From Candidatus Desantisbacteria bacterium CG1_02_49_89 (GTDB lineage: Bacteria; Desantisbacteria; UBA1551): a stretch of DNA of 64,000 bases. Below the pieces are notes generated by a model that saw only the letters and a list, made by a program, of their open reading frames with translations, did no database searches and was not told the origin of the DNA. Location: positions 437-64,436 of the forward strand of contig MNUP01000033.1 of assembly GCA_001871075.1 (NCBI GenBank). The letters run 5' to 3'. This document shows positions 1-64,000 of this stretch, one piece after another (positions within the stretch are counted from its first letter, which is position 1; every line of letters starts with the position of its first letter). The position numbers and the translations under genes are program-made.

Positions 1-503
1 TCACCGCCAGGATTATATTTAATAGTGAGATAGTCCTCGCCTGCCTCCCAGGAACATCCCGTTACATAGACGTTCCCTGTGTCGTCTACCGCAATATTCC
101 ATGCCTGGTCATCGCTATTGTTGTCATATCTTCTCTGCCAGACTGTATTGCCGTTTGAATCGTATTTAATTGTAAGGTAGTCATCGTCTATACCGTTTGA
201 GGAATATCCGGTTACGTAAATATTGCCTGAGTCATCAATGGCTATGCCGCCGTAGCCGAAATCGTGTTGTCCGCTGTCATACGCCTTCTGCCAAACTTCT
301 TCTGCATTGCTATATTCTCCCGGGCTTGGCGTTGTTTCCCCGCTCGAAGCTTTCGGTATCACGCCCGCCTCCTGCCCTCCTGTTATTACCTGCTCAGCCC
401 CGTCGGCGCTGCCGAAGCCGACGAAGAATGCTTCGCAGGTTAAAGGTTGAAGGTTAAAGGTTAAAAGGGTTAGAGCAATGACTGCTATTATCAGCTTTTT
501 CAT
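1..503 (-). CDS. Secreted SBBP/beta-propeller-repeat protein, N-terminal part only; the ORF runs off the left edge of the window
   Basis: The minus-strand ATG is at 503-501, giving MKKLIIAVIALTLL..., a signal peptide. Repeated '...YVTGYS..DYLTIKYDSNGN..W' units are typical of SBBP beta-propeller repeats. It is absent from the ORF track only because no stop codon falls inside the window. Confidence 0.55.
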   Translation of the reverse strand, partial: MKKLIIAVIALTLLTFNLQPLTCEAFFVGFGSADGAEQVITGGQEAGVIPKASSGETTPSPGEYSNAEEVWQKAYDSGQHDFGYGGIAIDDSGNIYVTGYSSNGIDDDYLTIKYDSNGNTVWQRRYDNNSDDQAWNIAVDDTGNVYVTGCSWEAGEDYLTIKYNPGG

Positions 504-518
504 CAAATCTCCGTCCAG

Positions 519-649
519 CGTGTCATTGCGAACCGAAGCCGCGAGCTGAAACCACGAGCAAAGCGTGGTGGGCAGCGTGGCGGGCGGTGAAGCAATCTAA
601 TGTTGCTTTATAGATTGCCGCGTCGCCAAAAGGCTCCTCGCAATGACAG
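519..649. repeat. MITE-like structured element E1, with terminal inverted repeats GTGTCATTGCGA / TCGCAATGACA and internal GAAGCAATCT / AGATTGC
   Basis: Seen directly. The terminal and internal inverted repeats are shared with the elements at 1733-1852 and 8757-8831. It carries a 57-nt insert that appears reverse-complemented in E2. Confidence 0.5.
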
Positions 650-746
650 ATAAATCAAGAATTTGTGTTACAAACCACGAACAACCAGTCGAAGATCCCT
701 GTGTTTAGTCCCGAAGGGTTTGCAGGGATCGGGACTGCAGGGATAA

Positions 747-1718
747 CTACATTATGTCAACCACGACCTTAATGCATTCCCCCGGCTTATACGCGCACAT
801 CTTTATGCCTTCCGCGATCCCTTCAAGTTTTATATGGTGGGTTATCAGCGGCTTTATCTTCAGCCTGCCAAGGCTTACAAGCTTCTCGCCGAACGCCATA
901 AGCTCCCTTATCCTGTCAAGGTAAGGCATTTTGAAGCCTATGATATCAATGCCGTGATAAAGGCAGTAGTTCGAGTCGAACGTGATCCCCTCGTCAACGC
1001 ACCCGTACATTATCAGTTTGCCGCGGTCCTTTATTATTTCAAGTGGAAGGTTAAAAAGGTTCTTGCCTGTCGCGTGTATCACGTCATCCACCCGGCCGAA
1101 TTTTTCATTTATTACTTTGGCAACGTTTTCTTTGCCCGCGTCAACAACAGCGTCAGCTCCGAGTTCCATTGCTTTGTCCAGGCGAAGCTTGCACATATCA
1201 ACGCCTATTACTTTTGAAGCTCCGGATATCTTAGCTTCCTGGACAAGGAGCAGGCCAGCCGGGCCCAGGCCAAGGACCACAACGGTTTCTCCGAGTTCCA
1301 CAAGCGTGCCCCTGCACATCGTGGAGCCCAGCATTTCCATTATCGACCCTTCATCATAAGAAATATTGCTGCTGAGCCTGGCAATGGCGTAATACTGCGG
1401 GTAGATATCGTTGTATTCGGTAAAAGCTCCTTCTGCCTTGCACCAGAACGCGATCCTATCGCCGATATTAAAACCCCCTTCAGCGTGTTTCCCCGCGTGC
1501 ACTATCTCGCCTGAGCACTCGTGCCCGCCTATCATCGGGAATTTCAGTTCAGGATGCGCCTTTATTATATCCCTTTCCCCTTTAAGCACTGCGCTGTCAG
1601 AACCGTTGCAGATGGACGCTCTGTGTATCTTCAGGATCAGGTTCCTGTCATCCGGCTTCGGCTCAGGAACGTCTTTTACGACTATTTCCGAAGGACCTAA
1701 AAATATCGCCGCTTTCAT
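747..1718 (-). CDS. Zn-dependent medium-chain alcohol dehydrogenase (threonine/sorbitol dehydrogenase-like)
   Basis: GHECSGEIVHAG zinc-ligand motif. Rossmann GxGxxG (VVVLGLGPAGLL). 323 aa. Confidence 0.8.
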   Translation of the reverse strand: MKAAIFLGPSEIVVKDVPEPKPDDRNLILKIHRASICNGSDSAVLKGERDIIKAHPELKFPMIGGHECSGEIVHAGKHAEGGFNIGDRIAFWCKAEGAFTEYNDIYPQYYAIARLSSNISYDEGSIMEMLGSTMCRGTLVELGETVVVLGLGPAGLLLVQEAKISGASKVIGVDMCKLRLDKAMELGADAVVDAGKENVAKVINEKFGRVDDVIHATGKNLFNLPLEIIKDRGKLIMYGCVDEGITFDSNYCLYHGIDIIGFKMPYLDRIRELMAFGEKLVSLGRLKIKPLITHHIKLEGIAEGIKMCAYKPGECIKVVVDIM

Positions 1719-1732
1719 TTTGTCTCCGTATC

Positions 1733-1852
1733 GGTGTCATTGCGAGGGTGAAACCCGTGGCAATCCCATACGAGATTGCTTCACCGCCCGCCACGCTGCC
1801 CACCACGCTTTGCTCGTGGTTTCAGCTCGCGGCTTCGGTTCGCAATGACATC
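1733..1852. repeat. MITE-like element E2, an inverted copy of E1
   Basis: 1788-1850 is the exact reverse complement of 521-585. It has the same GTGTCATTGCGAG...CGCAATGACA termini. It flanks the dehydrogenase gene on the other side. Confidence 0.5.
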
Positions 1853-1873
1853 TACAAATCTATTTTACGAAAT

Positions 1874-3025
1874 TTAATAATTACGGTTTTTCTTTATGTT
1901 TTCCGAGTTCAGGGATATCAATCTTTTAAGTCTGGATTCCTTTTCTTCCTCGGATACCTTATCCTGCATGCCAAGCGCTTTCGTATTAGGGCGGTCAGAG
2001 TATTTGAACATAAAAGCGTTGTTGAAACGCGTTCCCTTTACTATTTCAAGGGTCTGCAGGAAATCTTCTTCGGTCTCACCCGGGAACCCCACTATTATAT
2101 CCGTGCTGAAAACCGCGCCTGGTATCCTGTCTTTTATCGTCTTGATCAGGTCTAAGTAATGCTTCCTTGTGTATCCCCTGTTCATCGCCTCAAGGATCCT
2201 GTCTGACCCTGACTGCAAAGGCAGGTGGAATTCTTTTTCCATTTTATCCGATGCCGCTATTGCCTCTATCAGTTCCAGCGTCATGTCTTTCGGGTGCGCT
2301 GTCATATAACTTATTTTTTCAATTCCCTTTATCTTCTCTATTTCTTTCAGCAGTTCAACAAAATCATTACTTTTTGACGCACGACGCACGACGCACGACG
2401 CACGACTGTCTTTATAGGAGCACACATTCTGCCCCAGCAGCATTATCTCTTTAAAACCACCTGCGGCCACCCTCTCTGCTTCCGCGATGATCTCATCTGC
2501 CGGCCTGCTCTGTTCTCTTCCGCGCAAATGCGGCACAACGCAGTAGGAGCAGAAGTTGTCGCACCCCCTTATGATAGGCACGTATGCCATTTCCATATTT
2601 TTCCTCTCCACCGGAGGGAGAGGATTAAGGTGAGGGGGATTAAATTTCCCCGTCTCAACGATCCTTGACTTATTCTCTATCGCCTTTTTTACGAAATCGC
2701 CGGCTATACCGATGTTTCCGGGGCCAATAACAACCTGGACCCAGGGAAACCTGTTTAAAATGCCTGTTTTCTCCTGCTCAGCAAGGCACCCGCACACGCC
2801 TACCAGCAGGCCCGGTTTCTTTTCCTTGAGCTTCTTTGTTTCGGAAAGTATCGTGTAGAACCGCTGGACCGCGTGCTCTCTCACAGAACAGGTATTGAAA
2901 ATTATAATATCTGCTTCATCCGCATCTTTTATCTGTCTGAATCCGTGTTCAACCAATTGCCCGGCAATGCATTGCGAATCGTATTCATTCATCTGGCATC
3001 CAAAGGTTTTTATGTAAAATTTCAT
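1874..3025 (-). CDS. MiaB/RimO-family radical-SAM methylthiotransferase
   Basis: N-terminal MTTase domain (IKTFGCQMNEYDS). Radical-SAM CxxxCxxC (CDNFCSYCVVP). At 383 aa it appears to lack a C-terminal TRAM domain. It contains an in-frame heptamer array (GACGCAC)x4. Confidence 0.75.
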   Translation of the reverse strand: MKFYIKTFGCQMNEYDSQCIAGQLVEHGFRQIKDADEADIIIFNTCSVREHAVQRFYTILSETKKLKEKKPGLLVGVCGCLAEQEKTGILNRFPWVQVVIGPGNIGIAGDFVKKAIENKSRIVETGKFNPPHLNPLPPVERKNMEMAYVPIIRGCDNFCSYCVVPHLRGREQSRPADEIIAEAERVAAGGFKEIMLLGQNVCSYKDSRASCVVRRASKSNDFVELLKEIEKIKGIEKISYMTAHPKDMTLELIEAIAASDKMEKEFHLPLQSGSDRILEAMNRGYTRKHYLDLIKTIKDRIPGAVFSTDIIVGFPGETEEDFLQTLEIVKGTRFNNAFMFKYSDRPNTKALGMQDKVSEEEKESRLKRLISLNSENIKKNRNY

Positions 3026-3315
3026 TTTAAAAACCTCTGGATGATTTTACCGCAGGTTCCTATCAATTTAATTTTTCTTTTCTTTGACATAGTTTTTATT
3101 TTTCTCTCTGTCTTCATCGCATGCCTGCGGAATACGTATACCTTAGCATATACCAGCTTCACGGGCCCCCTGCCTTTTACATATTTAGCCCCTTTGCCCG
3201 TGTTGTGCAGGGCGATCCGTTTTTTCAGGTTATTGGTATAACCCGTATAGAATGTCCCGTCTTTGCATTTAAGGATATATACGAAAAACCTTTTTATGCT
3301 TTTCGCGCGTTTCAT
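3022..3315 (-). CDS. GIY-YIG nuclease-domain protein (UPF0213/YhbQ-like)
   Basis: FFVYILKCKDGTFYTGYTNNLKKRIALHN is the classic GIY-YIG signature. 97 aa. It overlaps the upstream gene by 4 nt. Confidence 0.7.
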   Translation of the reverse strand: MKRAKSIKRFFVYILKCKDGTFYTGYTNNLKKRIALHNTGKGAKYVKGRGPVKLVYAKVYVFRRHAMKTERKIKTMSKKRKIKLIGTCGKIIQRFLK

Positions 3316-4235
3316 TGGGCTGTTTCGGATGCGGTTGCGCGCGTGAAGATCGTTTCCTTAAAAACCTCTTTTATTGGCTTGCCTGTCCAGGTATCAGGAA
3401 TAACCAGGCCAAGCGCGTAGATCGCTGCGCCTGAAACGTCGCAGATAGAGACCGGAGCCTGGATCTCGTAATCGGATTTTACGGATGCCCCTGAGCAGAT
3501 AAAGGGAACACACATATCGCGCGGGTCTGTTGTCCCGTGCCCTTTCCCGTGCCCTCCGTGGTCAGCGCTTATTATAATAAAAGCCTGGTCCAGGATGCCC
3601 GCGGAACGGAGCCCGTCTAATAAAACACCTATAGCTTTGTCGCAATCCTCTACAGATTTAACCTGGTTAGCTGAACCCCAGCCCCAGCTATGCCCTGCTG
3701 AATCAGGATCAGGCAGGTGCACAAAACATAAATTAGGTTTTTCCTCAATAATATACTCGGCAGCCGCCCTGGCTATTACCCCGGCATTGCTGTTTACCCA
3801 CCTGAACTTATCCACTGTTCCCGGCTTGGCTATATGCAGAAGTTTTTGTTTGCCGGTAAACATCGCGGTTTTCAGGCCGGCTGCTTTTGCCAGCTCGAAT
3901 ACCGTTGTCACCTGAACGTATCCTTTTTCCGGTTTGTAATCGTTCCATGTTATTTTATGCACGCTTGCCTTAACGCCTGTCAGCATTGAGGTATGGGCAG
4001 GCAGCGTCACGCTGGGCACGATACTTTGCGCCCAGAAGGTATAAGCGCCTCCGGAAGACAAAGCGCGGATATTCCTGGACTCCGCCCTGCAAAAAACTAT
4101 GTCAGAACGGGCGCCGTCAATGCTTATTATAAGCACGTAGTTGAACGGTGTTAACGCAACGGAAACCTGCGCTGCCGTGAAAACCAGCACAAAAACAAAT
4201 AATCCGGCTAAAACTCTTTTGATCCGTTGCTTCAT
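3312..4235 (-). CDS. Secreted alkaline-phosphatase-superfamily nucleotide pyrophosphatase/phosphodiesterase
   Basis: Signal peptide. ISIDGARSD metal-site motif. HLPDPDSAGHSWG. SADHGGHGKGHGTTD. Confidence 0.7.
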   Translation of the reverse strand: MKQRIKRVLAGLFVFVLVFTAAQVSVALTPFNYVLIISIDGARSDIVFCRAESRNIRALSSGGAYTFWAQSIVPSVTLPAHTSMLTGVKASVHKITWNDYKPEKGYVQVTTVFELAKAAGLKTAMFTGKQKLLHIAKPGTVDKFRWVNSNAGVIARAAAEYIIEEKPNLCFVHLPDPDSAGHSWGWGSANQVKSVEDCDKAIGVLLDGLRSAGILDQAFIIISADHGGHGKGHGTTDPRDMCVPFICSGASVKSDYEIQAPVSICDVSGAAIYALGLVIPDTWTGKPIKEVFKETIFTRATASETAQ

Positions 4236-4265
4236 TTTTATTTTTTCCTTTCTTCTTCAAGTTTC

Positions 4266-4490
4266 TTACAGGGAAGGCAGGGGCATTTCCCGTATTTCAG
4301 CGTTGTCTTGCAGACCCAGGGGTAGTCCTTTCCCCTCACTCACTATTTTTTCGCAGAATTTGATCTCTTCCCCAGTTAAAGGTTTCGCGTTCTGAGCGAA
4401 CAGGTTCCTGATCAGCGTTTTCTCGATGAACGGCCAGGCAATGGCAAAACCCGCCGCGATACAAAGGATAACAATAAGGAAAATTTTCAT
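4266..4490 (-). CDS. Small hypothetical membrane protein
   Basis: 74-aa ORF with one N-terminal TM helix (MKIFLIVILCIAAGFAIAWPF). It lies in a 335-nt intergenic gap. There is no homology support. Confidence 0.25.
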   Translation of the reverse strand: MKIFLIVILCIAAGFAIAWPFIEKTLIRNLFAQNAKPLTGEEIKFCEKIVSEGKGLPLGLQDNAEIREMPLPSL

Positions 4491-4571
4491 ACAGCCTTCC
4501 CCCTATGGGGTAATGAACGGCGAGTTCTTCCCGAAGCAAAGTAGATCGCAGATGACATATAAAAAAGAAAC

Positions 4572-6080
4572 TTAAATAACGAACAGGTTGGCGGAAGAGA
4601 AGTTGGCGTCCGTGGTAAGGTTTACTCCCAGTCTTTTCAGGCCGGCTTCATCGCCGGGAGTGGGTATATGGGTCATATGGACTTCGCAGCCACGGAGTTT
4701 CTCCAGTTCCTTCAGCGCGATCTCGGCAGTGTGGTTGGTGGCAGCGCTTATCGAAAGGGCCGTAAGCGCTTCATCAAGGCTAAGGCTCTCGGATTCAGCT
4801 CCGAGTATGCCTTCTTTCATTTTCGCTATGCAGCTGAGCAGGTTCGGGGAAAGAAGAAGTATTCCGTCAGGTATGTTCGAAAGCGCTTTTATAGCGTTTA
4901 TAACAAGGCTTGACGCCGCGTGCATCAAGGGCGAGTTCTTACCCGTGATCATACGGCCGTCAGGCAGCTGTATTGCCGCCCCGCAGAACACGCCTTTGTT
5001 TCCCTTGCCTTTTTTCTCAGCGTCATCCGCGGCTTTGCGCGCGGGCAGGACAACGCCGCGGCCCTCCGGCTTTAACCCGAGTTCCTCCATGATCTTTTTC
5101 GCCTTCTCCACTGTTTTTTCGTTCTCTATGCCCTGGAAATATTCGCAGTTGTAACGCAGGAACCTGCGTATGATCTCCTGTTTCGCTGCTTCCTGCACGA
5201 TTTCGTCGTCTATTATCCCGAAACCGACCCTGTTCACTCCCATATCGGTCGGGGACTTGTACGCGGACTCCCCGAGGATCTTCTGCAGTATTTTCGCGAG
5301 TATCGGGAAACTCTCAACATCCCTGTTGTAATTAACGGAAACCTTGTTATAGGCGCTGAGGTGGAATGGGTCAACCAGGTTGAAGTCAAGTATATCCGCG
5401 GTTGCAGCTTCATACGCGATATTGACCGGGTGCTTCAGAGGCAGGTTCCAGATCGGGAAGGTCTCGAATTTCGCGTATCCCGAATGCATGCCTTTCTTGT
5501 GATCGTGGTACATCTGCGAAAAACAGGTTGCCAGCTTGCCGCTGCCCGGGCCGGGCGCCGTGATTATCACTATAGGTTTTTTGGTGGGTATGTATTCGTT
5601 TTTACCCAGGCCTTCGTCGCTGACAATAGCGTCCGTGTCAACGGGATAACCTTTTATGACCCCGTGGGTATATACCTTTATTCCCCTGCGCTCCAGCTTG
5701 TTTTTGAACTTCACAGAAAGAGGCTGGGAATCGAACCTGGTGATAAGCACAGCGGTTACGTCCAGGTTCCATTTGCGAAGGTCGTCCATAAGCTTCAGGG
5801 TCGCTATGTCATACGTAATGCCGAAATCACCCCTTATCCTCCCCTTCTCTATGTCACCCGCAAAAATGCACAGGATTATCTCAACCTTTTCCTTAAGTTC
5901 CTGCAGGAGCTTTATCTTAACGTTGGGGTCGTATCCGGGCAGGACCCTTGCGGCGTGATAATCGTAGCACAGCTTTCCGCCGAATTCAAGGTAAAGCTTG
6001 TTGTTGAACTTCCTGACCCGGTCAAGTATCTCCGCCGTTTGCTCTTTCAGGTATTTTTCGTTGTCAAACCCGGTCTTCAT
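4572..6080 (-). CDS. UPF0371/DUF1846 family protein
   Basis: MKTGFDNEKYLKEQ...LCYDYHAARVLPGYDP matches the characteristic UPF0371 N-terminus. It lies 12 nt downstream of thrS. Confidence 0.75.
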   Translation of the reverse strand: MKTGFDNEKYLKEQTAEILDRVRKFNNKLYLEFGGKLCYDYHAARVLPGYDPNVKIKLLQELKEKVEIILCIFAGDIEKGRIRGDFGITYDIATLKLMDDLRKWNLDVTAVLITRFDSQPLSVKFKNKLERRGIKVYTHGVIKGYPVDTDAIVSDEGLGKNEYIPTKKPIVIITAPGPGSGKLATCFSQMYHDHKKGMHSGYAKFETFPIWNLPLKHPVNIAYEAATADILDFNLVDPFHLSAYNKVSVNYNRDVESFPILAKILQKILGESAYKSPTDMGVNRVGFGIIDDEIVQEAAKQEIIRRFLRYNCEYFQGIENEKTVEKAKKIMEELGLKPEGRGVVLPARKAADDAEKKGKGNKGVFCGAAIQLPDGRMITGKNSPLMHAASSLVINAIKALSNIPDGILLLSPNLLSCIAKMKEGILGAESESLSLDEALTALSISAATNHTAEIALKELEKLRGCEVHMTHIPTPGDEAGLKRLGVNLTTDANFSSANLFVI

Positions 6081-6092
6081 TGACCTTTACTC

Positions 6093-7820
6093 CTATTCTT
6101 TGAGTTCTCCCTCGAACTTACCGACAAACTCCTCTATTTTTATAGCGCCCGCGTTGCCGCCTTTCTGGGAACGGACCGAAACAGTGTTTTCAGAGACTTC
6201 CTTGTCCCCTATTACCAGCATATACGGGACCTTTTCCATCTGCGCGAGCCGTATTTTCGCCTGCAGGGTCTGGTTGTCCTCATCGATAGCAACTCTTGCG
6301 CCCTTTTCTGCCAGAGTTTCCTTTACTTTTCTTGAGTATTCGTTATGCCTGTCAGCTATGGGTATCAGTTTTACCTGGACAGGGGCAAGCCAGAGCGGGA
6401 AAGCCCCGTTGTAGAATTCGATCAGGATCGCCATGAACCGCTCAAAAGAACCCAGTATGGCGCGGTGTATCATTATCGGCTCGTGCTCTTTGCTGTCCTC
6501 GCCCACATAGGAAAGCTTGAAAGCCGCGGGAAGGTTGAAATCCACCTGTATCGTGGTGCACTGCCATTCCCTGTTAAGCGCGTCCTTGATCTTAATGTCT
6601 ATTTTAGGCCCGTAGAAAACGCCTTCGCCCGGGTCGATCTGGTATTTTGTCTCGTTTTTTTCAAGCGCTGTCTTCAAAGCGGAAGTGGCAACCTCCCAGT
6701 TCTCAAGTGTCCCCACGTATTTCTCAGGCCTGGTGCTGACATACATCACGTAATCCTTGAAACCGAACTTTCCCAGGAAAAACGAAGTGAGCTTGAGCAC
6801 GCCTGATACTTCGTCCTCTATCTGGTCTTTCCTGCAGAAGATATGCGCGTCGTCCTGCGTGAAGCCGCGCACCCTGAGCAGGCCGTGCAGGACGCCCGGT
6901 TTTTCGTAGCGGTACACCGTACCCATTTCAGCCCAGCGTAAAGGCAGATCCCTGTAGCTGCGGGTCTGTGTCTTGTACACCATAATATGGCCGGGGCAGT
7001 TCATGGGCTTGAGCATGTAACTTTCATTCTCGAACTCCATCGGCGGGTACATGTTTTCCTTATAGAAATTAAGGTGGCCGCTTGTTTTCCACAAACCGGT
7101 CCTTGCTATGTGCGGTGAGTAGATCAGATCGTAGCCGTTCTTTAAATGCGTTTCAACCCAGAAATTCTCTATTATCCTGCGTATCAGCGCGCCCTTAGGA
7201 TGCCAGTAGATCAGGCCGGGCCCAGCTTCCTCCTGATGTATGCTGAAAAGGTCAAGTTCCTTACCGAGCTTCCTGTGGTCCCTTTTTTTGATCTCTTCCA
7301 GCCTCTGGATGTATTCGTCCAGTTCCTTCTGGGAGTAGAACGCGGTCCCGTATATGCGCTGCAGCATCGGGTTCTTCTCGCTTCCCCTCCAGTACGCTCC
7401 TGCAACGCTGAGCAGTTTGAACGCCTTGATCTCGCCCGTTGACGGAACATGGGGTCCCCTGCACATATCCGAAAAATCCCCGCATTTATAAAATGTCACC
7501 TTCTGGCCGGGTATTTCGGCCAGCAGGTCAAGCTTGTACGCCGCGCCGGCGTCTTTAAGGTTTTTTTCCGCTTCCTTGCGGTCAACCTCGATCTTCTCAA
7601 AAATGCTGTCCGCGTTGATGATCTCGCGCATTTTTTCTTCTATTTTTACCAGGTCTTCTGTCGCAAAAGGGTCCTGCCGGTCAAAATCGTAGTAGAAACC
7701 GTCTTCTATGGAAGGGCCTATCCCGAATTTCACGCCAGGGAAAAGCTCTTTTACCGCGTATGCCAGTATGTGGCTCGCGCTGTGCCTGTAAACGTCAAGA
7801 GGATATCTTTCCTTGCTCAT
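6093..7820 (-). CDS. thrS: Threonyl-tRNA synthetase
   Basis: Class II aaRS core. HRKLGKELDLF motif. N2/editing domain (HSASHILAYAV). C-terminal anticodon-binding domain. At 575 aa it begins at the N2 domain, with no TGS domain. Confidence 0.9.
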   Translation of the reverse strand: MSKERYPLDVYRHSASHILAYAVKELFPGVKFGIGPSIEDGFYYDFDRQDPFATEDLVKIEEKMREIINADSIFEKIEVDRKEAEKNLKDAGAAYKLDLLAEIPGQKVTFYKCGDFSDMCRGPHVPSTGEIKAFKLLSVAGAYWRGSEKNPMLQRIYGTAFYSQKELDEYIQRLEEIKKRDHRKLGKELDLFSIHQEEAGPGLIYWHPKGALIRRIIENFWVETHLKNGYDLIYSPHIARTGLWKTSGHLNFYKENMYPPMEFENESYMLKPMNCPGHIMVYKTQTRSYRDLPLRWAEMGTVYRYEKPGVLHGLLRVRGFTQDDAHIFCRKDQIEDEVSGVLKLTSFFLGKFGFKDYVMYVSTRPEKYVGTLENWEVATSALKTALEKNETKYQIDPGEGVFYGPKIDIKIKDALNREWQCTTIQVDFNLPAAFKLSYVGEDSKEHEPIMIHRAILGSFERFMAILIEFYNGAFPLWLAPVQVKLIPIADRHNEYSRKVKETLAEKGARVAIDEDNQTLQAKIRLAQMEKVPYMLVIGDKEVSENTVSVRSQKGGNAGAIKIEEFVGKFEGELKE

Positions 7821-8041
7821 ATGGCCTCTTTAATAAATAGATTAAATATATAATATAAAACCTGAAAATAGAGAATTGAAAATTGACCACAATCTCGCAA
7901 TCTCCTTTATCTATTGCTCTATTTTCTATTGCTCCAGTTTTCCGCAGTGCATATCAAAAAGACAGAAAATAGAAAATTGAGCAATAGACCGTCCGCCAAT
8001 CATGCTGGGCGGACTCTGATTTTTCGCAGAGCGAAAAATCT

Positions 8042-8115
8042 GGGCGGTACCCGGCTCGAACGGGTGACCTCCACGATGTCAACGTGGCACTCTAACCAAC
8101 TGAGCTAACCGCCCG
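8042..8115 (-). tRNA. tRNA-Val(GAC)
   Basis: Minus-strand sequence GGGCGGTTAGCTCAGTTGGTTAGAGTGCCACGTTGACATCGTGGAGGTCACCCGTTCGAGCCGGGTACCGCCCA folds as a cloverleaf with anticodon GAC. Confidence 0.85.
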
Positions 8116-8210
8116 CACATTCAAACACTCTTAGCGAAGTTGAAAACTGCGACCACAGGGAGTCCCGCATCTCCGATGGTACATCGGAGCATCGGGGAGC
8201 TAACCGCCCG

Positions 8211-8289
8211 TTTTAATACAGTTAAAAGTTGCCCGCCCCGACAACCATCGGGGCGAGGTCTCGCCCTGATTGAAATCAGGGCGGAAAAG
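8211..8289. repeat. Twin-hairpin element, copy A (CCCCGACAACCATCGGGG + CGCCCTGATTGAAATCAGGGCG)
   Basis: About 95% identical to 58728-58805. A diverged relative lies at 8623-8690. Confidence 0.5.
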
Positions 8290-8395
8290 CTGAAAGTTAA
8301 AAACTAAAATAGCCTGATAGAAAATAGAAAATTGAGAATAGACCGTCCCGATGTAACATCGGGACTCCACCACTTTTCCCTTGTTGGGAAAAGTG

Positions 8396-8470
8396 GTGCC
8401 AAGGGGCGGAATTGAACCGCCGACGCACGGATTTTCAGTCCGTCGCTCTACCAGACTGAGCTACCTTGGC
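8396..8470 (-). tRNA. tRNA-Phe(GAA), with CCA encoded
   Basis: GCCAAGGTAGCTCAGTCTGGTAGAGCGACGGACTGAAAATCCGTGCGTCGGCGGTTCAATTCCGCCCCTTGGCACCA. Confidence 0.85.
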
Positions 8471-8756
8471 ACATCCTGGTTAATGATAAAGAAAAGATTG
8501 ATGAACCTTTCAGTCCGTCGCTCTTCCTGGGTGATCTGCATAAAAGAATGCGCGTCGCTTTGCTCTTCCACCCGTCGAAGACATAAGTGATGTCTTCGAC
8601 CCAGACTGAGCTACCTTGGCACGTTAAATACAGTGATGAGTGAAAAGTGTCGCCCCTTCGGCGACCCGCCGTTGAGGCGGGAAAAGTCAAAAGATCATAC
8701 AACAGACTGCCTGTCCGTAATTACTGATATTCGCTTAATTGATTGACGCTTTTTAT

Positions 8757-8831
8757 TGTCATTGCGAGCCCGAAGGGCGCGGCAATCTCGTCGTTAAAAG
8801 CGAGATTGCTTCGCTGTCGCTCGCAAAGACA
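8757..8831. repeat. MITE-like element E3, a short member of the GTCATTGCGAG family
   Basis: Termini GTCATTGCGAG / CTCGCAAAGAC. Internal GCAATCTCG...CGAGATTGC. Confidence 0.45.
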
Positions 8832-9063
8832 GTTGTCAAGGTATTATACGATTCTCAGTAGATAACTGGATAACTTGACGATTGGATAACTGGTTACTGC
8901 TAATCGTCCGATAATCTAATAGTCTAATTGACTAAAATATTATACCATATATTTAATCTATGTCAAGTTTTTAGATAATTTTAACAGGTTCAAAATAAAA
9001 TAGGCAGACTTTTTAAGGTCTGCCTATTTCTTTTGCCCTTTTATTCTTTTTCCCGGCCCGGTC

Positions 9064-10752
9064 CTACATCGCGGGAAGATAAACATGGAATGCCGCGCCG
9101 TCGCCAAGCGCAGATTCGGCTGAAATATGCCCGCCGTGCTTCTTGACTATGGCGAAAGCGACTGAAAGGCCCAGGCCGCTGCCTTTCGGCCTGGTAGTGA
9201 AAAACGGGTCAAATATCTTCGCGAGGTTCTCCTTCGGTATTCCTTCGCCCTGGTCTTTTACTGTTGTTTTCACGTATTTTCCGCTGCTTATTGGCAGCCC
9301 GTGCCCCTGGCCGAGTTCAACGTTCTCAGCGGTTATCCTGACTGTACCTCCTTCAGGCATTGCCTGTTCAGCGTTAATAACCAGGTTGTTTATGGCCTGG
9401 CTTATCTGTCCCTTGTCCGCGGATACGGAATACAGGTCATCCGGGATCGAGAAATCGCATTTGACGCCTGAACCGTTCAGCGCGGATACCGCTGAATCCC
9501 TTATCAGTACTGCTATGTCAATTGGTTCTGCAATCGTAGAGTCGCCTTTTGAGAAAGTAAGCAGCTGCTGGGTCAGGCCCCTTGCGCGCAGGCACGCCTT
9601 CTCAGCCGTCGATAGCGTCTCGTATGCCTCCTCCCCTGCCCGCATGTTCATTTTAGCAAGGCTGATATTCCCGACAACCACTGTCAGTATGTTGTTGAAA
9701 TTGTGCGCGATGCCGCCGGCAAGTATGCCCAGCGATTCCAGTTTCTGGGCCTTTTTAAGCTCTTCTTCCATCGTTTTCCTTTCCGTTATGTCCCTTATCA
9801 CGGCTAAGTGGCCTATGGGATTGCCGTTTTTATCCTTCAGCAGGGTAAATGACATAAGAGCGGTGAAGGTTGTCTTGTCTTTTCTGTAATGCGTTGTTTC
9901 CTCTCCCCAGCACCTTTGCAATTCATTGAAACCGCCCCTGCCTGCCGCGTTTTTTGTCTGTTCTTCTGAGTATATATCCGTGGCTTTCATCCCTATCATC
10001 TCATCAGGGGAATACCCGTGTATGCCCGCAAACGCGTTATTCACATAGGTCAGCGCGCATTCCATATCGCATATGGCTATACCGTCTATGGACTGTTCAA
10101 CCGCGGCGCTCAGCTTCCTTATTTCAGCGTCCGCTTTCTCCTGTTCGACCCGCTGAGAAGCGGATTCAAGCGCGAACGAGATATACGCGGCTAAGTTCTT
10201 TACTGACGGTACGGCCAGTTCTGCCAGGACCGGGGCAGTCATCGCGAATACGCCGCCAACACTCCCGCGGACCCAGATGGGCGTCAGGATCGTAACTTCT
10301 TTTTCGTAACCGAGTGTCACTGATATGAGCTTCGCTATCGGCCCGGGGTACAATTCATCGATTATATCGCTTACCTTTACGTGAAGCGTCTGCGCTTCCC
10401 TGACCACTTTGCCGTAGATCTTGGATTTATCCAGGGATATCTTGTATTTTGAAAGGCTATTCCCGGTCATTTTTTCAAGAAAACCCTTTTTGTCTGAGGA
10501 GCTTACCGAGGATACTGCAATTTCAAGATTGTCCCTGTCTTCAGCCAGGAGCAGAACCGAGCCTGTATATTTCCCTGACCCGGTAAACTCCTTTTCGACC
10601 GCGCCCAGCACTTCAGCCCTGTCCATTTTGCGGCACAAAGCTGTAGCCACTTTCTCAGAAAACTGTATTATGTTTATCAGCTCAGTATTCAGCTTGTCCT
10701 GATCCTGCCCCGGTCCTGCCGCCCCGCCCTTCCCTTTTTCATCGTAACTCAT
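9064..10752 (-). CDS. GAF-PAS sensor histidine kinase
   Basis: HisKA motif LESLGILAGGIAHNFNN. HATPase_c G-boxes (GEGIPKENL, GSGLGLS). PAS and GAF upstream. Confidence 0.8.
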   Translation of the reverse strand: MSYDEKGKGGAAGPGQDQDKLNTELINIIQFSEKVATALCRKMDRAEVLGAVEKEFTGSGKYTGSVLLLAEDRDNLEIAVSSVSSSDKKGFLEKMTGNSLSKYKISLDKSKIYGKVVREAQTLHVKVSDIIDELYPGPIAKLISVTLGYEKEVTILTPIWVRGSVGGVFAMTAPVLAELAVPSVKNLAAYISFALESASQRVEQEKADAEIRKLSAAVEQSIDGIAICDMECALTYVNNAFAGIHGYSPDEMIGMKATDIYSEEQTKNAAGRGGFNELQRCWGEETTHYRKDKTTFTALMSFTLLKDKNGNPIGHLAVIRDITERKTMEEELKKAQKLESLGILAGGIAHNFNNILTVVVGNISLAKMNMRAGEEAYETLSTAEKACLRARGLTQQLLTFSKGDSTIAEPIDIAVLIRDSAVSALNGSGVKCDFSIPDDLYSVSADKGQISQAINNLVINAEQAMPEGGTVRITAENVELGQGHGLPISSGKYVKTTVKDQGEGIPKENLAKIFDPFFTTRPKGSGLGLSVAFAIVKKHGGHISAESALGDGAAFHVYLPAM

Positions 10753-11914
10753 TTTTAGCCTCCTTTATCACGCTGTCCAGCACCCTGCTTAATTTCGTAA
10801 TAGTATAAGGTTTTGGGATCCCTCCGATGAAGCCGTATTCCCGGTAATGCACCATTACAGGATCGTTTGAGCCGCCGCTTGACACGATCGCCTTCGCGCC
10901 CGGGTCCGTCTTCAGGATCTCGCCGATCGCTTCTCTGCCGCCCATCCTGCCCGGCACTATAAGGTCCATTATAACAACGCCGAATTTACTGCCTGACTCC
11001 ATAGCCTGCCTGTATGTTTCCGCTGCTTCCTTCCCGTCCCTTGCGGATGTTACCTTATAGCCGATCCTTTCCAGCATCAAGGCCGCGGTATTTAATACTT
11101 CTTCCTCGTCATCCATCAGAAGGACCCTGCCCTTACCCTGCAGGATCGTTTTTTTCTGCGCGGCCGCGGTTTCCGGTTTCCCCTCTGACGCCGGAATATA
11201 TATATGGAAAGAAGCGCCCATGCCTGGCCCTGACTCAGCTGTTATGTGCCCGTTGTGCTCTTTGAAGATCTCAGACGCGATATTAAGGCCTATGCCGCTG
11301 CCTTCATGTTTGGTAGTAAAAAAAGGCTCAAAGATCCTGGACAGGTTCTCGCCGGGTATCCCTATACCGGTGTCTTTCACGGTTATTTTCACGTATTTGC
11401 CGTTTTTCAGGGGGAAAGGGTGGCCCTGCTCCAGCACCGCGTTCTCCGCGCTGACCTTTATCGTGCTCCCTTTTGTTACTGACTGCTCGGCGTTTATCAC
11501 AACGTTGTTTATGGCAAGCGTGATGCGGCCGGGATCTATTTCAGCGTCCCACAGATCTTTTGGTATTGAGAACCTGCAGCCAACGCCTGAACCGTGAAGC
11601 GCCAGCATCGCTGAGCTTTTTATCAGGCCTTCCATGGATATCGTTTCATTAACAGGAGCTCCGCGGCTTGAGAAGGCAAAAAGCCGCCTGACCAGGTCTC
11701 TTGCGCGCAGGCATGCTTTCTCCGCTCCGCCTAATACCCTGTAAGCCGCGCCTGACGCGCCAGAATCCATTTTCGCGAGTTCTATATTACCCAGTATTAT
11801 TGTCAGCGCGTTATTCAGGTCATGGGCCGTGCCCGCGGTAAATTTAATGAAGGAAACCGATTCATCCAGTTTCTCCCGCAAGCCCCGCGAATGCATTCCT
11901 TGTTTAAGTTTCAT
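10739..11914 (-). CDS. Hybrid histidine kinase (HisKA-HATPase-REC)
   Basis: AHDLNNALTII H-box. GIGIPGENL / GSGIGLN. C-terminal receiver (VLLMDDEEEV...D). It overlaps the downstream kinase by 14 nt. Confidence 0.8.
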   Translation of the reverse strand: MKLKQGMHSRGLREKLDESVSFIKFTAGTAHDLNNALTIILGNIELAKMDSGASGAAYRVLGGAEKACLRARDLVRRLFAFSSRGAPVNETISMEGLIKSSAMLALHGSGVGCRFSIPKDLWDAEIDPGRITLAINNVVINAEQSVTKGSTIKVSAENAVLEQGHPFPLKNGKYVKITVKDTGIGIPGENLSRIFEPFFTTKHEGSGIGLNIASEIFKEHNGHITAESGPGMGASFHIYIPASEGKPETAAAQKKTILQGKGRVLLMDDEEEVLNTAALMLERIGYKVTSARDGKEAAETYRQAMESGSKFGVVIMDLIVPGRMGGREAIGEILKTDPGAKAIVSSGGSNDPVMVHYREYGFIGGIPKPYTITKLSRVLDSVIKEAKNELR

Positions 11915-11939
11915 CTGTTCCTCCCCTGGCGCCTAATTT

Positions 11940-12992
11940 CTATTTTCCGTGCAGCATGTTCTTCAAAAGGCCGGGATTGCTTGACCTGGAGATCGCCTCT
12001 TCATAATCGATCAGCCCCTTTTCATGCAGTTCCTTCAAAGACTGCTCCATGGTCGTCATCCCCTGTTCCCTTCCCAGCTGGATAGCGCTGGGTATCTGGT
12101 GGGTCTTGCCCTCGCGTATCAGGTTCGCTATGGCAGCCGTAAAAAGCATTATCTCCCTTGCCGCGACCCTGCCCCCGCCTATACGGCTGAGCAGCTGCTG
12201 GGAAATGATCCCCTTAAGGGCCATTGAAAGCTGCGCCCTTATCTGCTGCTGCTGGCCGACGGGAAAAACGTCTATGATGCGGTCCACGGTCTGGGCCGCG
12301 TCGATTGTATGGAGCGTGGAAAACACAAGATGCCCTGTCTCCGCGAGAGTTATCGCGGCAACAATGGTCTCCAGATCCCTCATCTCGCCCACCAGGAGCA
12401 CGTCCGGGTCCTCGCGCAGGGCGTCCTTCATGGCGCCCGCGAAGGAACCCATGTGGACGCTGAGCCCCCGTTGATGCACTACTGCTTTTTTCTTCGGGTA
12501 TATGAACTCGATGGGGTCTTCGACCGTGATAATGTGGCATTTCTTCTCGCTGTTTATCAGGTCTATCATGGCTGCAAGGGTCGTGGATTTCCCGCTGCCC
12601 GTAGGGCCGGTCACAAGCACCAGGCCCCTGGGAAGCCTTGCAAGGTCATAAGCGATCTTCGGCATATCAAGGCTTTCCATTGACGGAATCTTCGTGGGTA
12701 TCGGCCTGAGCGCTACCGCTATGCCGCCCAGTTCCTGGAATACGTTAACACGGAACCTGCCTTCAGTGATCCCGTATGAAAAATCCAGAGAGTAGTTCTC
12801 CTCGAACATTTTTGCCTGGTTTGTGCTCATCATGCTGTAAGCCAGGTTTTTTGCGTCAGCTGTGGTGAGATCCGTTTCGTTCATGGGGATAAGCTCACCT
12901 GCCAAACGGACCATCGCGGGCATGCCCGCGCTCAAATGGATGTCTGAAACTCCCTTTCTAACGCTCTCCTTCAGAATATCGTTGATGTCCAT
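11940..12992 (-). CDS. pilT: Type IV pilus retraction ATPase PilT
   Basis: Walker A GPTGSGKSTTLAAMID. PilT family architecture. 350 aa. Confidence 0.85.
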   Translation of the reverse strand: MDINDILKESVRKGVSDIHLSAGMPAMVRLAGELIPMNETDLTTADAKNLAYSMMSTNQAKMFEENYSLDFSYGITEGRFRVNVFQELGGIAVALRPIPTKIPSMESLDMPKIAYDLARLPRGLVLVTGPTGSGKSTTLAAMIDLINSEKKCHIITVEDPIEFIYPKKKAVVHQRGLSVHMGSFAGAMKDALREDPDVLLVGEMRDLETIVAAITLAETGHLVFSTLHTIDAAQTVDRIIDVFPVGQQQQIRAQLSMALKGIISQQLLSRIGGGRVAAREIMLFTAAIANLIREGKTHQIPSAIQLGREQGMTTMEQSLKELHEKGLIDYEEAISRSSNPGLLKNMLHGK

Positions 12993-13016
12993 GCTTCCTC
13001 CTTATTCCCTTATATA

Positions 13017-14153
13017 TTACTCCGATTTCTTTTCCGGATCAGGCAAAATATCTCCGTTGTCACCGCCCGGGGAGCCTGACGGTCCCTGCCGGGTGTCTTT
13101 GAATTCCTCAGCGGTCTTTCTTACTTTTTCTATCGAACCGAGAAAGACCTTAAGGATCAACGGGTCGAAATGCCTGCCTGCCTCGCTGCCCATTATTTCA
13201 ACCGCTTTTTCAATAGTGTAAGACGGTTTGTAGACCCTTCTGGAAGTAAGCGCGTCAAATACATCCGCGATGGCCGCTATCCTGCCGAAAACAGGGATGT
13301 CCTCGCCGGATATGCGCCTGGGGTAACCGGTCCCGTCGAATTTTTCGTGATGCACGAGCGCGATATCCCTTGCCGGCTCCAGGATCTCGTTGCCTGAACC
13401 CGAGAGGATCTGCGCGCCTATGAGCGGGTGCCTTTTCACTTCCTCATACTCCTCCGCGGTGAGCTTGCCCGGTTTCAGCAGAGTTGATTTGCATATCCCT
13501 ATCTTGCCTATATCGTGCAAAGGAGAAGCGTATTTTATAAGCTCCGCCTGTTTCTCGGTAAGCCCCAGGCTTCTCGCGATAATAACGCAGTAATCTCTCA
13601 TCCTCAGCAGGTGGCCGCCTACCAACCCGCTCGGGTATTCGGCGATCGCGCAGAGCTTCAGGATGGTCTCTGAGATCGCGTCCTTGTTCTCCCTGGCAAG
13701 CTTGCTGGTTTCCACATCGGAACATACCAGTTTTTTCATAAGGGATCTTTCCCATTCGATATCGCCCCTCTGCTCTCTCTGCTCAAGATGGCTGTCCACG
13801 GTCATGCGCAGCGACTGCGCGTCAAAAGGTTTCACGATATAATCACAGGCTCCGGACTTGAAGATCCTTATCGTGGAATCAAGCGCAGGAAAGCCGGTCA
13901 TCACTATAACGTCTGTTGAGGGCGAGACCGCCTTTGTTCTTTTCAGCAGTTCTTCCCCGCCCAGCCCCGGCATTTTTATATCCGTCAGCATTAAGGCAAA
14001 CTTAACCCTCTGGATGTATTCAAGCGCTTCCATCCCGCCTGACGCGGCGTAGGTGCTGATCGAAGGTTTCTCAAGGGCGCGCCTGCAGAAATTCCTTATA
14101 TCCTCCTCGTCTTCAACTATCAGTACGTTCTCGTTTTTTTTATGCCCTGCCAT
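13017..14153 (-). CDS. Response regulator with HD-GYP c-di-GMP phosphodiesterase domain
   Basis: REC (LIVEDEEDIRNF...D). HD...HHEKFDGTGYP motif. Confidence 0.85.
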   Translation of the reverse strand: MAGHKKNENVLIVEDEEDIRNFCRRALEKPSISTYAASGGMEALEYIQRVKFALMLTDIKMPGLGGEELLKRTKAVSPSTDVIVMTGFPALDSTIRIFKSGACDYIVKPFDAQSLRMTVDSHLEQREQRGDIEWERSLMKKLVCSDVETSKLARENKDAISETILKLCAIAEYPSGLVGGHLLRMRDYCVIIARSLGLTEKQAELIKYASPLHDIGKIGICKSTLLKPGKLTAEEYEEVKRHPLIGAQILSGSGNEILEPARDIALVHHEKFDGTGYPRRISGEDIPVFGRIAAIADVFDALTSRRVYKPSYTIEKAVEIMGSEAGRHFDPLILKVFLGSIEKVRKTAEEFKDTRQGPSGSPGGDNGDILPDPEKKSE

Positions 14154-14177
14154 TTTAAGCCTCCTTATGCCATATTG

Positions 14178-16046
14178 TTAATTTTCACTCGGCTGAACCC
14201 TTTTATCTCCGGGTTGTCTTTTGTAATTCACAAGCACCTCGTTTATCAGTTCCCCGAAATTCATTGGTTTAAAGATAAAATCGCAGGCGCCCAGCCTGAA
14301 CGCTTCCTCGGCAAGGTCTATGTTGTCATACGCCGTCATCATAATAACAGGCGCCTCGCATCCGGCATCCTTTATCAGGCCCAGAGTTTCCACCCCGTTC
14401 ATCTCAGGCATCCTGATATCCAGCAATATAAGGTCTATCGGCAGGTTTTTTATCATCCTTAATGCTTCGCGGCCTGAATTCGCGGTTTCCGCGTCAAATC
14501 CCGCTTTATCCAGCATCTCCTTTAAAATAACCGCCACATCCGCGTCGTCGTCCACTACAAGGATCTTCATATCGATCTTTTCCTTATTATTCACAGGCGC
14601 AACCGTTTGCCCCTTATCCGTTCCGTCATTCAAAAGCCTGTTGCGGCCTGCGTAAACATTATTTCCGCCGAGTTCTTTTGCCTTGTACATAGCCTTGTCC
14701 GCCGTTGCCGCAGGGTCGCATCCTTCAATATACTGAACTGTTCCAATGCTGATGGTAACGCCGCTTGAAGGAAAGATCTGTTCCTTTACTATTACCCTCA
14801 GTTTCTCGGCCAGCGCTATCGCGCTTTTGACGTCTGATCCGGGCAGCAGAACAAGGAACTCATCCCCGCCGCGCCTGAACGCCTTATCAACGCCCGCCCT
14901 GATCTCCTCATTCAGCATTCTGCCGAACCTTTGAAGGACCCTGTCGCCTGCCTCATGCCCGTAACGGTCATTGCACTTCTTGAACCCGTCCATGTCAATA
15001 GAGAGCATCGAGAATGGCTTTCCTGTCCCGGCGCTCCCGGCTTTCTCGGATTCAAGCGAGATGAAGAACTGCCTTGAGTTATATAACCCGGTAAGATAAT
15101 CAACCCTGCTCAGCCTCTGGACCGCGTCCATCATCTTCCTCTGGCTCGTAACGTCCACCAGGACTATTTCCACAGCCGGCTCGCCCTGGAAAGAGATAAG
15201 CTTGTTATTTATGATCATGTCTATAAATGTTCCATCTTTCCTTATTAAGCTCAGGTTATACCTGGGCACTTCCGCGCCTTCAAGGGTTTCCCTTACCTTC
15301 TCCGAGAACATTTCTTTGTCTTCGCGCTTTATTATCTCCCTGATATCGAACTTTCCGGGAACCAGGTCTCCGTCTTTATATCCCAGCAGCCTTTGCACGG
15401 CCCCGTTGATGTAACTGACGGTCGACCGCCGGAGGATCGCTATAATGTTCGGTGATGTTTCCACAAGCATCCTGAATTTTTCCTCGGATTTCTTCAGATC
15501 GTCCTCTACCCCGCCTATCTTGACGCCCTCACCCCACATCATATATGAAGTGAAGCCAAGGTAGGGAAGCCCTATTGCCACAAGGAACATCATCGCGCCT
15601 TTTTCGTTCATCACGATCCAGCCGGGGATGAAATCAAAACGCTGGCCGAGGAACAGAATAAGGAAAAGAAAGGCGCTCAGGCCTGCAAGGAAAGGTATGT
15701 TCTTCCTTCCGGTGAGCCTGGTAGCGATGATGATGGGCCATATGTAGGCGATGAAAAAGGCGGTGCGGATGCTGCCCATAAGATAAAGGAACAGCGAGAC
15801 AAAAAGCACGTCCAGGACAAAAGGCACGTAATTCACCCTGTGTATGATCCTGCTTGAAGCCATATACCTGTAAACAAGGCTTTCCGCGAATTCCACTATG
15901 CCCAGCACAAGCAAAGGAAGAAGCATCTCGGCATGCATTACCAGGCGCAGTATTATAATAAGGATAAGGAAAGAACCCGTGACCGCAAGGCGCACGCGGA
16001 TGAATTTTTTCCAGGAATCAGGCGTATTCAGTGTTTCGTTCCTCAT
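14178..16046 (-). CDS. Membrane PAS-GGDEF diguanylate cyclase with C-terminal receiver
   Basis: Multi-TM N-terminus. PAS. RGGDEF motif (RRGGDEFLVLLPG). C-terminal REC (ILVVDDDADV). Confidence 0.8.
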   Translation of the reverse strand: MRNETLNTPDSWKKFIRVRLAVTGSFLILIIILRLVMHAEMLLPLLVLGIVEFAESLVYRYMASSRIIHRVNYVPFVLDVLFVSLFLYLMGSIRTAFFIAYIWPIIIATRLTGRKNIPFLAGLSAFLFLILFLGQRFDFIPGWIVMNEKGAMMFLVAIGLPYLGFTSYMMWGEGVKIGGVEDDLKKSEEKFRMLVETSPNIIAILRRSTVSYINGAVQRLLGYKDGDLVPGKFDIREIIKREDKEMFSEKVRETLEGAEVPRYNLSLIRKDGTFIDMIINNKLISFQGEPAVEIVLVDVTSQRKMMDAVQRLSRVDYLTGLYNSRQFFISLESEKAGSAGTGKPFSMLSIDMDGFKKCNDRYGHEAGDRVLQRFGRMLNEEIRAGVDKAFRRGGDEFLVLLPGSDVKSAIALAEKLRVIVKEQIFPSSGVTISIGTVQYIEGCDPAATADKAMYKAKELGGNNVYAGRNRLLNDGTDKGQTVAPVNNKEKIDMKILVVDDDADVAVILKEMLDKAGFDAETANSGREALRMIKNLPIDLILLDIRMPEMNGVETLGLIKDAGCEAPVIMMTAYDNIDLAEEAFRLGACDFIFKPMNFGELINEVLVNYKRQPGDKRVQPSEN

Positions 16047-16663
16047 TTTGAACCTCCCGCGATTTTCTTCCTTGGAACCACATAGATGCGGAGCCCGGTC
16101 TCAAAAGTAACATTACCCAGCCCGAACGTGACATCTGAACCCGCTATGTCCGTGCTCATCATTGTGTAACCGTACCCAAGGCCGCAGTACACACAAAGCG
16201 CCTCATCAATGCCGATCTCGATCCCTGCTTTTGCTTCCACACCCCACAGCACTGTCTTGCCGGCGCCAAGCCCGTATGACTCAAGTATTGTTATCGCTTC
16301 TTTACCGCTGCCGATAAGGAACGGCAGAACATCATTGAATAGTTCATCTTTTGTATTAGTTTCCTTATAATACTTAAGGTCAATGCCGATGAACGGGCTT
16401 ATGAACTTCTGCTTGATCCTCGTCTGGAATCCCACTGTTACCGGAGTCATCTTGATACGCCCTTCGCTATCCACGCACCATCCCGGCACTATCCTTAGTG
16501 AACCCATCAGGATCTCGATCTGCCACATACCGGTCATAGAACCGATCCCTCCCGCGCTTCCCAAAACAGCGTGACTTGCGCCGAGCGCAAAACCGGACAC
16601 ATTTCCGCTGAACCCCAATCCGAGAACACCCGCGACTGCCACTGCCGCCAACAATCTTTTCAT
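16043..16663 (-). CDS. Putative 8-strand outer-membrane beta-barrel protein, paralog B
   Basis: Signal peptide MKRLLAAVAVAG. Alternating aromatic/Gly beta-strand pattern. About 45% identical to the 16706-17353 product. The tracked ORF extends to 16699, but the internal MKRLL start at 16663 fits better. It overlaps the GGDEF gene start by ATGA. Confidence 0.55.
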   Translation of the reverse strand: MKRLLAAVAVAGVLGLGFSGNVSGFALGASHAVLGSAGGIGSMTGMWQIEILMGSLRIVPGWCVDSEGRIKMTPVTVGFQTRIKQKFISPFIGIDLKYYKETNTKDELFNDVLPFLIGSGKEAITILESYGLGAGKTVLWGVEAKAGIEIGIDEALCVYCGLGYGYTMMSTDIAGSDVTFGLGNVTFETGLRIYVVPRKKIAGGSK

Positions 16664-16705
16664 AACTCCTCCTGCTTTAAACGTTTGTTCTATCCGCATT
16701 CAGGA

Positions 16706-17353
16706 TCATTTCTTCACGCCGGGCACCGCGGGATTATTCCCGTGCTCATCCTTAGGCCTGCCGATAAGATAAAGACGGAACCCTGTTTCCCATGTCACGC
16801 TGCCTATACCGAAGGTTACGTTGCCTGAACCAAAGTTTGCACTTATCATTGTGTAGCCGAAGCCTATGCCGGTGTAGATCCTGACCGCTTTATCCAGGCC
16901 GAATTCCACGCCTGCCTTTGCCTCAATTCCCCACAGAGTGGTGTAGCCGTCTCCAAACCCGTATTTCTGGATCTCTGCCATCAGGTCCGTGCTGCAGCCG
17001 ATTATCTTCGGAAGAACCTTATTGAACAGTTCATCTTTTGAACTGGTTTCCGCGTAATACGTAAGGTCCAGCCCGATATAAGGGCTGATGAAAGGCAGGG
17101 GCGCTTTCGCGATAAAACCAAACGTGAACGGGGTCATCATTACTCTTCCCTCGTTGTCTGTAAGCCAGCCCGGGGTAATGCACAAGGGCCCGACCAAGAC
17201 CTCGATCTGCCACATACCGTTCATGGAGCCTACCCCTGAAATGTTTCCCAGCCCGGCATGCCTTGCGCCGATGCTGACATCCAGAGCTTCCGCCGCCATA
17301 CCGAAACCTGCTACCGCTGCTAAAACCAGCATAACCGTTAACACCTTCTTCAT
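16706..17353 (-). CDS. Putative 8-strand outer-membrane beta-barrel protein, paralog A
   Basis: Signal peptide MKKVLTVMLVLAAVAG. Shared motifs with paralog B: MNGMWQIEVLVGPL and C-terminal GFRLY. Confidence 0.55.
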   Translation of the reverse strand: MKKVLTVMLVLAAVAGFGMAAEALDVSIGARHAGLGNISGVGSMNGMWQIEVLVGPLCITPGWLTDNEGRVMMTPFTFGFIAKAPLPFISPYIGLDLTYYAETSSKDELFNKVLPKIIGCSTDLMAEIQKYGFGDGYTTLWGIEAKAGVEFGLDKAVRIYTGIGFGYTMISANFGSGNVTFGIGSVTWETGFRLYLIGRPKDEHGNNPAVPGVKK

Positions 17354-17410
17354 AAAACCTCCTTAAAAATTTTGTTTTTGTCTGCGACGCAACCTTCTTG
17401 TGTAACAATA

Positions 17411-17431
17411 AAAGACAACAAACGTGCCAAC
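17411..17431 (-). promoter_or_regulatory. Candidate sigma-54 (-24/-12) promoter for the OMP/GGDEF/HD-GYP/pilT operon
   Basis: The minus strand reads TGGCACGTTTGTTGTC, i.e. TGGCAC-N5-TTGT against the consensus TGGCAC-N5-TTGC. It lies about 60 nt upstream of the 17353 start. An NtrC-family activator gene sits immediately upstream. Confidence 0.4.
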
Positions 17432-17749
17432 ATCGTCCGTTAAGGAGCGGTTTTCTGGGTATTTTAATGTTTTCCCGTCGGTAAAACAAAAATAGAAGTT
17501 TAATTTTGGTTCATGGAAGGCGGGCTGACGCAGGGCGGAAGTGAATACCGGAAATATGCGGCAATAAGCGGAAAAAACAGGGAATCAGGTATTCTGTGTA
17601 TGAAAAAAATGAATATATTTTTTGTTCACTGAATATCGGCTTTAAAATAAAAAATCCCCCTTTTCTAAAAGAGGATTTGGAGTAGGGGCTTTAGCCCCGT
17701 TTTTTACGACCGTAAAGGGTCTATTCCAAAAGAATGAGGGCTGTCAAAA

Positions 17750-17776
17750 TAAAAAACCGCCCTTATTCAGAGCGGT
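17750..17776 (-). terminator. Intrinsic terminator after the NtrC-like gene
   Basis: The minus strand reads AACCGCTCTGAATAAGGGCGGTTTTTT, a hairpin plus T-run, about 65 nt after the stop at 17841. Confidence 0.5.
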
Positions 17777-17840
17777 TAGTTCCTATGTTCCCATGGTTCA
17801 CGTTTAACAATTTACATTTTGAATTTTGCATTTTGCATTT

Positions 17841-19241
17841 TTAATTATATTCCTCCCTCCTCCTTATCCCGTGTTTCCTCATAAGCGAATGGAAATTCTG
17901 CCTTTTCATTTTCACTTCCAACGCGGTCCTGCTGACGTTCCCGTTGTTCCTCTCCAGGGCGCTGGAAACAAACAGCTTTTCCAGTTCTTCAACAGCCTTT
18001 GCCCTCAGGTCTCTTTTTGCCTCTTTCAGCTTGTCGCTGCTCCTGGGGACCTCAGCCGATAACCGGACTTCATCTTTCCGGAATTCATTGGGAAGGTGGT
18101 TAGGCAGCACGGATTCATCCGCGACTGTAACTGCAAGCCTCTCAACAAGATTCTCAAGCTCGCGCACGTTGCCCGGCCAGTTATATTCCATCATCAGGTT
18201 CATTGCCTCAGGGGAAAATGACCTGACTTTTGAGCCTTTCCCGCGTATCGAAAGGAAATTCTCTATGAAGAGCGGTATGTCCTCTTTCCTTTCTCTAAGG
18301 GGAGGGATGTGCACCGGCACCACGTTCAAGCGGTAGAAAAGGTCTTCCCTGAAACTGCTGTCCTTCACCATTTTTTTAAGGTTTTTATTCGTCGCGGCGA
18401 TGATACGCACGTCCGCCTTCTTATTTACCACGTCCCCGACCCTCTTGAACTCCTTTTCCTGGAGCACCCTCAGCAGCTTTGCCTGGACACCGAGTGTGAT
18501 GTTGCCTATCTCATCCATGAAAAGAGTGCCGCCTTCGGCTGTTTCAAAAAGGCCTGGTTTATCCGCAGCTGCCCCGGTAAAAGAACCCTTCATATGGCCG
18601 AACAGCTCGCTTTCCATCAGGTTCTCGGAAAGGCTGCTGCAGTCAACGGATACGAAAGGCCTGCCTTTCCTTGGGCTGTTATGGTGTATGGCGTGCGCCA
18701 CAAGCTCCTTTCCTGTCCCGCTTTCTCCGGTTATCAGTATGGTGCTGTCAGTGCAGGACACCTTTTCAAGCAGGTCGTATATTTTTTGCATGGCCTGGCA
18801 TTTTCCCATTGCTTTTCCGAACGCGTATCTGTCTCCCAGTTCTTTTTTAAGCCTCTTGTTCTCTTTGATCATACCTTTGGATTCCAGCATCTTGGATACC
18901 TTTACGCGCAATTCCTCAGGCATGAACGGCTTGGGTATGTAGTCTGAAGCCCCAAGTTTCATTGCCTCCACCGCGTCGCCTACAGTGGAATAGCCTGTGA
19001 TCAGCAGTATGCTTATTTCCGGATACGCCTTCTTCGTCCGCCTGAGCAGTTCCATGCCGTTCATTCCCGGCATATTCACGTCCGCGATCACGATATCCGG
19101 GACTTTTTCGCCTATTTTCCTGAATGCTTCCGCCCCGTTCAGAGCTGTCTCGATAATGTAATCGCAGCTCTTCAGGATCGAAGCGCAGGCATCGCATATT
19201 TCCTTCTCATCATCCACGATCAGGATCCTGTATTTCTCCAT
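17841..19241 (-). CDS. NtrC-family sigma-54-dependent response regulator
   Basis: REC. AAA+ sigma-54 activator core (GESGTGKE, GAFTGA-like GSFTGA, ESELFGH). C-terminal Fis-type HTH. Confidence 0.85.
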   Translation of the reverse strand: MEKYRILIVDDEKEICDACASILKSCDYIIETALNGAEAFRKIGEKVPDIVIADVNMPGMNGMELLRRTKKAYPEISILLITGYSTVGDAVEAMKLGASDYIPKPFMPEELRVKVSKMLESKGMIKENKRLKKELGDRYAFGKAMGKCQAMQKIYDLLEKVSCTDSTILITGESGTGKELVAHAIHHNSPRKGRPFVSVDCSSLSENLMESELFGHMKGSFTGAAADKPGLFETAEGGTLFMDEIGNITLGVQAKLLRVLQEKEFKRVGDVVNKKADVRIIAATNKNLKKMVKDSSFREDLFYRLNVVPVHIPPLRERKEDIPLFIENFLSIRGKGSKVRSFSPEAMNLMMEYNWPGNVRELENLVERLAVTVADESVLPNHLPNEFRKDEVRLSAEVPRSSDKLKEAKRDLRAKAVEELEKLFVSSALERNNGNVSRTALEVKMKRQNFHSLMRKHGIRRREEYN

Positions 19242-19249
19242 ATATTCCT

Positions 19250-21133
19250 TTATTTCATTACCTTAAGGATCGCGTTGCTCAGTTCTTCCCCTGTGTATGG
19301 CTTTGCTACCACTCCCTTAAAACCGTATTTCCCGTATTCTGACATTATCGGGTCATTGGAATACCCGCTGGATGCTATTGCCCTGACTTCCGCTTCGATC
19401 TTGATCAATTCCTTGATCGCGTCCCTGCCTCCCATGCCTCCGGGTATTGTCAGGTCCATAATGACCGCGTCAAAAGGATTGCCTGATCTTTTCGCCCGGC
19501 TGTATAATTCAACGGCTTCCAGGCCGTCAGCCGCAAGTTCCGCCTCATATCCCAGACTCCTCAGGATGCAGCCGGTAGCTTGCCTGATCTGCTCTTCGTC
19601 ATCCATCAGCAGGATCCTGATCTTCCCGGCGCTATTCTTCTTAGGCGCGTAACTGCCCGGATCAACCGGCCTGTTTTCCATCGCCGGAATGTATATATAA
19701 AAAGTTGTCCCTGTCCCTTCCTTAGACTCAACCCTGATATACCCGTTGTGCTTCTTTATGATCGAATAGGCGGCGGACAGCCCCATTCCGCTTCCCTTTT
19801 CTTTTGTCGTGAAAAAAGGATCAAATATCCTGGACAGGTTTTCTTCGGGTATTCCCTTTCCGTTGTCATTCACGGATAATTTCACGTATTTTCCTTCCTT
19901 CAGCGCGATCTCCCGGCAGGTACCTGCATCCACGTTCTCCGCACTCAGGTTTATTACACCCCCTTTCGGCATTGACTGCTCAGCGTTGATAATAAGGTTG
20001 TTCATCACCTGCTGCATCTGTCCCTTATCCACCTCCGCATCCCACAGGTTGCCGGGAATGCGGAATTTGCATTTGACATTTGAACCGCTCAACGCGAAAT
20101 CCGCTGACTCTTTAATCAGCGCGGCTATTGATGCCGATTCCTTGATGGGCACGCCTGCCTTAGAAAAAGTAAGCAGCTGCTGGGTCAGGCCCTTAGCGCG
20201 CAGAGCTGCTTTCTCGATCCTGCCCAGCGCTTCAAAAGCATCTCCTTCGGGTTTGATCTCCGTTTTCATTGAAAAAACGCTGGTAATGATGACTGTCAGC
20301 ATATTGTTAAAATCGTGTGCAATGCCCCCGGTGAGTATGCCCAGTGATTCAAGTTTCTGGGCCTTCAAAATTTCCTCATTCATTTTTTTACGGTCTGTAA
20401 CATCCCGGAAAAATCCTACGTTCAGCAGCCTTCCTCCCATCCTTATGGGCCTTGACCCTATATCGGCAAAAATAACTTTCCCGTTTTTCCTTAAACAGGG
20501 CATGTCCTCGGCGATCGCGATCTCGCCTTTAACCTGTTTTTTGAACGCTTCCGTCACATGTTTCAAGCTGCCTTTGGGATGTATGTCGTTCACTCCCATA
20601 TTCACCAGTTCTTTTTCTTCATAACCCAGGAAACGGCATATTGCGGGATTGGCGAATTTTATCTTCATTGTCTCCGCGTCTGCCGCGAGTATCCCGTCCA
20701 CAGCCCCTTCAAATACCGATCTGAACTTTCCCTCGGATTCCCTGAGCTGTTCTTCCACGGCTCTGCGCTCCATAACCTGTCTTATCAGGGACAGGATCGA
20801 GTTCATGTCAACCGGCTTGGTTTCGTAACTTACTATATCCTTTTTTCTTACAGCCTCAACCGCGCTTTCTATTGAGGCATAACCCGTAATAACTATATAT
20901 TCCGTTCCCTGAGCTTGCAGGGAAAGCCTTTCGATCAGCTCAAGCCCTGTCATGTCAGGCAGTTTTATATCGACAAGAATAAGGTCAAACAATTTTTCGC
21001 CGCAAAGTTTAACCGCGGCCTGCCCGTTATCCGCGGTATCCGCCGTATAACCCTCTTCCTGCAGGATATCCCTCATATTATAAACGAAATCTTTATCGTC
21101 ATCTATGATCAGTATATTGGGCTTTTTCCTCAT
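19250..21133 (-). CDS. Hybrid sensor kinase (REC-PAS-HisKA-HATPase-REC)
   Basis: N-terminal REC. PAS. LESLGILTGGIAHDFNN. GKGIPEENL / GSGMGLS. C-terminal REC. Confidence 0.8.
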   Translation of the reverse strand: MRKKPNILIIDDDKDFVYNMRDILQEEGYTADTADNGQAAVKLCGEKLFDLILVDIKLPDMTGLELIERLSLQAQGTEYIVITGYASIESAVEAVRKKDIVSYETKPVDMNSILSLIRQVMERRAVEEQLRESEGKFRSVFEGAVDGILAADAETMKIKFANPAICRFLGYEEKELVNMGVNDIHPKGSLKHVTEAFKKQVKGEIAIAEDMPCLRKNGKVIFADIGSRPIRMGGRLLNVGFFRDVTDRKKMNEEILKAQKLESLGILTGGIAHDFNNMLTVIITSVFSMKTEIKPEGDAFEALGRIEKAALRAKGLTQQLLTFSKAGVPIKESASIAALIKESADFALSGSNVKCKFRIPGNLWDAEVDKGQMQQVMNNLIINAEQSMPKGGVINLSAENVDAGTCREIALKEGKYVKLSVNDNGKGIPEENLSRIFDPFFTTKEKGSGMGLSAAYSIIKKHNGYIRVESKEGTGTTFYIYIPAMENRPVDPGSYAPKKNSAGKIRILLMDDEEQIRQATGCILRSLGYEAELAADGLEAVELYSRAKRSGNPFDAVIMDLTIPGGMGGRDAIKELIKIEAEVRAIASSGYSNDPIMSEYGKYGFKGVVAKPYTGEELSNAILKVMK

Positions 21134-21151
21134 ATTATCCTTTTTCTGCGT

Positions 21152-21919
21152 TTAATTTCTATCACGTTTCCCGAGTCCGCCCCTGGTTCTTTGCTCTCTT
21201 ATGCCGTCAAGCAAAGAAATGAGGTATTCCATATTTACCGGCTTCTCAAGACAGATATAAGCGCTTTCCTCCAGCGCCTGCTTTACAGGCCCTGACATCT
21301 CTTTCGGGTACCCGGTTACGAGGATAGCAACGATCTCTCTGCGGATATCCCTTACTGAAAGGTAGGTATACAGCCCGTTAAAGGGCGGAAGTTTCATGTC
21401 CAGGAGCAGGACATCAAAATCATTCTCTCTTGCCTTTTCCAGCGCTGTTTCGCCGTTGCAGGCCATAGTGACACTGTAACCCTTATCGCTAAGCACGTCC
21501 CTGATGTTTTTGCAGAATGCCTCGTCGTCATCAGCTACCAGCACGAGCATTCTTCCGGAAACTGCATTTTCAATGACATCAAACAGTCTGTCAAAATTCA
21601 ACGGTTTTTTCAGGAAGCCGAATGCTCCCTCCTGCAGTGTTTCCTTGATAGACCTTTCCATCTCGTAAGCCGTGATCATTATCACCGCGGTATCCGGCGA
21701 TATTTTTTTTATTTTCCTGAACGCCTCAACGCCGTTCAACAGCGGCATCTTTACATCCATCAATATAAAAGCATAGCTGTTCCTCCGCGCGGAATCAACC
21801 GCCTCTGATCCGTTATGGGCAATTTCCACCTCATAACCCTTCAATTCTATGATGTCTGCCACGTTCCTGCAGAATTCCTCGTTGTCATCCGCAACAAGAA
21901 CTTTGTTTTTTTCATCCAT
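21152..21919 (-). CDS. Tandem-receiver (REC-REC) response regulator with no output domain
   Basis: Two complete CheY-like domains (VLVADDNEEF...D and VLVADDDEAF...D). Confidence 0.75.
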   Translation of the reverse strand: MDEKNKVLVADDNEEFCRNVADIIELKGYEVEIAHNGSEAVDSARRNSYAFILMDVKMPLLNGVEAFRKIKKISPDTAVIMITAYEMERSIKETLQEGAFGFLKKPLNFDRLFDVIENAVSGRMLVLVADDDEAFCKNIRDVLSDKGYSVTMACNGETALEKARENDFDVLLLDMKLPPFNGLYTYLSVRDIRREIVAILVTGYPKEMSGPVKQALEESAYICLEKPVNMEYLISLLDGIREQRTRGGLGKRDRN

Positions 21920-23432
21920 TGCCCTTACCTCCGTTACCGGTATATTCCGGAGGTAATCGTATAAATACGGTAGTCCCCCTGCGCGGTTCAGATCTAACCT
22001 CTATCGTGCCACCGTGCCTTTCTATTATCATCTTGGAAATAGACGCGCCGAAACCTATGCCCTTTGCTTTTGTGCTGAAAAACGGCTCAAATACCCTGTT
22101 GATATCCTCAGGCGCGATGCCTGAGCCTGTATCGGTAAAGGATATTTCAATCCTTCTATCCGCAAGGCTGCGGACATCAACAGTCAGCGAGCCTTTCCAG
22201 TCCATTGCCTCCGCCGCGTTTGTTATTATATTTTTTAAAGCTATCTGCAGCTGCCCCTTATCGGCTTTGACCATTATTTTTTCAGACGGGAAGTTTCTTG
22301 CGATATTTATCGAAGGCGGTAATTTAGAAGCGTTTATTAAGCCTGACAAAAATAATGATATGTCCATCCTTTCAAAACGCGCTTCTTCGATCCTTGTCAG
22401 GTTAAGGATGCTCTGTATGATGGAAGCGGCATCTTCAGTGCTGGATTTGATCCGGTCAAGGTGCTGGCTTACCTTTTCTCCGGCGCTTTCCAATTTTGTT
22501 TTCAGGTAGAATGCTGAACTGTCTATCGTGGCAAGCGGATTTCTCAGTTCGTGCGCTATGCCGGCCGCAAACTGGCCGATAGCTACCAGCTTTTCTTTGC
22601 TCAACAGCTCTTCCTGGGCCGTCCTCAGGTCAACCGCCATCTTCTCGAACGAACGGGCCAGATCCCCGATTTCGTCCTTCTTTTTTGCCAATACCGCATC
22701 GATTTCCACGCGGGCATCGCCCTTGCCTATCTTATCCGCCATTTCGTGCAGTTTTTGTATAGGCCTGGTTATGCTCAAAGTTGAAAATATAATAATAAAA
22801 CATAAAATAAGAAATGAAAAAACAGCGGTCAGTAAAGATACTTTCAGCCTGTTCTTTTCAGCTTTGTCGGATATATTTTTCGTTTCCTCAATGCTTCTCA
22901 TGCACTCTTCGTAGATCATTGCCATGGCAAGGGATACCTTATCTTCCGCGGGGGTAACTTCGTTTCCTATCATATCAGCGGTCTTTCTAACCGCGTCCGG
23001 GTTCCAGACAGAAACAGCCATCCTTGATATTATTGCCGTATATAGAGTGTCTTCTGCCGATATTGCGTCCTTCAGATCCTTTGAAAGCTGAGTATTGAGT
23101 TTTATTTCGGACTGAGTAAACACTTCGCCCAGCTTCTGCAGTTCAGCCTGCCTTTGATCTCTCAGCAATGTGCTTTTCCGGATCAACTTTTGAAGCCCCT
23201 CTTTATCGCCTTTCTGCAGGGCTATAACCGCCTTTCTTATCAAGGCAGCAAGTTCTGTGTTAATGAACTGCAGACCGGAACTGACGCTTAACTTTTCTAT
23301 TGCGGGCATTATAATAGAATTTCTTAAATACCTGCCTTTTTTTACGGAAATAAAAGAACTCAAGGTCTGATATACGCTCAGGATAAGCAGGGGCAGGATG
23401 ATAAACAGCGCTATCCTATTTCTCAGGTTCAC
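21912..23432 (-). CDS. Membrane HAMP sensor histidine kinase
   Basis: Two TM segments. HAMP. H-box GIAHELRNPL. HATPase (GSGIAPEDI, GIGFGAS). Confidence 0.8.
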   Translation of the reverse strand: MNLRNRIALFIILPLLILSVYQTLSSFISVKKGRYLRNSIIMPAIEKLSVSSGLQFINTELAALIRKAVIALQKGDKEGLQKLIRKSTLLRDQRQAELQKLGEVFTQSEIKLNTQLSKDLKDAISAEDTLYTAIISRMAVSVWNPDAVRKTADMIGNEVTPAEDKVSLAMAMIYEECMRSIEETKNISDKAEKNRLKVSLLTAVFSFLILCFIIIFSTLSITRPIQKLHEMADKIGKGDARVEIDAVLAKKKDEIGDLARSFEKMAVDLRTAQEELLSKEKLVAIGQFAAGIAHELRNPLATIDSSAFYLKTKLESAGEKVSQHLDRIKSSTEDAASIIQSILNLTRIEEARFERMDISLFLSGLINASKLPPSINIARNFPSEKIMVKADKGQLQIALKNIITNAAEAMDWKGSLTVDVRSLADRRIEISFTDTGSGIAPEDINRVFEPFFSTKAKGIGFGASISKMIIERHGGTIEVRSEPRRGTTVFIRLPPEYTGNGGKGNG

Positions 23433-23503
23433 CTGGTCTCCTTTTTGCGTTGTATCATAAATTTATACCCGCTTGCCATTGTCCCCGGAGAAATATTCTT
23501 ATT

Positions 23504-25606
23504 TCATCCAGGGAAAATCCTGGACGGCAGGCTTATAAGGAACTTCGCGCCTTTACCGGGCCTGCTGTGCACTTCTATCCTGCCGTTATGCGCCGTAACT
23601 ATGTTATTGATAATGAACAATCCCAGGCCCACACCATTTTTCTTCGTGGTGGAGAATGGCTGGAATAACTTGTCCTTGTCCTCGTGCCTGATCCCTTCCC
23701 CTGTGTCGCTGAATTCTACGCAGACCATCCCGTTGCTGCTGAAGGTCGAGATATTCAGCTCCCCTCCGTCAGGCATTGCTTCGCTCGCGTTCGTGATCAG
23801 GTTAATAAAGGCCTGCTCAAGCATCGCGCTGTCGCCGCTGACAGGCGGCAGGGAACGCTCGAACTGGCCTATGGTCGCAATGCCTTTCATGAATTTCTGC
23901 TTTTCTGTCAGGCTGATCGCGCTCTTCAGCACTCCGTTTATATTTATCTTACCGAATTTCAGCTCAGACGGCTTTGAAAGCCTCAGAAGATTCTCGATTA
24001 TTTTCGCGATATGCCCTGCCCCCTCATCGATCGCCTTCATATCTTCCAGGACCTCGGAGCTGAAGCCTTCTGTTTTCAGCAACAGCTGGATCCTGCCCGT
24101 GATCGCGGAAAGCGGGTTTCTTATGTCGTGCGCGATGCCTGCCGCAAGATGGCCTATGGAAGCCATCTTGTCTGACTGGACCAACTGCCTTATAAGCTCC
24201 TTCTGCGTCTGGAACAGCTCCGCATTCTCAACTGCTATCGCTATCTCATAACCCAGGGAAGACAAAATCCTGAAGTCTTCCTCGTTATACATCAGGCCTG
24301 AAGCTTTTCTGTCCAGCGTAAAAATTCCCGTAAGCCCTGCCTTGCCGATAATGGGGATACTTACGTAAGCTCCGATCGAATCAAGCAGTATCTTATTTTC
24401 CAATCTTTGTTCTGTCTTGTATAAACCGCTCCTGCTCTCGCCTTCCTCTCTTACAAGTATTTTGCCTGTTGACAGGAACTTTACTATTTCGTCCTCTTTC
24501 CTGAAAACAACGCTTCCCGCAAGCTCAGACAATAAACCCGCGCTGAACTTCATCACAAACCCATTTTTCACATTATTGAACAGTATCATGGAGCCTTTCT
24601 CGACGCCGATTATGCCTGCCAGACCCGTAACGACTTTCTCCGCAAGCTCATCCGGATCTATGGTTATGGCAAGTATCCTGCCGAAAGACTGAAGGGTTTT
24701 CTGGTAATCGTACCTGCCGGCGAAGATCAGCCTGTCAAAACCTTTTTCTATCCTTTCTTTTAAAGTAAAGATAATAAGAACAGTCAGGCCGGTTGCACCC
24801 ATCATTAAGAGCGCCGCTTCAGGCAGAGTCATAGATTCCCCGATTAACTGCCTGTATATATATATTATGGGCAAATAAATTCCTATTATAATGGTAAACA
24901 AAGCCGTGTATGAAAGCGTCTTCTTCAGCACAATGGTAATGTCCAACAGTCTATACCTGAGTATAGCATAAGTGACAATTCCTGTATAAAGAACATTAAA
25001 TAGATAGCCTATGGGATAAAAAGCTTTTCCGGCAACAGTAAATACATTTATCGTTCCTCCTATAATGCCTATCCCGATACCAAGGAGAACGTAAGCAAGC
25101 TGGTTATGTTTTACATCAAAGCTTTTCTTGTAACCGTTCCACAGAACATGAAGACTGTCATATCCAAAAAATAGCAGAAAAAAATTAAAAAAGACTCCGG
25201 CAGGGCCAATTTGCGGATACCAACCCCAGGAATGGTAATAAATATCCGAAAAGAAAAGTTTGGTAAACCAGATAAATGGAAGAAATGCGGCGCTTATCAA
25301 CAGACCGGCTATTTTGAACCTCTGCCTTGCAGCTCCTTCGCTCTCTGTTATAGAAAGAGAAAAAAGATAAGTTAAGGAAGGTATAAAAACTAATCCAGTT
25401 CCGTTTATTCTGCATGCAAGCGCTGCTATTTTGGGGTTTGAAGCTAAAAATGATAAAAATGCCCCCATATTCCAGGTAAACACAGATAAACCGCCAAAAA
25501 TAAAGGCAATGCGTGCGGCATCTTTCTTAGCCCTGAAATATACTAAAATAACCAGAAATAAATTTGTAAGGCTGGCAACCAATGGTATTAAACTGTATAC
25601 TGTCAT
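23504..25606 (-). CDS. Polytopic-membrane sensor histidine kinase (7TM-like N-terminus, GAF, HisKA, HATPase)
   Basis: About 8 N-terminal TM helices. H-box GIAHDIRNPL. GEGIRHEDKDKLF / GVGLGLF. It starts 3 nt after the KAS gene. Confidence 0.75.
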   Translation of the reverse strand: MTVYSLIPLVASLTNLFLVILVYFRAKKDAARIAFIFGGLSVFTWNMGAFLSFLASNPKIAALACRINGTGLVFIPSLTYLFSLSITESEGAARQRFKIAGLLISAAFLPFIWFTKLFFSDIYYHSWGWYPQIGPAGVFFNFFLLFFGYDSLHVLWNGYKKSFDVKHNQLAYVLLGIGIGIIGGTINVFTVAGKAFYPIGYLFNVLYTGIVTYAILRYRLLDITIVLKKTLSYTALFTIIIGIYLPIIYIYRQLIGESMTLPEAALLMMGATGLTVLIIFTLKERIEKGFDRLIFAGRYDYQKTLQSFGRILAITIDPDELAEKVVTGLAGIIGVEKGSMILFNNVKNGFVMKFSAGLLSELAGSVVFRKEDEIVKFLSTGKILVREEGESRSGLYKTEQRLENKILLDSIGAYVSIPIIGKAGLTGIFTLDRKASGLMYNEEDFRILSSLGYEIAIAVENAELFQTQKELIRQLVQSDKMASIGHLAAGIAHDIRNPLSAITGRIQLLLKTEGFSSEVLEDMKAIDEGAGHIAKIIENLLRLSKPSELKFGKININGVLKSAISLTEKQKFMKGIATIGQFERSLPPVSGDSAMLEQAFINLITNASEAMPDGGELNISTFSSNGMVCVEFSDTGEGIRHEDKDKLFQPFSTTKKNGVGLGLFIINNIVTAHNGRIEVHSRPGKGAKFLISLPSRIFPG

Positions 25607-25608
25607 TT

Positions 25609-26850
25609 TTACCCCTGAAATTTTCTGAAAACTAAGGCGGCATTTAATCCTGAAAAACCGCAGCCATTTTGAAGAACGGCATCCACTCTGGCGCTGCGTG
25701 CTTCATTCGGAACGCAGTCAAGGTCACAGGCAGAATCAGGATGCTCATAATTTATTGTGGGCGGTATCAGGCCGTTTTCTATGGTTAAAACCGAAGCCAC
25801 AGCCTGAATAGCCCCTGCCCCGCCGAGTGCGTGGCCTATCATTGATTTTATTGAATTAACAGGTATTCTGTATGCATTTTCACCGAAAACCTGCTTTATT
25901 GCCATAGTTTCAGCCACTTCATTCAACGGGGTTGAACTCCCATGGGCATTTATATTGTCGATCTCCCCGGGCTTTACCCCGGCGTCATCAAGCGCAAGTT
26001 TCATTGCCCTTGCCGTTTCTTTCGCATCCTCTGTAGGCGCGGTCATATGAAAAGCATTGCAGGTGGCGCCGAATCCTGCGATCTCGGCGTATATATGGGC
26101 ATTTCTCCTTAATGCATGCTCGAGTTCTTCTAAGAGAAGAATGCCGCATCCCTCTGCCAGAACAAACCCATCTCTTTCCTTGTCAAAAGGCCTGGATGCC
26201 TTTTCTGGTTCGTCATTTCTGGTTGAAACAGCATGGATCACGCAAAAAGATTGCAGGACAAAAGGAATAAGAGGGGATTCGGTGCCTCCGGCTATTGCCA
26301 TATCGGATTTTCCTAAGCGGATATCATTCAGGGCAGTGCCGACGGCAGTATGCCCTGACGTGCAGCCGGTTGAAAGAGTGGCGCTTGAACCCTTGATGCC
26401 GAATTCAATGGAAATAAAACCCAGGTGCGAACAGGGGAAAAAAGCGATCCCCATAAAGGGACTGATGCTTTTAATTCCCTTTTCATAAAAAGACATGATC
26501 TGTTTTTCAAGAAAAACAGGGCTGCCTACCGCTGAGCCGACAAAGAGGCCTATGCGTTCAGGATCTTCACGGGAAAGGTCAATACCGCTGTCCTCTACGG
26601 ACATCTTTGTAGCGGCTATGGCATACTGGCTGGAAACATCCATCCTGCGTATGTTTTTCGGATTTTTAATATATTCCCCGGGTTCAAAACCTTCCACTTC
26701 GCCTGCGATCTGAGAAGACAGTTCCGAAGCATCGAATTTCGTGATTTTGCGAATGCAGGATCTCCCCCCTGTCATTGACTTCCAGAAATCGTCTTTTCCA
26801 ATGCCGGCAGGACTAACCACTCCAATACCAGTGATTACAACGCGCCGCAT
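25609..26850 (-). CDS. Beta-ketoacyl-ACP synthase II-like condensing enzyme (FabF family)
   Basis: MRRVVITGIGVVSP N-terminus. Active-site Cys in GCTSG. His-His (NAHGSSTPLNE, SMIGHALGGAGA). Confidence 0.8.
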   Translation of the reverse strand: MRRVVITGIGVVSPAGIGKDDFWKSMTGGRSCIRKITKFDASELSSQIAGEVEGFEPGEYIKNPKNIRRMDVSSQYAIAATKMSVEDSGIDLSREDPERIGLFVGSAVGSPVFLEKQIMSFYEKGIKSISPFMGIAFFPCSHLGFISIEFGIKGSSATLSTGCTSGHTAVGTALNDIRLGKSDMAIAGGTESPLIPFVLQSFCVIHAVSTRNDEPEKASRPFDKERDGFVLAEGCGILLLEELEHALRRNAHIYAEIAGFGATCNAFHMTAPTEDAKETARAMKLALDDAGVKPGEIDNINAHGSSTPLNEVAETMAIKQVFGENAYRIPVNSIKSMIGHALGGAGAIQAVASVLTIENGLIPPTINYEHPDSACDLDCVPNEARSARVDAVLQNGCGFSGLNAALVFRKFQG

Positions 26851-26895
26851 TAGGATACCCCATAAATATTATAACACAAACAATCGAATTTTATT

Positions 26896-27489
26896 TTATG
26901 CTCCAGAAAATTTACCTGCCTTTCTGAAAAAAGGAATAAAAGCAGGAACTAATTTTTTATATTTCAGATATTCTTCTCCTATCTCTTTGCTTAATATTTT
27001 CTCCTCATAAGACATTCTCATGAGGAGCACGGGAATATAGCACAGGAACAAAAAAACGAGGGAAAGATATGAATTCGGAACCAGGCACAGACCTGTGCTT
27101 TTTATAATCATTGAAAGGTATGCGGGATGCCTTACGTAAGCATAAGGACCTTTCCTGATAATGCTGTGCCCCTGCCTGATTTCGATATCCCCGCTCCAAT
27201 ATTTCTGAAGAGTTTTAACAGCATAGCTCCTGCCCCACAAGCCAAGCAGAAACAGAGCAAGGCCTGCAAACGATACCCAGATATTGATTTTTCTTTTAAT
27301 AATAAAGTATTCGGCAACCGCCAGCATGTTCAGCGTGTAATATGTCAGCGTAATCAGCATATGCGTCCATTCAAAATAGGTTTTACCCCTATTTTGCGAA
27401 GAAGCTTTATCCACCCTTCTTTCCGCAAACAGCTGATAAAATACAGCAAACCCAAGAAAAAAGAGATAAAAAACTGTGTATATTTTCAT
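26896..27489 (-). CDS. ICMT/PEMT-family membrane methyltransferase
   Basis: Multi-TM. RKGPYAYVRHPAYL signature of the isoprenylcysteine carboxyl / phospholipid methyltransferase family. Confidence 0.7.
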   Translation of the reverse strand: MKIYTVFYLFFLGFAVFYQLFAERRVDKASSQNRGKTYFEWTHMLITLTYYTLNMLAVAEYFIIKRKINIWVSFAGLALFLLGLWGRSYAVKTLQKYWSGDIEIRQGHSIIRKGPYAYVRHPAYLSMIIKSTGLCLVPNSYLSLVFLFLCYIPVLLMRMSYEEKILSKEIGEEYLKYKKLVPAFIPFFRKAGKFSGA

Positions 27490-27929
27490 TTTTCTTTTTC
27501 TATATTCTCCTTAAGGCTTCTCAGCGTGTTTTTTGCTGATTTTGACACATAATTCCCGGCAGCATACAGTTCCAGCAGCTTCCCTATCACAGGCACCTTA
27601 AAAACCACGTTGTGCGTTATGGTAAGCTTCGTGCCCTCAGGCACCTGCTCAAAGATCCACTCGCCGGTCATGCCTTTCAAAGGCCCGTCAACCTGCTGAA
27701 ACCAAAAAAGCGAGTTTTTCTCTTCAAAAACGATGGAGCCCAGCCAGGAAAATACCTTTCCGTTAATTTCGGCTGTGCGCTCCACGAAAATATGGGTGCC
27801 GTCTCTTGCCAGGACCCTGCACTTCTTGAAATACGGGATATATTTCGGGTGGTTTGCCACATCGCTGGCAATGCGGTAAACCTCCTCCACCGGCCTGTTT
27901 ATAATTACGGAATCACTTAAATGAACCAT
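27486..27929 (-). CDS. SRPBCC (START/Bet v1-like; polyketide cyclase/dehydrase-type) protein
   Basis: 147 aa, MVHLSDSVIINRPVEEVYRIASDV...HPKYIPYFK, a typical SRPBCC fold. It overlaps the methyltransferase gene by 4 nt. Confidence 0.6.
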   Translation of the reverse strand: MVHLSDSVIINRPVEEVYRIASDVANHPKYIPYFKKCRVLARDGTHIFVERTAEINGKVFSWLGSIVFEEKNSLFWFQQVDGPLKGMTGEWIFEQVPEGTKLTITHNVVFKVPVIGKLLELYAAGNYVSKSAKNTLRSLKENIEKEK

Positions 27930-28160
27930 TTGTCTCTCCGAAAGTTTGCCCTACTTTCAAGCGCGATGAATCGCGCCGCTACATAAACATAGCAGTAACT
28001 TGACACTTGATACTTGACTCTTGATACTAATTTAACCACGGATTCTCACGAATTTCCACGGATTTTCAAATTGAATTAACTTGTAAACTACACTTAAACC
28101 TTAGGTTAACACTGTTTTAGATAAAATCTTTGTCGTTGATTCATAACTCATAATTCATAA

Positions 28161-29000
28161 TTAGTCTTCTAGTATTGCGACCGGCCTGACCCAGCCGGCG
28201 CTTGCCCCCTTGATTTTTACCGGAAAACACATTACACTGAAACCGTGAGATTTCGGTATCCTGTCAAGGTTCGCCATTTTCTCGATGTGGCAGTATTCCT
28301 TCTTTCTCCCGGCGAAATGCGCGGGCCAGAGGAAACTTTTGTCCTTTGTGCGGGTATAGTCATCCATCATGTTCCTGAAAGGCCGGTCAAGCCCGTACCC
28401 GTCAGTGCCGATTATTTTAACTCCCCGGTCTAACAGCCACAGGACCGCGTCCCCGCTTAATCCGGGGTGGGAAAAAAAATAATCTTTCCTGCCCCAGTGC
28501 TTGTCAGCGCCGGTCATTATAAGGACGATATCGCCTGCGCTTATTTTATAATCTATTTTATCCAGCGCGGACCGAAGGTCGTCCGCGGTAATAAAATCCC
28601 CCTGCTTTTTTGCCCTGAAATCAAGCACGACGCCGTTTCCCGAGCACCATTCAAGCGGGACCTCATCTATAGTTTTGGATGGCCTGCCTTCCGATAACGG
28701 CCCGAAATGATAAGGAGCGTCTAAGTGGGTTCCCGTATGGGTATCCCCGTTTATGGTTTCCCAGGCAAGGCCCATTCCGTCAGGAAAGTCCCTGTGTGTC
28801 ACCTTCTTTATCCCGGTTAAATGCAATAAAAGGTTCTTAAGGGTGATAAATACCGAATGCCCGGAAATAAGAGCGGCAAGCCCAAGCAGGTCCGCTCCCT
28901 GTTTATGGTTAAGGTATTTTATCCTGGCAGGTTCCGGCTCAACCGGGGAATCATCAAGCGCAACGCTCAGATCAATGAATTTCAAGCAAATCCTCCCCAT
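28161..29000 (-). CDS. Cyclase-family protein (kynurenine formamidase-like metal hydrolase)
   Basis: HxGTHxDAPxH motif (GDTHTGTHLDAPYHFG). Confidence 0.7.
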   Translation of the reverse strand: MGRICLKFIDLSVALDDSPVEPEPARIKYLNHKQGADLLGLAALISGHSVFITLKNLLLHLTGIKKVTHRDFPDGMGLAWETINGDTHTGTHLDAPYHFGPLSEGRPSKTIDEVPLEWCSGNGVVLDFRAKKQGDFITADDLRSALDKIDYKISAGDIVLIMTGADKHWGRKDYFFSHPGLSGDAVLWLLDRGVKIIGTDGYGLDRPFRNMMDDYTRTKDKSFLWPAHFAGRKKEYCHIEKMANLDRIPKSHGFSVMCFPVKIKGASAGWVRPVAILED

Positions 29001-29048
29001 AACCCACGCTTTAAAACGTGTCAGCGTGTCAACGTATCAACGGGTCAG

Positions 29049-29118
29049 AGCCCCGCCAGCTCCTAAGGAGCTTAACGGCGGGACCTGCGCCCGCCAATAA
29101 TCGTGGCGGGCTACGGAC
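29049..29118. repeat. Structured ~70-90-nt element, copy 3 (opposite orientation, compensatory variant)
   Basis: It shares CGGGACCTGCGCCCGCCAATAAYCGTGGCGGGCTACGG with 38353-38439 and 54175-54260. The second stem-loop differs in sequence but keeps the same stem/bulge(TAAC)/stem geometry. Confidence 0.45.
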
Positions 29119-29455
29119 GAAAACACTAAAGAAATTATTTACAGGGAACTTAAGAGAACTTAAAAGGCTATAAGATATTTTTCACAGGGATTTAAAGAGA
29201 TTTAAAAAAATCAGCCACGGATGTCCACGTATAATACTCACTTGTCAACTATATAAACTGCATTTGCAACCACGGATTCCCACGGATTTTCACAGATTAC
29301 AACTTTGCAAACTCTGTAAACCATGTAAACTGTATTTGCAACTACGCGATTTCACTCGATTTTCACAAGATTAGTCTTTCACTGGACACTGGCCACTTAA
29401 AGTGAGTCCCCCTTCTTGCTTTTCTGAGAAAGCAGGGGGGCAACTGGACACTGAA

Positions 29456-31597
29456 TTAATCACGTCTGCCTTTAACTACCCCGTGCATTACACTGCTGAT
29501 CACATCCACAGAACAGGGTTTTGGTATGGCGGCCGCGAAACCGTATTTTTTATAATCGGAAATAACCGGGTCATCGGAATAACCGGTGGTCACCACTATC
29601 CTCGCGCCCGGGCTGATCTTGAGCAGTTCCACGGCAGTTTCTTTGCCGCCAAGCCCTCCTGGGATGATCATATCAACGATAACCGCGTCAAACGGATCTT
29701 TTGAATTCAGGGCTTTACTGTACAGATCGATCGCTTCTCTTCCTTCCCGCGCAAAGCTGACGCTGTATCCGAAATGCATAAGCACGCGCCCCATCGTATT
29801 CCTTACCTGCTCCTCATCGTCCATCAGCAGTATATTCCCTTTCCCTTCATAGAAAGCCTTCGCGGTTTCTTCTGTTTTAGTTCCGTTACTCGACGCGGGT
29901 ATGTATATATTAAAAGTTGTGCCCCTGCCTGTTTCTGATTCAACAGTGACGGCGCCGTCATGCCTTTTTATTATTGAATACGCGATCGAAAGGCCCAGCC
30001 CGATCCCGCCTTTTTTGGTCGTGAAAAACGGGTTAAAGATCTTCCCGATATGCTCTTCGGATATTCCGGGGCCTTTGTCCTGGATCCCTATTTTTACGTA
30101 CCTGCCTTCCTTCAGCCCGTTCTCTCCCTGTCTGACAACCGCATTATCGGCTCTTATTGTTATGAGCCCTCCCCCTTTCACTGCCTGCCTTGCGTTGAGT
30201 ATAATATTGCTTATTGCCTGGTTTATCTGCCCGGAGTCTACTTCTGTCTGCCAGAGGTCTTTCTGTATTAAAAATTCGGGTTTCAGGTCTGAGCCGTGAA
30301 GGGCAAAATTCACAGAGTCTTTTATCAGTTTTACTGTCTTGGCCGGTTTCTTTACCGGCTCCCCTCCTCTCGCAAAAGTAAGAAGATGATGCGTAAGTTC
30401 TTTCGCGCGCCTGCCCGCGTTTTCGGCTTCTTCCAGCAGCTCTTTTTCCTCTTTTCTGCTGGAATGCCTGATCTTAAGAAGCCCGATGTTCCCGAGTATC
30501 GGTGTGAGCATATTGTTGAAATCGTGCGCTATCCCCCCGGCGAAAATCCCCAGCATTTCAAGCCTTTCTGTTTTTTCGAGTTCCGCTTCGATCCTCCTGC
30601 GCTCCGTGATGTCGCGTATGACCCCTACCATATACGCGGTTTTTCCCTCGCTGCCCGCAATAAACCTGCTTATTGCCTCCATAAACGCGATATTCCCGTC
30701 TTTTTTTAGAACACGGAAAATATACCTGGGTCTGAGCTCGTTCTCCGCCACATTACTTAAATTATTTCTTATTGACTCCCTTTCGTCCGGATGGATGAGC
30801 TGCAGCCAGTCCCCTCCCGTAACATCTTCCTGTTTATACCCGAGCAGCTGATAAATGTTGGGGCTTATAAAATCCACCTTGCCGCTTGTGTCGAAAGAGA
30901 AAATAATGTCGCTGCTGTTGTCAACGACCATCCTGTATTTTTTCTCGGCTTCATCAAGCTTTCTTTCTTCTTTCTTAAATAAGCGGCTTCCCAGAACTTT
31001 CCACTCATTATCCTGCCTGATAACGGTAAACTCGTGGTTTTGAATAACGTCCAGCACTTCAGATGCTTCGCATTTTTTAAAAGGATACGCGCAGAAAGCT
31101 ATCATCCTGTATTTTTCGATAACGCCGTTGATCGCTTCCTCGTATTTCCTGAAGCTTTCCCAGTGCTTTTTTTGAAGCCATGCCGTATCCCCCGCAGCCC
31201 TTATTCCTTCATAGCCGTCTGCAAGCGCCTGGCCCAGCACCTTATCCCATAACGCCATAACTCTTTCGGCATCAAACTCATTGTTTATCAGATACCATTC
31301 ATCATAGGGAATTATCTTGAACCGGCCCTTTTTTATATACTCATCAAGATCAGGCATAACCTTTTGCATTGCCCCGCTGATCTCGTTCTCTTCCGGTGTT
31401 CCGGAAGCGATCCACATGCAGAGCTCATTATTCTCAAGCCCTGCCCTGAAATAGGGGGCGAGTATCTCAAGAAGGTCATCTTTGCCTGAATAAAGCTGGC
31501 AGATATGGGTCCCCCACGGTATATCACCCAGGAAAACAATGCCTGATCTCCTATTATTACCTTTCATACCTGTCCTTTCCTTTAATATATAAACCAC
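29456..31597 (-). CDS. MEDS-domain hybrid sensor kinase (MEDS-PAS-HisKA-HATPase-REC)
   Basis: N-terminal GDIPWGTHICQLYSGKDDLLEILAPYF (MEDS). GIAHDFNNMLTPI. GPGISEEHI / GIGLGLS. C-terminal REC. Confidence 0.75.
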   Translation of the reverse strand: MVYILKERTGMKGNNRRSGIVFLGDIPWGTHICQLYSGKDDLLEILAPYFRAGLENNELCMWIASGTPEENEISGAMQKVMPDLDEYIKKGRFKIIPYDEWYLINNEFDAERVMALWDKVLGQALADGYEGIRAAGDTAWLQKKHWESFRKYEEAINGVIEKYRMIAFCAYPFKKCEASEVLDVIQNHEFTVIRQDNEWKVLGSRLFKKEERKLDEAEKKYRMVVDNSSDIIFSFDTSGKVDFISPNIYQLLGYKQEDVTGGDWLQLIHPDERESIRNNLSNVAENELRPRYIFRVLKKDGNIAFMEAISRFIAGSEGKTAYMVGVIRDITERRRIEAELEKTERLEMLGIFAGGIAHDFNNMLTPILGNIGLLKIRHSSRKEEKELLEEAENAGRRAKELTHHLLTFARGGEPVKKPAKTVKLIKDSVNFALHGSDLKPEFLIQKDLWQTEVDSGQINQAISNIILNARQAVKGGGLITIRADNAVVRQGENGLKEGRYVKIGIQDKGPGISEEHIGKIFNPFFTTKKGGIGLGLSIAYSIIKRHDGAVTVESETGRGTTFNIYIPASSNGTKTEETAKAFYEGKGNILLMDDEEQVRNTMGRVLMHFGYSVSFAREGREAIDLYSKALNSKDPFDAVIVDMIIPGGLGGKETAVELLKISPGARIVVTTGYSDDPVISDYKKYGFAAAIPKPCSVDVISSVMHGVVKGRRD

Positions 31598-31599
31598 AC

Positions 31600-32118
31600 C
31601 TATTCTTTTTTAATGGTTCTTTTTGATTCCTGTTCAACCCATTTTTCAAGCAGATCCCTGCTTATACGCCACTGCTTGCCTATTTTGGAAAAGGGTATCT
31701 TTCCCTGCTGGGCAAGGCGGTATACCGTAAAATGATGCAGTTTAAGATACTCTGCGACTTCCCTTATATTCATAATTTTGCCTATGTCATCAAAGGGTTT
31801 TGGTATGAATTCCTGCGCCCCCATTTCAAGCGCTTTATCAATATCCTTGCCTACATCATACCCGCTCATCATAACCACTATAGCATCCGGGTTTAGTTTT
31901 TTGATATCCCGGAGCAGCTCTACCCCTTCGATTTTGGGCAGTTTTACGTCAAGGAATATAAGATTATATCGCAGATGGTGCAGCATACGCAGAGCCTCGA
32001 TCGCATCAAGGGCAACACTCAAAGAGCTCTGTGTCCCGAACAACCTCGCAAAAAAAGCAAGGATAGAAGGGTCGTCATCCACTACCATTATAGAAAGTTT
32101 TTCCTTTTGGTCAGGCAT
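31600..32118 (-). CDS. Response regulator with excisionase-family (MerR-like) HTH output
   Basis: REC (LSIMVVDDDPS...D). C-terminal IMNIREVAEYLKLHHFTVYRLAQQGKIPFSKIG, an Xis/excisionase-type DNA-binding domain. Confidence 0.7.
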   Translation of the reverse strand: MPDQKEKLSIMVVDDDPSILAFFARLFGTQSSLSVALDAIEALRMLHHLRYNLIFLDVKLPKIEGVELLRDIKKLNPDAIVVMMSGYDVGKDIDKALEMGAQEFIPKPFDDIGKIMNIREVAEYLKLHHFTVYRLAQQGKIPFSKIGKQWRISRDLLEKWVEQESKRTIKKE

Positions 32119-32249
32119 ACATACCTCTCTTTCTTTCTTTAAGTATGCTATTATATACTATTTTATCAAAAAGTCAAGAAAAAACAACAAACGATAATAG
32201 AATTTAATAAAATTAACAATATTCCATATTCAGCCTAAAATAACAAAAG

Positions 32250-32292
32250 GCGCTGTGTCTGTATGAATTCAGACTTTCAGCGCCTTATATTT
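32250..32292 (-). terminator. Intrinsic terminator after the 32317-32868 gene
   Basis: The minus strand reads AAGGCGCTGAAAGTCTGAATTCATACAGACACAGCGCCTTTTGTTATTTT, a hairpin followed by a T-rich tract. Confidence 0.5.
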
Positions 32293-32316
32293 ATTGCTTA
32301 AATCCCGCTTATTTTT

Positions 32317-32868
32317 TTAATCCTTTCTTTTGCCGGCTTTATGCCCTATCCTTCCCGCCTCCTGCTTTACCCACTTGTCAAGCATATCTTTCTTTATGCG
32401 CCAGGACCTGCCGATCTTGGAAAAGGGGATCTTTCCCTTCTGCGCAAGGCGGTATACCGTCAGATGGTGGAGTTTTAAGTATTCAGCTACTTCCTTAATA
32501 TTCATTATCTTATCCACGTCAACAGGTTTTGGCAGGAATTCCTGGGCTCCCTTGCTAAAAGCCTTCTTGATCTCCCGTGATATATCATACCCGCTTATAA
32601 GAATAACTATTGCTTCAGGATTTGTCTTTTTCAGATCTTCAAGCACGCTTACGCCGTCTTTATCCGGAAGCATATAATCAAGGAATATAAGGTTGTAGAG
32701 CTGGAATCCTGCCATGCGCAGCGCTTCATCAGCGGACATAGCAATGCTTAAGGAATGCTGGTTCCCGAATATCCTTTTGAAAATACCGAACACGGACGGG
32801 TCGTCATCAACAACCAGTATGTTCAACCTGCTTTTTTCTTCCTGCATATTTATCCTCCTGAAAACCAA
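32317..32868 (-). CDS. Response regulator with excisionase-family HTH output (paralog of 31600-32118)
   Basis: Same REC + Xis-HTH architecture (IMNIKEVAEYLKLHHLTVYRLAQKGKIPFSKIG). Confidence 0.7.
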   Translation of the reverse strand: MVFRRINMQEEKSRLNILVVDDDPSVFGIFKRIFGNQHSLSIAMSADEALRMAGFQLYNLIFLDYMLPDKDGVSVLEDLKKTNPEAIVILISGYDISREIKKAFSKGAQEFLPKPVDVDKIMNIKEVAEYLKLHHLTVYRLAQKGKIPFSKIGRSWRIKKDMLDKWVKQEAGRIGHKAGKRKD

Positions 32869-32965
32869 GATATAGACGGAATCTTGTTGACATTATCGGG
32901 AATTATGGTATTATATAGTTGTAATTTAGCGGCAAAAGCGTGATCGCAGCGATCAAGGGAATAAA

Positions 32966-33418
32966 ATGCTTTCGGATATTGAAAAAATAATCTGCCTGAA
33001 AAAAGTGTCCCTGTTCGAGAACCTGACCGAAGAGGAGCTGTTCGCGCTGGAAAAGGTTTCTTTCGAAAAAATCTTTAAGCCGGGCGAGGCTGTCCTGACA
33101 GAAAACGAGTCCGGGCATGAGCTCTACATCGTTGTTTCAGGCGAGGTCGAGATCAGTAAGAACCGCGAAGGCAGAAAGTTCTCGCTCGCGAAAATGGGGC
33201 CTTTCAATGCCATAGGTGAAATGTCTCTTTTCGACGACCTGCCGCATTCGGCAACCGCTGTTGCCTTAAAAGAAACGAACGTTCTGATACTTCCCGAAGA
33301 AGCCGTGCGCGACGTGGTCCTTGAATTCCCCGAGATCGGCCTTGCCATAATAAAAGCGCTTTCAAAAAAATTGCGAAGCGCCGATGAAAAAATCGGGGAT
33401 CTGTCTAAGAACCCTTAG
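32966..33418 (+). CDS. Cyclic-nucleotide-binding domain protein
   Basis: cNMP-binding fold. GEMSLFD / ...YIVVSGEVEI pattern. 150 aa. It is the only clearly plus-strand gene in the window. Confidence 0.7.
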   Translation: MLSDIEKIICLKKVSLFENLTEEELFALEKVSFEKIFKPGEAVLTENESGHELYIVVSGEVEISKNREGRKFSLAKMGPFNAIGEMSLFDDLPHSATAVALKETNVLILPEEAVRDVVLEFPEIGLAIIKALSKKLRSADEKIGDLSKNP

Positions 33419-36054
33419 AGCCCTTCCAGCAGATATGCGGCGCACAGCCTCAAGCCCTGTAATTCACCCTCCCCTTCGCCAAACGCATGTCGAAGACCCA
33501 TCTTTATAATAATGTCCGTATCTGTCATTTCAGCAAAATCCCACAACCTTTTTGCTTCAGCCGCTTTTTCATGAAGTGTTGTGTCGTCTATAAGCGGAAG
33601 GAGAAGGTTTACGATCTTGCTGCCCGCTATGCCTTCTATTATCTCAATGGCATTCGCCCTCGCCTCATGGTTGCGGTAGTCCCTCAGCCTCCTGACCGCG
33701 ACTGTGAACGCATGCGATTTCTCGAACGCGCTCATGAGCCTGAGCACCTTGAACAATTTTCTTTCGTTCCTCATGTTAATGGAATGCAGGATAAGGCTGA
33801 ATACCTCTGCCCTTGTTCCGGAACCGCCGCGCGCCAGTTCTTCAGATCTGCTCAAAATGTTAAGGTAAAAAATATTTTCGTAGATCAGTCTGATCTCATG
33901 GGTGCAGTAATCGATTATAGCCGGCAATGTACCGCTGTCGTTCCTCTTTATAAGTATAAAAGACAACTCTTTCCTGGCAAGGCTGCTTCCGCCCTTCATT
34001 GAATCCAGCAGGAGCCTGGAAACGGTCACGTCCATCTTTTCCAGCGCCCTGGAAGCTTCCCGCCTTACCACCCTGTTTTTGTCGCCCAGGATCCTTATTA
34101 GCAGCTGCGCCGATTTTAACCCCCCTATTTTTTCAAACGCTCTCACCGTATAAAGCCTTACCTCGTCATCCGGATCGTCAACCATCTGTTCCATCAGAGG
34201 CAGTATCTCTGTGCCGCCTAATTCGCTCAGGGCGTAAAGGGTCCTGACCCGGTTTTCAGGGTCCGCGTCTTTCATCATTTTAGAAAGCACGCTCAGGCCC
34301 TTTTCCCTGTTCCCGTATTTCCAGAAGATAACAGCCGCGTTCGTTCTTACCCTGGGATTTTCATCAACAAGCAGGGGCTCAGCGATATCCCTGGCGATCG
34401 TGGGGTCAAACCGCCCTATCGCCTCAACGGCGTTTGCCCTTATCCTCGGGTCCCGGCTGTTCACAAAAGGAATGATGTCAAAAACACCCGTGAAATCAGC
34501 GGTATTGCCCAGCGCAAGTATGGCGCTTGCCCTGCGCCTCGGGTCACTGTTTTCATCCTTCAGGAAATCCAGGATTATGTCCGTGGACTGCTTTTTCCTT
34601 ATCTTGCAGAGCATTTCCATGGCGAACAAGCTAACTTTTTCATTTTCGTCATAAAGAGCGGTTTTGAGGACATCCATACTTCTTCCCGTGCCCAGGTGTG
34701 AAATTTCATTCAGATAATCAGTCCGCTCGAAATAGCTCCTGTCCTCTATGCTCTGTATGAAGCTTTTCATGTAATTTTCTTTGACCCTGAACGAATAGTA
34801 TATCCATCCGGCGCATAAAATTGTCCCTGTAATGATCAGGCCGGAAGTGCCGGCCGATCTTCCGAAGAAAAATATAAAAACGCCTGCCGCGAGCATTCCC
34901 GCCGGAACTATGAAACCTTCGTTGAACGTCAGGGCTTCTCTCCTGGCTTCTTCGGCAAGCGGAAGGAATATCAGCGGGTAAGCCGATTCGAATAGAGAGC
35001 CGCCGATCGCGTCCCTGAGGAACCTGACCGCGACAACAGGCATGAATCCCCGGTGAAAATTGAGCAACAGGAAACCCGCCCCTATCGTAACGGGCATCAC
35101 AAGCATTGCGTTACCCACCCCCATGGTCTTTATAAGCTTTGAAACCACCAAAAGGACCAGGACAAGCGTTGCCGCGTAAAAATAACCGTAATAAGAACCG
35201 TAATAGACGGCCAGCCCGGTTTCCGACGGGAAAGCCCTGTTCAACTCTGTGTTGAACTGGAAATCAAGTATTGTAGTTGCCGCGATAAAAAACAGGAAGC
35301 TCAAGCCTATGGCAACAAGCAGGCGGGACCTGCGGAACTGCGCTAACATCCTGCCGAAGGACCCAAGAACAGTTTCGGCGCGTGCCTGCCGCGCTGTTTT
35401 TTCCTCTGTCCCGGCTATCAGGAACCCCTGGGTGTATTTCATGACAAAAGCAATGGCAAAAAAGGAAAAAGACCAGAGCAGGACCAGGTTATTGGGGCTT
35501 GTAAGCGGGGCGATCGCCCTGGTCAGCACTCCACCCGTGCCTCCGCCTATCAGGCCCGCGCTTACCACAAAGGCGAAAACACGTTTCCCTTCCCTTATAT
35601 TGCAGATCCTCGTTGCCAGGGTCCAGAACTGCGTGTAATAGATCCATACAAAAAAAATGGCAGCCAGGTACAGTACCGTATAAAACCATTTGAAATGCAG
35701 CGCGATGCCCAGGCGGGCAACGAGTATGGAGAAAGCGAGGACCAGGAATGTGTTCTTAAGGATCGTGGTCTGCTTGAAGCGCGATATGAAAGGGAAATAA
35801 AGGAAGGAACCTGCCGCGATGAGCAAACCGTTCATTATGTAGATAGAGGGCAGGGATGACACACCGACGTTCTTAAGGAAAAGGGATGTGGCGACGCTCA
35901 TCCCGACCGTGCTGCCGAGCATCATTATGAAATTGAGTATGGAAAGATAAAAAAGCTTTTTCCAGTCCCTTTCGTGTATCTGGAAAACCCGGAGCGGGTA
36001 GTCCTTTAAGAATCCCAGCCCTTTTTTCAGGAAGTTCATTTCTGCCTGCGGCAA
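33415..36054 (-). CDS. Polytopic transporter (MFS / nucleotide-transporter-like) fused to a C-terminal HEAT-repeat domain
   Basis: About 12 TM helices in the N-terminal ~430 aa. C-terminal repeated DENPRVRTNAAVIF / DPDDEVRLYTVRAF PBS-lyase-type HEAT repeats. Confidence 0.6.
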   Translation of the reverse strand: MPQAEMNFLKKGLGFLKDYPLRVFQIHERDWKKLFYLSILNFIMMLGSTVGMSVATSLFLKNVGVSSLPSIYIMNGLLIAAGSFLYFPFISRFKQTTILKNTFLVLAFSILVARLGIALHFKWFYTVLYLAAIFFVWIYYTQFWTLATRICNIREGKRVFAFVVSAGLIGGGTGGVLTRAIAPLTSPNNLVLLWSFSFFAIAFVMKYTQGFLIAGTEEKTARQARAETVLGSFGRMLAQFRRSRLLVAIGLSFLFFIAATTILDFQFNTELNRAFPSETGLAVYYGSYYGYFYAATLVLVLLVVSKLIKTMGVGNAMLVMPVTIGAGFLLLNFHRGFMPVVAVRFLRDAIGGSLFESAYPLIFLPLAEEARREALTFNEGFIVPAGMLAAGVFIFFFGRSAGTSGLIITGTILCAGWIYYSFRVKENYMKSFIQSIEDRSYFERTDYLNEISHLGTGRSMDVLKTALYDENEKVSLFAMEMLCKIRKKQSTDIILDFLKDENSDPRRRASAILALGNTADFTGVFDIIPFVNSRDPRIRANAVEAIGRFDPTIARDIAEPLLVDENPRVRTNAAVIFWKYGNREKGLSVLSKMMKDADPENRVRTLYALSELGGTEILPLMEQMVDDPDDEVRLYTVRAFEKIGGLKSAQLLIRILGDKNRVVRREASRALEKMDVTVSRLLLDSMKGGSSLARKELSFILIKRNDSGTLPAIIDYCTHEIRLIYENIFYLNILSRSEELARGGSGTRAEVFSLILHSINMRNERKLFKVLRLMSAFEKSHAFTVAVRRLRDYRNHEARANAIEIIEGIAGSKIVNLLLPLIDDTTLHEKAAEAKRLWDFAEMTDTDIIIKMGLRHAFGEGEGELQGLRLCAAYLLEGL

Positions 36055-36075
36055 CCGGCGCTAAAAGCGCTATTT

Positions 36076-36891
36076 TTATTTTACCGGCGGGCAATAAAGA
36101 CCCGAGAACCACTTGGTATACAGTTCGTCGTATTTGCCGCTCAATTTCAGGTCTGAAATGAAATAATTGAGCCATACCAGGAACTCCATATCCCCTTTGG
36201 GGACCGCTATCGAATAAACCTCATAGCTGAGCTGCTGCTGTAAAACTTTCCAGTTTGGGTGGGTCATGCACAGAGACTCAATGAAAGGCTTGTCGTAGAT
36301 GAACGCGTCAACGTCCTTCCTGGTCAGCATCTGCACGGCTTCCGCGTCGCTTGCCGCCCTTATGATCTTCGCTTTGTCGAATTTCTTATCCGCGACATCC
36401 TGGCCGGTTGTTCCTTCCACTGATACAATTTTCTTGCCCGGAGCGTTAAGCTGTCTCCAGTTGTCGATCTTCGTGTTCTTCTCGTTGACTATAACCATCA
36501 ATCCTGTCGTGAAGTAAGGGTCGGTGAAGTTCACAAGGAACGCGCGGTCAAGCGTCCTTGTCATGCCCGAGATTACCAGGTCAATTTCCCCTCCCAGCGC
36601 GGAAACAAGGTCCTCGTATTTCCCGTAATCCTTGATGACCAGTTCAACCTTAAGTGCGTTCGCGAGCTCCTTCGCGATATCCACGTCAAATCCGATGATC
36701 TCGCCGCTTTCATTTTTATACTCAAACGGCTTGAACCCGGAGCTCAAACCCACCCTGATCTTTCCCATGCTGCGTATATTGGAAAGGAGCTGGGGCACTG
36801 TCTGCGAAGTCTGCGACCGTGAGGTCCCGCACCATCCCGCGGCAATCACCGTAAGCAGTAAAACTACCGCGATCTTCATGTTTTTTCTCAT
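36076..36891 (-). CDS. ABC transporter periplasmic amino-acid-binding protein (family 3 SBP)
   Basis: Signal peptide. PBPb fold motifs (DLVISGMTRTLDRA). Confidence 0.75.
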   Translation of the reverse strand: MRKNMKIAVVLLLTVIAAGWCGTSRSQTSQTVPQLLSNIRSMGKIRVGLSSGFKPFEYKNESGEIIGFDVDIAKELANALKVELVIKDYGKYEDLVSALGGEIDLVISGMTRTLDRAFLVNFTDPYFTTGLMVIVNEKNTKIDNWRQLNAPGKKIVSVEGTTGQDVADKKFDKAKIIRAASDAEAVQMLTRKDVDAFIYDKPFIESLCMTHPNWKVLQQQLSYEVYSIAVPKGDMEFLVWLNYFISDLKLSGKYDELYTKWFSGLYCPPVK

Positions 36892-36981
36892 CCTGTCCCT
36901 CCTTTAAACTTTACCTGGTTCTGCTTCATTTGTGAAAAAATGAGCCTTTTATTTATCGCAGTAGCGGATATCACCTCCCCG

Positions 36982-37191
36982 TTATTTTATTTTTTTCAGT
37001 TCCACATTAACCCACACGCCGCATTTCTGGCATTTAAATTTACCCCATACCGCTCCTTCATGTTCGTATTGCTCGACAGGCAGCAGCCTTCCCCCGCAGT
37101 CAGTTTTATAAAAAGCGCCGCTGCTTGCATCCTGCATCCTGCCCGTGTGGTAGTGTATATACTGTATCTGGTCTTTTTCAGGGACTTTCAT
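36982..37191 (-). CDS. Small zinc-ribbon protein
   Basis: 69 aa with C..GG...CQKCG, a pair of CxxC-like motifs. No further support. Confidence 0.4.
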   Translation of the reverse strand: MKVPEKDQIQYIHYHTGRMQDASSGAFYKTDCGGRLLPVEQYEHEGAVWGKFKCQKCGVWVNVELKKIK

Positions 37192-37302
37192 AATTTTCTC
37201 CGCCCGAAAAAATGATTACACCGATTACGCAAGATGATTACGCGGATTCGATCTTGGTACTAAACACAACTATGGATTTATACTTTGTAAACTTTGAAAA
37301 CT

Positions 37303-38253
37303 CTATAAACTATGTAAACTTGTTATCGTGGTTTTCCGTGCGAGCCTGCTTACGTCGGCAGGGCGGCAAAGCGCTGTTCCCTTGCGGATCGACGAAGCTG
37401 TCCCGCAGGCAATGCCCTGCCGCAGGCTTTCCTCGATCCCCTTATTATTCATATATGCGTGCGTGAAACCCGCTACAACCGCATCACCGGACCCCACTCC
37501 GCTTCTTTTCAGCCTTACGGGCGGCCGAAGGCGCCACAACCTGCCTTTTGACGCTGCCATTATGCCCCTTGCTCCCCAGGAAATTATCGCTATTTCGCTG
37601 TGGCATGCAAGAATGCATGCGGCTTCCGCAAGTTCTTCTTCAGAACATATCCTGAAAACTCTGCCTGTGATCCTTTTAAGGAGCCTTTCGGCTTCGAATA
37701 TGTTCGGTTTGATCAAAAAGGGTTTTTCTTTTACCCCTCTGAAAAATGGCTCACCGTCGCTGTCAAGGACCGTTTTTGTACCCGTCCGGCGCATCAGCCT
37801 GATGATGCGGGCGTAAATATCTTCGTCTGTCCCCGCGGGTATGCTGCCTGATATTATAAGGCAGTCCCTTCGGGTAAGCGCTGATAGTTTTGAAAACAGC
37901 TTCCTGAAATCGCCTGCCTTGACAGAAGGCCCGTCTTCGTTTATTTTTATCTGCCCGCGTTTCCCGGTTATTTCTATGCTGATGTTGGAGCGGTTATCGC
38001 CTGCTATCCTGACAAAATCAGTCCGGACGCCTTCTTTTTTCAACAGTTCGCAGATCTTGGTTCCCGTGTACCCGCCTATAAATCCGTATGCAACCGTGCT
38101 TCCTTTAAGCCTGCGGATAATGCGGGAAATATTAATTCCCTTTCCTCCGGGATCCCTCTGTATCTCAGGTACCCTGTTTATATCCCTGAGATCGACTTTT
38201 TTCAAAGAAGCTGTCAGGTCCAAAGATGGGTTGAGCGTTAAGGTCGCTATCAT
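37303..38253 (-). CDS. PfkB-family sugar kinase (1-phosphofructokinase/tagatose-6-P kinase-like)
   Basis: MIATLTLNPSLDL...DPGGKGINISR N-terminus. C-terminal DTVGAGD-like GVGSGDAVVAGF. Confidence 0.75.
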   Translation of the reverse strand: MIATLTLNPSLDLTASLKKVDLRDINRVPEIQRDPGGKGINISRIIRRLKGSTVAYGFIGGYTGTKICELLKKEGVRTDFVRIAGDNRSNISIEITGKRGQIKINEDGPSVKAGDFRKLFSKLSALTRRDCLIISGSIPAGTDEDIYARIIRLMRRTGTKTVLDSDGEPFFRGVKEKPFLIKPNIFEAERLLKRITGRVFRICSEEELAEAACILACHSEIAIISWGARGIMAASKGRLWRLRPPVRLKRSGVGSGDAVVAGFTHAYMNNKGIEESLRQGIACGTASSIRKGTALCRPADVSRLARKTTITSLHSL

Positions 38254-38352
38254 AACTTCAGATCCTGGATACTGGATGCAAGATGCTGGATAAAATCAAT
38301 TTGAAGGTTGTGTGGGAATAAAAACCGAAAATAGAACAATGGAAAATAGACC

Positions 38353-38439
38353 GTCCCGACCGTAGCCCGCCACGGTTATTGGCGGGCGCAGGTCCCTGTG
38401 TTAAGTTCCGGATTTATAGGAACTACAGGGATCGGGACT
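38353..38439. repeat. Structured element, copy 1
   Basis: GTCCCGACCGTAGCCCGCCACGGTTATTGGCGGGCGCAGGTCCCTGTGTTAAGTTCCGGATTTATAGGAACTACAGGGATCGGGAC. It is 95% identical to 54175-54260. Confidence 0.45.
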
Positions 38440-38568
38440 CCAGATTCTTCGCGGAGCGAATGCAAGTAAGCAAACACTGAGAATAGAGAATTGAAAATAG
38501 ACCGCAATGTCGCTTTGTCTTTTCTATTCTCGATTTTCTATTGCTCCATTGCTCTAGTCCCGATCTTA

Positions 38569-38650
38569 TATCGGGACTGCCGAGGGCGGGATTTGAACCC
38601 GCAAGGGTTACCCCATACGCCCCTTAAACGTACGTGTCTGCCAGTTCCAC
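38569..38650 (-). tRNA. tRNA-Leu (type II, long variable arm). The anticodon loop is unusual; best parses are AAG or TAA.
   Basis: GCCGAGGTGGTGGAACTGGCAGACACGTACGTTTAAGGGGCGTATGGGGTAACCCTTGCGGGTTCAAATCCCGCCCTCGGCA. D-arm, T-arm and acceptor are canonical Leu-like. The anticodon stem-loop folds as either a 7-nt loop TTAAGGG or a 9-nt loop. Confidence 0.7.
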
Positions 38651-38707
38651 CACCTCGGCTAATAATCTATTGCTCTATTTTCTATTGCTCTGCTTGAAGG
38701 GGTTTAT

Positions 38708-39685
38708 CTAATAATTAATACATCTTACGAAGTGTCCTTTACTAACTTCTTTAAAGTCAATACTATTGCTTTTGCATTTATCCGAAGATTTTTGGCATCT
38801 CCCGTAGTACTTACAGCAGCAGTCTTCGAAGGTCTTGTCCGTATCTCCGGTATCCGTATTTATTCCTACTCCTTTTTCTTCTGCCAACCCCCCGGCGCTG
38901 GCAAGCAGGAGTTTTGTATAAGGATGGAGCGGGTTATCGTACATTTCGGAAGCAGGCGCTGTTTCCATTATCCTGCCTGCATACATGACCGCGATCCTGT
39001 CGCTTATATACCTTACAACCCCCAGGTCGTGCGATATGAAAAGGTAAGTCAGAGAAAATTTCCTCTGCAGTTCGACCATCAGGTTTATTATCTGCGCCTG
39101 AATGGATACGTCCAGAGAGGAAACAGGTTCGTCAGCCACAATAAATTCGGGGTTTATAGCAAGGGCTCTTGCTATACCGATCCTCTGGCGCTGGCCGCCG
39201 GAGAACTCGTGGGGATACTTATTCATGTCGTTCCTGTCAAGCCCCACAAGGTCCAGCAGTCCGCAGGCCCTATTCTTGATATCCGCCGGCGGAATGCCGT
39301 GAACGCGCAGTATCTCATTCAGAACCGATTTCAGGGTGAGCCTTGGGTTCAGAGAGGCGTAAGGGTCCTGAAAAATGATCTGCATCCTGCCGCGGATCTT
39401 TCTCAGATCTTTCTTGCTCAACTCTCTGAGATTAACGCCATCAAAATAAATATCCCCCTCATCAGGCTCAATGAGCCGCAGGATCAGCCTTGCAAGCGTT
39501 GATTTCCCGCAGCCTGACTCCCCTACCAGTCCCAGGGTTTCGCCCCTGGAAATATTGAGCGTTACCTTGTTAACAGCCCTGACAAACCCTCTGTTCCCGC
39601 GGAGGTTTTTTTCAACAGGAAAAAATTTGCTGAGATCCCTTGTTTCTAACAGAAAACCATTGTTGCCGGAACCGTTGTTCTGCAT
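38708..39685 (-). CDS. Oligopeptide/dipeptide-type ABC transporter ATP-binding protein (OppF/DppF-like)
   Basis: Walker A GESGCGKST. LSGGQRQRIGIARAL. Cys-rich C-terminal Opp-type extension. No permease partner is adjacent. Confidence 0.8.
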   Translation of the reverse strand: MQNNGSGNNGFLLETRDLSKFFPVEKNLRGNRGFVRAVNKVTLNISRGETLGLVGESGCGKSTLARLILRLIEPDEGDIYFDGVNLRELSKKDLRKIRGRMQIIFQDPYASLNPRLTLKSVLNEILRVHGIPPADIKNRACGLLDLVGLDRNDMNKYPHEFSGGQRQRIGIARALAINPEFIVADEPVSSLDVSIQAQIINLMVELQRKFSLTYLFISHDLGVVRYISDRIAVMYAGRIMETAPASEMYDNPLHPYTKLLLASAGGLAEEKGVGINTDTGDTDKTFEDCCCKYYGRCQKSSDKCKSNSIDFKEVSKGHFVRCINY

Positions 39686-39699
39686 AATTGCCGTAAGGC

Positions 39700-40569
39700 T
39701 CAGCCGTTACCAAGCGTTTTTAAAAGGGCTTTTCGCATAATATCGACAGGCGCCTGCCGGCCTGTCCAGATCTCAAATGCGAGAGCGCCCTGGTATAAAA
39801 GCATGCCCAGACCGTTGGAAGTTTGTATCCCGCATGAAGCCGCTGTCCTGAGAAGCCTGGTTTTCGCGGGGCTGTAAATAACGTCATAGACCAACTGCAA
39901 AGAACCGGCTTTTTTAAAAAATTCGCACGGGAGAAGAACAGGATCGTCTGCGTGCATTCCTACCGGAGTGGTATTGACCAGAAGGTGGATCCGGCCTGCT
40001 TCCGCGACAGGCACTGATCTGCCGAGAAGGAAAGTTCTTATATTTATTCCCAGGCGTTTTTTTACATCGCCTGCCAGCTGTTTTAACTCCTGTTTTATGG
40101 GGCTTGTGACAGTGATCTCACCGGCTCCGCATGATGCCAGTTTTATTACAACCGCCCTTGCTGCCCCTCCTGCCCCGAGTATCAGGACATTCTTTTTGCG
40201 GGGGTTGAAATTACAGTCTTTCTTCAGGGAAAGGATAAAGCCTTTCCCGTCCGTGTTATACCCGAAAAGACCGCCCGCATTTACCTTTACCGTATTTACC
40301 GCGCCGATCAATTTTACCTCTCTGTCCCGCCAGCTGAGGTATTTTAAGGCATCCACTTTATGCGGGATCGTCAGGTTCACTCCCTTTATATCCAGCGCAA
40401 ACAGACCCTTAAGGGCTATCCCGAGGCCTGATCTGCTCACGTGGAACGGAACATAGGCATAATCGAGGCCCAGGCTGCGGAATGCGGCATTGTGCATAGA
40501 AGGAGACAGGCTGTGCTCAACCGGGTCCCCGAAAATCCCTACAATTCTGGTCCTGCCGCTTATATCCAT
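39700..40569 (-). CDS. aroE: Shikimate 5-dehydrogenase
   Basis: GIFGDPVEHSLSPSMHNAAF N-terminus. GAGGAARA NADP motif. Confidence 0.8.
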   Translation of the reverse strand: MDISGRTRIVGIFGDPVEHSLSPSMHNAAFRSLGLDYAYVPFHVSRSGLGIALKGLFALDIKGVNLTIPHKVDALKYLSWRDREVKLIGAVNTVKVNAGGLFGYNTDGKGFILSLKKDCNFNPRKKNVLILGAGGAARAVVIKLASCGAGEITVTSPIKQELKQLAGDVKKRLGINIRTFLLGRSVPVAEAGRIHLLVNTTPVGMHADDPVLLPCEFFKKAGSLQLVYDVIYSPAKTRLLRTAASCGIQTSNGLGMLLYQGALAFEIWTGRQAPVDIMRKALLKTLGNG

Positions 40570-40570
40570 T

Positions 40571-40912
40571 CTATTGATGTTCCTTTTCTTCTGATCTTAA
40601 CTCGCACTTGCCGGTGAAATAGGCACCTTCCCTGATCGTGGAACTGCTTGCCCTGATGTCCCCCCTCAGTTCGCCGCCCGGCTGTATCTCAACGCCCTGT
40701 TTCGCTTCGACATTGCCGTCAAGCTTTCCGTAGATTATAAGGTTAGAGCATTTGACATCGGCTTTTATGACAGCGGTTTTCCCTATGATTATAGTGCTTC
40801 CTATGATATTCCCCGCAAATTTCCCGTCCAGGCGTATCATGCCGTCGCATATAAGCTCGCCGTTCAGGGTTGTTCCTTCGCCCAGGATCGTTTCGAATTT
40901 CTCTCCGTTCAT
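40571..40912 (-). CDS. Bactofilin (DUF583/CcmA-like)
   Basis: 113 aa with a repetitive beta-helical pattern (G.I.G...IIGK.A.IKADVKC..LIIYGKLDGNV). Confidence 0.75.
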   Translation of the reverse strand: MNGEKFETILGEGTTLNGELICDGMIRLDGKFAGNIIGSTIIIGKTAVIKADVKCSNLIIYGKLDGNVEAKQGVEIQPGGELRGDIRASSSTIREGAYFTGKCELRSEEKEHQ

Positions 40913-40913
40913 T

Positions 40914-41858
40914 TTAGTAGAGGTATTTAAACGGGTTCACGTGTTTGCCGTTCACCCGTATTTCATAATGCACGTGCGGACCTGTAGTGTGCCCGCTTGT
41001 CCCGACTTTTGCTATAATTTCGCCTTTTTTTACGAACTGCCCGGCTCTAACGGTGTTTGCGGAATTGTGGCCGTACCAGGTCTGTATGCCTCTTCCGTGG
41101 TCGATCACAACCAGCCTTCCATAGCTGGCTTTCCACCCGCTGAACTCCACCATGCCGTCAGCCGCCGACCTTATGGAAGAGCCGTATAATGTAGCTATAT
41201 CTATTCCCGAATGGAACTCCCTGTTGCCCTTGAATGTCCTCCAGCCATACCTGGAAGTTATCCATCCCCTTATCGGCCAGCGGTTGGGCGTTACCTTTAT
41301 GAAAGAGACTTGAGATTTCAGGAATTCGGTAAGGTCTGTGAGGACGTTCCTGCTGCCACGCAGCTCTTTTTTCAGCTTGTTGATGTCCTCGTCCAGTCTT
41401 TTTACAAGTTCGGGGTCGGGAGCGTCTGTTCCGCCGGTATAGGCGCCGATGCCCATTTTTTCCGCGCTTCTGGAATCCGCGTATGGAAGCGGCGGGGAAG
41501 GAGCTTTGCTGCGCTTCAGCACTCCTTTAAGGTCGCTTGCTTTTCTGTCCAGGTTCTTCAGCTCTCCCATCTGTTTCTTCAGACTTTCCACCTCTCTTGC
41601 GAATTCAAGGGTTTTCTGGACCTGGTCCTTGTAGATCTCCTCCCTTACGCGCAACTCGGTAACCTCGTTTTTAATGATCTTGTAATTTCTGGCAAAGAAA
41701 TACGTGCCGAACGCCAGGCCTATCAAAACGTAAAGGAATATCCTGCCTGTGCTGGTGGGAAGCTTCAGGTTGAATATCTTTTTGTTGTCATGCGGAACAA
41801 TAAGTATCGAAAAAAATTTCTTCTCTGCCATCCAATCTCCTTTATGTAACCTTATCAA
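40914..41858 (-). CDS. M23-family metallopeptidase (LytM domain) with N-terminal TM and coiled coil
   Basis: HSGIDIA...GHTTGPHVHYEIRVNG. It sits directly upstream of, and 2 nt from, the bactofilin gene. Confidence 0.8.
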   Translation of the reverse strand: MIRLHKGDWMAEKKFFSILIVPHDNKKIFNLKLPTSTGRIFLYVLIGLAFGTYFFARNYKIIKNEVTELRVREEIYKDQVQKTLEFAREVESLKKQMGELKNLDRKASDLKGVLKRSKAPSPPLPYADSRSAEKMGIGAYTGGTDAPDPELVKRLDEDINKLKKELRGSRNVLTDLTEFLKSQVSFIKVTPNRWPIRGWITSRYGWRTFKGNREFHSGIDIATLYGSSIRSAADGMVEFSGWKASYGRLVVIDHGRGIQTWYGHNSANTVRAGQFVKKGEIIAKVGTSGHTTGPHVHYEIRVNGKHVNPFKYLY

Positions 41859-41928
41859 TTAATATAGTATTCTTATATTATATATGCTTTTTTCTGTCTG
41901 TCAAGAGAAAAAATCATCCAGCGATTGT

Positions 41929-42900
41929 TCAGCCCAGCCTTACGCTCTTGCCGGTCTCCATGGATCTGTTCGCTGCCAGGGTCACTTCAAGGGTTTTTGC
42001 AGCATCCTCATAAGGAGACCTGATCTTTGAACCATCCCTTGTCCTTACCGCCTCAATGAAGGTACTGTCGATCGCAACACCCGTGTTGTTCCCCAGCGGG
42101 AATGATTCATCGCGCCCCTGCCCGACTATCCTCAGCGAATTCCTTTCCTTGTATTCAATATAAAGGTCCTCTGTGTAAATATCAAGCCCGACCTTTGATG
42201 CCGGATAATCGAAGAAATCCGCGGAGAAGATGGTAACCACCGGGCCGCTTTTCATCTTAAGCGTGACCGCTGACGCGTCTTCAATATCGCACTTCTCTAC
42301 CTTAGGCGCCATTATGCCCTTTGATCCTGCCGCGTAAACTTCCGAAACTTCGCCGAACAGGTACCTTGCCAGGTCGAAAGTATGTATTGTCTGCTCTACT
42401 GCCTGGCCTCCTGAAAGTTTCTTTTCCCTCCACCAGTATACCATGGGAAACCCGCCCATAAAATACCCCATCACAAGGCCTACTTTCTTGTTCTTAAGCA
42501 AACCTTTTATCCTGTCCACGTTGTCTTCGTACCTGTCCTGGTGGCCTACAGCCGAAAGCACCTTGTTCTTTTTTATCGCCGCTATGACCTTTTTTGCCTT
42601 ATCCATGCTCAGGGCCGTGGGTTTTTCCACGAAGATATTAATGCCTTTTTCGCATACCGCTATTTCCTGGTCTTCATGCGCGAAAGGAGGCAGGCATACG
42701 TAGCAGGCGTCCATCTTTTCTTTATTCAGCATGTCCTTGTAGTTTGTATAATGGGGGCATTTGAACTCTTCCGCCATTTTCTTCGCCTTTTGTTCATCCA
42801 CGTCGCAGAAAGAAACAAACTGCACGTCTTTCACCTGCTTCAGGTTACTCACATGGAACTGCGCGATCCCGCCGGACCCTATAAAACCTACCCTTGTCAT
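41929..42900 (-). CDS. Gfo/Idh/MocA-family NAD(P)-dependent oxidoreductase
   Basis: MTRVGFIGSGGIAQFH Rossmann N-terminus. EKP motif (IFVEKPTAL). Confidence 0.75.
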   Translation of the reverse strand: MTRVGFIGSGGIAQFHVSNLKQVKDVQFVSFCDVDEQKAKKMAEEFKCPHYTNYKDMLNKEKMDACYVCLPPFAHEDQEIAVCEKGINIFVEKPTALSMDKAKKVIAAIKKNKVLSAVGHQDRYEDNVDRIKGLLKNKKVGLVMGYFMGGFPMVYWWREKKLSGGQAVEQTIHTFDLARYLFGEVSEVYAAGSKGIMAPKVEKCDIEDASAVTLKMKSGPVVTIFSADFFDYPASKVGLDIYTEDLYIEYKERNSLRIVGQGRDESFPLGNNTGVAIDSTFIEAVRTRDGSKIRSPYEDAAKTLEVTLAANRSMETGKSVRLG

Positions 42901-43006
42901 TTCTCTCTCCTTTTATTTGATGTCAGCGATAAAAATAGATTTCAGCGATTTAAACCCATTTTAATTCATCGCTGCCATCGTTTCTGCTATCGCTGTAATC
43001 AATATT

Positions 43007-43801
43007 TCAGTCGCAGACGCCTTTCCCAGCGTCTATGCAGCTTTGCAGCGCTTCTTTTGAAGGCTTCAAAGGCAAGAACTCAAGCCCGATGTAGCCGCTG
43101 AAGCCAGTTTCCTTTATCTTTTGGATTATGTTCCTGTAGTTAAGCTCCCCTGTTCCGAACTCGTGCCTGCCCGGGACATCCGCCGAATGGAAATGCCCTA
43201 TAAGGCCTATGTTCTCCGCTACGTTCTGTATTATGTTCCCTTCCGTTATCTGCTGGTGGTAAATGTCATAAAGCAATTTCACGCTTTTGCTTCCGGTTTC
43301 TTTTATAACCTGGAACCCTTCAAGTGAAGTGCTCAGGTAATATCCCTTGTGGTCCACCAGGATGTTAAGCGGCTCCAGCACAAGCGTTACCCCCGCGCTT
43401 TCCGCTGCCGGTGCGGCTGCTTTCAGCGAATTGACGATGCTTTCATGCTGCGCCTGCCTCGGAACTCCGGCCATTTCTTTGCCGGTCGTCACGATCAGGG
43501 TTGTCACGGATAATTTCTTTGCGGCAGTAATTGTTTCTTCAACTGCTTTCACGAACGCACCCTTGTTTTTCGGATCTACTATCTGCAGGAACGGGTCAAT
43601 GCCGAAACTGGAGATCTTCATCCTGTTTTTTTCAATTTTCCGCAGGATCCCTTCCATATCCTTGTTCTTCCAACCCCAGAACTCGCATGCGGAAAAACCC
43701 ATTTTGGCATAAGCGTCTATCCTGTCCGTAAACTCCAGTTCCCTGAAAATTATTTCAGCGCACGGCGAAAGCCTGAGCATAACACTCTCCTTTTTACACA
43801 C
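43007..43801 (-). CDS. Sugar-phosphate isomerase/epimerase (xylose-isomerase-like TIM barrel; hydroxypyruvate-isomerase-like)
   Basis: AP-endonuclease-2/XI-like TIM pattern. 264 aa. Confidence 0.65.
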   Translation of the reverse strand: MCKKESVMLRLSPCAEIIFRELEFTDRIDAYAKMGFSACEFWGWKNKDMEGILRKIEKNRMKISSFGIDPFLQIVDPKNKGAFVKAVEETITAAKKLSVTTLIVTTGKEMAGVPRQAQHESIVNSLKAAAPAAESAGVTLVLEPLNILVDHKGYYLSTSLEGFQVIKETGSKSVKLLYDIYHQQITEGNIIQNVAENIGLIGHFHSADVPGRHEFGTGELNYRNIIQKIKETGFSGYIGLEFLPLKPSKEALQSCIDAGKGVCD

Positions 43802-45035
43802 CTTCGGCTGTTTTTAATATTATCCCGGCCAGCCTTGCGGCTGCACCGCCCTCTCCCATTACTTCCTTTAACCTGGCAGACATACCGGCCCTGAGCTCAC
43901 TGTTCCTGATCAATTCCGATGCCTTCTCCAGCACCATACCAGGATCTACAAAATCCTTTATTTCGGGCACGACTTCCTGTCCGGCTTTCTGATTTGGTAT
44001 GGCGGTATATTTCAGCCGCATGCCGAAATCCAGCACGAGTTTTTTCTTAAGGATCCTGCCTATCAGGGGTATATACTGGACGTATCCTGCGATCCCATCA
44101 AGCGGTATTTCTTCGGGTTTGTTTAAAGGCACCACTACGATCATGGGGCAGCCTGCTGCCGCGATCTGCGCCGTATTTGTGCCCGGTATGGTCAATATAA
44201 GGTCGCAGGCGTTCATTACGTCATACGGCATTTCCTGGGCCCGGATGACCCTTGTTCCGTCTTCCGTTGTTATCAGGCCGTCCGCGAATTCCGCTTTTAT
44301 CCCTTCAAGCGCGCCGTTCTGTCCCCCGGCCTTAACGGCTTCTGACAGCTGGCTGTCAGTTACAAAGGAAGCGCGGCTCAGGACAAACCTGCTTTCCGGG
44401 AATTTTCCGCGGATCAGGCTGCAGCATTTAAGAAAAAAAGATGTCATGTGTTTTATCTGGTAAGGCCTGCTTCCCGGAAATATCCCTACCAGGATCTCGT
44501 TTTTTGCAGCACCGCACCTGCTTCTTGATTCTTCTCTGGAAAGACCGGGTTTCACGGCTTCAACGAAAAGATCTCCCGCAATTTCTATCTTTCCCGCATC
44601 AATACCCTTTTCAGAAAGCCTCTTTTTGCTGTTTTCGTCAGTGACAATGAATTTTCTAAAAAACGCGTTATAGAACCTGCCGGCGTCATGGGTGTATGCC
44701 ACGGCCGGGTAACCGAGGCGCCCGGAGATCAGGACCGAGTGCATGTAATCGCTTCCGAGGTGGACAAGAACGCCCTTCTTTGCGAACCCGCCCTTTACCC
44801 CTTTGTTAAGGAAAAGGAATTTTAGGTATTCACCCGGGCTGAAGACATGATCGACCCCGGGAATATTTTTCGCTATCTCTGTTTCTGTCCCGCTCGCATA
44901 CTGGCAATACGGTATAAATATAATTATCCTGTCACGTTCGACGTCCGACGTTCGACGTTCGACGATTTCTTTAACAACAGGCGTCACCCACCCTTTGATC
45001 TCGCCGGGGCTGTTCGTCACGATCACTATATCCAT
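43794..45035 (-). CDS. Lipid-A-disaccharide synthase (LpxB)-like glycosyltransferase (GT19-like)
   Basis: N-terminal IVTNSPGEIKGW resembles the LpxB GE.SGD motif. 413 aa. It contains the in-frame heptamer array (CGTTCGA)x4. The family call is uncertain. Confidence 0.45.
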   Translation of the reverse strand: MDIVIVTNSPGEIKGWVTPVVKEIVERRTSDVERDRIIIFIPYCQYASGTETEIAKNIPGVDHVFSPGEYLKFLFLNKGVKGGFAKKGVLVHLGSDYMHSVLISGRLGYPAVAYTHDAGRFYNAFFRKFIVTDENSKKRLSEKGIDAGKIEIAGDLFVEAVKPGLSREESRSRCGAAKNEILVGIFPGSRPYQIKHMTSFFLKCCSLIRGKFPESRFVLSRASFVTDSQLSEAVKAGGQNGALEGIKAEFADGLITTEDGTRVIRAQEMPYDVMNACDLILTIPGTNTAQIAAAGCPMIVVVPLNKPEEIPLDGIAGYVQYIPLIGRILKKKLVLDFGMRLKYTAIPNQKAGQEVVPEIKDFVDPGMVLEKASELIRNSELRAGMSARLKEVMGEGGAAARLAGIILKTAEGV

Positions 45036-45040
45036 TTTAG

Positions 45041-45071
<31 letters not shown>

Positions 45072-45140
45072 GTTAGATTATAATTATTTCATAATTTCTA
45101 TTTCTAACAAACTATAAAACGAACCAACTAACAAACTCTA

Positions 45141-46274
45141 TTAGTCCTGGACCCCGATCACCCATTGCCTGGCAAGCCAGGAACGGTCTATCCTGTATGC
45201 TTTTTCCGGGCACAGTTCATGGCAGCAGTAACAGCTGATACATTTCTTGTAGTTTATGCTTGCCTTTCCTTCAACCATTGTGATGGCCTTGACCGGGCAG
45301 TTCAGGAAACAAACCTTGCATCCGGTGCATTTTTCCCTGATGACAGCCGGATGCACCCACAGTAATTTTGTGGTAAGGAACTGGAAAAAGGGATAAACGA
45401 ACCTTGGGACTCTTTTTAGTATCTTATTGGCGTTGTCGACGCGCTCGAAATCAGGCACTTTACAATCCCGCAGGTTCTCGCCTTTTATTTCTATCTTTTC
45501 CAGCCTTCCCTCCCCTATCCCTTTCTGGTGGGCTATGCGGGTGGTGTCTATGTCCAGCGGGTTATAACCTATGATCTCCGAGGAAACAGCGTCAAGCGAA
45601 ACGCAGTCATAGCTCGCCATGATAAGCCCTATTTTTTTCGGTTTCCCGCCGGACGGACCATGGCCTTCCATCCCATATACCGCATCCATTACACCAAGCA
45701 CGGGTTTTTTAATGGAAAAAATTTCAACCATTCTTTCAGCGAAATCCTCGGGGTGCGGGTTTTTACAATGTATCTCGCCTTTGTAAAAACCCGGAAGTAT
45801 GCCGAACATGTTCTTTATGCATCCCGTGAACAACGTCAGGTTGTGGGTTTTGAGCTTCGGCAGGTCTATGATCGCGTCCATGCCGAAGATCGTATCTGCT
45901 ACGTAGAAATCTCCGTGCTTTACGGGTTTCGCAAGGCTCAGCAGCTCAGCTCCCTCTTCGAGCGCGACGTTCCTGAATCCCGCCACTTCCAGGGCTTTTG
46001 AAACGTTGGCGTAGGCGTTGCCGCAGTTGTCGCCGATAAAAGGCCTGGCGCCGCATTCCTTCACTATCCTTGTCACCGCGCGCAGCACCGACGGGTGCGT
46101 GGTTATGGCGCTGTCCGGCTTGCCTGCCAGAAGCAGGTTCGGCTTGAGAAGGACCTTCATGCCGGGCTTTATTTTTTCTTTAAGGTCGCCTATAAGAGAA
46201 AGAGCGTTTCTTACTGCCTTCTCGATCCTTTCGTTCTCATAAGTGTCACACCTGATGATCGATACAGTGCTCAT
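45141..46274 (-). CDS. DUF362-domain protein with C-terminal 2x[4Fe-4S] ferredoxin domain
   Basis: CTGCKVCFLNCP and CISCYCCHELCP cluster motifs. Confidence 0.7.
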   Translation of the reverse strand: MSTVSIIRCDTYENERIEKAVRNALSLIGDLKEKIKPGMKVLLKPNLLLAGKPDSAITTHPSVLRAVTRIVKECGARPFIGDNCGNAYANVSKALEVAGFRNVALEEGAELLSLAKPVKHGDFYVADTIFGMDAIIDLPKLKTHNLTLFTGCIKNMFGILPGFYKGEIHCKNPHPEDFAERMVEIFSIKKPVLGVMDAVYGMEGHGPSGGKPKKIGLIMASYDCVSLDAVSSEIIGYNPLDIDTTRIAHQKGIGEGRLEKIEIKGENLRDCKVPDFERVDNANKILKRVPRFVYPFFQFLTTKLLWVHPAVIREKCTGCKVCFLNCPVKAITMVEGKASINYKKCISCYCCHELCPEKAYRIDRSWLARQWVIGVQD

Positions 46275-46290
46275 AGCGGGATCCTTTGCG

Positions 46291-46812
46291 TCATGTCCAG
46301 CCGTCTATTACCCTCTTGACCACCCTCTTAGAAAGCTTCTGGATAACCTCTTCTATTGCGTCATTTTCCAGTTCTACCTCCAGACCGCCTGTTAAGGATG
46401 AAACCGTGGTGAAATTCTCCAAGTTATCCTCACGCCACAGGACATTGTTTTCTTTTACGTCCTTCAGCCAGAAAGACAGCACCATGCGGACCTTATATTC
46501 CTGCACCTTCATCTGCTCCGTGTAAGACAGGGGCTGCAGGTCATACCGGGAAATTTCCCCGTAAAGAACTGCGTCCGCTTCCTTTTCGCCGGCAACGGTC
46601 AGCCTTCCGTCAATAATGAACTCCCTGGTAACTGACTGCAGTATTTTTTCCGGGAGGTCGGGCCTGTAGCTCTTATTTTCAAACCCCGTTATGCAGATCT
46701 TTTTTATATAAACAGGAAGAGGGAAAAACGTATCATAGGTGCAACCGTTTAAAAACAGCGCCAGGCAACAACTGACAAGTAACAAGTAGATACCGCGGGA
46801 TTTCGTACTCAT
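46291..46812 (-). CDS. Lipoprotein, possibly LptE-like
   Basis: Signal peptide with lipobox (LFLNGC). Size and position upstream of pth. Weak family evidence. Confidence 0.4.
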   Translation of the reverse strand: MSTKSRGIYLLLVSCCLALFLNGCTYDTFFPLPVYIKKICITGFENKSYRPDLPEKILQSVTREFIIDGRLTVAGEKEADAVLYGEISRYDLQPLSYTEQMKVQEYKVRMVLSFWLKDVKENNVLWREDNLENFTTVSSLTGGLEVELENDAIEEVIQKLSKRVVKRVIDGWT

Positions 46813-47384
46813 TACTCCCTCCTGTTATATTTATTCATCGCTTTTTCAACACCATCGCTGATCATCGAAGCAACGGATCCGGATGCCGTTGAAACGGCTT
46901 TACTTATTTTCTCGCTGTCGTCCGCCCGCGCGCTTCCCAGCACGTAACCGACGGCGGTTTCCCGCCCCGGAGGAGGTTTGCCTATTCCCACGCGGACCCT
47001 CACGAAATCCGGGGTACCTACGCATGCTATTATAGATTCGATCCCCTTGTGTCCTGCGCTGCTGCCGCCCTGGCTTATCCTTATCCTTCCGGGCTCAAGG
47101 TCCATGTCATCGTGGATCACTATCAGGTCTGAGGCCGGTATCCGGTAATAACCGAGAAGGTATGCTACCGGGCCTCCGCTGTTGTTCATAAAAGCCGACG
47201 GCTTGGCAAGTATTACGTCCTCTTCCCCTATTTTTCCCTTTCCCGCAAAACCCCGGGCTTTTTTTGACTCGGAAAAAGTGACCGAATACTCAGACGCAAG
47301 CCTGTCCGCGACCATGAAACCGATGTTGTGAAGGGTATTTTCGTATTTCTTGCCAGGATTTCCCAGACCGACAATAAGCTTCAT
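46812..47384 (-). CDS. pth: Peptidyl-tRNA hydrolase
   Basis: MKLIVGLGNPGKKYENTLHNIGF. Confidence 0.9.
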   Translation of the reverse strand: MKLIVGLGNPGKKYENTLHNIGFMVADRLASEYSVTFSESKKARGFAGKGKIGEEDVILAKPSAFMNNSGGPVAYLLGYYRIPASDLIVIHDDMDLEPGRIRISQGGSSAGHKGIESIIACVGTPDFVRVRVGIGKPPPGRETAVGYVLGSARADDSEKISKAVSTASGSVASMISDGVEKAMNKYNRRE

Positions 47385-47396
47385 AGGCTGTGTATT

Positions 47397-48137
47397 CTAT
47401 TCCTTTTTCTTTTCTTCCTTGCCTGTTCCGGTTTGCTTTTCCGCTCCCTCTTTCTTTTCACCCGCAGCCGCTGAAGAAGCTTTTTCGCCTTCCTCGCCCT
47501 TTTCTCCTTCCTCGCCTTCTTCTTTTTCCTTGCCGATAAGCTCGGGTTCCGCGACAACCTCTTCGACAGGCTTCTCTTCCTTCAGGATCGTAGGCGCTAT
47601 AACAACCACGACCAGCGAATCCGGCGGCGTAAGTATCTCGACCCCGGTGGGAACTTTCAGGGCGCCCGCAAGCACTGAATCTCCGATATCCAGCTGGGTT
47701 ACTTCAATAAGCAAGGTCTTCGGTATGTCTTTTGGGAGGCACCTTACTTCGATCTCGCGCAGTATTTCATCCAGCACCCCTCCCTTTTCCGTCACTCCTT
47801 TCGGCACCCCGGTTATCTCTATGGGAACGTTTATGTTGATCTTTTCCTGAAGCGAAACGCGGTAGAAATCCGCGTGTACTATCACGTCCTCAACGGGATC
47901 GTATTGCAATTCTTTCACCATGGCGGTTTTTCCCTTACCGTCAAACTTGATGCTGAGTATGACGTTTTCGCCCTTGGAAATAACCTTGCACAGATCGAGG
48001 AGCGATACTTTCAGGTGCACCGGCTTCTCACTCCTTCCGTACAGCACGGCCGGTATGAAACCGTGCATGCGCATTTTCCTGGATTCCGAAGAACCCAGGT
48101 TCTCTCTTACAGATGCATCCAGTTCAATCTGTTCCAT
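47397..48137 (-). CDS. rplY: 50S ribosomal protein L25 / general stress protein Ctc, with acidic/lysine-rich C-terminal tail
   Basis: RMHGFIPAVLYG motif. Ctc-type two-domain length. Confidence 0.85.
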   Translation of the reverse strand: MEQIELDASVRENLGSSESRKMRMHGFIPAVLYGRSEKPVHLKVSLLDLCKVISKGENVILSIKFDGKGKTAMVKELQYDPVEDVIVHADFYRVSLQEKININVPIEITGVPKGVTEKGGVLDEILREIEVRCLPKDIPKTLLIEVTQLDIGDSVLAGALKVPTGVEILTPPDSLVVVVIAPTILKEEKPVEEVVAEPELIGKEKEEGEEGEKGEEGEKASSAAAGEKKEGAEKQTGTGKEEKKKE

Positions 48138-48237
48138 TTTATTTCTCCTTACTTATTGTCTTTTTATCTTTAGACCGTAATTCGTCGTTTATCTGCAATA
48201 ATCACCGTAATCTCAGTTTAAATCACTGTAATCATTT

Positions 48238-49203
48238 TTAAACGAAGAGTGATGAGACCGATTCTTCCTCATGGATGCGCTTTATGGCTTCCGCGAGCAG
48301 GGGCGCTATCGAAAGGACCGTTACTTTCTTTGACTTCCTGCTCCTGGTAAGGCATATAGTATTTGTAACTATAACTTTTTTGATCTTGGATTTTTCAAGT
48401 TTGCTGATGGCTTCACCCGAGAATACGGGATGGGTGCATACCGCGTACACGGTTTTTGCGCCCTTGTGCATAAGCACTTCCGCCGCCTTTACTATACTCC
48501 CGCCGGTATCTATCATGTCATCCAGAAGTATCGCGTTCTTGTTGTGGACGTTCCCGACAACGTGGTGTATTTCCGCGATATTAGGGCCGGGGCGCCTTTT
48601 GTCTATTATTGCCATTGTCGCGTCCAGTCTTTTTGCGAACGCCCTTACCCTTTCCGCGCCGCCGGTGTCCGGGGAAACAAATACAAGGTCTGAAAGCTTC
48701 ATTTTTCTGATGTAATCTATGATAACGGGAGCCGCGAAAAGGTTGTCCACGGGTATATCGAAGAATCCTTGTATCTGCCCGGCGTGCAGGTCCATGACAA
48801 GGACCCTGTTCACGCCCGATATTGTGATCAGGTTTGCTACAAGCTTGGCAGTTATGGGCACTCTGGGCTGGGATTTCCTGTCCTGGCGCGCGTAACCGTA
48901 ATAAGGTATCACCGCGGTTATCTTATCTGCCGAGGCACGCCTGATCGCATCCACCATAATAAGCAGTTCCATAAGGTTCCTGTCAACCGGCGGGGATGTG
49001 GGCTGGACCACGAAAGTATCAGCTCCCCTTACGTTGTCGTTGATCTTGATCTGGATCTCCCCGTCGCTGAAAGTTTTGACGTCCGCGCTGCCAAGCTGTA
49101 TGCCAAGGCAGTCGCATATTTCCCTTGCAAGCGCGGGATTCGCGTTTCCTGTAAAAACCTTCAACTCTTTATGCATTTTTTCTCCTTTCCAATGAATAAG
49201 CAA
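48238..49203 (-). CDS. prs: Ribose-phosphate pyrophosphokinase
   Basis: [30 protein letters not shown]-binding loop. The true start is probably the internal Met at about 49176. Confidence 0.9.
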
Positions 49204-50671
49204 TAACTTTCAGCATGGCTGTAAGCTTTTTCCTGGTCGTTTCCTCGTTCTCTTCTATTTTTGCCTCAGCGAAGATCCTGGTAATGGGTTCTGTGTTTGA
49301 CGGCCTGAGCTGGACCCATGAGCGGTCGCCGAAGATCACCTTGCACCCGTCCCTGGTATCAATTTTTGCGCCTTTCAGGTCCAGCATGCGGATAGCGGAT
49401 CCCATACTTTCCTTGGTAGCCAGAGCCGGTATTTTATCCTTTATTAACATGTATTCCGGGATCTCTTTTTCGAGCTCTGCCAGAGTTTTTCCTGACCACG
49501 CAAGGTATGACAGAATAAGCGCCATGCCTGTTGCCGAATTCCTTCCGTAGTTCACATCCGATAGTATGACGCCCCCGTTTCCTTCAGCCCCAAACATGGA
49601 CCCGTGCTCCAGCATCGCTTCGATAACGTTTACCTCGCCTATTTTGGTGCGGATGATGTTTATCCCGTATCTCTCCGCTGTTTCCTCCCAGGCCGATGTC
49701 GAAGACAGGTTGACCGGTATCTGTTTCAGGGGTTTTGAGGGATTGCCAGCCTGCAGCTCCATCAGGAACCTGCCGCACAGCAGAGGTGTAAGCTCCTCGG
49801 TCTTCAGCGGCATTATGACCAGCCTGTCCTGGTCAGGGTCAAACGCAAAGCCGATGTCGGCTTTTTTTTCGATTACCGCCTTCCTGAGATTTTCAAGGTT
49901 CTGCGGCGCGGGTTCCAGGCTGCGCCTGGACCTTTCTATTTTTCCTTTATTTATGACCGTGATCCTGCTTCTTTTAACACCCAGCTCCAGAAGGAACCGG
50001 ACGGGTATTTCCGCGCTTTTTCCGCTGCAGGCGTCAACAACTATCCTGAAATTGCGTTTCCTGATCTTTTCCAGGATCCTGCTGCCGGCGCCTTTCGCCC
50101 CGGTTACGCGGTCAAGGGCGCGCGAAACCCCCGCCCTTACGTGCACGCAGAACTGCTCCAGGTATTTCTTTGCAGGCGGGCTGTGCGGCGGAACGTTTTT
50201 TGCCGGAGCGCGCGGGCCGGAGCTGGATGCCAGCCGCCTTCCGATCTCCCTCATTTCTTTTTCCCTTAAGAGTATGCCGTCATTACCAAAGAGCTTTATG
50301 CCGTTCCATCCAACCGGATTGTGGCTTGCCGTGATATTGATCCCTCCGGCTGTTCTATAATGTTTTACCGCCCATTCTGTCGCAGGCGTAGATGCTAAAC
50401 CGAGGTATATTACGTTTATTTTTCTGCCTTCAGCTACGGAGATCTCTTTTGCGGCAAGCACTACGCCCGGCACAAGGCCTTCACCCGAGGCCTTATCGTC
50501 CCTGGAAAGCACTATATCCATTTTCCGCTTGCGTGCCGCCGCAGCGTCAGGGATTTTTTTTAAGTACACGTCATAAAAAATGCGGGTGATCCTGCATACT
50601 TCAGAAAAAGTCAGGGTCTTCCCGACCTTTCCCCTTATCCCTGAAACCGAGCATATAAGCCTCTCCATCAT
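49169..50671 (-). CDS. Phosphohexomutase (PGM/PMM family; likely phosphoglucosamine-mutase function)
   Basis: SGIRGKVG. Active-site TASHNP. It lies adjacent to the GlmU-like gene. Confidence 0.75.
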
Positions 50672-52140
50672 TATCGAAGATCCTCTATGGAATCCAGTCC
50701 TTCAGGAAACGGCAGTATGTATCTGACAGGCTTGACGGTTCCGTCCTTGTTCCTGGCGCATTTGATGCGCTTGTTCTTCAGGACCGAATGCTCGATCCAG
50801 ACGTTATCCTCCACGATCGAACCGAAAATGTAACTGGTGCCTTTTATAAGGACGCCGTTCCCTATGCGGACAGGGTTTTCATCGCTCCCGGTCATATTCA
50901 CGGATGATTCTATGCGCGAGTTCCTTCCTATCTCAAGGTTTCCCTTGATGATGTCCCCCTGCAGGACCTCGCTCCCGCTGCCCACCTTGAGCGTCTGGCC
51001 GGGGTAGGCTGAAAGATGCGCCCTTTCCCCTATGCTCACGTTTTCCGCAAGCCTGACGTTCCCTTCAATCCTGGCGTTATCCTTGATCACAACGCCTGCG
51101 CCCAGGCTGACACCCTTACCAACATAAGCGCCCTTTCCGATCTGTATGTCCAGCATTTTGCCTTTTTTGTCAAGCTCAATTATTTCGCTGACAACTTCGT
51201 CCGCGATAAAAAAGTCCTCTCGGTTCTTGAGCGTGACTATATTTTTCAATTTTTCATAAACCCTGTCACGCGCTATTTCCTCCATCCTTTTTAGAGCTGA
51301 TTTGTCATTGAAGGCGAATACAACGTCATTCACGTTGGCCGTCACCACGCCCACAGGCAAGCGCTTGCCGTTCAGTATCTGGACCATATCAGTAAGGTAA
51401 ACTTCCTTTTGGACATTGTCCGGTTTTATGCTGCCTATGAAACTGAGAGCTTTTCCCTTGAGCGCGTAAACGCCGGAATTGAATTCTTGTATGTCCAGCA
51501 GGTATTCCCTGGCAAAAGAATATTCTTTTTTCCCGAACTTTGTTTTATAAGGTTTTCTGAGGCTGAGAATATCCTTGAACTCTTTTATCTCTATTATCCT
51601 CCCGAAAGCCTTCCTATCTTTTGACGGGACCCTAAGCATCCTGCCATACACATTCTCGAGCGGGTTCCCGCTGTAGATCCCTGAAAGTACCATCATATCG
51701 TATTTTGACTTTTCGAATTCATCATGAAAATCCCGGGTTGCTTCCGTTGTTATGAGGCCCATATCGCCGGGAAACACGTATATATTTTCAGGGCTGAACT
51801 GCTCTTTCTGCATATATTTTATGGCAATCTGGACAGCGTGGCCCGTGCCTTTCTGCTCTTCCTGGTAAACAAACGCCCTGCCCCTGCCCTTGCCTATGGT
51901 AGCGGCGATCTCCAGGGCATTTATCCCTACTACTACTATCTGGTTTACCGATCGCAGGCCCGTTCTTGTCGCGTCGGAAACACGCACAACGGTCGGCACG
52001 CCCCATATTTCATGCAGCATTTTCGGGGTATGGGATTTGATCCTTTTGCCGTGGCCTGCCGCAAGGATTATCGACAGATCCCTGCAGCCGCGGTCAAAAC
52101 CGGATGACAGTTTCGCAAGTTCTGTTTCAATGCCGCTCAT
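50671..52140 (-). CDS. Bifunctional sugar-1-P nucleotidyltransferase / acetyltransferase (GlmU-like)
   Basis: N-terminal LAAGHGKRIKSHTPKMLHEI nucleotidyltransferase. C-terminal left-handed beta-helix hexapeptide repeats. Confidence 0.7.
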   Translation of the reverse strand: MSGIETELAKLSSGFDRGCRDLSIILAAGHGKRIKSHTPKMLHEIWGVPTVVRVSDATRTGLRSVNQIVVVGINALEIAATIGKGRGRAFVYQEEQKGTGHAVQIAIKYMQKEQFSPENIYVFPGDMGLITTEATRDFHDEFEKSKYDMMVLSGIYSGNPLENVYGRMLRVPSKDRKAFGRIIEIKEFKDILSLRKPYKTKFGKKEYSFAREYLLDIQEFNSGVYALKGKALSFIGSIKPDNVQKEVYLTDMVQILNGKRLPVGVVTANVNDVVFAFNDKSALKRMEEIARDRVYEKLKNIVTLKNREDFFIADEVVSEIIELDKKGKMLDIQIGKGAYVGKGVSLGAGVVIKDNARIEGNVRLAENVSIGERAHLSAYPGQTLKVGSGSEVLQGDIIKGNLEIGRNSRIESSVNMTGSDENPVRIGNGVLIKGTSYIFGSIVEDNVWIEHSVLKNKRIKCARNKDGTVKPVRYILPFPEGLDSIEDLR

Positions 52141-52141
52141 T

Positions 52142-53332
52142 TCATCCTTCCTTTACCTTGAACTTGAACAAAATAAAAAAGACAACCGCGGAAATAGCCA
52201 TCGCTGAACCGAACAAAAACGCTATCCGGGGACCCATTCGGTCCCATAACATCCCCATTATAAGGCTTGAAGGCAGCGCCAGGAACCCAACTGTTGAGTG
52301 GTACATTCCGAAAGCGGTAGCCCTCTGTTCAGGCGGGACCAGTTTGGAAACAAACGCCCTGCTCACGCCGTCAGTAAGACCGTAATAGAATCCGTATATG
52401 ATAAAAAGCAGCCAGGTCAGCCATGCTGACGAAACAAACGCAAATCCCGCGTAAACTATCGCGTATATCAGGAACCCGCAGGTTATAACGCGCTTTGAGC
52501 CTATCCTGTCCGAAAGAACTCCTGCCGGGAAAGCCGAAAGCGCGTATGCCAGGTTGAACGCAACCCACAGCAAAGGCACGAATGCCGCATTTATGCCCGT
52601 GCTGCCCGCCCTGAGGATAAGGAACGCGTCGCTTGAATTTCCCAGGGTAAAAATCACTATGACAAAAAGGAACTTTTTAAGATCTGAAGATAACGACAGA
52701 TCTTTTTCTTTATGCTGCCCCTTAGCGGCCGGTTCGGCCGAAGGAGAAAACTGGGGTTTCTGCTCTCTGGTAAACAGAACCAGCACAACAGCCAATACCG
52801 CAGGTATAACCGATATTAAAAATATATTACGGTAACTGAATTTACAAAAATAAAGGAACAGAAATGCCAGGAGCGGCCCTACTACAGCACCTGCGGTATC
52901 CATAGACCTGTGGAAACCGAAGGCTTTTCCCCTGGTGCGCTCTTCGCACGAATCAGCTATAAGCGCATCCCTGGGCGAGGTTCTTGTTCCCTTTCCGATC
53001 CTGTCCAGAAACCTTAAGCCTAAGACGTGCCAGCCTTTTACGGCAATAGAAAGAAAGGGTTTACTGAATGCTCCTATGCTGTAGCCTGCAACAACGAAGA
53101 TCTTCCGTTTCTTAAGCCTGTCTGACAACCATCCGAAAAAAACTTTTAAAAAACTCGCTGTTGTCTCGGCTATTCCTTCAACCAGGCCTATGAATGCCTT
53201 GTTGACCCCGAGTATATTTGCAAGAAAAAGGGGCAAGATCGAATAATTCATCTGACTGGACACGTCCTCAGAGAAACTCGTCCAGCCAAGCAGTTTAATA
53301 TTTTTGTTCAGCTCTTTTTTGTTTTCATCCAT
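52142..53332 (-). CDS. MFS transporter
   Basis: 12-TM pattern. 396 aa. 2 nt downstream of the GlmU-like gene. Confidence 0.75.
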   Translation of the reverse strand: MDENKKELNKNIKLLGWTSFSEDVSSQMNYSILPLFLANILGVNKAFIGLVEGIAETTASFLKVFFGWLSDRLKKRKIFVVAGYSIGAFSKPFLSIAVKGWHVLGLRFLDRIGKGTRTSPRDALIADSCEERTRGKAFGFHRSMDTAGAVVGPLLAFLFLYFCKFSYRNIFLISVIPAVLAVVLVLFTREQKPQFSPSAEPAAKGQHKEKDLSLSSDLKKFLFVIVIFTLGNSSDAFLILRAGSTGINAAFVPLLWVAFNLAYALSAFPAGVLSDRIGSKRVITCGFLIYAIVYAGFAFVSSAWLTWLLFIIYGFYYGLTDGVSRAFVSKLVPPEQRATAFGMYHSTVGFLALPSSLIMGMLWDRMGPRIAFLFGSAMAISAVVFFILFKFKVKEG

Positions 53333-53587
53333 TTAATATAGTCAGATATATAAATAGAATTGAGAATTTAAAAACGGGTCGGCTTCGAACCATATTTAAA
53401 AGCTGAAAATGGATAATAGAGCAATAGACCATCCCGATGTAACATCGGGACTCTATTTTTTCGCTCTGCGAATGCTCAATACTGAGAATGGAAAATAGAG
53501 CAATAGACCGCAATTTCGCAATTCCTTTCTCTATTTTCTATTGTTCTATTGCTCCATTGCTCTATTTTTTCGCTCTGCGAAAAAATG

Positions 53588-53659
53588 AGCGGGAGACGGG
53601 ATTCGAACCCGCGACATCTACCTTGGCAAGGTAGCACTCTACCACTGAGCTACTCCCGC
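53588..53659 (-). tRNA. tRNA-Gly(GCC)
   Basis: GCGGGAGTAGCTCAGTGGTAGAGTGCTACCTTGCCAAGGTAGATGTCGCGGGTTCGAATCCCGTCTCCCGCT. Confidence 0.85.
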
Positions 53660-53770
53660 TTAAAATACAGTTGTCAGTTGTCGGTTCTCAGTTGTCAACT
53701 AAAAATCAAACTCTTTGATCTATTTTCAATTTTCCTTTGCTCGATTGCTCTGATCCCGATTTTATCGGGA

Positions 53771-53800
53771 TTTGCGAGGGAGAGGACTTGGTCCTTTGTG
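53771..53800 (-). pseudogene. tRNA-Leu 3'-end remnant followed by the family post-tRNA hairpin
   Basis: TTTGCGAGGGAGAGGACTTGGTCC mimics the tRNA-Leu(TAG) 3' end TCTGCGAGGGAAGGGACTTGAACCC. No complete cloverleaf. Confidence 0.3.
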
Positions 53801-54029
53801 AATCTTCGCCAGAACCGGGTGAAGTCTCAGATTCACCCGGAGCCGGGGAATTTTGCTGACGCCCCGATGGTAGTCATCGGGGCTTTACCAGTGGCGCAAA
53901 ATTCCTTTCAAGTCTTTGTCAAAACTTGAAAATGGAAAATTGAACAATAGACCGCAATCTCCTTAAGTATTTATCTATTGCTCTATTCTCTATTTTCGAT
54001 TGCTCCGATTTTTCGCCTCGCGAAAAATC

Positions 54030-54111
54030 TGCGAGGGAAGGGACTTGAACCCCTAAGCCTTTCGGCATACGGTCCTAAGCCGTACGCGTATACCAGTTCC
54101 GCCACCCTCGC
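54030..54111 (-). tRNA. tRNA-Leu(TAG)
   Basis: GCGAGGGTGGCGGAACTGGTATACGCGTACGGCTTAGGACCGTATGCCGAAAGGCTTAGGGGTTCAAGTCCCTTCCCTCGCA. Confidence 0.85.
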
Positions 54112-54174
54112 TTACAATCTATTCTCCATTTTCTATTTTCGGACTCTGAAAATAGAACAATAGAGCAATTGACC

Positions 54175-54260
54175 GTCCCGACCGTAGCCCGCCACGGTTA
54201 TTGGCGGGCGCAGGTCCCTGTGTTAAGTTCCGGTTTTATCGGAACTACAGGGATCGGGAC
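54175..54260. repeat. Structured element, copy 2 (spacer between tRNA-Lys and tRNA-Leu)
   Basis: Near-identical to 38353-38439. Confidence 0.45.
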
Positions 54261-54286
54261 TCTGATCTTTCACCTCGTGAAAGATC

Positions 54287-54358
54287 TGCGCTGCGCCGGA
54301 TTTGAACCAGCAACCTTGTCCTTAAGAGGGACCTGCTCAACCGTTGAGCTAGCAGCGC
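54287..54358 (-). tRNA. tRNA-Lys(CTT)
   Basis: GCGCTGCTAGCTCAACGGTTGAGCAGGTCCCTCTTAAGGACAAGGTTGCTGGTTCAAATCCGGCGCAGCGCA. Anticodon loop CTCTTAA. Confidence 0.75.
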
Positions 54359-54475
54359 ATATTACTACGATGAAAGAAAATAGAAAATGGAAAATAGACC
54401 ACAATCTCGCTATTCCTTAATCCATTGCTCTATTCTCTATTGCTCGATTGTTCTGTTTTTCCCGAAGGGAAAAAC

Positions 54476-54549
54476 AGCGCCCGGGGCGGCTCGAACGCCC
54501 GACCTGCTGCTTCGAAGGCAGCCGCTCTATCCATCTGAGCTACGGGCGC
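54476..54549 (-). tRNA. tRNA-Arg(TCG)
   Basis: GCGCCCGTAGCTCAGATGGATAGAGCGGCTGCCTTCGAAGCAGCAGGTCGGGCGTTCGAGCCGCCCCGGGCGCT. Confidence 0.8.
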
Positions 54550-54664
54550 ACGCATTCGTCTACACCCAACGCCCGGAGCGAACTTCCATTAATACCCTCA
54601 GGGTCCATTAATAAATATATTAGTATATCATAAATAATAAAAAATGTCAAATAAAACCAGGAAG

Positions 54665-55111
54665 CTATTTATTTTTATAAAATAATGATGTAAGTGTTTT
54701 TTTCAGCGCCGCAACGCCCTTTTCGTCATCGATCTTGTAGCTGTTTATAAGGAATTCCGCTATGGATTGCGCCATTGCGCTCGCCTGGTTATTCTCAATA
54801 GACAGATAGTCAACCCCGGTCTGCATTTTACCGGGCTCTGTCTCTTCGGACCACACTACCCTTCCGATCGCCTTTATTTTGTGCTCGGGAAACGCCAGAA
54901 TAATTTCCAGTATCGTATTGGGAGGTATTATCTCATTTGTAACTATGCACAGCCCGCTCGTGCTGAAATTCTTTGTGGAAGTATTATAAATTTTTTGCCC
55001 AAGGTTCTCAAAATCTTCTTTTGATATGTTAGAGAGCGCGCGGTATTTCACCGGGATTTTGCCGCTTATGCGGGGGAATGTTCTCCTTTCTTCGCCCTTC
55101 CAGTCTCCCAT
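54665..55111 (-). CDS. PilZ-domain (c-di-GMP-binding) protein
   Basis: RR..R motif (EERRTFPRI). D.S.GG-like (STSGLCIV). Confidence 0.7.
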   Translation of the reverse strand: MGDWKGEERRTFPRISGKIPVKYRALSNISKEDFENLGQKIYNTSTKNFSTSGLCIVTNEIIPPNTILEIILAFPEHKIKAIGRVVWSEETEPGKMQTGVDYLSIENNQASAMAQSIAEFLINSYKIDDEKGVAALKKTLTSLFYKNK

Positions 55112-55236
55112 TTCGCCTCCAGCTTTCTAATACAGTAACAAGTAACAAGTGACAAGTAACAAGTTTACAGCTTTTAACTGGATACTGGTCGCCACTACGG
55201 TCACCACTTCGGCGACCTGCCGACGCGGCATGGCGA

Positions 55237-55307
55237 CCCGCCGTAGTGTCAGCAAACTCTTTGCGAATAGCAAAGTTTTGAGTTTGCTGAGCATTCACGC
55301 AGGCGGG
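55237..55307. repeat. GAATA-loop covarying hairpin element, copy 1
   Basis: CCCGCCGTAG + stem CAGCAAACTC / GAGTTTGCTG + inner stem CTTTGC-GAATA-GCAAAG + ...GCAGGCGGG. It is homologous to 58224-58293 with compensatory stem changes. Confidence 0.4.
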
Positions 55308-55332
55308 ACACTGGCTACTGGTCACTGATTTG

Positions 55333-56982
55333 TTATTCGTAGGGCACGACTGCGGGTTCGCCGGTTTTTGAGGACTTTTCCGCGGCTTCTATCACCCCTA
55401 TGACCCTGCGCGCCTTTTCTGCAGTTATCTCAAGTTTTTCACCGAGCATCAAATGATCGGCAACGTTAACATAATACTCGTTCCAGAAAGAAGGTTTGTA
55501 CTTAATATCGGATTCAGAGCGAACTCCCTGGATCAACGAGCTCATATGGAAGGAACCCTTGCCCCATTCATCTGTTATTCCGCCTGTTTCTCCCAGTATC
55601 CTCCATCTTGGCTTGCCTATCGCGGCAATACTTGAAACCTGGATATCGGCATACGCGCCGTTCTCAAACCTGATAATGGCCTGCGTCTGGTCCTCGACGG
55701 TAACCGAGTGCCATACCCTCTTATGGAAAAATCCGGTTACGTTTTTTATCCCGGATGGTATCAAACCAAGGGTCCAAAATATAAGGTGGGCCCCCCAGTC
55801 ATAAAGAGCGCCTCCCGAGATCTTCTTGTCGGACCTCCACCAGTATCCCGGATGCCCGTAGCCGCCTATGAATATTTCCGTGTGGAAAATATTTCCGATC
55901 ATGCCTTTTTTCACCACTTCTTCTATTGCGAGGAAATCCCCGTCCCATCTCCTGTTGTGGAAAACTGACAGCATAACTCCGTTCTTTTTTGCCGCCCTTA
56001 TCATTTCCGTTGCTTCTTTTGTCGTCAGGCACATTGGTTTTTCAAGAACAACGCTCTTACCCGCGGCCAGGCAGTCCATTGCTATCGGGGCATGAGTATT
56101 ATGGGGCGTAATCACGCTGACCAGCCCTATTTCCTTATTCTTAAGCATTTTTTTGTAATCGGTATACGTGGTTATTGCGGGGAAATCTTTCTTTACCGCC
56201 TCCATTCTTCTGGCATTCAAATCGCACGCGCCAATGCCTTTTATCCCGGCTGCGTTCATCATATCAAGATGCGCCTTGCCCATATTGAATGCCCCGCCGT
56301 ATCCTATAACCGCCCCGCTGACCGTTTTATCCTCCCTGAAACCGGTTACAAAACGCGCGGCCCTTCCGACTATTTTCCGGAACGACGGATGCAGAAGCGC
56401 TGCGCCATCGTGGCCCAGGGCAACATAACAAACCTTCCCCTTTCCGCATTCTTTTATATAAACCATTGGCTGGGATTTCCCCTGCCAGAACGCAGTTGCC
56501 AGGATATGGACCGCCGGGTCATGATCAACAAAATACAACTCGTCTGAAACGCTGAAATCCTGGAGCCTTTTTGTCACAAGGCTGTCTCGGTCTGCGATAT
56601 TTACCTGAAACTCCTGGTAAGGCGCGTGGCCTTTGAATTCGCATCCGAGCATAGCCAGGTAATTCTTATTGCCTTTAAAGATTGAAGCGCAGTGGATTCC
56701 TACAAACCCGCCGCCCTTTTTAACGAAAGACATTAATAAGGATTCCTGCTCCGCTGTTAATTTACCCCGGCTGTATCCTTCCACCGGACCGTGCGCGTAG
56801 AAAATACACGCTTTAAAGGATCCCAGTTTTTCCGGAGTAATCGCGTCCATCCGCTCAACCAGCTCTGCGTCAAATCCCTCATCCTCTTTCAGGATATCCC
56901 TCAGGATAACTCCGGTTTTATGAAAATCGTGGCTCCTGGCATCCCCTTCAGCCACGATCAATATCCTTCCCCCTTCTGTCAT
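55333..56982 (-). CDS. ThuA-like (class-I glutamine-amidotransferase-like) domain fused to a Gfo/Idh/MocA oxidoreductase
   Basis: N-terminal ThuA pattern (ILIVAEGDARSHDF...). C-terminal GYGGAFNMGKAH Rossmann region + EKP. Confidence 0.75.
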   Translation of the reverse strand: MTEGGRILIVAEGDARSHDFHKTGVILRDILKEDEGFDAELVERMDAITPEKLGSFKACIFYAHGPVEGYSRGKLTAEQESLLMSFVKKGGGFVGIHCASIFKGNKNYLAMLGCEFKGHAPYQEFQVNIADRDSLVTKRLQDFSVSDELYFVDHDPAVHILATAFWQGKSQPMVYIKECGKGKVCYVALGHDGAALLHPSFRKIVGRAARFVTGFREDKTVSGAVIGYGGAFNMGKAHLDMMNAAGIKGIGACDLNARRMEAVKKDFPAITTYTDYKKMLKNKEIGLVSVITPHNTHAPIAMDCLAAGKSVVLEKPMCLTTKEATEMIRAAKKNGVMLSVFHNRRWDGDFLAIEEVVKKGMIGNIFHTEIFIGGYGHPGYWWRSDKKISGGALYDWGAHLIFWTLGLIPSGIKNVTGFFHKRVWHSVTVEDQTQAIIRFENGAYADIQVSSIAAIGKPRWRILGETGGITDEWGKGSFHMSSLIQGVRSESDIKYKPSFWNEYYVNVADHLMLGEKLEITAEKARRVIGVIEAAEKSSKTGEPAVVPYE

Positions 56983-57596
56983 TTATGCTCCTTTTTTGGT
57001 TCGTGCAGCCTTTCCATGTATTCTCCCGTGTGCGTGTCCACTATCACGGTTTCTCCGGAACTCAGGAATTGCGGCACTAATATTTCGGTTTTATTTTCCA
57101 GGACCGCCGGTTTCATCACGTTACCCGAAGCGTTTGTCACTGAAGGCAGCGTGCTTATTATTTTCATCTGAATGGTTGGAGGCATTTCCACACCCATCAT
57201 TTCGTCCTTGAAATAAAGCGCGTCAACCTCCATGTCAGGTTTTAAGAACAAAGCCCCCTTGCCAAGCTGTCCTTTTGTGACGCTTAACTGCTCGTAAGTT
57301 TCCTTATCCATGAAAACATATTTTTCCCCGTCCGCGTAAAGGAACTGATTTTTTCTGCGGTCGATCTCGACGTCATTAAATTTGTCCGTTGGTTTGAAGG
57401 TGTGCTCCGTGATATTTCCTGTCCTGACGTTCCTCAATTTTACCTTTGTTATGACTCCGGCTTTTGGCCCAGAAGTCTGCTGCTGGATCCAGATTATTGA
57501 GTAGATCGCTCCCTCGAGTTCAAGAACAAGGCCTTTCCTGAGCTGAGACGTCGTAACCATTGCACACCCCCCTTTAAAAACGGTGTCAAGCGGCAA
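56979..57596 (-). CDS. efp: Elongation factor P
   Basis: KGLVLELEGAIYSIIWIQQQTSGPKAGVITKVKLRNVRTG, with the KOW-like domain plus two OB domains. The true start is probably Met at about 57560. Confidence 0.85.
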   Translation of the reverse strand: MPLDTVFKGGCAMVTTSQLRKGLVLELEGAIYSIIWIQQQTSGPKAGVITKVKLRNVRTGNITEHTFKPTDKFNDVEIDRRKNQFLYADGEKYVFMDKETYEQLSVTKGQLGKGALFLKPDMEVDALYFKDEMMGVEMPPTIQMKIISTLPSVTNASGNVMKPAVLENKTEILVPQFLSSGETVIVDTHTGEYMERLHEPKKEHK

Positions 57597-57820
57597 GTGT
57601 CAGAATGTCAGAGCAGAATTATGGCTCTTTGACTTATATCTTCAATACTTTTTAATCAAGCCGCGTTTTCCTTTCTATATTTTCAATTGCTCTGTTTTCA
57701 GCTCTGCGAAATAAAATCTGAAAATGGAAAATAGAGCAATAGACCGAAATGTCGCTTCTTTTTTCTCTATTTTCTATTGTTCTATTGCTCCATTGCTCTG
57801 ATTTTCCCTGCGGGAAAATC

Positions 57821-57899
57821 TGGGGTGAGCGAGGGGATTTGAACCCCCGGCCACTTGGGCCACAGCCAAGTGCTCTAACCGGACTGAGCTACGCCCACC
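57821..57899 (-). tRNA. tRNA-His(GTG), with G-1 and 3' CCA encoded
   Basis: G-GTGGGCGTAGCTCAGTCCGGTTAGAGCACTTGGCTGTGGCCCAAGTGGCCGGGGGTTCAAATCCCCTCGCTCACCCCA. Confidence 0.85.
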
Positions 57900-58042
57900 A
57901 CCTAATAATCCATTTTCTATTTTCTATTATCGATTACTCGATTGCTCTGTTTTTCCCGCTGGTACTGCCTGAGAATAGAGAATGGAACATAAACCGTCCC
58001 GATGTTACATCGGGACTCTGATTTTTCGCTTCGCGAAAAATC

Positions 58043-58116
58043 TGCGCCTGGCCCGATTCGAACGGGCGGCCACCTACTTAGAAGGCAGGTGCTCTATCCA
58101 ACTGAGCTACAGGCGC
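58043..58116 (-). tRNA. tRNA-Arg(TCT)
   Basis: GCGCCTGTAGCTCAGTTGGATAGAGCACCTGCCTTCTAAGTAGGTGGCCGCCCGTTCGAATCGGGCCAGGCGCA. Confidence 0.85.
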
Positions 58117-58223
58117 ACACCCATAAAAACAGTGTCAAAGAGTCAGAGTGTCAGAGTGTCAAAGTAAAAGATAAGAATCCTTAGATATTTGGAGCGAAGG
58201 GAAACTGCCTGTCCGCCGACTTG

Positions 58224-58293
58224 CCCGCCGTAGCACCAACAAACCTTTTTCGAATAGAAAAATATTAGGTTTGTTGGGTATCTGCGCAGGCGG
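58224..58293. repeat. GAATA-loop covarying hairpin element, copy 2
   Basis: CCCGCCGTAG + CCAACAAACC / GGTTTGTTGG + TTTTTC-GAATA-GAAAAA + GCAGGCGG. Confidence 0.4.
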
Positions 58294-58432
58294 AAGCATA
58301 TTGCGGCAAACCCACGACGTTTAGTTAATACACAAATACCCTTAAACAAAAAGAACTAGAGAATAGAAAATTGAGCAATAGACCGTCCCGATGTCACATC
58401 GGGGCTCCAAATTTTCGCGTTGCGAAATTTTA

Positions 58433-58507
58433 TCGGGAAGGTGGGATTTGAACCCACGGCCTCCTGCTCCCAAAGCAGGCGCGCTAGCCAGGCTGCGCTA
58501 CTCCCCG
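58433..58507 (-). tRNA. tRNA-Pro(TGG)
   Basis: CGGGGAGTAGCGCAGCCTGGCTAGCGCGCCTGCTTTGGGAGCAGGAGGCCGTGGGTTCAAATCCCACCTTCCCGA. Confidence 0.85.
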
Positions 58508-58727
58508 TCGCCTGCTTTGCTCGCCCAGGGCATTCTGCAGGCGAACAAAGCGTTTGTTCGTTCCACTCACTCCATGCCCGTGAACGACATAAGTGATGTC
58601 GTTCACCCCAAAGCAGGCGCGCTAATCCTGTGTGCTATGCAATAACGGAAGTGTGGCTCGTTCCACTCGCATCGCACCCGTAAACGACATAAGTGATGTC
58701 GTTTACCCAGGCTGCGCTACTCCCCGC

Positions 58728-58805
58728 GTCTAAACAGTTAAAAGTTGCCCGCCCCGATAGCCATCGGGGCGAGGTCTCGCCCTGATTGAAATCAGGGCGG
58801 AAAAG
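58728..58805. repeat. Twin-hairpin element, copy B
   Basis: CGTCTAAACAGTTAAAAGTTGCCCGCCCCGATAGCCATCGGGGCGAGGTCTCGCCCTGATTGAAATCAGGGCGGAAAAG, as at 8211-8289. Confidence 0.5.
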
Positions 58806-58817
58806 ATAAAAATTAAA

Positions 58818-59408
58818 TTAAAACAGTTTCGAAAGAACCTTTTTTACTTTCCGAAGGGCTTTTGCGCGGTGGCTGATCCTGTTCTTTGTTTTCATACCCA
58901 GCTCTGCGAAAGTTTTGCCGTATCCTTCCGGGATGAAGACCGTATCATAGCCAAAACCTTCCGTTCCCTTTATTTCCGCGGATATCCTGCCTTTGCATAT
59001 CCCGGTAACTGTTTTTACCGGTCCTTTTGATCCGGCTAAAGCAACAATGCATGTAAATCTTGCTTTTCGTTTGCCCGGTCGCATGTCCTTCATTAACCTT
59101 AGCAGTTTCCTGTTATTATCAGCGTAAGTGCAATCCTCTCCAGCGAACCTTGAAGAGCGAACTCCCGGCTTGCCCTTAAGCGCCCCTACCACCAAACCTG
59201 AATCATCGGCAAGGGCCATTCTGCCGGTTTTCCGGGAGATCACAGTTGCTTTTTTAACCGCGTTAGCCCTGAAAGTCCTGCCGTTTTCCACAACTTCAGG
59301 CATCGGTGGAAAATCCTTCAGGGTCAATATTTTTATTTTAAGCCCCCTAAGGATCTTCTTAATTTCGCGAACTTTGTCAAAATTGTTTGTTGCCAGCACC
59401 AGTTCCAT
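58818..59408 (-). CDS. rdgB: Non-canonical purine NTP pyrophosphatase (RdgB/HAM1)
   Basis: MELVLATNNFDKVREIK. Ham1 fold motifs (FGYD). Confidence 0.85.
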   Translation of the reverse strand: MELVLATNNFDKVREIKKILRGLKIKILTLKDFPPMPEVVENGRTFRANAVKKATVISRKTGRMALADDSGLVVGALKGKPGVRSSRFAGEDCTYADNNRKLLRLMKDMRPGKRKARFTCIVALAGSKGPVKTVTGICKGRISAEIKGTEGFGYDTVFIPEGYGKTFAELGMKTKNRISHRAKALRKVKKVLSKLF

Positions 59409-59515
59409 ATTTAATTATGAATTATGAATGCTGAGTTATGAATCAACGGCAAGGATTTCAATTTAAATTAAATTCCTTGACTCATAATTCATAACTCATA
59501 ACTCATAATTTACTG

Positions 59516-60244
59516 TTATTTCCCAACAATTTCACCGAGTATTGATCTCTGGATCTCGATAATTTCCTTTATGCCCTTTTCTCCGAGTAAGGTAAGCTTG
59601 TCCATTTGTTCTCTGCTGAATGGTTTTCCCTCGGCAGTGCCCTGTATCTCTACGATAGTGCCGGCTCCGGTCATGACAAGGTTCATATCCACTTCCGCCT
59701 TTGAATCTTCCTCGTATGAAAGGTCAAGCATCAGCGTTCCGCTGACTATCCCAATGCTGATACCTGCTACAAAATCCCGCACAGGCCAGCTTGAAAGCAT
59801 CTGGCTTTTTTTCAGATAGGAAAAAGCGTCGCAGAGAGCTATGAACGCTCCGTTTATCGAGGCGACCCTTGTTCCGCCGTCAGCCTGGATAACGTCGCAA
59901 TCTATAGTTATGGTCTTTTCTCCGAATGTTTTAAGATCGGTCACGGCCCTGAGCGACCTGCCGATAAGCCTTTGTATTTCATGGGTCCTGCCTCCTGTTC
60001 TGCCGCTGTGTCCTTCCCGGGGGATCCTTGTCGCGCTTGACCTCGGCAGCATGCCGTATTCCGCAGTGACCCAGCCCTGTCCCGAGTTCTTAAGGAAAAA
60101 AGGGACCTTTTCGTCAACCGTCGCGGTGCAGATCACCTTGGTATTCCCCGTTTCTATTAAAACCGAACCCTCAGCATATTTCATATAGGGTCTTGTGATC
60201 TTTATATTCCTCAGTTTATCGTTCATCCTTCCGTCTAAACGCAT
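59516..60244 (-). CDS. rph: Ribonuclease PH
   Basis: [41 protein letters not shown]. The conserved rph-rdgB pairing is present. Confidence 0.9.
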
Positions 60245-60422
60245 TAAACCTCCGTTTGATTTAATTATGAATTATGAATTATGAGTTATAAGTTATGAAT
60301 CAACTGCAAGGAATCAAATTGTAACTCAGGGCTTTAGCCCTGATTCATAACTTTGCCCTTCGGGCAACATTCTCGTGTGGTTTTGCAGAATGTTTTCGAA
60401 TTCCATAACTCATAATTCATAA

Positions 60423-60947
60423 TTATTTGTAGATACTTTTACCGTATGAATTAATCCCGACCAAAACAGGGAAATCTTTCAGTTCAAGCTCATATATCGC
60501 TTCCGGACCCAGATCCCTGAAAGCGATCACTTTCGCTTTTGTTATTCTGCGGGAAAGCAGTGCCCCTGTTCCGCCAACAGCCACAAAATAAACCGCGCCG
60601 GATCTTATTATGGCCTTTTTTACGTCTTCTGAACGGTTACCCTTGCCTATCATTCCTTTAATACCGAGTTTAAGCAATAGCGGAGTGTAACGGTCCATCC
60701 TGGAGCTTGTTGTCGGGCCGCACGAGCCGATCGGCATGCCTTTCGGAGCCGGTGCCGGTCCCGCGTAATATATCGTCTGTCCCTTCCAATCTATCGGCAG
60801 TTTCCAAGCTTTGAGCTTTGAGCTTTGAGCTATTCTTTTATGCGCAGCGTCCCTTGCTGTGTATACTGGTCCCGTCAGCAGAACCTTTTCGCCTGCCCTT
60901 AATTTCTTTATGTCAATATTATTTAATGGAAGTATTATTTTTTTCAT
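60423..60947 (-). CDS. Class I fumarate hydratase / tartrate dehydratase beta-type subunit (Fe-S hydro-lyase C-terminal domain)
   Basis: LTGPVYTARDAAHKRI signature. 174 aa. It contains the in-frame (AGCTTTG)x3 heptamer array. Confidence 0.8.
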   Translation of the reverse strand: MKKIILPLNNIDIKKLRAGEKVLLTGPVYTARDAAHKRIAQSSKLKAWKLPIDWKGQTIYYAGPAPAPKGMPIGSCGPTTSSRMDRYTPLLLKLGIKGMIGKGNRSEDVKKAIIRSGAVYFVAVGGTGALLSRRITKAKVIAFRDLGPEAIYELELKDFPVLVGINSYGKSIYK

Positions 60948-60982
60948 CTTTTAACTTGTTACTTGTTACTTGTTACTGGATA

Positions 60983-62527
60983 TTAAAACTCAATATGCAC
61001 TTCCATTCTGCCGCTTCCCTTATGGATAAAATCTACGTAGCTGCTTTTCTCGATCTTCTGCGTGGTAAATTGCGGGATCTTTCCCGCGCATACAACTTTC
61101 TTCGCCTTTTTACCTTCGGGGATCATCACGTGAAATTCTATCTCGCGCGTCTTGCTTCCTTCCACAACCATAGAAATTACTGAACCTTTCTGGGAATATT
61201 CGTAATTTACGGATTGTTCGGAAGCTCCGTATGCGGCGCTCACGCTTGCCTGTTCTTCTTTTACCGAGACCCACTTCGGAGAGAGCTTAATACGCTCAAA
61301 AAGGCACGACTGGTCTTTAATACCTGCCAGCCCTTCGATTATTGCTGAAATTATCGCGGCCGCCCCCCAGCCCCTCGGTCCTCCGCCCTGATCTTTTCCG
61401 TCAGGTGTATAGAGAAAATAAATGGTTCCGTCTTTTTTCCATAATGCCTGCAATCTGTCAAGTATGTCCAGCGCGTAACTTTCAAATCCGTGGTCAAGGG
61501 CTGCTTTTGCCAGCTCGCCCGCTACGAAACCCGCAGGTCCCCCGTTTATGTATTGTTCTGCTTTGTATCCGCTGAATTCCGGGTATGGCGGGTTGATGCT
61601 GAACCATTCCGCAAAATATTTTCCCTGAGTATCCTTCCGCCTCTTGATGTATTCGTTAATTATGCTCGCTGCCATTTTTTGGTCAGGCAGGCCGCGGTTA
61701 ATATCATAGGTATTGCTGAGGCTGAGTATATCTTTTTCATTAACTCCTGTATCAAGCGGCGTTCCCATATGAACCTGGTGGGTATAGTATTTGCCGTTCC
61801 AGCACACTTTGTTCGTCCTTAACTTGAAATCCTCTGCTTTTTCCTGCCAGTATTTAACCCTGTCAAAACTTGCGAACTCGGCGAACATTTTTGCCAGCAA
61901 TACGCACGCTTCGTAAATTCCGCTGTTGTCGCCGTGCATTATCGCCATGGGGGTTGAATCTTCGATCCTTCTGTTATTATTAGGCACGCCATATGTAAAA
62001 TCCCATGTGTCTATTGTGAAGGCTCTCTTGACAAGAAGGTGGCCTTTGCAGAAACGCTTCTGGTCGTTCAGGCAATATTCAATCCCTTTTTCGACCCTGT
62101 CAACCTGTTCCCTGAGCCAGTCGGTGTCTCCGGTTGCCTGCCAGGCTGAATAAACGCCTTCAGCCATAAGATATTCAACGTCTGCCTCGATTTCAAGCCG
62201 CACGTACCCAAGGCTGTTTTTCTCATCGATCTGAACGCATTCAGGCGTTACCATCCTTGTGTGGATATCGTCTTTTCCTACTATCATTTCATAGAAAAAC
62301 CCTTTGGGGGTCTGCCTTTGCAGGAAATGGTCAAGCCCTGATCTGACTTCTTTCTCCCAGTATTTGTAACCCTTCATTTCATGGACGTGGTCTCTCAGCC
62401 AGCATGGGTTCATGTTCACTGTTTTGCCGTCCACGGTAAATGACTGCCTGTCTCCAGCCACTATTTTTTTTAAACCTTCTAAAAAATCATCATACCTCTT
62501 GGTGCCTGTCGTGATCTTCGTCTCCAT
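60983..62527 (-). CDS. Hypothetical 514-aa protein (possibly an alpha/alpha-toroid, glycosidase-like fold)
   Basis: Long clean ORF between the two fumarate-hydratase subunit genes. No motif I can assign. Confidence 0.5.
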   Translation of the reverse strand: METKITTGTKRYDDFLEGLKKIVAGDRQSFTVDGKTVNMNPCWLRDHVHEMKGYKYWEKEVRSGLDHFLQRQTPKGFFYEMIVGKDDIHTRMVTPECVQIDEKNSLGYVRLEIEADVEYLMAEGVYSAWQATGDTDWLREQVDRVEKGIEYCLNDQKRFCKGHLLVKRAFTIDTWDFTYGVPNNNRRIEDSTPMAIMHGDNSGIYEACVLLAKMFAEFASFDRVKYWQEKAEDFKLRTNKVCWNGKYYTHQVHMGTPLDTGVNEKDILSLSNTYDINRGLPDQKMAASIINEYIKRRKDTQGKYFAEWFSINPPYPEFSGYKAEQYINGGPAGFVAGELAKAALDHGFESYALDILDRLQALWKKDGTIYFLYTPDGKDQGGGPRGWGAAAIISAIIEGLAGIKDQSCLFERIKLSPKWVSVKEEQASVSAAYGASEQSVNYEYSQKGSVISMVVEGSKTREIEFHVMIPEGKKAKKVVCAGKIPQFTTQKIEKSSYVDFIHKGSGRMEVHIEF

Positions 62528-62660
62528 CTGTTCTCCTTTATATGATTACACCGATTACAAAACCGATTACACCGATTTAAAAATGATTACTGTGATTTCA
62601 AAAGAGATTACGGTGTTACTGCATTCAACTTTTAACGTTTAACTTTTAACGTTTAACTGG

Positions 62661-63548
62661 CTACAACGTAGTTGTAGCCTTACGCAGAGCCCAGCAGGAT
62701 ATATTGATCGCTACAGGCAGTCCTGCTATATGGGTCGGAAAGGTTTCTATATTTACTCCGAGGGCAGTTGTCTTACCCCCGAATCCTCCCGGCCCTATCC
62801 CCAGCGCATTTATTTTTCTTAATAGTCTATTTGCTAATTCTGACACTTGACATCCGCCCCGATCAATGTCGGGGCGAGACCTCGCCCTGCCTTTGCGCAG
62901 GGCGGGCTGGACTCTTGACACTGGTTTAAGGAGTGCTTCCTTCGCAATCACCATCGCTTTCTCGGAAGTTCCGCCTATTCCCACTCCAACGATCAGAGGC
63001 GGACAGGCATTCGGACCGAATTTCTTAACCGTTTCGACTATAAAATCTTCTATTGCGCCGGATTTTTCACCGGGCAGGAACATTCTGATCGTACTTGTAT
63101 TTTCGCTTCCGAAACCCTTGGGCAGTACCGTAATTTTTATCCTGCTGCCCGGAACGACTTTTGTGTGGATCACGGCTGGAGTGTTGTCGCCTGTATTTAC
63201 GCGTTTCCCGAAAGGATCTTCCACAACCGAAGCACGCAGGCAGCCTTTTCTATACCCGGAACGCACGCCTTCCTGTATTGCTTTTTCAAGATTTCCCTTG
63301 ATATGAAGATCCTGCCCTATTTCCAAAAACACCACAGCCATCCCGGTATCCTGGCACATCGCGATGGATCCTTTTTCCGCTATCTCAATATTTTTGAGGA
63401 TTGAATCCATAGCGTATCCGGCAAGACCTTTTTCTCTTTTTGCCGCTTTCTGTATGGCTTTTTTTACATCAGGCCGTAATGTATAATTCGCCCTCATGCA
63501 CAGTTCCGCTACGGTATCGGTTATTTTAGAAGCATTTATGATTTTCAT
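62661..63548 (-). CDS. Class I fumarate hydratase alpha-type subunit (Fe-S hydro-lyase N-terminal domain)
   Basis: MKIINASKITDTVAELCMRANYTLRPDV...CQDTGMAV. The Cys ligands typical of the tartrate/fumarate hydro-lyase alpha region. Confidence 0.8.
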   Translation of the reverse strand: MKIINASKITDTVAELCMRANYTLRPDVKKAIQKAAKREKGLAGYAMDSILKNIEIAEKGSIAMCQDTGMAVVFLEIGQDLHIKGNLEKAIQEGVRSGYRKGCLRASVVEDPFGKRVNTGDNTPAVIHTKVVPGSRIKITVLPKGFGSENTSTIRMFLPGEKSGAIEDFIVETVKKFGPNACPPLIVGVGIGGTSEKAMVIAKEALLKPVSRVQPALRKGRARSRPDIDRGGCQVSELANRLLRKINALGIGPGGFGGKTTALGVNIETFPTHIAGLPVAINISCWALRKATTTL

Positions 63549-64000
63549 TTGTTTGTTTTATCTTTCAAATTTACATTTTGTCCCCGCAGGTTTCTTACCC
63601 TGTGAAATGCAAAGCATTTCCAGGACTTGAGTCCCTGAAATCGCATTCGCGATTTCTAGGGGTGAAATCTAGACGCTGGGATCCCTTAGGGACATTTTGA
63701 CTTTTGCAATGTATTTTTAAGTATATTATTTCAAGCACCCCGGCTTCCCGCCTTTCTCCCTGTGATATTTGATGCATTCGCAGCAAATACCATGCCGCTC
63801 ACAGTCAGTGTTGGTGCATGTGCAATTCTTTTCATTTTCCTTTTTATTCTGGCATTCTTTTCTCATATACTACCTCCCGTAACCACAGGTGAACACAGGT
63901 GCACACAGTAAATCAGATCTAAAGTCATTTAAGTTAATATCTGAAAATAGCATCTAACAGTGTTGACCTGTGTTAATCTGTGGTTAAAGTATCTGTATGC

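Follow-up and report, generated by a model that had tools for sequence, protein, structure and literature searches.

In a 64-kb stretch of DNA (the window) from Candidatus Desantisbacteria, an uncultured groundwater bacterium of a candidate phylum without a cultured member, 3 of the 10 tRNA loci carry exact partial copies of the tRNA 5' end upstream of the complete gene. These are the loci for Phe, Val, and Pro(TGG). The Phe and Pro(TGG) fragments reach tRNA position 37, and both are split after G18-G19 by a structured repeat, which we call the E module. We propose that E and the fragments stem from selfish, non-autonomous insertions into tRNA genes or are scars of break repair, and we see the chances for and against this reading as about balanced. 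All tRNAs of the window are located on the minus strand (ARAGORN). The sequence-only reading of this DNA had claimed that the complete tRNA-Phe and tRNA-Val are each preceded by a copy of their own 5' end, and this was borne out by exact direct repeats of 22 and 14 nt, respectively. At tRNA-Pro(TGG) the exact repeat comprises 20 nt, and in the related locus L130 repeats of up to 39 nt were found. Repeats of 20 and 14 nt less than 150 nt apart are far above the chance expectation. Furthermore, the 1243-nt intergenic sequence of the Phe-Val region was recovered from 10 independent assemblies with 0 to 2 single-nucleotide polymorphisms, none of them within the feature. Since these assemblies agree, an assembly artefact was ruled out.

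The Phe-Val tRNA operon is preceded by a sigma-70-type promoter at positions 8939 to 8966 (minus strand, like all features described for this region; TTGACA-16-TATAAT with an upstream TG; 12/12 consensus match). A TTGACATAGATTA...TATAAT promoter was also found 29 to 105 nt upstream of tRNA-Phe in the relatives L137 and L138. The region from promoter 8966-8939 down to 8041 probably gives rise to a single precursor transcript. Upstream of the Phe fragment lies a twin hairpin (8650 to 8681; cccgcctcaacggcggg, then tcgccgaaggggcga), the second hairpin of which was scored as terminator-like, and a CACTGTATTTAA motif (8624 to 8635) is located 3 nt upstream of the fragment's +1. The fragment starts with a copy of tRNA-Phe positions 1 to 20 together with 2 leader bases (gtGCCAAGGTAGCTCAGTCTGG; 8601 to 8622), a 22-nt exact direct repeat of 8451 to 8472 (family D2). 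The 76-nt E module (8525 to 8600; nhmmer E-value, 1.2e-19) sits in the D loop of the fragment after G18-G19, where it replaces nucleotide 20. It comprises the perfect 11-bp hairpin H1 at 8600 to 8574 (GTCGAAGACAT-CACTT-ATGTCTTCGAC; inverted repeat I13), the helix P2 (GGGTGG...TCACCC), and an AGGA end, with H1 paired at 11/11 and P2 at 6/6 positions. It is followed by a copy of positions 21 to 37 (AGAGCGACGGACTGAAA; 8508 to 8524), 17/17 identical to 8450 to 8434, which ends at 37/38 in the anticodon loop. The sequence-only reading had placed this end at position 35; its other statements on the Phe copy, namely positions 1 to 20, the 76-nt insert, and the D-loop site, hold. A spacer of 37 nt (8471 to 8507; read from the sequence), which is not significantly similar to either the tRNA or the upstream leader, separates the fragment from the intact tRNA-Phe(GAA) at 8394 to 8470 (ARAGORN; Rfam tRNA, 71.7 bits).

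At tRNA-Val, the twin hairpin upstream of the fragment (8233 to 8284; CGCCC...GGGCG, AGACCT, CGCCC...GGGCG; inverted repeats I2 and I17) is 94% identical over 84 nt to the sequence 58734 to 58817 upstream of the Pro fragment. The proposed homology of the twin hairpins was thereby upheld for Val and Pro; the Phe twin hairpin is alike in design only, with weak sequence homology to the other two (families D4 and D5). A AACTGTATTAAA motif (8212 to 8223) 2 nt upstream of the Val fragment matches the native tRNA-Val leader of L138 (aatgtattaaat beside GGGCGG). The fragment consists of tRNA-Val positions 1 to 13 and 1 leader base (cGGGCGGTTAGCTC; 8197 to 8210), a 14-nt exact repeat of 8102 to 8115 (family D6). 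As had been described, an insert with a hairpin follows; it measures 81 nt (8116 to 8196) instead of about 85 nt, and contains the hairpin at 8164 to 8196 (I10) and then approximately 48 nt that could be assigned to no element. The intact tRNA-Val(GAC) is located at 8041 to 8114 (ARAGORN; Rfam tRNA). The hairpin of the Val insert is the genome's common GTCCCGAT...ATCGGGAC-type hairpin. The insert showed no homology to E in the alignment, contained no E according to nhmmer, and had no significant match to tRNA-Val. The earlier suggestion of a conserved hairpin insert common to Val and Phe was therefore abandoned. We also considered the Val insert and the Phe spacer as decayed later parts of the same tRNA and rejected this for lack of significant similarity.

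The leader motif AACTGTATTWWA, with at most one mismatch, was found 4 times versus 1.03 expected occurrences, and 3 of the 4 are located 1 to 4 nt upstream of the +1 of a tRNA or a fragment. One of them is at 53661 to 53672, in agreement with the earlier observation that the motif abuts the 5' end of tRNA-Gly (53660). AACTGTATTTAA as a promoter -10 box was rejected because at 1 to 4 nt from +1 the transcription start would fall within the tRNA; the sigma-70 promoter is 320 nt upstream.

A search for further loci revealed a third case in the window, at tRNA-Pro(TGG), as well as occupied loci in relatives. This case (58508 to 58830, minus strand), which is absent from the sequence-only reading, is clearer than those of Phe and Val. 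Its twin hairpin (58734 to 58817) precedes a copy of positions 1 to 20 (58707 to 58726; 20-nt exact repeat), an E module in the D loop of the fragment (58626 to 58706; nhmmer E-value, 1.4e-17) with the same hairpin top, and a copy of approximately positions 20a to 37 (TTAGCGCGCCTGCTTTGGG; 58607 to 58625) that ends at 37/38 and in which TAGCGCGCCTGCTTTGGG is identical to the intact gene. At position 37/38, a second insert, E', follows (58508 to 58606; nhmmer E-value, 7.6e-18), composed of an E-type module (58606 to 58525) and a tail. The intact tRNA-Pro(TGG) is located directly downstream at 58433 to 58507 (ARAGORN; Rfam tRNA). Over 11 nt, the E' tail (58519 to 58509; CAAAGCAGGCG) is antisense to positions 25 to 35 of the fragment and of the tRNA. 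In the L130 orthologue, the antisense match comprises 8 nt and shows the matching base change. The predicted E' fold closes on the tail helix (z = -3.75). This antisense tail, which tracks the tRNA sequence, is not explained by the reading that we favor.

Copies of E in metagenomes were located with a 20-base pattern. In Desantisbacteria DNA that totals approximately 150 kb and represents at least three species, nhmmer detected 8 E copies, all 8 of them within 5' tRNA fragments (Phe, two copies; Pro-TGG, three copies; Pro-CGG, Ser-TGA, and Ser-GGA, one copy each), and no E was found outside tRNA fragments in this DNA. Six copies are inserted after G18-G19 and two at 37/38. E is 76 to 83 nt long and consists of H1, P2, and an NGG(A/G) end. 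H1 is an 11-bp hairpin with the top GACAT-CACTT-ATGTC; top and loop are invariant in 7/8 copies, covering at least three species, and H1 is paired 11/11 in all copies, with compensatory changes at three pairs. Similarly, P2 occurs in the compensatory variants GGGCAT/ATGCCC, GGGTAT/ATACCC, and GGGTG/CACCC. In one E copy, the common GTCCCGAT...ATCGGGAC hairpin is present instead of H1. The two tRNA-Phe loci hold E modules of different subfamilies, which argues for independent arrivals at the same site.

Searches beyond these genomes were negative. Neither E nor the leaders had a match among viral contigs, phage records, or plasmid records, and the bare 15-mer GACATCACTTATGTC had 119 chance matches in the genome collection, mostly in coding sequence and none with hairpin context. 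Known ribozymes, introns, and leaders were rejected, since Rfam 15 at permissive E-values of up to 10 yielded only tRNA as a credible match in the Phe/Val, Pro, Leu/Gly, and L138 regions. As a side observation, the Ser-E of L132 contains an 11-nt exact match to tRNA-Phe, and the Phe-E of L133 a 14/16 match to the anticodon arm of tRNA-Ser(TGA). Given 49 comparisons, pieces of other tRNAs inside E are suggestive only.

The H1 top is invariant across species with approximately 65 to 72% protein identity, and the first 52 nt of E' show approximately 98% identity in genomes with approximately 67 to 68% protein identity. Purifying selection on a functional RNA fits these data as well as recent spread does. 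An alternative is that the fragment and E together form a functional pre-tRNA leader (a cis-acting platform for protein binding or processing, a decoy 5' half, or a small RNA released from the spacer), which would control the folding, processing, or amount of the downstream tRNA. In addition to the sequence conservation and the compensation in both helices, three findings would suit such a leader: in the window as well as in L130 each fragment matches the tRNA that it precedes, although the tRNAs differ between the two, the E' tail changes together with the tRNA, and the folds of the E' units beat those of shuffled sequences (z = -3.4 to -3.75). In E. coli, tRNA spacers such as the leuZ 3' external spacer are known to release functional RNAs. 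However, the folds of the D-loop units are not clearly above shuffles (z = -1.3 to -2.4), no Rfam family was matched, and at the Val locus the fragment occurs without E. Moreover, the whole arrangement is missing from sister genomes with compact operons, and the fragments are decayed or split by further hairpins in L132, L133, L134, L146, and L147. We consider a functional leader unlikely. One specific form of this idea, put forward in the sequence-only reading, was a leader resembling the tRNA 5' half that could base-pair with the 3' acceptor strand. Nothing was found that speaks for it: sister genomes do without the arrangement, and the sequence of the fragment has changed in some loci. The invariant H1 top and the fragments that match their own tRNA still leave it some probability.

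The same structural data can be viewed from the side of mobile DNA. E and the other hairpins could be miniature derivatives of single-strand DNA transposons (REP/RAYT or IS200/IS605), moved by a tyrosine HUH transposase encoded elsewhere, that enter the single-stranded loops of cloverleaf-folded tRNA genes during heavy transcription or replication; the duplications would then be a separate by-product. E is indeed short, non-coding, and present in multiple copies, with a conserved hairpin, a covarying lower stem, and an invariant top. Furthermore, the genome is rich in GTC...GAC hairpins around its tRNAs, one E copy carries the common hairpin in the place of H1, and the insertion points are the D loop, the anticodon loop, and, for an element on the 3' side, the T loop. 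Against such an origin, no Y1 transposase gene was found in the window or in the fetched loci, no second subterminal hairpin was seen, and neither was a target tetranucleotide conserved beyond GG. The mechanism also works without target duplication, leaving the repeats of 13 to 39 nt unexplained. REP elements usually lie dispersed in intergenic DNA and are not restricted to a single type of site, but 8/8 E copies are in tRNA 5' fragments. Taken together, we regard this origin as quite improbable.

Comparison of related genomes revealed empty, occupied, and decayed sites. The Phe and Val sites are empty, with compact operons, in L137 and L136, and the Pro-TGG site is empty in L145 and L144. Occupied sites were found in the window, in L130/L140, L138, L146, and L147, and relatives with shared gene order vary. 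At Pro-TGG, L130/L140 has the structure [1-37]+E', and L146 has [1-11]+hairpin+[16-27]+GIY-YIG ORF; L147 starts alike. In L133, L134, and L132 the fragments are decayed, and therefore the fragment itself is without constant constraint. In the window and in L130, on the other hand, the identity between each fragment and its own tRNA is 100%, despite several differences between the tRNAs of the two; this needs gene conversion, recent origin, or selection. In outline, these data agree with the earlier suggestion of serial integration or excision scars, given the E family, the empty sites, the other fillings, and the decay. Against it, the Val insert is a different element, and no enzyme in the window is linked to E, a putatively mobile module.

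In 7 of 9 loci the repeats begin at the tRNA +1, with 0 to 3 shared leader bases. At L134 Pro-CGG and L138 Phe, the copies share 7 to 9 leader bases; otherwise, the leaders before the fragment and before the tRNA are unrelated (approximately 50% identity in global alignments). These shared bases are what could be cited for a local tandem duplication in which replication slippage would have copied the leader together with the tRNA 5' half, with neutral drift thereafter and an incidental hairpin. We rejected this explanation as extremely improbable, because the leaders of fragment and tRNA are unrelated. Apart from that, the repeats start at +1 in most loci, and homologous E modules are found at the same tRNA position in five tRNAs.

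The point at which the repeat ends is variable: position 11, 13, 19-20, 26-27, or 37, with two different ends within Pro-TGG. This bears on the possibility that the repeats are left and right attachment sites of former tyrosine-integrase elements, which entered the tRNA 5' half with a copy of their own and then lost nearly all of their interior, as cis-mobilisable elements do. Direct repeats of tRNA sequence that flank each insert and stop at the tRNA end are typical of tRNA attachment sites, and classic 3'-side repeats are also present in these genomes. Moreover, the break at 37/38 coincides with the region that is said, in work by Williams from 2002, to be the classic crossover region of one integrase subfamily. 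But the end points vary even within one tRNA, and a sequence-specific integrase would not accept five different tRNAs, the number in which E occurs; the inserts comprise only 37 to 100 nt, and no integrase was detected in the 64-kb window or in the flanks of the related loci. Furthermore, the known tRNA-targeting elements duplicate, to our knowledge, the 3' part of the tRNA, and here the duplicated part is the 5' part. An origin from attachment sites is thus very unlikely in our estimation. Independently of E, we noticed that an element on the 3' side is inserted in the T loop (56/57), and that its head matches its own T loop in 7/7 copies.

Pfam analysis of approximately 45 ORFs revealed no transposase, integrase, or reverse transcriptase in the window; therefore, the modules are non-autonomous. 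In relatives, small genes of the GIY-YIG type are found at such loci. In L146, a GIY-YIG gene without a canonical start codon (E = 2.9e-11) is located between the Pro fragment and the intact tRNA. In L134, GIY-YIG genes (E = 1.7e-17 and 5.4e-14) are beside or inside duplications, and one of them ends within the Pro-CGG fragment. Another has a 15-nt repeat of the 3' end of tRNA-Ser on both sides. The proteins of the relatives are single-domain, predicted nucleases of approximately 85 amino acids (in L134, encoded at 2079 to 2336 and 6384 to 6638). No GIY-YIG gene adjoins the three loci of the window, where the only such gene (3025 to 3357) is part of an ordinary operon.

According to the reading that we favor, each event would have brought foreign sequence into the 5' portion of a tRNA gene, behind positions 11 to 13 (D stem), behind G18-G19 (D loop), or, in the anticodon loop, at 37/38. 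All cases have two copies of the tRNA segment that lies 5' of the break; therefore, a complete gene survives downstream and the truncated copy stays beside the old leader. The whole block would be transcribed from the operon promoter (8966-8939) as a long leader, which RNase P would discard by its cut at the 5' end of the intact tRNA, and because of this the insertion may be nearly neutral. The confinement of E to loops of disabled copies suggests that it either targets tRNA loops or survives only there. The most likely engine would be small free-standing GIY-YIG nucleases that make double-strand breaks in tRNA genes; the breaks would then be repaired through template switching or with an occupied allele as the template. 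We infer this engine, noting that in the related loci such genes lie within or next to duplications of this kind. Several observations speak against the favored reading: in the approximately 150 kb, no E was found outside tRNA fragments or caught in transit, no enzyme is tied to H1, and the three loci of the window have no adjoining GIY-YIG gene. The conservation of H1 and E' and the identity of fragments with their own tRNA, described above, also weigh against it. In addition, repeats that start at the tRNA +1 are not predicted by a break-repair model.

The proposed engine resembles SegB, a GIY-YIG endonuclease of T-even phages that cleaves within tRNA genes and drives segmental amplification of the region that contains them (PMC13096335). 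Repair of the SegB cuts in phages T4 and T6 gives tRNA segments that are amplified or rearranged and whose junctions lie within tRNA sequence (PMC13096335). As in these phages, small GIY-YIG genes are located in tRNA regions, and in L146 and L134 the gene is within or beside a partial tRNA duplication. In contrast to the SegB systems, the loci described here are on a bacterial chromosome, those of the window are without a nuclease gene, and E has no Seg counterpart. As for free-standing GIY-YIG cassettes, presence or absence at the same site varies among related genomes.

E and the fragments also share properties with other known systems. Like the tRNA attachment sites of islands, prophages, and cis-mobilisable elements, they show direct repeats of tRNA sequence around an insert, a doubled interrupted part that leaves the gene intact, and a preference for the anticodon loop and T loop as break points. 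Unlike at those sites, the 5' part is doubled, the intact gene is downstream of the insert, the inserts of 37 to 100 nt are without integrase, the break point varies within one tRNA, and one module is found in five tRNAs. With REP/BIME and the Rickettsia palindromic elements, E shares that it is a short, non-coding, non-autonomous, multicopy hairpin element tolerated inside RNA or protein genes. It differs in being confined to tRNA-fragment loops and in its two-helix body, which is not a simple palindrome, and no RAYT-type transposase was found in the window or in the fetched loci. The tRNA introns (archaeal, eukaryotic at 37/38 and non-canonical), split tRNAs, and bacterial group I introns are similar in having inserts at 37/38 and in the D loop, part of which, like the E' tail, pairs with the anticodon arm. 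Here, however, the interrupted copy has no 3' half, an intact tRNA follows at every locus, and the host is a bacterium. Rfam searches with E-values up to 10 detected no group I core or intron family, and a bulge-helix-bulge intron was rejected, since the predicted folds lack the motif and the first E bases pair within H1 and not with the 3' junction. In E. coli, the 178-bp repeats downstream of tyrT contain the last 19 nt of tRNA-Tyr. They, too, are partial tRNA copies beside an intact tRNA gene in the same transcription unit, but they are tandem 3'-end copies at a single locus and have no conserved hairpin module.

Transfer RNA genes are classic landing sites for mobile DNA, and in the known cases the 3' end is duplicated and an integrase is carried. 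What differs here is the duplicated 5' end, the tiny non-coding inserts, and a two-helix module found only in loops of disabled tRNA copies. A bolder interpretation, which we consider unlikely, is that E and the 3'-side element represent a new class of non-coding homing modules for three tRNA loops (after position 19, 37/38, and 56/57). They would find their target via a short antisense segment (the E' tail for positions 25 to 35, the head of the 3'-side element for the T loop), would be harmless by duplicating the part that they interrupt, and, together with the GIY-YIG genes, would exemplify a third way, besides introns and inteins, to live in an essential gene. At a practical level, fragments of this kind can cause errors in tRNA annotation, in promoter prediction, and in searches for genomic islands that rely on tRNA repeats. 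If the link to GIY-YIG nucleases is true, it would illustrate how a homing nuclease can colonise an essential RNA gene without an intron or intein, and it would account for the growth of spacers within the tRNA operons of some lineages from 3 nt to hundreds of bases.

The sequence-only reading had described partial 5' tRNA copies upstream of tRNA-Phe and tRNA-Val, and our analysis confirmed them and added a third locus, tRNA-Pro(TGG). In the Phe unit (minus strand; brackets give the tRNA positions copied), the leader motif CACTGTATTTAA precedes gt + Phe[1-20] (8622-8601), followed by a 76-nt insert (8600-8525), Phe[21-37] (8524-8508; 17/17 identical), a 37-nt spacer and the intact tRNA-Phe (8470-8394). 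In the Val unit (also minus strand), AACTGTATTAAA precedes c + Val[1-13] (8210-8197), an 81-nt insert whose long hairpin spans 8164-8196, and c + the intact tRNA-Val. The motif AACTGTATTWWA occurred four times (1.03 expected), three of them within 1-4 nt of a tRNA or fragment +1, tRNA-Gly included; this is too near +1 for a -10 box, which was ruled out.

The ThrRS gene adjoins the feature, and its protein is 100% identical to that of Candidatus Desantisbacteria bacterium CG_4_10_14_0_8_um_filter_48_22 (Crystal Geyser groundwater population). Ten independent assemblies contain the feature-bearing 1243-nt intergenic region; it shows 0-2 SNPs, and the feature itself has none. The minus strand carries all 10 tRNA genes of the window. 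A Pfam scan of about 45 ORFs spread over the window found ordinary chromosomal genes and detected no transposase, integrase or reverse transcriptase. A perfect sigma-70-type promoter (8966-8939, minus strand) heads the Phe/Val block; in relatives, an orthologous promoter immediately precedes tRNA-Phe. We accordingly interpret the whole block as the probable leader and spacer of a single pre-tRNA transcript. About 240 nt of extra leader (8701-8938, minus strand) separates this promoter from the Phe twin hairpin. Within this extra leader lie short repeats of GATAACTGG and two nested inverted repeats (8757-8769/8819-8831; 8777-8790/8801-8814); it is absent in the related locus L137 and shorter in L138.

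The tRNA-Pro(TGG) locus is clearer than the other two. Upstream of the intact tRNA are, in order, a twin hairpin (sharing 94% identity across 84 nt with that preceding the Val fragment), Pro[1-20], an insert that has its GACATCACTTATGTC hairpin in common with the Phe insert, Pro[20a-37] and a second, homologous insert. The twin hairpin comes directly after the rdgB stop codon, and a near-identical one occupies the equivalent place in L148 (750-820; RdgB 83% identical to the window's). At this place (58734-58830; Pro-Arg-His tRNAs), the window lacks the sigma-70 promoter that is conserved before tRNA-Pro in L130, L144, L145, L146 and L147.

We named the insert module E. Scanning metagenomes with a 20-base pattern gave six loci, each of them beside a tRNA, and a divergent copy was found in L134. 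A profile search of about 150 kb of Desantisbacteria DNA recovered eight copies and nothing else: window Phe, window Pro (two), L130/L140 Pro-TGG, L138 (=L133) Phe, L132 Ser-TGA, L134 Pro-CGG and L134 Ser-GGA. Six of the eight are inserted immediately after the D-loop G18-G19, replacing nucleotide 20, and two at 37/38 of tRNA-Pro(TGG). The first helix, H1, is an 11-bp hairpin whose top (GACAT-CACTT-ATGTC) is invariant in 7/8 copies; in its lower stem, one position shows all four base-pair types and two others show two types each. The second, P2, alternates between GGGCAT/ATGCCC, GGGTAT/ATACCC and GGGTG/CACCC, and E ends in NGG(A/G). In one copy, the common genomic GTCCCGAT...ATCGGGAC hairpin stands in H1's stead and P2 is kept. 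E matched no Rfam family and nothing in viral, phage and plasmid collections. Its interiors hold short matches to other tRNAs; the statistics are suggestive only, and such matches would suit a patchwork made by template switching. E most probably represents a structured repeat confined to loops of disabled tRNA copies.

A second family of structured inserts (about 75-150 nt) lies 3' of tRNAs (Leu-TAG, Gly, Phe, Val): window 53773-53914 (minus strand); L138 5497-5660 and 6101-6325; L140 12091-12205 and 12317-12475; L145 2206-2325 and 2429-2545, even though the L145 operon is otherwise compact. Its conserved parts are GCCACYGGTAAAGC and CCGGCTYCGG (Y = C or T), and a copy of the tRNA's last 17-21 nt follows; in some cases the repeat also takes in 25-31 nt of the trailer (for L140 Gly it is 51 nt long). 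In 7/7 copies, the head is antisense over 8-12 nt to the T loop of its own tRNA and varies along with that tRNA. A stem covaries from copy to copy (cacttttc/gaaaagtg versus gaattttgc/gcaaaattc), GAGTGGAACGAC is common to E and the L145 copies, and Rfam gave no match. Furthermore, the same repeat set follows almost every tRNA (window 7857-7994, 38327-38690, 53391-54551, 57672-58427). It starts with a terminator-like hairpin GATTTTTCGC...GCGAAAAATC, usually with a GTCCCGATGTTACATCGGGAC hairpin, and continues with a long inverted repeat whose arms are AGAGCAATAGAGAATAGAGCAAT-type and GGTCTATTGCTCTATTTTCCATTTTC; GGTCTATTGCTCTATTTTCCATTTTC occurs seven times (0 expected). None of this set is present in L137 and L145; the tRNA operons of the window lineage are therefore swollen by repeats. 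Elsewhere, the 78-nt stretches 521-598 and 1773-1850, about 1.2 kb from each other, are perfect inverted copies (100% identity).

The sequence-only reading had pointed to empty sites in related genomes as a check, and these exist (percentages give the identity of each relative's ThrRS or RdgB protein to that of the window). In L137 (ThrRS 74%) the Phe-Cys-Val operon is compact, its spacers measuring 2-3 nt, and has no fragment, L136 (ThrRS 79%) has Phe and Val without fragment, and Pro-TGG is empty in L145 (RdgB 65%) and L144 (RdgB 66%). L138 (ThrRS 72%) carries a mismatch-bearing Phe fragment with E of a subfamily differing from the window's. L130/L140 (RdgB 67%) have Pro[1-37] and E', the copy at 37/38, without the D-loop E. 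L146 (RdgB 67%) shows Pro[1-11], hairpin, Pro[16-27], hairpin, GIY-YIG ORF and intact tRNA; L147 (RdgB 68%), seen only to the contig end, begins likewise. These differing states show a highly polymorphic site that was struck more than once. Toxin-antitoxin-like genes inserted among tRNA-Phe, tRNA-Cys and tRNA-Val of L136 (915-1519 and 1762-1971; DUF433, then a PIN-domain protein; a small ORF) are a further sign of the operon as an insertion hot spot.

Comparison with these relatives argues against an essential role of fragment and E. Several points do not fit neatly and sustain a reading as functional RNA. Each Pro fragment, in the window as in L130, is identical to its own tRNA, even though these tRNAs differ from one another at several positions. 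The E' tail (E' at 58606-58525, tail to 58508) is antisense to tRNA positions 25-35; the match spans 11 nt in the window and 8 nt in L130, the latter including a corresponding base change, and this helix closes the predicted fold. Over 52 nt, E' hardly differs between genomes with about 67% protein identity. Moreover, the direct repeats start at tRNA +1, with 0-3 leader bases shared in 7/9 loci and leaders otherwise unrelated. Simple tandem duplication is therefore excluded, and break repair does not predict this start, which does not fit neatly. The same points feed the idea of a guide-like homing module. The regulatory tRNA-mimic leader proposed earlier found no direct support.

The most plausible, though unproven, driver of the insertions is GIY-YIG nucleases. 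Small genes of this type (about 85 aa) occur in L134 (2079-2336 and 6384-6638), which has repeat families in common with the window genome, in L146 (2404-2655) and in the window (3025-3357, minus strand). In L134, one terminates within a tRNA-Pro(CGG) 5' fragment and another has a 15-nt repeat of the tRNA-Ser(GGA) 3' end on either side; the L146 ORF (Pfam E = 2.9e-11), between Pro-TGG fragment and tRNA, has no canonical start codon. The window's sole gene belongs to an ordinary operon away from tRNAs. SegB, a GIY-YIG endonuclease of T-even phages, cuts within tRNA genes at the motif RAWTSGAAC and drives recombination-dependent amplification of the tRNA region (2026 study, PMC13096335). By our comparison, this motif resembles the reverse complement of the T-loop consensus GTTCSAWTY.

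Of the earlier integration-scar proposal, small insertions stood as the most likely reading, with E found at further tRNAs; a common element for Phe and Val did not, as their inserts show no homology. We give an even chance that the feature represents scars or resident copies of small non-autonomous tRNA-gene insertions. The interrupted 5' part is present twice, which would make the insertion tolerable, and the fragment and insert block would be removed as leader. That tRNA genes are insertion targets with partial duplication is already known; E and the 5'-side duplication, of which we found no description in the literature searched, are, as far as that literature shows, new.

Follow-up and report, generated by a model that had tools for sequence, protein, structure and literature searches.

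Introduction

In Rpf/DSF systems, a fatty-acid signal and a membrane kinase are combined with a REC-HD-GYP protein, GGDEF and PilT (PMC3749722). A second relevant group is formed by SrsB, BpsB and DquB, which are ICMT-like and O-methylate phenolic lipids of the membrane that an adjacent condensing enzyme has made (PMC9827899, PMC6669644); such pairs of ICMT-like methyltransferases and condensing enzymes have been tied to membrane-modifying lipids (PMC9827899).

Here, we describe a locus from Candidatus Desantisbacteria, an uncultured groundwater bacterium, based on a 64-kb stretch of DNA (hereafter, the window). An earlier note on this DNA had presented the locus as a system not yet described. 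This is fair with regard to its enzyme set; however, its putative logic, from a lipid cue to c-di-GMP, closely parallels that of Rpf/DSF, of which it is not a member. The recurrence of part of the locus in other lineages hints at an undescribed lipid-sensing pathway.

Organization of the signalling island

Fifteen ORFs follow one another on the minus strand from position 9064 to position 27929, in full agreement with the earlier note. Intergenic distances within this cluster ranged from -14 to +71 nt, and not from 0 to 46 nt as had been claimed, with a sole large gap of 487 nt (17354-17840). Since almost the entire window is minus-strand, with a single exception among its credible genes (32966-33418), the unidirectional layout, pointed out in the earlier note, carries no weight. 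Searches against Pfam and NCBIfam recovered nearly all of the proposed domains, with the exception of the GAF domain of gene 15, and a motif check showed intact catalytic motifs throughout the cluster.

The cluster is part of a larger signalling island, made up of two layers, that spans about 24 kb (9064-33418). Signalling genes account for 13 of the 20 genes of the island, versus one gene, encoding a PilZ protein, among about 30 other annotated genes of the window. The upstream edge of the island is marked by a gene encoding a 150-aa cNMP-binding protein (32966-33418, plus strand; Pfam PF00027, 72 bits), which is the exception mentioned above and is divergent from a REC-HTH_17 gene. All features described below are on the minus strand.

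A conserved module of enzymes and a 7TM kinase

The order PF04199 cyclase, SRPBCC protein, ICMT-like methyltransferase(s), FabF-type β-ketoacyl synthase (KAS), HisKA_7TM kinase and HD-GYP protein was found, completely or partially, in four further loci of metagenomic or MAG origin (L027, L029, L030 and L031), all recovered via one search anchor. The amino-acid identities of the first five proteins were, in this order, 74%, 70%, 54%, 68% and 46% for L027, and 51%, 35%, 39%, 56% and 25% for L030, a locus labelled Elusimicrobiota. L029 is a partial locus, with a KAS 67% identical to ours, and L031 contains the cyclase (51%), the SRPBCC protein, a FadL-type gene and the ICMT.

The first enzyme of the cassette, a "putative cyclase"/metal-dependent hydrolase (28161-29000; Pfam PF04199, 125 bits), lies outside the interval delimited earlier. 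It carries the HxGTHxDxPxH motif, and its closest solved relatives are isatin hydrolases. The SRPBCC protein, of the polyketide cyclase/dehydrase type (27486-27929; Pfam PF03364 and PF10604), matched TTHA0849, BexL and TcmN ARO/CYC among PDB sequences and has orthologues in all four loci. Its gene overlaps by 4 nt that of an integral-membrane methyltransferase of the ICMT/PEMT family (26896-27489; Pfam PF04140 and PF04191), for which the top solved match was Ma-ICMT (4a2n) and just seven homologues were retrieved at E ≤ 1e-10 from an indexed search of 5.8 billion proteins. In the KAS (25609-26850; TIGR03150, 513 bits for a cutoff of 493.75), alignment to 1j3n revealed an intact Cys-His-His triad (Cys163, HGSSTP and GHALG). 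Its active-site segment was closest to that of FAS FabF, and it passed the NCBI fabF equivalog cutoff; this protein could be just the housekeeping FabF enzyme. Neither an ACP, a chain-length factor, a thioesterase nor an acyl-activating gene was found in the cassette.

The sensor kinase encoded next (HisKA_7TM-GAF-HisKA-HATPase by Pfam; 23504-25606) starts 2 nt past the KAS stop codon and is translationally coupled to the KAS. Its orthologues in L027, aligned over their full length, and in L030 also abut the KAS gene (+3 and -4 nt, respectively), and the 7TM part contains invariant residues. When the 7TM kinase itself was used to scan contigs of genomes and metagenomes, no orthologues were recovered. 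The kinase of L030 keeps the 7TM sensor but has a transmitter of another HisKA class and a REC domain, indicating that it is the sensor itself that has been conserved as a partner to the enzymes.

Among loci with an ICMT homologue and of sufficient length, the SRPBCC gene adjoined the ICMT gene in four out of four and a FabF-type KAS followed in three out of three. The cyclase gene was upstream of the SRPBCC gene in all three loci that reach that far (L027, L030 and L031). The 7TM kinase gene was at most 3 nt from the KAS stop codon, or overlapped it, in both loci concerned, and an HD-GYP gene adjoined it in both (L027 and L030). Accessory genes of the related loci encode a second ICMT, a class I methyltransferase, a B12-radical SAM enzyme and a FadL-like porin, all of the lipid or hydrophobic-substrate type. 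The grouping of the enzyme genes with the 7TM kinase in a single unit is thus supported by conservation. As for the enzyme trio originally proposed, from SRPBCC to KAS, its domains were recovered; the recurring unit also includes the cyclase, and the unit was therefore mis-bounded, as this gene and the REC-HTH_17 regulators further upstream had been missed.

Upstream regulators and repeats

Two REC-HTH_17 response regulators were identified by Pfam upstream of the cyclase gene, at 31600-32118 and 32317-32868, the latter with its phospho-acceptor Asp. They are 61% and 56% identical, respectively, to the regulator heading the L027 module, the gene of which overlaps the cyclase gene. Direct repeats, (A/G)AATCCGTGG, were observed at 29215-29291, about 215-290 nt before the start codon of the cyclase gene. 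Three copies of the same repeat, (A/G)AAT(C/T)CGTG(G/A), with a 10-nt spacing, were observed at 28034-28067, 105-138 nt before the start codon of the SRPBCC gene. Exact copies of the 12-mer are confined to 29215-29291 and 28056-28067. These repeats, which precede both genes and are found nowhere else in the 64 kb, are a candidate shared operator.

Other kinases and REC proteins

Pfam domains were also assigned to a MEDS-PAS-HisKA-HATPase-REC hybrid kinase (29456-31597; H-box LEMLGIFAGGIAHDFNN), located upstream of the cluster, and to five proteins of the cluster. These were a HAMP-HisKA-HATPase kinase with a GTG start codon (21912-23432), separated from the 7TM kinase by 71 nt and with about 200 aa devoid of domain assignment before the HAMP domain; a REC-REC protein with both Asp residues (21152-21919); a REC-PAS-HisKA-HATPase-REC hybrid kinase (HyHK, 19250-21133; H-box LESLGILTGGIAHDFNN); a HisKA-HATPase-REC kinase lacking an input domain (HK-REC, 10739-11914); and a PAS-HisKA-HATPase kinase with a 210-aa N-terminus devoid of domain assignment (PAS-HK, 9064-10752), the gene of which, gene 15, overlaps the preceding one by 14 nt. 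The MEDS kinase is 38-46% identical to HyHK, HK-REC and PAS-HK, and the four are paralogues (38-55% identity).

The H-box LESLGIL..GGIAH(D/N)FNN, said to be common to the kinases, was present in only two of the five cluster kinases and, beyond the interval, in the MEDS kinase. A different one, AAGIAH(D/E)(I/L)RNP, is shared by the 7TM and HAMP kinases. No GAF domain was detected in gene 15, this domain being found in the 7TM kinase, and no Hpt domain for a relay was identified by Pfam in the cluster.

The NtrC-type activator and the genes downstream

The gene at 17841-19241 encodes an NtrC-type sigma-54 enhancer-binding protein (Pfam PF00158, 235 bits) composed of a REC domain, an AAA+ domain with GSFTGA and a divergent Fis-type HTH. 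It scored under all NCBIfam equivalog cutoffs, and its closest homologues (57-63% identity) lie in unrelated neighbourhoods. A terminator and a sigma-54-like promoter had been reported in the gap that follows. A good intrinsic terminator was confirmed (17745-17777; 9-bp stem and T-run), and a second hairpin with a T-run was observed at 17652-17678. The promoter is weaker: the -24/-12 element TGGCAC-N5-TTGT (TGGCACGTTTGTTGT, 17415-17429), 62 nt before the start codon of OMP-A, has TTGT for TTGC, a mismatch at the near-invariant C of the -12 box, and two such one-mismatch sites were found in the window for about 3.9 expected by chance. Only its position and strand speak in its favour. An inverted repeat, GAATACC/GGTATTC, enclosing CGG repeats phased by 10 nt (17543-17594), is located 115-180 nt upstream of this element and is, speculatively, a candidate activator-binding site. 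No rpoN gene was seen in the 64-kb window.

Beyond the gap, OMP-A (16706-17353) is predicted to be an 8-stranded outer-membrane β-barrel protein that carries a signal peptide and has a helical segment inserted between strands 5 and 6. Its paralogue OMP-B (16043-16663; 50% identity) most likely starts at 16663, after an AGGAGG Shine-Dalgarno sequence, rather than at 16699; gene callers also gave 206 aa. The rare homologues of this barrel family sit in unrelated neighbourhoods. The following genes encode a diguanylate cyclase with an N-terminal membrane region (membrane-PAS-GGDEF-REC, 14178-16046; intact GGDEF motif, no I-site), a REC-HD-GYP c-di-GMP phosphodiesterase (13017-14153; HD, HHE and GYP motifs) and a PilT-family retraction ATPase (11940-12992; TIGR01420, 453 bits; Walker A and B, His box and AIANLIREGK). 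No pilus genes were found elsewhere in the 64 kb.

With regard to gene order in other genomes, conservation was thus found for the cassette, the 7TM kinase and HD-GYP, and not for the HAMP kinase, REC-REC, hybrid kinase, activator, barrel pair, GGDEF, PilT or the last two kinases. None of these downstream genes was present 3' of the module in the Elusimicrobiota locus. This remainder of the "supercluster" of 19 kb resembles an accumulation of ordinary signalling genes specific to this lineage.

Discussion

We tentatively propose, at slightly less than even chances, that a conserved module makes and senses a methylated lipid and feeds c-di-GMP turnover, and that, in this genome, it lies within a signalling island specific to the lineage. 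The first layer would be this module (about 23.5-29 kb), with the REC-HTH_17 regulators probably at its head. The cyclase/hydrolase, the ARO/CYC-like SRPBCC protein, the ICMT and the KAS most likely act together to synthesize or alter a small hydrophobic compound, acyl-derived and O-methylated, which would be retained in the membrane or cross it. This compound, or the membrane state resulting from it, is most likely sensed by the 7TM-GAF kinase, which would in turn phosphorylate REC proteins, above all the HD-GYP phosphodiesterase. The second layer, seen so far in this lineage only, would comprise the HAMP kinase, REC-REC, the three paralogous hybrid or soluble kinases, the activator, the two barrel proteins, the GGDEF-REC cyclase and PilT, and would probably be wired into the same network as the first. 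From the sigma-54-like site, the activator might drive the OMP pair, the diguanylate cyclase, HD-GYP, PilT and two kinases. This proposal is supported by the recovered domains with their intact motifs, the conserved order of the enzyme and kinase genes, the HD-GYP gene flanking the kinase, the lipid-type accessory genes, the shared repeats, the SrsB/BpsB/DquB and Rpf/DSF precedents, the terminator and correctly oriented -24/-12-like site ahead of OMP-A, and the enrichment of signalling genes in the island. It is weakened by the small number of related loci (four), the lack of orthologues in the contig scans with the 7TM kinase, the fabF-like KAS, the lack of an ACP and of Hpt, the non-significant sigma-54-like site, the unconserved second layer and the genome-wide same-strand packing.

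The same enzymes may instead serve membrane-lipid homeostasis, which we regard as rather unlikely. Their product would be a structural membrane constituent, such as the methylated phenolic or pyrone-type lipids of srs/bps; the 7TM kinase would monitor the bilayer and adjust expression via REC-HTH_17, and the c-di-GMP genes would be neighbours and not outputs. The link between ICMT-like/condensing enzyme pairs and membrane-modifying lipids (PMC9827899), the REC-HTH_17 gene at the head of the L027 operon and upstream in the window, the common repeats before the cyclase and SRPBCC genes, and the LPS genes of this diderm organism are consistent with such a role. However, HD-GYP recurs beside the kinase in two independent loci, the FadL-type outer-membrane channel of L031 suggests that the compound traffics across the outer membrane, and the GAF domain of the kinase suggests small-molecule binding. 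Unlikely, too, is a chance or loosely functional juxtaposition, with one-strand packing, local two-component duplication, a housekeeping FabF and no single 19-kb system. The lone plus-strand gene of the window, the four paralogous kinases, the KAS score, the unrelated contexts of the NtrC and barrel homologues and the chance-level frequency of the sigma-54-like site all fit this explanation; recurrence of the enzyme order with a (near-)overlapping 7TM kinase in loci diverged to 25-56% identity, and the strong enrichment of signalling genes, argue against it.

The earlier note had gone further and described a complete linear circuit, in which a cue from the enzyme trio reaches NtrC through five kinases, and NtrC activates a sigma-54 operon for c-di-GMP, pilus retraction and the barrels. 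This unproven circuit appears improbable to us. Gene order, short gaps, the complete REC-AAA+(GSFTGA)-HTH activator, the terminator followed by TGGCAC-N5-TTGT inside the only long gap, and the phased and inverted repeats, which could serve as an activator site, agree with it. Beyond the enzymes and the 7TM kinase, however, what joins the genes is adjacency and a -24/-12 motif that is mismatched at a near-invariant position and not enriched; Hpt and further pilus genes are absent, and the arrangement 3' of the 7TM kinase occurs in no related locus.

The cluster is closed by a hairpin and T-run, read from the sequence at 8995-9030 (minus strand). A consensus sigma-70 promoter (8966-8939) and then tRNA genes were observed beyond this hairpin.

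Gene content and layout of the cluster

The fifteen ORFs that the earlier note had placed on the minus strand at 9064-27929 were recovered at the same coordinates. Searches against Pfam and NCBIfam bore out the assignment of the SRPBCC protein, the ICMT/PEMT methyltransferase, the FabF-type KAS, the HisKA_7TM kinase, and the HAMP kinase, as well as that of the REC-REC, REC-PAS-HK-REC, REC-AAA+ sigma-54 activator, PAS-GGDEF-REC, REC-HD-GYP, PilT (TIGR01420), HK-REC, and PAS-HK proteins. The content described in that note is largely right, and several of its supporting details are wrong. Intergenic distances ranged from -14 to +71 nt, rather than from 0 to 46 nt; the start of OMP-B, one of two predicted paralogous beta-barrel proteins, was revised to 16663, where it is preceded by an AGGAGG Shine-Dalgarno sequence; and no GAF domain was detectable by domain search in gene 15, the GAF carrier being the 7TM kinase. 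The H-box that was said to be shared by the kinases was present in two of the five cluster kinases, as well as in a MEDS kinase encoded beyond the interval, but the 7TM and HAMP kinases exhibited a different box. The phospho-acceptor Asp was found by motif check in all 11 REC domains.

All credible genes of the 64 kb lie on the minus strand, with the single exception of a cNMP-binding gene (32966-33418, plus strand), so that a run of fifteen same-strand genes is uninformative in itself. This gene, which is divergent from a REC-HTH_17 gene, encodes a protein of 150 aa and adds a cyclic-nucleotide receptor to the island (9064-33418; 20 genes, about 24 kb). It abuts a gene (33415-36054, minus strand) encoding an 879-aa HEAT-repeat protein; large proteins of this kind are uncommon in bacteria. 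Exact-sequence matching assigned the window to MAGs of Candidatus Desantisbacteria (CG1_02_49_89 among them) recovered from groundwater of the Crystal Geyser type, and the same contig was found again in several metagenomes. An origin of the region as a horizontal-transfer island was rejected, as GC content and skew exhibited no clear break.

Conservation of an enzyme, kinase, and HD-GYP module

Conservation was the refutation test named in the earlier note, and we searched for it using the 7TM kinase, the activator, the barrel family, and the ICMT as anchors. The scan of GTDB species-representative genomes and JGI metagenome contigs with the 7TM kinase returned just generic kinase cores (27-32% identity) and missed even the source contigs, a result that says nothing on conservation. 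The activator had 4036 homologues, the nearest being 63% and 57% identical; no synteny was observed among its relatives, the nearest of which adjoin KaiB, hydrogenase, or Cache-kinase genes. Relatives of the barrel family were found in unrelated contexts, next to CsgG, YceG, T2SSF, and phosphodiesterase genes.

For the ICMT, seven homologues were identified at E ≤ 1e-10, and the same neighbourhood was observed in all four cases where the contig was long enough. One of these loci, L027, encodes, in order, a REC-HTH_17 protein (61%; percentages here are identities to the window proteins), a PF04199 cyclase (74%), an SRPBCC protein (70%), an ICMT (54%), a class I methyltransferase, a second ICMT, a KAS (68%), a HisKA_7TM-GAF kinase (46% over its full length), and an HD-GYP protein. 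Another, L030, which is labelled Elusimicrobiota, carries a cyclase (51%), an SRPBCC protein (35%), an ICMT (39%), a B12-radical SAM enzyme, a second ICMT, and a KAS (56%), followed by an 856-aa 7TM kinase whose gene overlaps the KAS stop by 4 nt and by a convergent REC-HD-GYP gene. The two remaining loci comprise an SRPBCC protein, an ICMT, a second ICMT, and a KAS (L029); and a cyclase, an HTH gene, an SRPBCC protein, a FadL-like channel, and an ICMT (L031). The window cyclase (28161-29000) lies just beyond the interval considered in the earlier note, with two REC-HTH_17 genes and the MEDS kinase farther upstream.

The locus order shared by these sequences indicates that the conserved unit consists of the cyclase, the SRPBCC protein, the ICMT or ICMTs, the KAS, the 7TM kinase, and the HD-GYP protein, and not of a 15-gene block. 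The reading of the cluster as one complete circuit is partly supported: lipid-type enzymes, a 7TM kinase, and HD-GYP make up a conserved module, and the 15-gene circuit ending in a sigma-54 operon is a conjecture for this one lineage. No description of the conserved module was found in the literature searched.

Cassette enzymes and their possible product

The KAS (25609-26850) carries PF00109 and PF02801, and its TIGR03150 score of 513 bits is marginally above the equivalog cutoff of 493.75. Alignment to 1j3n revealed a complete Cys-His-His triad, with Cys163 (STGCTSG), HGSSTP, and GHALG. The protein was more similar to FabF of fatty-acid synthesis (E 6e-120) than to the actinorhodin KS (E 1e-102), and a PKS-like active-site segment that we had considered was dropped, as its best matches were FabF proteins of fatty-acid synthesis. 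The KAS could thus be a housekeeping enzyme. Its setting is not that of a fab operon, since no fab genes (acpP, fabG, or fabD as neighbours) were found among the annotated window ORFs; its neighbours are the ICMT and the kinase, both in the window and in L027, L029, and L030. A 413-aa ORF at 43794-45035 was ruled out as a second FabF, being LpxB-like.

The ICMT (PF04140, PF04191) is encoded 45 nt upstream of the KAS, and its nearest solved relative is an archaeal ICMT. The solved proteins closest in sequence to the SRPBCC protein are TTHA0849 and the aromatase/cyclases of type II PKS systems, with E values of 1e-9 to 1e-6 against BexL and TcmN. The PF04199 protein is closest, among solved structures, to isatin hydrolases and other metal-dependent hydrolases, and its active-site motif HxGTHxDxPxH is intact. 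The cassette is without an ACP, a chain-length factor, or a thioesterase. From these enzymes, we infer that the product is an acyl-derived, methylated, membrane-associated compound.

The 7TM kinase and its transmitter

In the kinase encoded directly after the KAS (23504-25606), the N-terminal HisKA_7TM domain (PF16927) scored 41.2 bits, the gathering score being 28.6; the only other domains are, in order, GAF, HisKA, and HATPase. PF16927 scored 45.3 bits in the L027 kinase and 20.7 bits in that of L030, the latter being below the gathering score of 28.6 yet aligned over its full length. The transmitters differ: the window kinase and that of L027 (5388-7532) possess an AAGIAH(D/E)IRNP-type HisKA and no REC domain, whereas the L030 kinase (13735-16305) possesses a GGIAHDFNN-type HisKA and a REC domain. 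Domains have been shuffled behind a constant 7TM sensor next to the KAS. That L030 keeps this sensor but has a different HisKA class and a REC domain suggests that it is the sensor with which the enzymes are consistently paired. No ligand of HisKA_7TM was described in the literature searched.

Signalling genes, activator, and beta-barrel proteins

The REC-HD-GYP protein (13017-14153) contains REC and HD_5 domains with the HD, HHE, and GYP motifs, and HD-GYP genes also adjoin the kinase in L027 and L030. The GGDEF active site of the diguanylate cyclase is intact, without an I-site. PilT was identified by TIGR01420 (453 bits, cutoff 319) and exhibits Walker A (GPTGSGKS), Walker B, and the Asp and His boxes, with AIANLIREGK differing by one substitution from the AIRNLIRE motif. 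The GGDEF-REC, REC-HD-GYP, and PilT genes are consecutive, with 24-nt gaps. A gene at 54665-55111 (minus strand), located among tRNA genes about 27 kb from the cluster, encodes a stand-alone PilZ-domain protein that could act as a c-di-GMP receptor.

The activator (17841-19241) belongs to the NtrC class, as judged from PF00072, PF00158 (235 bits), the GSFTGA loop, and the Walker A sequence GESGTGK; its HTH_8 score of 18 bits is below the cutoff of 22, with a readable Fis-type pattern. OMP-A (16706-17353) and OMP-B each exhibit a signal peptide and a predicted 8-stranded antiparallel transmembrane barrel, with no match to a curated family in Pfam or NCBIfam. An exhaustive profile search of 1.84 billion proteins yielded 8 representatives of the barrel family, and an indexed search recovered just the two paralogues. 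Instead of the usual aromatic last residue, a tail of about 10-20 residues follows the barrel. Outer-membrane barrels are plausible because LptE and an LpxB-like gene, both encoded in the window, indicate a diderm cell. Distant members of the family in other organisms are also present as tandem paralogues (L013, 2903-7217; L014, 9474-10528), and one of their neighbours gave a faint DUF3996 match.

In the 487-nt gap between the activator and OMP-A genes (17354-17840), the activator gene is followed immediately by a strong terminator, and a second hairpin is also present. At 17429-17415, 62 nt from the OMP-A start codon, we observed TGGCACGTTTGTTGT, which, compared with TGGCAC-N5-TTGC, keeps the GG at -24 and has GT in place of GC at -12 (a mismatch at the -12 C). 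One-mismatch -24/-12 sites were not enriched in the window (2 found versus 3.9 expected by chance); TGGCACGTTTGTTGT alone among such sites occupies a promoter position between genes on the coding strand, and we estimate the probability of a chance match in that one gap on that strand at about 0.015. Phased 10-nt repeats enclosed by an inverted repeat, 115-180 nt upstream of TGGCACGTTTGTTGT, could be an activator site; we counted against this reading the frequency of short tandem repeats in the intergenic DNA of this genome. A search of the gap for riboswitches and sRNAs (Rfam, E ≤ 1) gave nothing but one chance-level match.

Comparison with known systems

In the Rpf/DSF system of Xanthomonas, signal synthesis depends on rpfB and rpfF and sensing on the kinase RpfC; the REC-HD-GYP protein RpfG in turn interacts with GGDEF proteins, with a PilZ protein, and with PilT/PilU (PMC3749722). 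Similarly, in the window, fatty-acid-pathway enzymes adjoin a polytopic membrane histidine kinase, together with a REC-HD-GYP phosphodiesterase, and GGDEF-REC, PilT, and PilZ proteins are also encoded. However, the window enzymes and sensor are unrelated to RpfF, RpfB, and RpfC: no ECH/crotonase domain (RpfF type) or AMP-binding domain (RpfB acyl-CoA ligase) was found in the 20 island genes. RpfC has its own input domain, HK, REC, and Hpt, whereas the window kinase is HisKA_7TM-GAF without REC or Hpt, and no Hpt domain was found anywhere in the island. The window also differs by its cyclase, SRPBCC protein, and ICMT, and by its phylum. By this comparison, the region would at best work like Rpf/DSF, without being a member of it.

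In the phenolic-lipid loci srsABC, bpsAB, and dquAB, a type III PKS is paired with a membrane O-methyltransferase of ICMT-like type; these enzymes, SrsB, BpsB, and DquB, O-methylate alkylresorcinol and alkylpyrone lipids beside condensing enzymes (PMC9827899, PMC6669644). The window likewise has a condensing enzyme beside an integral-membrane methyltransferase of the ICMT family, and the products of these loci are hydrophobic and membrane-resident. Unlike these loci, the window uses a FabF-type KAS with a Cys-His-His triad for condensation, includes SRPBCC and PF04199 proteins as well, and couples the enzymes to a sensor kinase; no type III PKS (chalcone/stilbene synthase family) domain was found by Pfam. 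Like the cassette, minimal type II PKS systems (TcmN, BexL, WhiE) bring together a methyltransferase, a cyclase/dehydrase-like SRPBCC protein, and a KS belonging to the FabF/KS-alpha superfamily. The pair of KS-alpha and CLF with a dedicated ACP was not found; in the window cassette, L027, and L030, the KS stands alone, and no further KS-like or PP-binding ORF was seen.

The PhcBSR quorum-sensing system of Ralstonia relies on 3-hydroxy fatty-acid methyl esters, produced by a methyltransferase and sensed by a histidine kinase. The likeness to the window lies in a methylated, fatty-acid-derived signal encoded beside a sensor kinase; PhcB, however, is a soluble class I methyltransferase, not of the ICMT type, and the kinase is of another family. 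To our knowledge, PhcBSR has no c-di-GMP output. As in NtrB/NtrC, the activator is composed of REC, AAA+ with a GAFTGA-type loop, and HTH, and lies upstream of a -24/-12-like element; it differs in falling below every NCBIfam equivalog cutoff, with no named activator as its orthologue, and in the imperfect promoter match.

It is possible, albeit rather unlikely, that the cassette, the translationally coupled 7TM-GAF kinase, and the HD-GYP protein constitute an autoinducer-type system, so far undescribed, in Desantisbacteria, Elusimicrobiota, and related lineages. In such a system, the cassette would yield a methylated lipid derived from a polyketide or a fatty acid, and the kinase would detect it within the membrane, leading to c-di-GMP degradation and changes in surface behaviour. 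If this is true, the lipid would be a bacterial signal of a new chemical class, perceived by a new type of receptor, and the known lipid-type signals (DSF, fatty-acid methyl esters, and dialkylresorcinols) would be joined by one whose enzyme set and receptor family are both new. Candidate phyla such as Desantisbacteria are not known to have cultured members, and we know of no account of their signalling. A conserved cassette joined at the operon level to a 7TM kinase and an HD-GYP protein provides a concrete, clonable lipid-cue/receptor hypothesis; should that hypothesis fail, the region would remain a clear case of two-component and c-di-GMP genes accreting around a conserved core.

Repeats, tRNA genes, and other features

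On the minus strand, (A/G)AATCCGTGG is directly repeated every 10 nt at 28034-28067 and 29215-29291; these intergenic regions on either side of the cyclase gene are the only two to carry the repeats. Exact copies of the 12-mer GAAAATCCGTGG are present at both sites and nowhere else in the 64 kb. The repeats are a candidate shared operator, perhaps one recognized by the REC-HTH_17 regulators; L027, L030, and L031 yielded no comparable motif. Short tandem repeats of 7-10 nt units in 3-5 copies are found in intergenic regions throughout the window, for example at 17816-17846, 27998-28028, 28139-28162, 29015-29047, 45040-45076, 59413-59443, and 60263-60300, with the units AATTATG, ATTCATA, and ACTTGAC recurring between regions. 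The unit CTCTATTG/TCTATTGC was observed beside tRNA genes at 7910, 38666, 53529, 53974, and 57765.

A 514-aa ORF with no Pfam match (60983-62527, minus strand) lies between two fumarase subunit genes. Just upstream of the intact tRNA-Phe gene (8394-8470), we observed a fragmentary tRNA-Phe copy (8480-8625, minus strand), which was not called by ARAGORN or Rfam. It consists of a 5' acceptor and D-arm (8603-8622) and an anticodon arm (about 8503-8520), with an insert between them and without a T-arm. Classical integration at the 3' end of a tRNA gene was dismissed, as this partial copy is on the wrong side of the tRNA. Finally, a perfect extended sigma-70 consensus (TTGACA-16-TG-TATAAT; 8939-8966, minus strand) was found directly after the cluster terminator, about 470 nt upstream of the tRNA-Phe and tRNA-Val genes.

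Follow-up and report, generated by a model that had tools for sequence, protein, structure and literature searches.

A probable sigma-54 promoter between an NtrC-family activator gene and a predicted beta-barrel and c-di-GMP operon of Candidatus Desantisbacteria

Which promoter serves an operon whose first genes resemble no described family, and is the activator gene directly upstream involved in its control? This question is raised by a stretch of 64,000 nucleotides from Candidatus Desantisbacteria bacterium CG1_02_49_89, here called the window, in which the gene of an NtrC-family activator is followed on the minus strand by a non-coding spacer and by genes for predicted outer-membrane barrels, c-di-GMP enzymes and kinases (Table 1). 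In an initial annotation of this DNA, a sigma-54-type promoter had been proposed within the spacer.

The genes of the predicted operon overlap or are separated by gaps of at most 25 nt, and no convincing internal terminator was found between 9064 and 17353; we infer that the eight genes are transcribed together. Both barrel proteins carry signal peptides. Neither matched a Pfam family at E <= 0.001 or an NCBIfam model at E <= 1e-5. Among 5.8 billion clustered proteins only the two window barrels themselves were found, and a HMMER search of 1.84 billion cluster representatives gave eight matches, which are the first window barrel and seven distant relatives. Judged by these searches, the barrel family appears to be nearly orphan and to belong to no described sequence family. 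To the known small barrels (OmpA N-domain, OprF-N, NspA, OmpW, OprH) the two proteins would be similar in the modelled fold only. They contain a helical insert of about 25 residues (106-129) and have a charged C-terminal tail, whereas the distant relatives end with an aromatic residue. No orthologous barrel-gene loci were detected in the genome and metagenome contig collections scanned, and the other metagenomic copies of the locus belong to the same strain, with 100% identity across the spacer. A distant barrel homolog on contig L085 has a clear sigma-70 promoter (TTGACT-17-TATAAT) and no activator gene, so that sigma-54 control is not a property of the barrel family.

Beyond the end of the operon, a perfect extended sigma-70 promoter (TTGACA, 16 nt, TG-n-TATAAT; 8966-8937, minus strand) precedes an 84-aa ORF (8448-8702) without a family match; by its sequence, this promoter (8966-8939) would mark the next transcription unit. 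Elsewhere in the window are encoded a bactofilin (40571-40912) and a stand-alone PilZ-domain protein (54665-55111), the latter a possible c-di-GMP receptor for the cyclase and the phosphodiesterase of the operon.

The activator gene ends at 17841 with the stop codon TAA (17843-17841), exactly where it had been placed before. Its product has a receiver domain (PF00072 at 7e-30, with the Asp in DVNMPGMNG), an AAA+ domain of the Sigma54_activat family (PF00158 at 4e-70, with the Walker A motif GESGTGKE and a GSFTGA loop) and a C-terminal HTH_8 domain that scores just above the cut-off (23.1 bits versus 22). By this domain content, it is a complete enhancer-binding protein, able to contact sigma-54. 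The best NCBIfam match is AtoC with 444.6 bits against an equivalog cut-off of 714 bits, and with AtoC, NtrC, ZraR and all other NCBIfam equivalog models every score was below the cut-off, for AtoC, NtrC and ZraR by a wide margin; the protein thus belongs to the NtrC family without being assigned within it, and it is not an ortholog of AtoC. Upstream of it are encoded a REC-PAS-kinase-REC hybrid, a REC-REC protein and two more kinases. An rpoN gene was not found among the genes of the 64-kb window. The window encodes LptE and an LpxB-like protein, and sigma-54 has been reported to be almost universal in diderm, LPS-bearing bacteria (PMC3162934). Further away, 29456-32868 encodes a MEDS-PAS-kinase-REC hybrid and, after it, two response regulators in tandem of the type REC-HTH_17 (excisionase-type HTH), an uncommon combination of output domains.

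Between the activator gene and the gene at 16706-17353, the minus strand of the spacer reads ...GATGTTGGCACGTTTGTTGTCTTTTATTGTTACA..., and both direct reading and an exact-pattern search place TGGCACGTTTGTTGTC at 17429-17414. The initial annotation had located a -24/-12-like element at about 17431-17411, 60 nt upstream of the first barrel gene; the exact position agrees with this, and we counted 62 nt from the -12 base to the ATG at 17353. The -24 box, TGGCACG at 17429-17423, is perfect, its GG being 17428/17427 within the TGGCAC box. The GG-N10-G spacing (G17427 to G17416) is canonical, with G(-13) at 17416 and T(-12) at 17415. In comparison with the consensus TTGC[A/T], the -12 box TTGTC has kept T, T and G, while it has T for C at -12 and C at -11. 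A GT at -12 is also found in the bound and/or confirmed promoters pspA, pspG and ygeW (PMC3844500, PMC4591121). The element is intergenic and oriented toward the gene, at a distance that lies within the about 300 nt upstream of the start codon used as a promoter criterion (PMC3162934). If transcription starts near A17403, a 5' UTR of roughly 50 nt is predicted.

Table 1. Features of the spacer and its surroundings, in window coordinates, and the corresponding elements of related loci.
Feature	Position	Strand	Basis or remark
NtrC/AtoC-family response-regulator enhancer-binding protein	17841..19241	-	REC, AAA+, HTH_8
Heptamer tandem repeat, AAAATGC-like on minus strand, 4.4 copies	17816..17846	.	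overlaps activator stop codon
Intrinsic terminator T1 of kinase/activator operon	17745..17777	-	stem 17777-17755 and T-run to about 17745
Terminator-like hairpin T2 with T-run	17643..17678 (hairpin 17678-17652)	-	aligns with sole L086 terminator
Non-coding block conserved with L086	17519..17666	-	local alignment
Candidate enhancer (UAS) dyad GCATAT-TTCCG-GTATTC, 17 bp	17543..17559	-	recurrence in related spacers
Palindrome TGTTTTACCG-A-CGGGAAAACA	17468..17488	.	centred about -75
Sigma-54 type -24/-12 core TGGCACG-TTTG-TTGTC	17414..17429	-	sequence, matrix scores, L086 offset
Predicted transcription start, about A17403	17401..17405	-	inferred from -12 register
Strong Shine-Dalgarno AAGGAGG	17358..17364	-	4 nt before ATG 17353
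First gene of predicted operon, 215 aa, signal peptide, modelled 8-stranded outer-membrane beta-barrel	16706..17353	-	
Paralog of first gene, 218 aa	16043..16699	-	50% identical
PAS-GGDEF-REC	14178-16046	-	predicted operon member
REC-HD-GYP	13017-14153	-	predicted operon member
PilT-family ATPase	11940-12992	-	predicted operon member
Hybrid kinase	10739-11914	-	predicted operon member
PAS kinase	9064-10752	-	predicted operon member
GG-N10-GC element of L087, TGGCATAAAAATTGCT			
GG-N10-GC element of L089, CGGCACAGACCTTGCT			
GG-N10-GC element of L090, TGGCATTAAAATTGCC			
GG-N10-GC element of L091, TGGCCATAAGATTGCT			

How far can such an element be expected by chance? The pattern TGGCAC-N5-TTGY has a single match in the window, and at least one match occurs in 27% of shuffles. 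With a matrix built from 27 intergenic ChIP-chip sites of Salmonella (PMC3844500, Table 3), the element scores 16.55 bits, which falls in the range of the training sites (16.4-23.2), and ranks first in the 64-kb window, 3.7 bits above the second site; 0.19 such sites are expected per window, and P is about 0.001 for the spacer. A matrix of 42 intergenic-sense ChIP-seq sites of E. coli (PMC4591121, Table 1) gives 11.9 bits and rank 3, at the 19th percentile of the leave-one-out scores of the genuine sites, with 4.2 chance sites per 64 kb and 0.016 per spacer. The third, a rough consensus matrix made for this analysis, gives 12.0 bits, rank 4 and 4.6 chance sites per 64 kb, or 0.017 per spacer (4.6 × 487/128,000). 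The matrix scan proposed in the initial annotation hence has a mixed outcome, with the element at the top of the window for the Salmonella matrix and at rank 3-4, with 4-5 chance sites per 64 kb, for the other two. This spread is almost wholly due to the different treatment of T at -12 by the matrices, and the scores alone are equivocal because the element reads GT and not GC at -12. The only sites with a higher score under the E. coli matrix, 40997-41013 and 56210-56226 on the plus strand, lie within genes and in antisense orientation to them, so that the element is the best intergenic, gene-oriented site with the Salmonella and the E. coli matrices. By itself, the score is moderate evidence for a promoter and not decisive. 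Another possible sigma-54-like site is CGGCATGGTATTTGCT (63782-63797, minus strand), located about 234 nt ahead of the gene for the alpha-subunit of fumarate hydratase (62661-63548). Its base at -26 is C instead of T, and for this reason only the rough matrix gives it a high score.

More can be learned from a related locus. The closest relative of the activator, and the only close one found, is P0011 on contig L086, with 63% identity and an almost identical recognition helix (MKRQNFHS[L/M]MR). Its gene is followed on the 3' side by a 502-nt non-coding spacer. Local alignment of 17666-17555 of the window with 2062-2177 of L086 gave a score of 44 (z about 9), compared with 22.3 +/- 2.4 and a maximum of 32 in 500 shuffles, and by this measure the two spacers are homologous. 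Both contain the T-run of T2, two copies of TATTCA 20 nt apart, TTGCCGCATA with a third TATTCA 7 nt later, and CCCGCC; in the window, the TATTCA half-sites lie at 17635-17630, 17615-17610 and 17547-17542, TTGCCGCATA at 17564-17555 and CCCGCC at 17524-17519. The distance from CCCGCC to the GG of the -24 box is exactly 96 nt in both loci. When the two sequences are anchored at this GG without gaps, GTTGGCA is identical at 7/7 positions, TG at -14/-13 and TAT at -7 to -5 coincide, and GGGAAAA(A)CA is found at -48 and -47, respectively, while the sequence between the shared elements has otherwise diverged. The strict conservation of the linker length suggests a phasing requirement. The core in L086 is TTGGCAT-N5-CTGC, with a canonical CTGCT and GC at -12 (TTGGCATTAAACCTGCT). 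Its downstream genes encode KaiB and a kinase, unlike those of the window, which indicates that the conserved unit is the regulatory cassette and not the cargo. L086 holds the sole homologous spacer; when metagenomes were scanned for the DNA pattern of this block, two matches were obtained, both by chance and inside coding sequence. As a separate observation, L086 carries an identical 18-mer in inverted orientation at 69-86 and 542-559, near the start of this short ENA contig; this could reflect an error of assembly or an inverted repeat with which the activator gene begins at its 5' end.

The initial annotation had advised a search for inverted repeats upstream of the element, and such a repeat is present: the 17-bp dyad at 17559-17543 is centred -123 from the GG of the -24 box and about -148 from the predicted start, the latter being the classical position for an enhancer of the NtrC type. 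A dyad of the form GCATAT-N5-ATATGC with at most 2 mismatches is found in 5/6 related spacers, and the dyads are located 96-188 nt before the GG of the -24 box. The copy of L090 is perfect, those of L089 and L091 have one mismatch each, and L086 has two copies; the dyad of L087 has 3 mismatches. The probability of a chance match is 0.008-0.05 per spacer, and 6 of the 13 dyad sites in 118 kb fall inside the 2 kb of spacer. We consider it likely that the dyad is the enhancer, a strong lead for which the consensus was defined post hoc. In the same region, CGG recurs with a 10-bp period (CGGAAATATG CGGCAATAAG CGGAAAAAAC; 17549-17588), and this array is flanked by the inverted repeat GAATACC...GGTATTC (17594-17543).

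An enhancer within the spacer had also been suspected before, in a heptamer array and in A/T-rich tracts. In part this was right, as a conserved dyad with TATTCA half-sites is present at 17666-17519; the heptamer array itself is not conserved. The array is real, with 4.4 copies at 17816-17846 instead of the three reported at 17813-17841. L086 does not have it, its distance upstream is about 410-440 nt, and it is probably not part of the enhancer. The palindrome at about -75 was rejected as the main enhancer as well: only its promoter-proximal half (GGGAAAACA) has been kept in L086, at -48/-47 from the GG. It could be the site of a second protein or a bend.

Two hairpins stand between the activator gene and the conserved block. 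The hairpin and T-run terminator previously described at 17750-17776 was recovered as T1, with the stem at 17777-17755 and the T-run reaching to about 17745. T2 follows about 75 nt after T1, and between them lies a GGGGCTAAAGCCCC hairpin (17698-17685) with its T-run on the plus strand; the interval could serve as tandem insulation or give rise to a small transcript. An Rfam scan of 16500-18500 returned no match at E <= 1, so no known riboswitch or sRNA accounts for the T1 and T2 hairpins. An sRNA ending at T2 was rejected as well, as conservation starts at the 3' arm and the T-run of T2 and runs downstream, not upstream. The same holds for a 39-aa ORF on the plus strand (17513-17632), called as a gene in L001, which is broken by indels of 1, 2 and 3 nt against L086 and is without a ribosome-binding site.

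Moreover, we found that the arrangement recurs in other relatives of the activator. A GG-N10-GC element lies 45-78 nt before the next gene in all five relatives examined (5/5); besides L086, these are L087, L089, L090 and L091, with 55-57% identity and the element before the next start codon (Table 1). With the E. coli matrix, the spacer sites of the five relatives rank first or second in their entire locus. As a control, 47 loci of distant activators (41-48% identity) were searched for GGCAY-N5-YTGY within 500 nt downstream, a loose pattern which, like the dyad consensus, was defined after these sequences had been viewed; 1/47 had a match, compared with 0.87 expected, which is the chance rate. 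The difference between 5/5 and 1/47 indicates that the arrangement is specific to the clade and not general to genes of the NtrC family. A set of 80 activator loci from reference genomes was discarded as comparators, since they are only 40-48% identical and do not share the architecture. The downstream cargo consists of a receiver and an antiporter-like subunit beside a NiFe hydrogenase in L087, L090 and L091, and of redox proteins in L089. The gene order of the first three (2433-10166 in L087), namely small and large subunits of NiFe hydrogenase, PAS kinase, activator, sigma-54 promoter, single-domain receiver and antiporter-like (Proton_antipo_M) subunit, is reminiscent of hydrogen sensing of the HoxBC/HoxJ/HoxA type.

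The position and the strand of the element, the complete activator gene next to it, the same offset in L086 and the recurrence in the relatives support the sigma-54 reading of the initial annotation, and we put the probability that 17429-17414 is the sigma-54 promoter of the operon from 17353 to 9064 at roughly 0.8. It is unlikely, by comparison, that the motif has arisen by chance and that the operon is transcribed from another, unrecognised promoter of the spacer (for instance one for sigma-70 or an ECF factor) or by polymerase reading through from the operon of the activator. Such an explanation would agree with the 4-5 equal or better sites per 64 kb given by two of the matrices, with the missing C at -12 and with the sigma-70 promoter of the barrel homolog in L085. 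However, only 0.001-0.017 sites are expected in the spacer on the gene strand, the motif has been kept at the same position in L086, a consensus scan of the spacer detected no -35/-10 pair of the sigma-70 type on the strand of the gene, and two terminators block read-through.

Smaller still is the chance that sigma-54 holoenzyme binds at 17429-17414 and that the site is poised or regulatory and not the main productive promoter. Most of the 135 sigma-54 sites of E. coli are intragenic, and the authors of that study do not know which of them are functional promoters (PMC4591121); the site described here, in contrast, is intergenic, correctly oriented and close to the start codon, with the gene of a cognate-type activator adjoining and a conserved candidate enhancer at the usual distance. 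Very improbable, finally, is a reading of TTGGCA (17430-17425) as a sigma-70 -35 box with TGTTAC or TATTGT as -10, for although TTGGCA agrees with TTGACA at 5/6 positions and L086 has TATAAT at the position matching TATTGT, in both loci only 14 nt separate it from TATTGT/TATAAT, which is too short, a spacing of 17 nt leads to TGTTAC with 3/6 matches and without A2 and T6, and the gene strand is empty in the consensus scan.

A sigma-54 promoter downstream of its activator gene has well-studied counterparts. In E. coli, where atoD has an AtoC-dependent sigma-54 promoter, AtoC binds an inverted repeat roughly 110-150 nt upstream. The atoSC-atoDAEB locus resembles that of the window in that the genes of a kinase and an NtrC-family regulator lie directly upstream of a sigma-54 operon in the same orientation, and atoD is a confirmed sigma-54 site (PMC4591121). 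The enhancer sequence of the window is different, however, its kinases are multi-domain hybrids, and its cargo consists of envelope and signalling genes, whereas that of atoSC-atoDAEB serves fatty-acid catabolism. At the level of the core, the PspF-dependent pspA promoter of E. coli and Salmonella (TGGCACGCAAATTGTA) is nearly the same as TGGCACGTTTGTTGTC and shares the rare GT at -12, the base at -11 being A in pspA and C in the window. Both pspA and pspG have this GT together with an adjacent activator gene. In contrast to the window activator, PspF lacks a receiver domain, and control is exerted on it by PspA, which binds it; its gene is transcribed divergently, and IHF assists.

NtrC (NRI) at glnAp2 has the same order of REC, AAA+ and Fis-type HTH and 17-bp dyads about 100-150 nt upstream, and the design that we propose shares DNA looping and ATP-driven promoter opening with it. 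The dyad of NtrC is TGCACC-N5-GGTGCA, whereas that of the window is GCATAT-N5-ATATGC-like, with one good dyad and half-sites visible, and models of NtrC stay below the cut-off for the window activator. The regulatory design is an ordinary one with an unusual cargo, and it is nothing conceptually new with respect to sigma-54 regulation.

Under the preferred reading of the element as a sigma-54 promoter, RNA polymerase with sigma-54 would form a closed complex at TGGCACG-N4-TTGT. Signals would be sensed by the kinases encoded upstream, and the neighbouring hybrid kinases would phosphorylate the response-regulator activator, which in this state would attach to the conserved enhancer block, at about 115-260 nt upstream; the core of the block is the dyad at 17559-17543, flanked by the TATTCA half-sites. 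The bound activator may oligomerise, loop the A/T-rich linker and open the promoter with ATP. A transcript beginning near 17403 would then cover the two barrel genes, the genes for the c-di-GMP enzymes and PilT and two kinase genes. T1 and T2 would insulate the operon from read-through of the activator operon.

The activator may belong to a small clade, so far represented only by metagenome and MAG contigs, whose members are part of a portable cassette of kinase, activator, enhancer and promoter placed before unrelated cargo. This broader idea is tentative and somewhat less probable than its opposite; in it, each member examined may have its own GCATAT-N5-ATATGC dyad and a sigma-54 promoter directly downstream of the activator gene. 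If it is true, the cassette of the window would be a sigma-54/c-di-GMP switch of surface behaviour. For an activator clade not characterised before, the dyad GCATAT-N5-ATATGC provides a recognition site that can be tested. If the sigma-54 reading of the element is correct, an operon that otherwise defies annotation would gain a regulator, an enhancer motif and a promoter, and a multi-kinase phosphorelay would be tied to two orphan outer-membrane barrels and to c-di-GMP and PilT functions, in agreement with the role in controlling the cell exterior that has been proposed for sigma-54 (PMC3162934).

Follow-up and report, generated by a model that had tools for sequence, protein, structure and literature searches.

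A mosaic palindromic repeat with a three-way-junction fold in a Candidatus Desantisbacteria species, probably a mobile DNA element

Small structured non-coding repeats include the MITEs, the Rickettsia palindromic elements, which are known as in-frame insertions, and the modular pneumococcal BOX. Insertion sequences of the IS200/IS605 kind have single-strand DNA ends, and IS1397 targets the loops of REPs. The GTAG REPs are units of 20-40 bp with stems of 6-13 bp and a conserved GTAG end; their subfamilies carry alternative complementary stem residues, with occasional G-T pairs, and the units form inverted dimers, often heterodimers, whose spacers tend to be conserved when the arrangement is head-to-head (Di Nocera 2013, PMC3733652). 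According to that paper and to Nunvar 2010 (PMC2817692), REPs usually number more than 100 copies per genome and bind IHF and other proteins, and the latter paper reports that the gene of the Y1 transposase RAYT is typically flanked by its REPs.

The window, that is the whole stretch of DNA that was analysed (64,000 nucleotides), contains a repeat of 70-90 bases that folds into a three-armed hairpin structure, with arms that we call P1, P2 and P3. Its 33-nt core, CCTGCGCCCGCCAATAAYCGTGGCGGGCTACGG, has three exact matches in the window, at 29084-29116 (+), 38360-38392 (-) and 54182-54214 (-), and none of 100 shuffled controls held a match to the core pattern; the three copies with an 8-bp stem and an ATAAYCG loop that an earlier note on this DNA had reported were thus confirmed. 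We consider the repeat to be real and undescribed, probably a mobile DNA element of a single groundwater bacterium and not a proven RNA gene.

The copies were scored with a covariance model, R1, built on alignment A3, in which the P3 loops of the window's three copies were given one additional A, a change confined to loops; nine sequences gave scores of 66-106 bits. Copy 1 (29051..29116, +; 66 bits, E 3.5e-14) is a P2 and P3 module without P1. It lies between a cyclase gene (28161-29000, -) and a MEDS-PAS histidine kinase gene (29456-31597, -) and is antisense to both. Copy 2 (38353..38438, -; module at 38360-38431; 102 bits) and copy 3 (54175..54260, -; module at 54182-54253; 103 bits) are full three-way junctions. 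Copy 2, which shares its strand with both neighbours, sits in a degenerate tRNA-trailer segment that has tRNA-Leu(aag) (38578-38659, -) on one side and the PfkB gene (37303-38253, -) on the other; copy 3 sits between tRNA-Lys (54286-54359, -) and tRNA-Leu(tag) (54030-54111, -). Upstream of the tRNA cluster of copy 3 there is a promoter-like site (54650-54622, -; 11/12, sigma-70-like), and to judge from the sequence copy 3 is very probably co-transcribed in the sense orientation within a tRNA operon. The minus strand of the window carries most genes and all ten tRNAs. The proximity to tRNA genes that had been proposed for all copies therefore holds for copies 2 and 3 and fails for copy 1, which is ~9 kb from the nearest tRNA; copy 1 does lie upstream of the cyclase gene, as had been stated, on the opposite strand though. 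Copies 2 and 3 are 97% identical across 96 nt, flanks included, and therefore represent one duplicated tRNA-trailer segment.

In copies 2 and 3 the junction is formed by P1, by P2 (outer and inner helices with a UAAC bulge) and by P3 (a 2-bp helix, a 3x3 internal loop UGC/UAC and an 8-bp helix), and has no unpaired nucleotides. The folds of the three copies are more stable than those of shuffled sequences, with z values of -5.2, -6.6 and -3.3. P1 of copies 2 and 3 is a 7-bp outer stem, GUCCCGA/UCGGGAC (GTCCCGA/TCGGGAC in the DNA of copy 2), which the earlier description in two domains had missed, both domains themselves being correct. In P2 an outer stem encloses an inner AG...CT hairpin that carries TAAC as its 3' tail. 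P2 reads TCCCTGT-AGTTCC...GGAACT-TAAC-ACAGGGA in copies 2 and 3 and CCCGCC-AGCTCC...GGAGCT-TAAC-GGCGGG in copy 1 (outer stem CCCGCC/GGCGGG, inner stem AGCTCC/GGAGCT). Sequences and folds thus agree with the claim that both stems differ in a compensatory manner around an unchanged TAAC bulge; the identity claimed for this domain in copies 2 and 3 is true of the stems and not of the P2 loop, TATAAATCC vs GATAAAACC. The outer P2 stem of copy 1 is, in sequence, a type I stem of P3. P3 occurs as two discrete types, and that of copy 1 is type I, GCCCGCCA-ATAATCG-TGGCGGGC.

Over the nine sequences, the architecture is that of two hairpin cassettes and an invariant linker (CTTAAC-NNN-GGGACCTGCG ... 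CTACGG). The UAAC bulge, the linker GGGACCUGCG, the internal loop and CUACGG are invariant in 9/9, and the spacer CTTAACNNNGGGACCTGC is unchanged among members except at NNN. P3 measures 23-24 nt with a stem of 6-8 bp, and the stem of the inner P2 hairpin is also of 6-8 bp. That the repeat is not a passive duplication, as had been argued, was upheld; the stems differ by compensation and the bulge, linker and internal loop are invariant. P1 is found in three unrelated sequences, GUCCCGA, GCUCCGA and GUGUUUU, of which the third, built out of the U tract of a terminator, could have arisen by chance, and it is missing from copy 1 and from the copy on contig L009. On the opposite strand P3 reads CC-GTAG-hairpin-GCAGG in 9/9 sequences (CTACGG after P3), and on the sense strand the inner P2 hairpin is preceded by TGTAG in 8/9, copy 1 having CCAG. 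The two GTAG heads point outwards; the final G of each tag takes part in pairing, and there is a 2-bp helix beyond the tag.

The P1 stem of copies 2 and 3 is also that of a palindrome of the tRNA trailers, hairpin B. Its reference member, GTCCCGATG-TAA-CATCGGGAC (8345..8365, strand not assigned), has a plain apical loop, and further members lie at 57996-58016, 53432-53450, 58387-58403, 38556-38578, 53753-53771, 53861-53883 and 8171-8189. Hairpin B with a plain loop occurs in at least eight other places, all of them tRNA 3' trailers; at 7991-8014 the same trailer position is filled by a stem GTCCGCC/GGCGGAC. Around each hairpin B the order is fixed: a GATTTTTCGC...GCGAAAAATC hairpin precedes it, and a long AT-rich hairpin with a periodicity of 8 nt follows. 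Because P1 and hairpin B have the same stem, the 72-nt module of copies 2 and 3 sits in the apical loop of a hairpin resident in the trailer, and the loop of this host (TGTAACA) is replaced by the module, not split. A partial relative found by the covariance-model search at 665..753 (-; 22 bits, E 0.002) shows the reverse nesting: its outer stem, of P2 type (ATCCCTG/CAGGGAT) and with a bulge AAAC, is placed around a hairpin-B-type palindrome, AGTCCCGA...TCGGGACT.

Further copies were sought in and beyond the window. A filter-free search of the window with R1 gave no full copy other than the three, and none was present within 9.5 kb past its right end or 8.1 kb past its left end, which makes three full copies per 81.7 kb of contiguous sequence. 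A metagenome scan with the pattern TTAAC N4 GGACCTGC N23 CTACGG, which fits only members with a 24-nt P3, matched four loci, all with a P3 of 24 nt; more members were found on contigs around a neighbouring gene. The window copies need N22, and this form of the pattern, with 21 specified bases, matches 3/3 of them. It had no exact 21-base match elsewhere in the GTDB representatives (one genome per species, among which the window's own copies were not recovered) and no match in IMG/VR. R1 matched nothing in ~48 kb of other Desantisbacteria and related contigs, and blastn against plasmid and phage collections returned nothing similar. Comparison of the window with Rfam 15 at the gathering threshold gave tRNAs only, 38300-38500 at E up to 10 gave chance matches only and L007 1800-2550 at E up to 1 gave none. 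Among the listed titles and abstracts of papers that mention Desantisbacteria, none suggests a description of such repeats.

Five loci are known: the tRNA trailers, copy 1, L007, L010 and a secA/marR-like intergenic region, to which L009 and L024-29 all belong. The proteins of L007 are exact matches to the NCBI MAG of the window proteins, Ca. Desantisbacteria bacterium CG1_02_49_89 / CG_4_10_14_0_8_um_filter_48_22, and that MAG contains a member of at least 90% identity to a gene beside the L024 copy. L010 carries a block of ~565 nt, module included, which is 85% identical to the block of L007 and has different flanking genes. By these matches all known members belong to one species-level population. 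The idea that L007, L009 and L010 come from other organisms, which would have made the covariation a cross-species one, was abandoned because L007 is the same MAG and L024/L009 the same species-level population.

The tRNA-Leu(aag)/PfkB spacer is syntenic and without the element in the relatives L012-15 and L016; the PfkB identities of these two element-free relatives are 51% (a Desantisbacteria relative) and 57%. The element is apparently missing from L011 (88% PfkB identity) as well, but this contig starts at the critical point. The relatives reached through PfkB are thus too distant, or their contig is cut, for a clean empty-site comparison, and those reached through the cyclase have a different upstream gene and hence no comparable intergenic region. 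We found no empty site or target-site duplication for the module itself, and inspection of its flanks at the 5 loci showed no direct repeats.

Base pairs were counted in a model-based alignment of real sequences, A5 (nine sequences, five loci). We observed that 95.2% of the cells are paired and that both sides have changed in 16/28 pairs, slid controls giving 27-49% pairing, and RNAalifold independently gives the same three-way junction. The covariation noted on three copies thus persists with more members. It had been taken to argue for selection on a folded RNA or a cruciform, and the data do not support this conclusion in that form, as complementarity travels with exchanged cassettes. At the secA/marR-like locus, where the 130 nt downstream of the module are ~97-99% identical, P3 is either of type II (GAGCCAGAGCTTGGCCGATGGCTC; GAGCCA..TGGCTC; 24 nt) or of type I (GCCCGCCAATATTCGTGGCGGGC; GCCCGCCA-ATATTCG-TGGCGGGC; 23 nt), the latter with the same stem as in the window. 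Between the strains L009 and L024-29 the P2 loop also differs and the upstream flank is unrelated; downstream there is an indel of 59 nt, which contains a hairpin and has a direct repeat of 10 nt at its bounds. Copy 2 and L007 have identical P2 and linker and different P3 and P1; copies 1 and 2 have P3 and the linker in common and different P2. These comparisons indicate that palindromic cassettes are swapped as wholes, the linkers that separate them being invariant. Complementarity is inherited with the cassette, and therefore pair statistics alone do not show selection for structure. The argument for selection is further weakened by the presence of both orientations, the restriction to one population, the absence from relatives and the kinship with a family that inserts into ORFs.

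The differences between stems are largely due to whole-cassette exchange and mostly not to gradual change. Between L007 and L010, P2 and the linker show no change within a block that is 85% identical overall; these unchanged parts and the invariant unpaired ones suggest constraint or homogenisation. On at least two independent occasions a single stem substitution gave a sense-strand G-U pair (in P1 of L010 and in the outer P2 stem of L024/25/29), and once a sense-strand C-A mismatch; this bias weakly suggests that folding concerns one given strand. For those who search metagenome-assembled genomes for RNA motifs the case is also a practical caution, in that covariation of textbook appearance can come from cassette swapping in a mosaic repeat family, of which the invariant loops, compensatory stems and clean three-way junction are here the products.

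A sibling family of two-hairpin repeats has the form GTTG-CC-CGCCCCGA..TCGGGGCG-AGGTCT-CGCCCTG..CAGGGCG. In the member at 8225..8290 (+), which lies near tRNAs, the GTTG head is followed by the CGCCCCGA hairpin, the AGGTCT linker and the CGCCCTG hairpin. A second member, obtained by repeat comparison (58741-58806, +), is also near tRNAs, and a third (62853-62907, strand not given) is inside the fumarase gene. Aligned with the antisense strand of copy 1 (rows GTAGCCCGCCACGATTA--TTGGCGGGCGCAGGTCCCGCC over GTTGCCCGCCCCGACAACCATCG-GGGCG-AGGTCTCGCC), the sibling scores 31-35, against 16 +/- 3 with a maximum of 28 for shuffles, and it resembles the P3-linker part of the module. In fumA (fumarate hydratase alpha) it is in frame, adds ~16 aa in comparison with PDB 7xky_A and is flanked by an imperfect direct repeat of 11 nt; in uvrC of the L024 strain it is again in frame and is flanked by an exact 13-nt direct repeat. 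From this sequence context the sibling family is clearly inserted DNA. As the module resembles it, the same nature is likely for the module.

With respect to likely transcription, the module is sense at two loci, the tRNA trailers and the secA/marR locus, and antisense at two others, copy 1 and L007. A 12/12 sigma-70 site of L007, TTGACA-16-TATAAT, which is kept in L010, would transcribe the opposite strand. In L009/L024 the module comes after two terminator-like U-tract hairpins (recognised by eye; the scan was silent) and before a promoter-like site TTGACT-16-TATAAT, and in L024 a 59-nt insertion separates the module from this promoter. Promoter scans of the loci showed no promoter-like site at a fixed distance upstream of the module, and the scan for intrinsic terminators reported none at copies 1 and 3 or at the copies of L007 and L024.

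Altogether the evidence favours a DNA-level repeat element, with an RNA role possible. We hold it somewhat probable that the repeat would be a new low-copy mosaic palindromic DNA element, REP/BIME- or MITE-like, of one Ca. Desantisbacteria species. This is because cassettes are exchanged, both orientations occur, the distribution is patchy and limited to a single population, and the sibling lies inside ORFs; because nesting goes both ways, hairpin B around the module and a P2-type stem around hairpin B at 665-753; and because GTAG heads, 6-8 bp stems, stem subfamilies and inverted heterodimers are published features of GTAG REPs (PMC3733652). Such copies may have spread or been reshuffled at the DNA level, by recombination or gene conversion between copies or, by another route, through a RAYT/IS200-like transposase that acts on single-strand DNA and recognises hairpins. 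They would persist where a stable hairpin is tolerated, in apical loops and intergenic gaps. By hosting the module, hairpin B would contribute P1, and the three-way junction would be a by-product of nesting. A transcribed module, as in the tRNA operon, would simply fold as a three-way junction and may incidentally affect RNA processing or stability. Against a DNA element stand the failure to find a transposase or RAYT, an empty site or a duplication, the low copy number, the invariant unpaired parts, the sense-strand G-U pairs and the very probable transcription of copy 3.

The main rival is a functional small RNA with a three-way junction, which might be an sRNA, an element that governs processing or stability, or a self-cleaving ribozyme of a new kind; we regard this reading as possible and less probable than that of a DNA element. 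P1-P3 would then be scaffolds, the UAAC bulge, the GGGACCUGCG linker and the UGC/UAC internal loop the functional core, and the repeat a multicopy family expressed from tRNA operons and other loci. The junction is indeed returned by RNAalifold and by single-sequence folding (z down to -6.6), 95% of cells are paired with 16/28 pairs changed on both sides and the unpaired junction-proximal nucleotides are invariant, and P1 is present in three unrelated sequences. G-U wobbles fall mainly on the sense strand, P2 and the linker have no change between L007 and L010 in their 85%-identical block, and copy 3, with a tRNA on either side, has a promoter-like site upstream. Low copy number with conserved loops also suits an RNA family better than a high-copy REP, and such a family, having no Rfam match, would be new. 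However, at 2/5 loci the module is antisense to the predicted transcription unit, at one it follows the by-eye terminator-like hairpins and precedes the predicted next promoter, and no promoter-like site lies at a fixed upstream distance. P1 is missing in copy 1 and L009, and its third version is perhaps fortuitous; P3 consists of two cassettes that swap between near-identical strains and not of a continuum of substitutions; and the repeat is confined to one species population and akin to a family whose members occur in frame within protein-coding genes.

More doubtful still is the proposal that the repeat represents a new small three-way-junction RNA class, self-cleaving or directing processing and released out of tRNA operons, or else a folded single strand that serves as substrate for a HUH-type enzyme not yet recognised. 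In that event the UAAC bulge and the UGC/UAC loop would be the active or recognition core and the hairpin cassettes exchangeable scaffolds. Whether as enzyme substrate or as an RNA in its own right, the repeat would then offer a compact, well-defined system for hairpin-loop targeting.

It seems unlikely that the module is a conserved, non-mobile DNA recognition site for a host protein or recombinase, be it of the nucleoid/gyrase type, a recombination or insulator site or a bidirectional pause site. Orientation independence, intergenic placement and the invariant 17-20-nt linker, a candidate binding site, agree with such a role, as does the published binding of IHF and others by REPs (PMC3733652, PMC2817692). 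But the position relative to promoters and gene ends is not conserved, as illustrated by the 59-nt insertion before the promoter in L024; G-T wobbles and one C-A mismatch are tolerated, which argues against the need for a symmetrical duplex cruciform; and the repeat is absent from relatives. Chance similarity or a plain segmental duplication of a tRNA spacer, which would account for copies 2 and 3 as one duplicated trailer segment (97% identical with flanks), is highly improbable and already refuted by independent loci, since copy 1, L007 and L009/L024 keep the module boundaries in unrelated contexts, 0/100 shuffles match and the covariance-model scores are 66-106 bits.

Compared with three-way-junction RNAs and ribozymes (hammerhead, twister-sister, hatchet), the module is similarly small, with variable distal stems and invariant junction-proximal nucleotides, and occurs in several copies per genome in varied contexts; it differs in having no Rfam match, none of the known catalytic cores and an inconsistent orientation. 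Twister, hammerhead, hairpin and hatchet ribozymes, a tRNA-like structure and group II intron domains were rejected on sequence and for want of an Rfam match. An integron attC site was also rejected: ACTTAAC fits RYYYAAC but is a one-sided bulge, and the element has no GTTRRRY partner.

The resemblance to IS200/IS605 and IS1397 targets lies in folded hairpins in which conserved unpaired bases and variable stems would serve for recognition, in the lack of a target duplication and in the location in apical loops of existing palindromes. Unlike these systems, the module has no linked Y1 transposase, replaces the host loop and measures only ~66-72 nt. A scan of the window and compared loci for Y1/RAYT motifs found none, except a degraded Y1-like ORF in L012, a different species; a homology search started from this degraded Y1/DnaA_C ORF returned only the ORF itself and is uninformative for RAYT.

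Like MITEs, Rickettsia palindromic elements and BOX, the module is small, modular, structured and patchy between strains, and its sibling family, in frame in fumA and uvrC and flanked by direct repeats, is close to the MITEs and Rickettsia palindromic elements in this respect. The module differs from a MITE by having no target-site duplication and no parent insertion sequence. Instead of the terminal inverted repeats and fixed target duplication of a MITE, we found a 7-bp P1, and this only in copies 2 and 3 and in L007/L010, and at copies 2 and 3 this P1 belongs to another palindrome family.

From GTAG REPs, BIMEs and REPINs the module differs by its apparently low copy number (3 in 81.7 kb, five loci) vs more than 100, by the pairing of the last G of the tag, by the nesting of the first unit in another stem with a one-sided TAAC bulge, and by the frequent placement of the composite in the loop of a third palindrome, which gives a perfect three-way junction. 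As for membership, its palindromes have the size and stem length of a GTAG REP, a GTAG end and the arrangement of an inverted dimer with a conserved spacer. Short GC-rich palindromes with GTAG heads and 6-8 bp stems bring it near to the repeats of PMC3733652 and PMC2817692, and so do complementary stem subfamilies, inverted unlike units, a conserved spacer, the occurrence in either orientation and the intergenic location. Its host belongs to a candidate phylum outside the REP surveys of these two papers, and for this phylum the tRNA-trailer palindromes, the three-way-junction module and the sibling that inserts into fumA and uvrC are newly documented hairpin modules.

All tRNA genes of the window carry a modular 3' trailer, in which three parts follow each other in a fixed order (7850-8480, 38440-38700, 53390-54560 and 57690-58520). 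The first part is a hairpin that we call hairpin A, GATTTTTCGC-NNN-GCGAAAAATC (for instance at 8018-8040, 54007-54029, 54264-54286 and 58020-58042); it is followed by a second one, hairpin B, GTCCCGATG-TAA-CATCGGGAC, and then by a long AT-rich hairpin made of 8-nt periodic units, GAAAATAGA / TCTATTTTC (for instance at 53484-53554 and 57720-57790). At 7991-8014, the stem GTCCGCC/GGCGGAC takes the place of the usual hairpin B. In the case of tRNA-Leu(aag), CCA is not encoded and hairpin B begins immediately after the discriminator base.

The spacer between tRNA-Leu(aag) and the PfkB gene contains a degraded gene in GCA_002779445.1, a related MAG from Desantisbacteria (L012 9470-10000; also in L013-L015). 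We observed that this gene combines a Y1-transposase-like N-terminus (MSRPLRIEYPGALY, followed by a stop) with an ORF for a Bac_DnaA_C domain, and that 24-nt inverted repeats, GGTGTCAGGTCTTGACAAATGACA, lie on its flanks.

Directly downstream of copy 1 of the module, at 29140-29205, we found two direct repeats, ACAGGGAACTTAAGAGAACTTAAAAGG and ACAGGGATTTAAAGAGATTTAAAAAAATC, holding module-like pieces (ACAGGGA, CTTAA) in altered order, which may be relics or occur by chance. The MEDS-PAS histidine kinase gene adjoining this copy is one of several minus-strand genes that have blocks of 60-70% identity in common (9070-9296, 11189-11415, 19682-19908 and 29894-30120; repeat families D1, D5, D11 and D13), and this similarity in sequence suggests that the sensor kinases of the region form a paralogous family.

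At two metagenome loci, the module lies antisense within a non-coding unit of about 520 nt, downstream of a perfect TTGACA-16-TATAAT promoter (L007 2452-1890, minus strand; L010 2022-2608). This unit is CU-rich towards its 5' side, includes several small palindromes, ends with a terminator-like hairpin and has no match in Rfam. The block is 85% identical between the two loci, and the neighbouring genes differ in L010.

A 78-nt inverted repeat with 100% complementary arms (521-598 and 1773-1850) encloses a zinc-dependent alcohol dehydrogenase gene (747-1718, minus strand); no transposase is present between the arms, and the short motifs GTCATTGCGA / TCGCAATGAC are repeated close by.

When two strains were compared upstream of the marR-like gene (L024 versus L009), they differed by a 59-nt hairpin-AGGTCT-hairpin indel, bordered by the 10-nt repeat AAAACTTGAC. 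The sibling family of two-hairpin repeats is found in frame within protein genes. In uvrC (L024 2492-4159), the insertion at 3565-3618 has an exact 13-nt direct repeat, AGTCCACAGTCCA, on both sides. Another copy, at 62853-62907 in the fumarate hydratase alpha-subunit gene (62661-63548, minus strand), adds about 16 residues (PALRKGRARSRPDIDRGG) in comparison with PDB 7xky_A; the direct repeat on its flanks, GACaCTTGACA / GACtCTTGACA, is imperfect.
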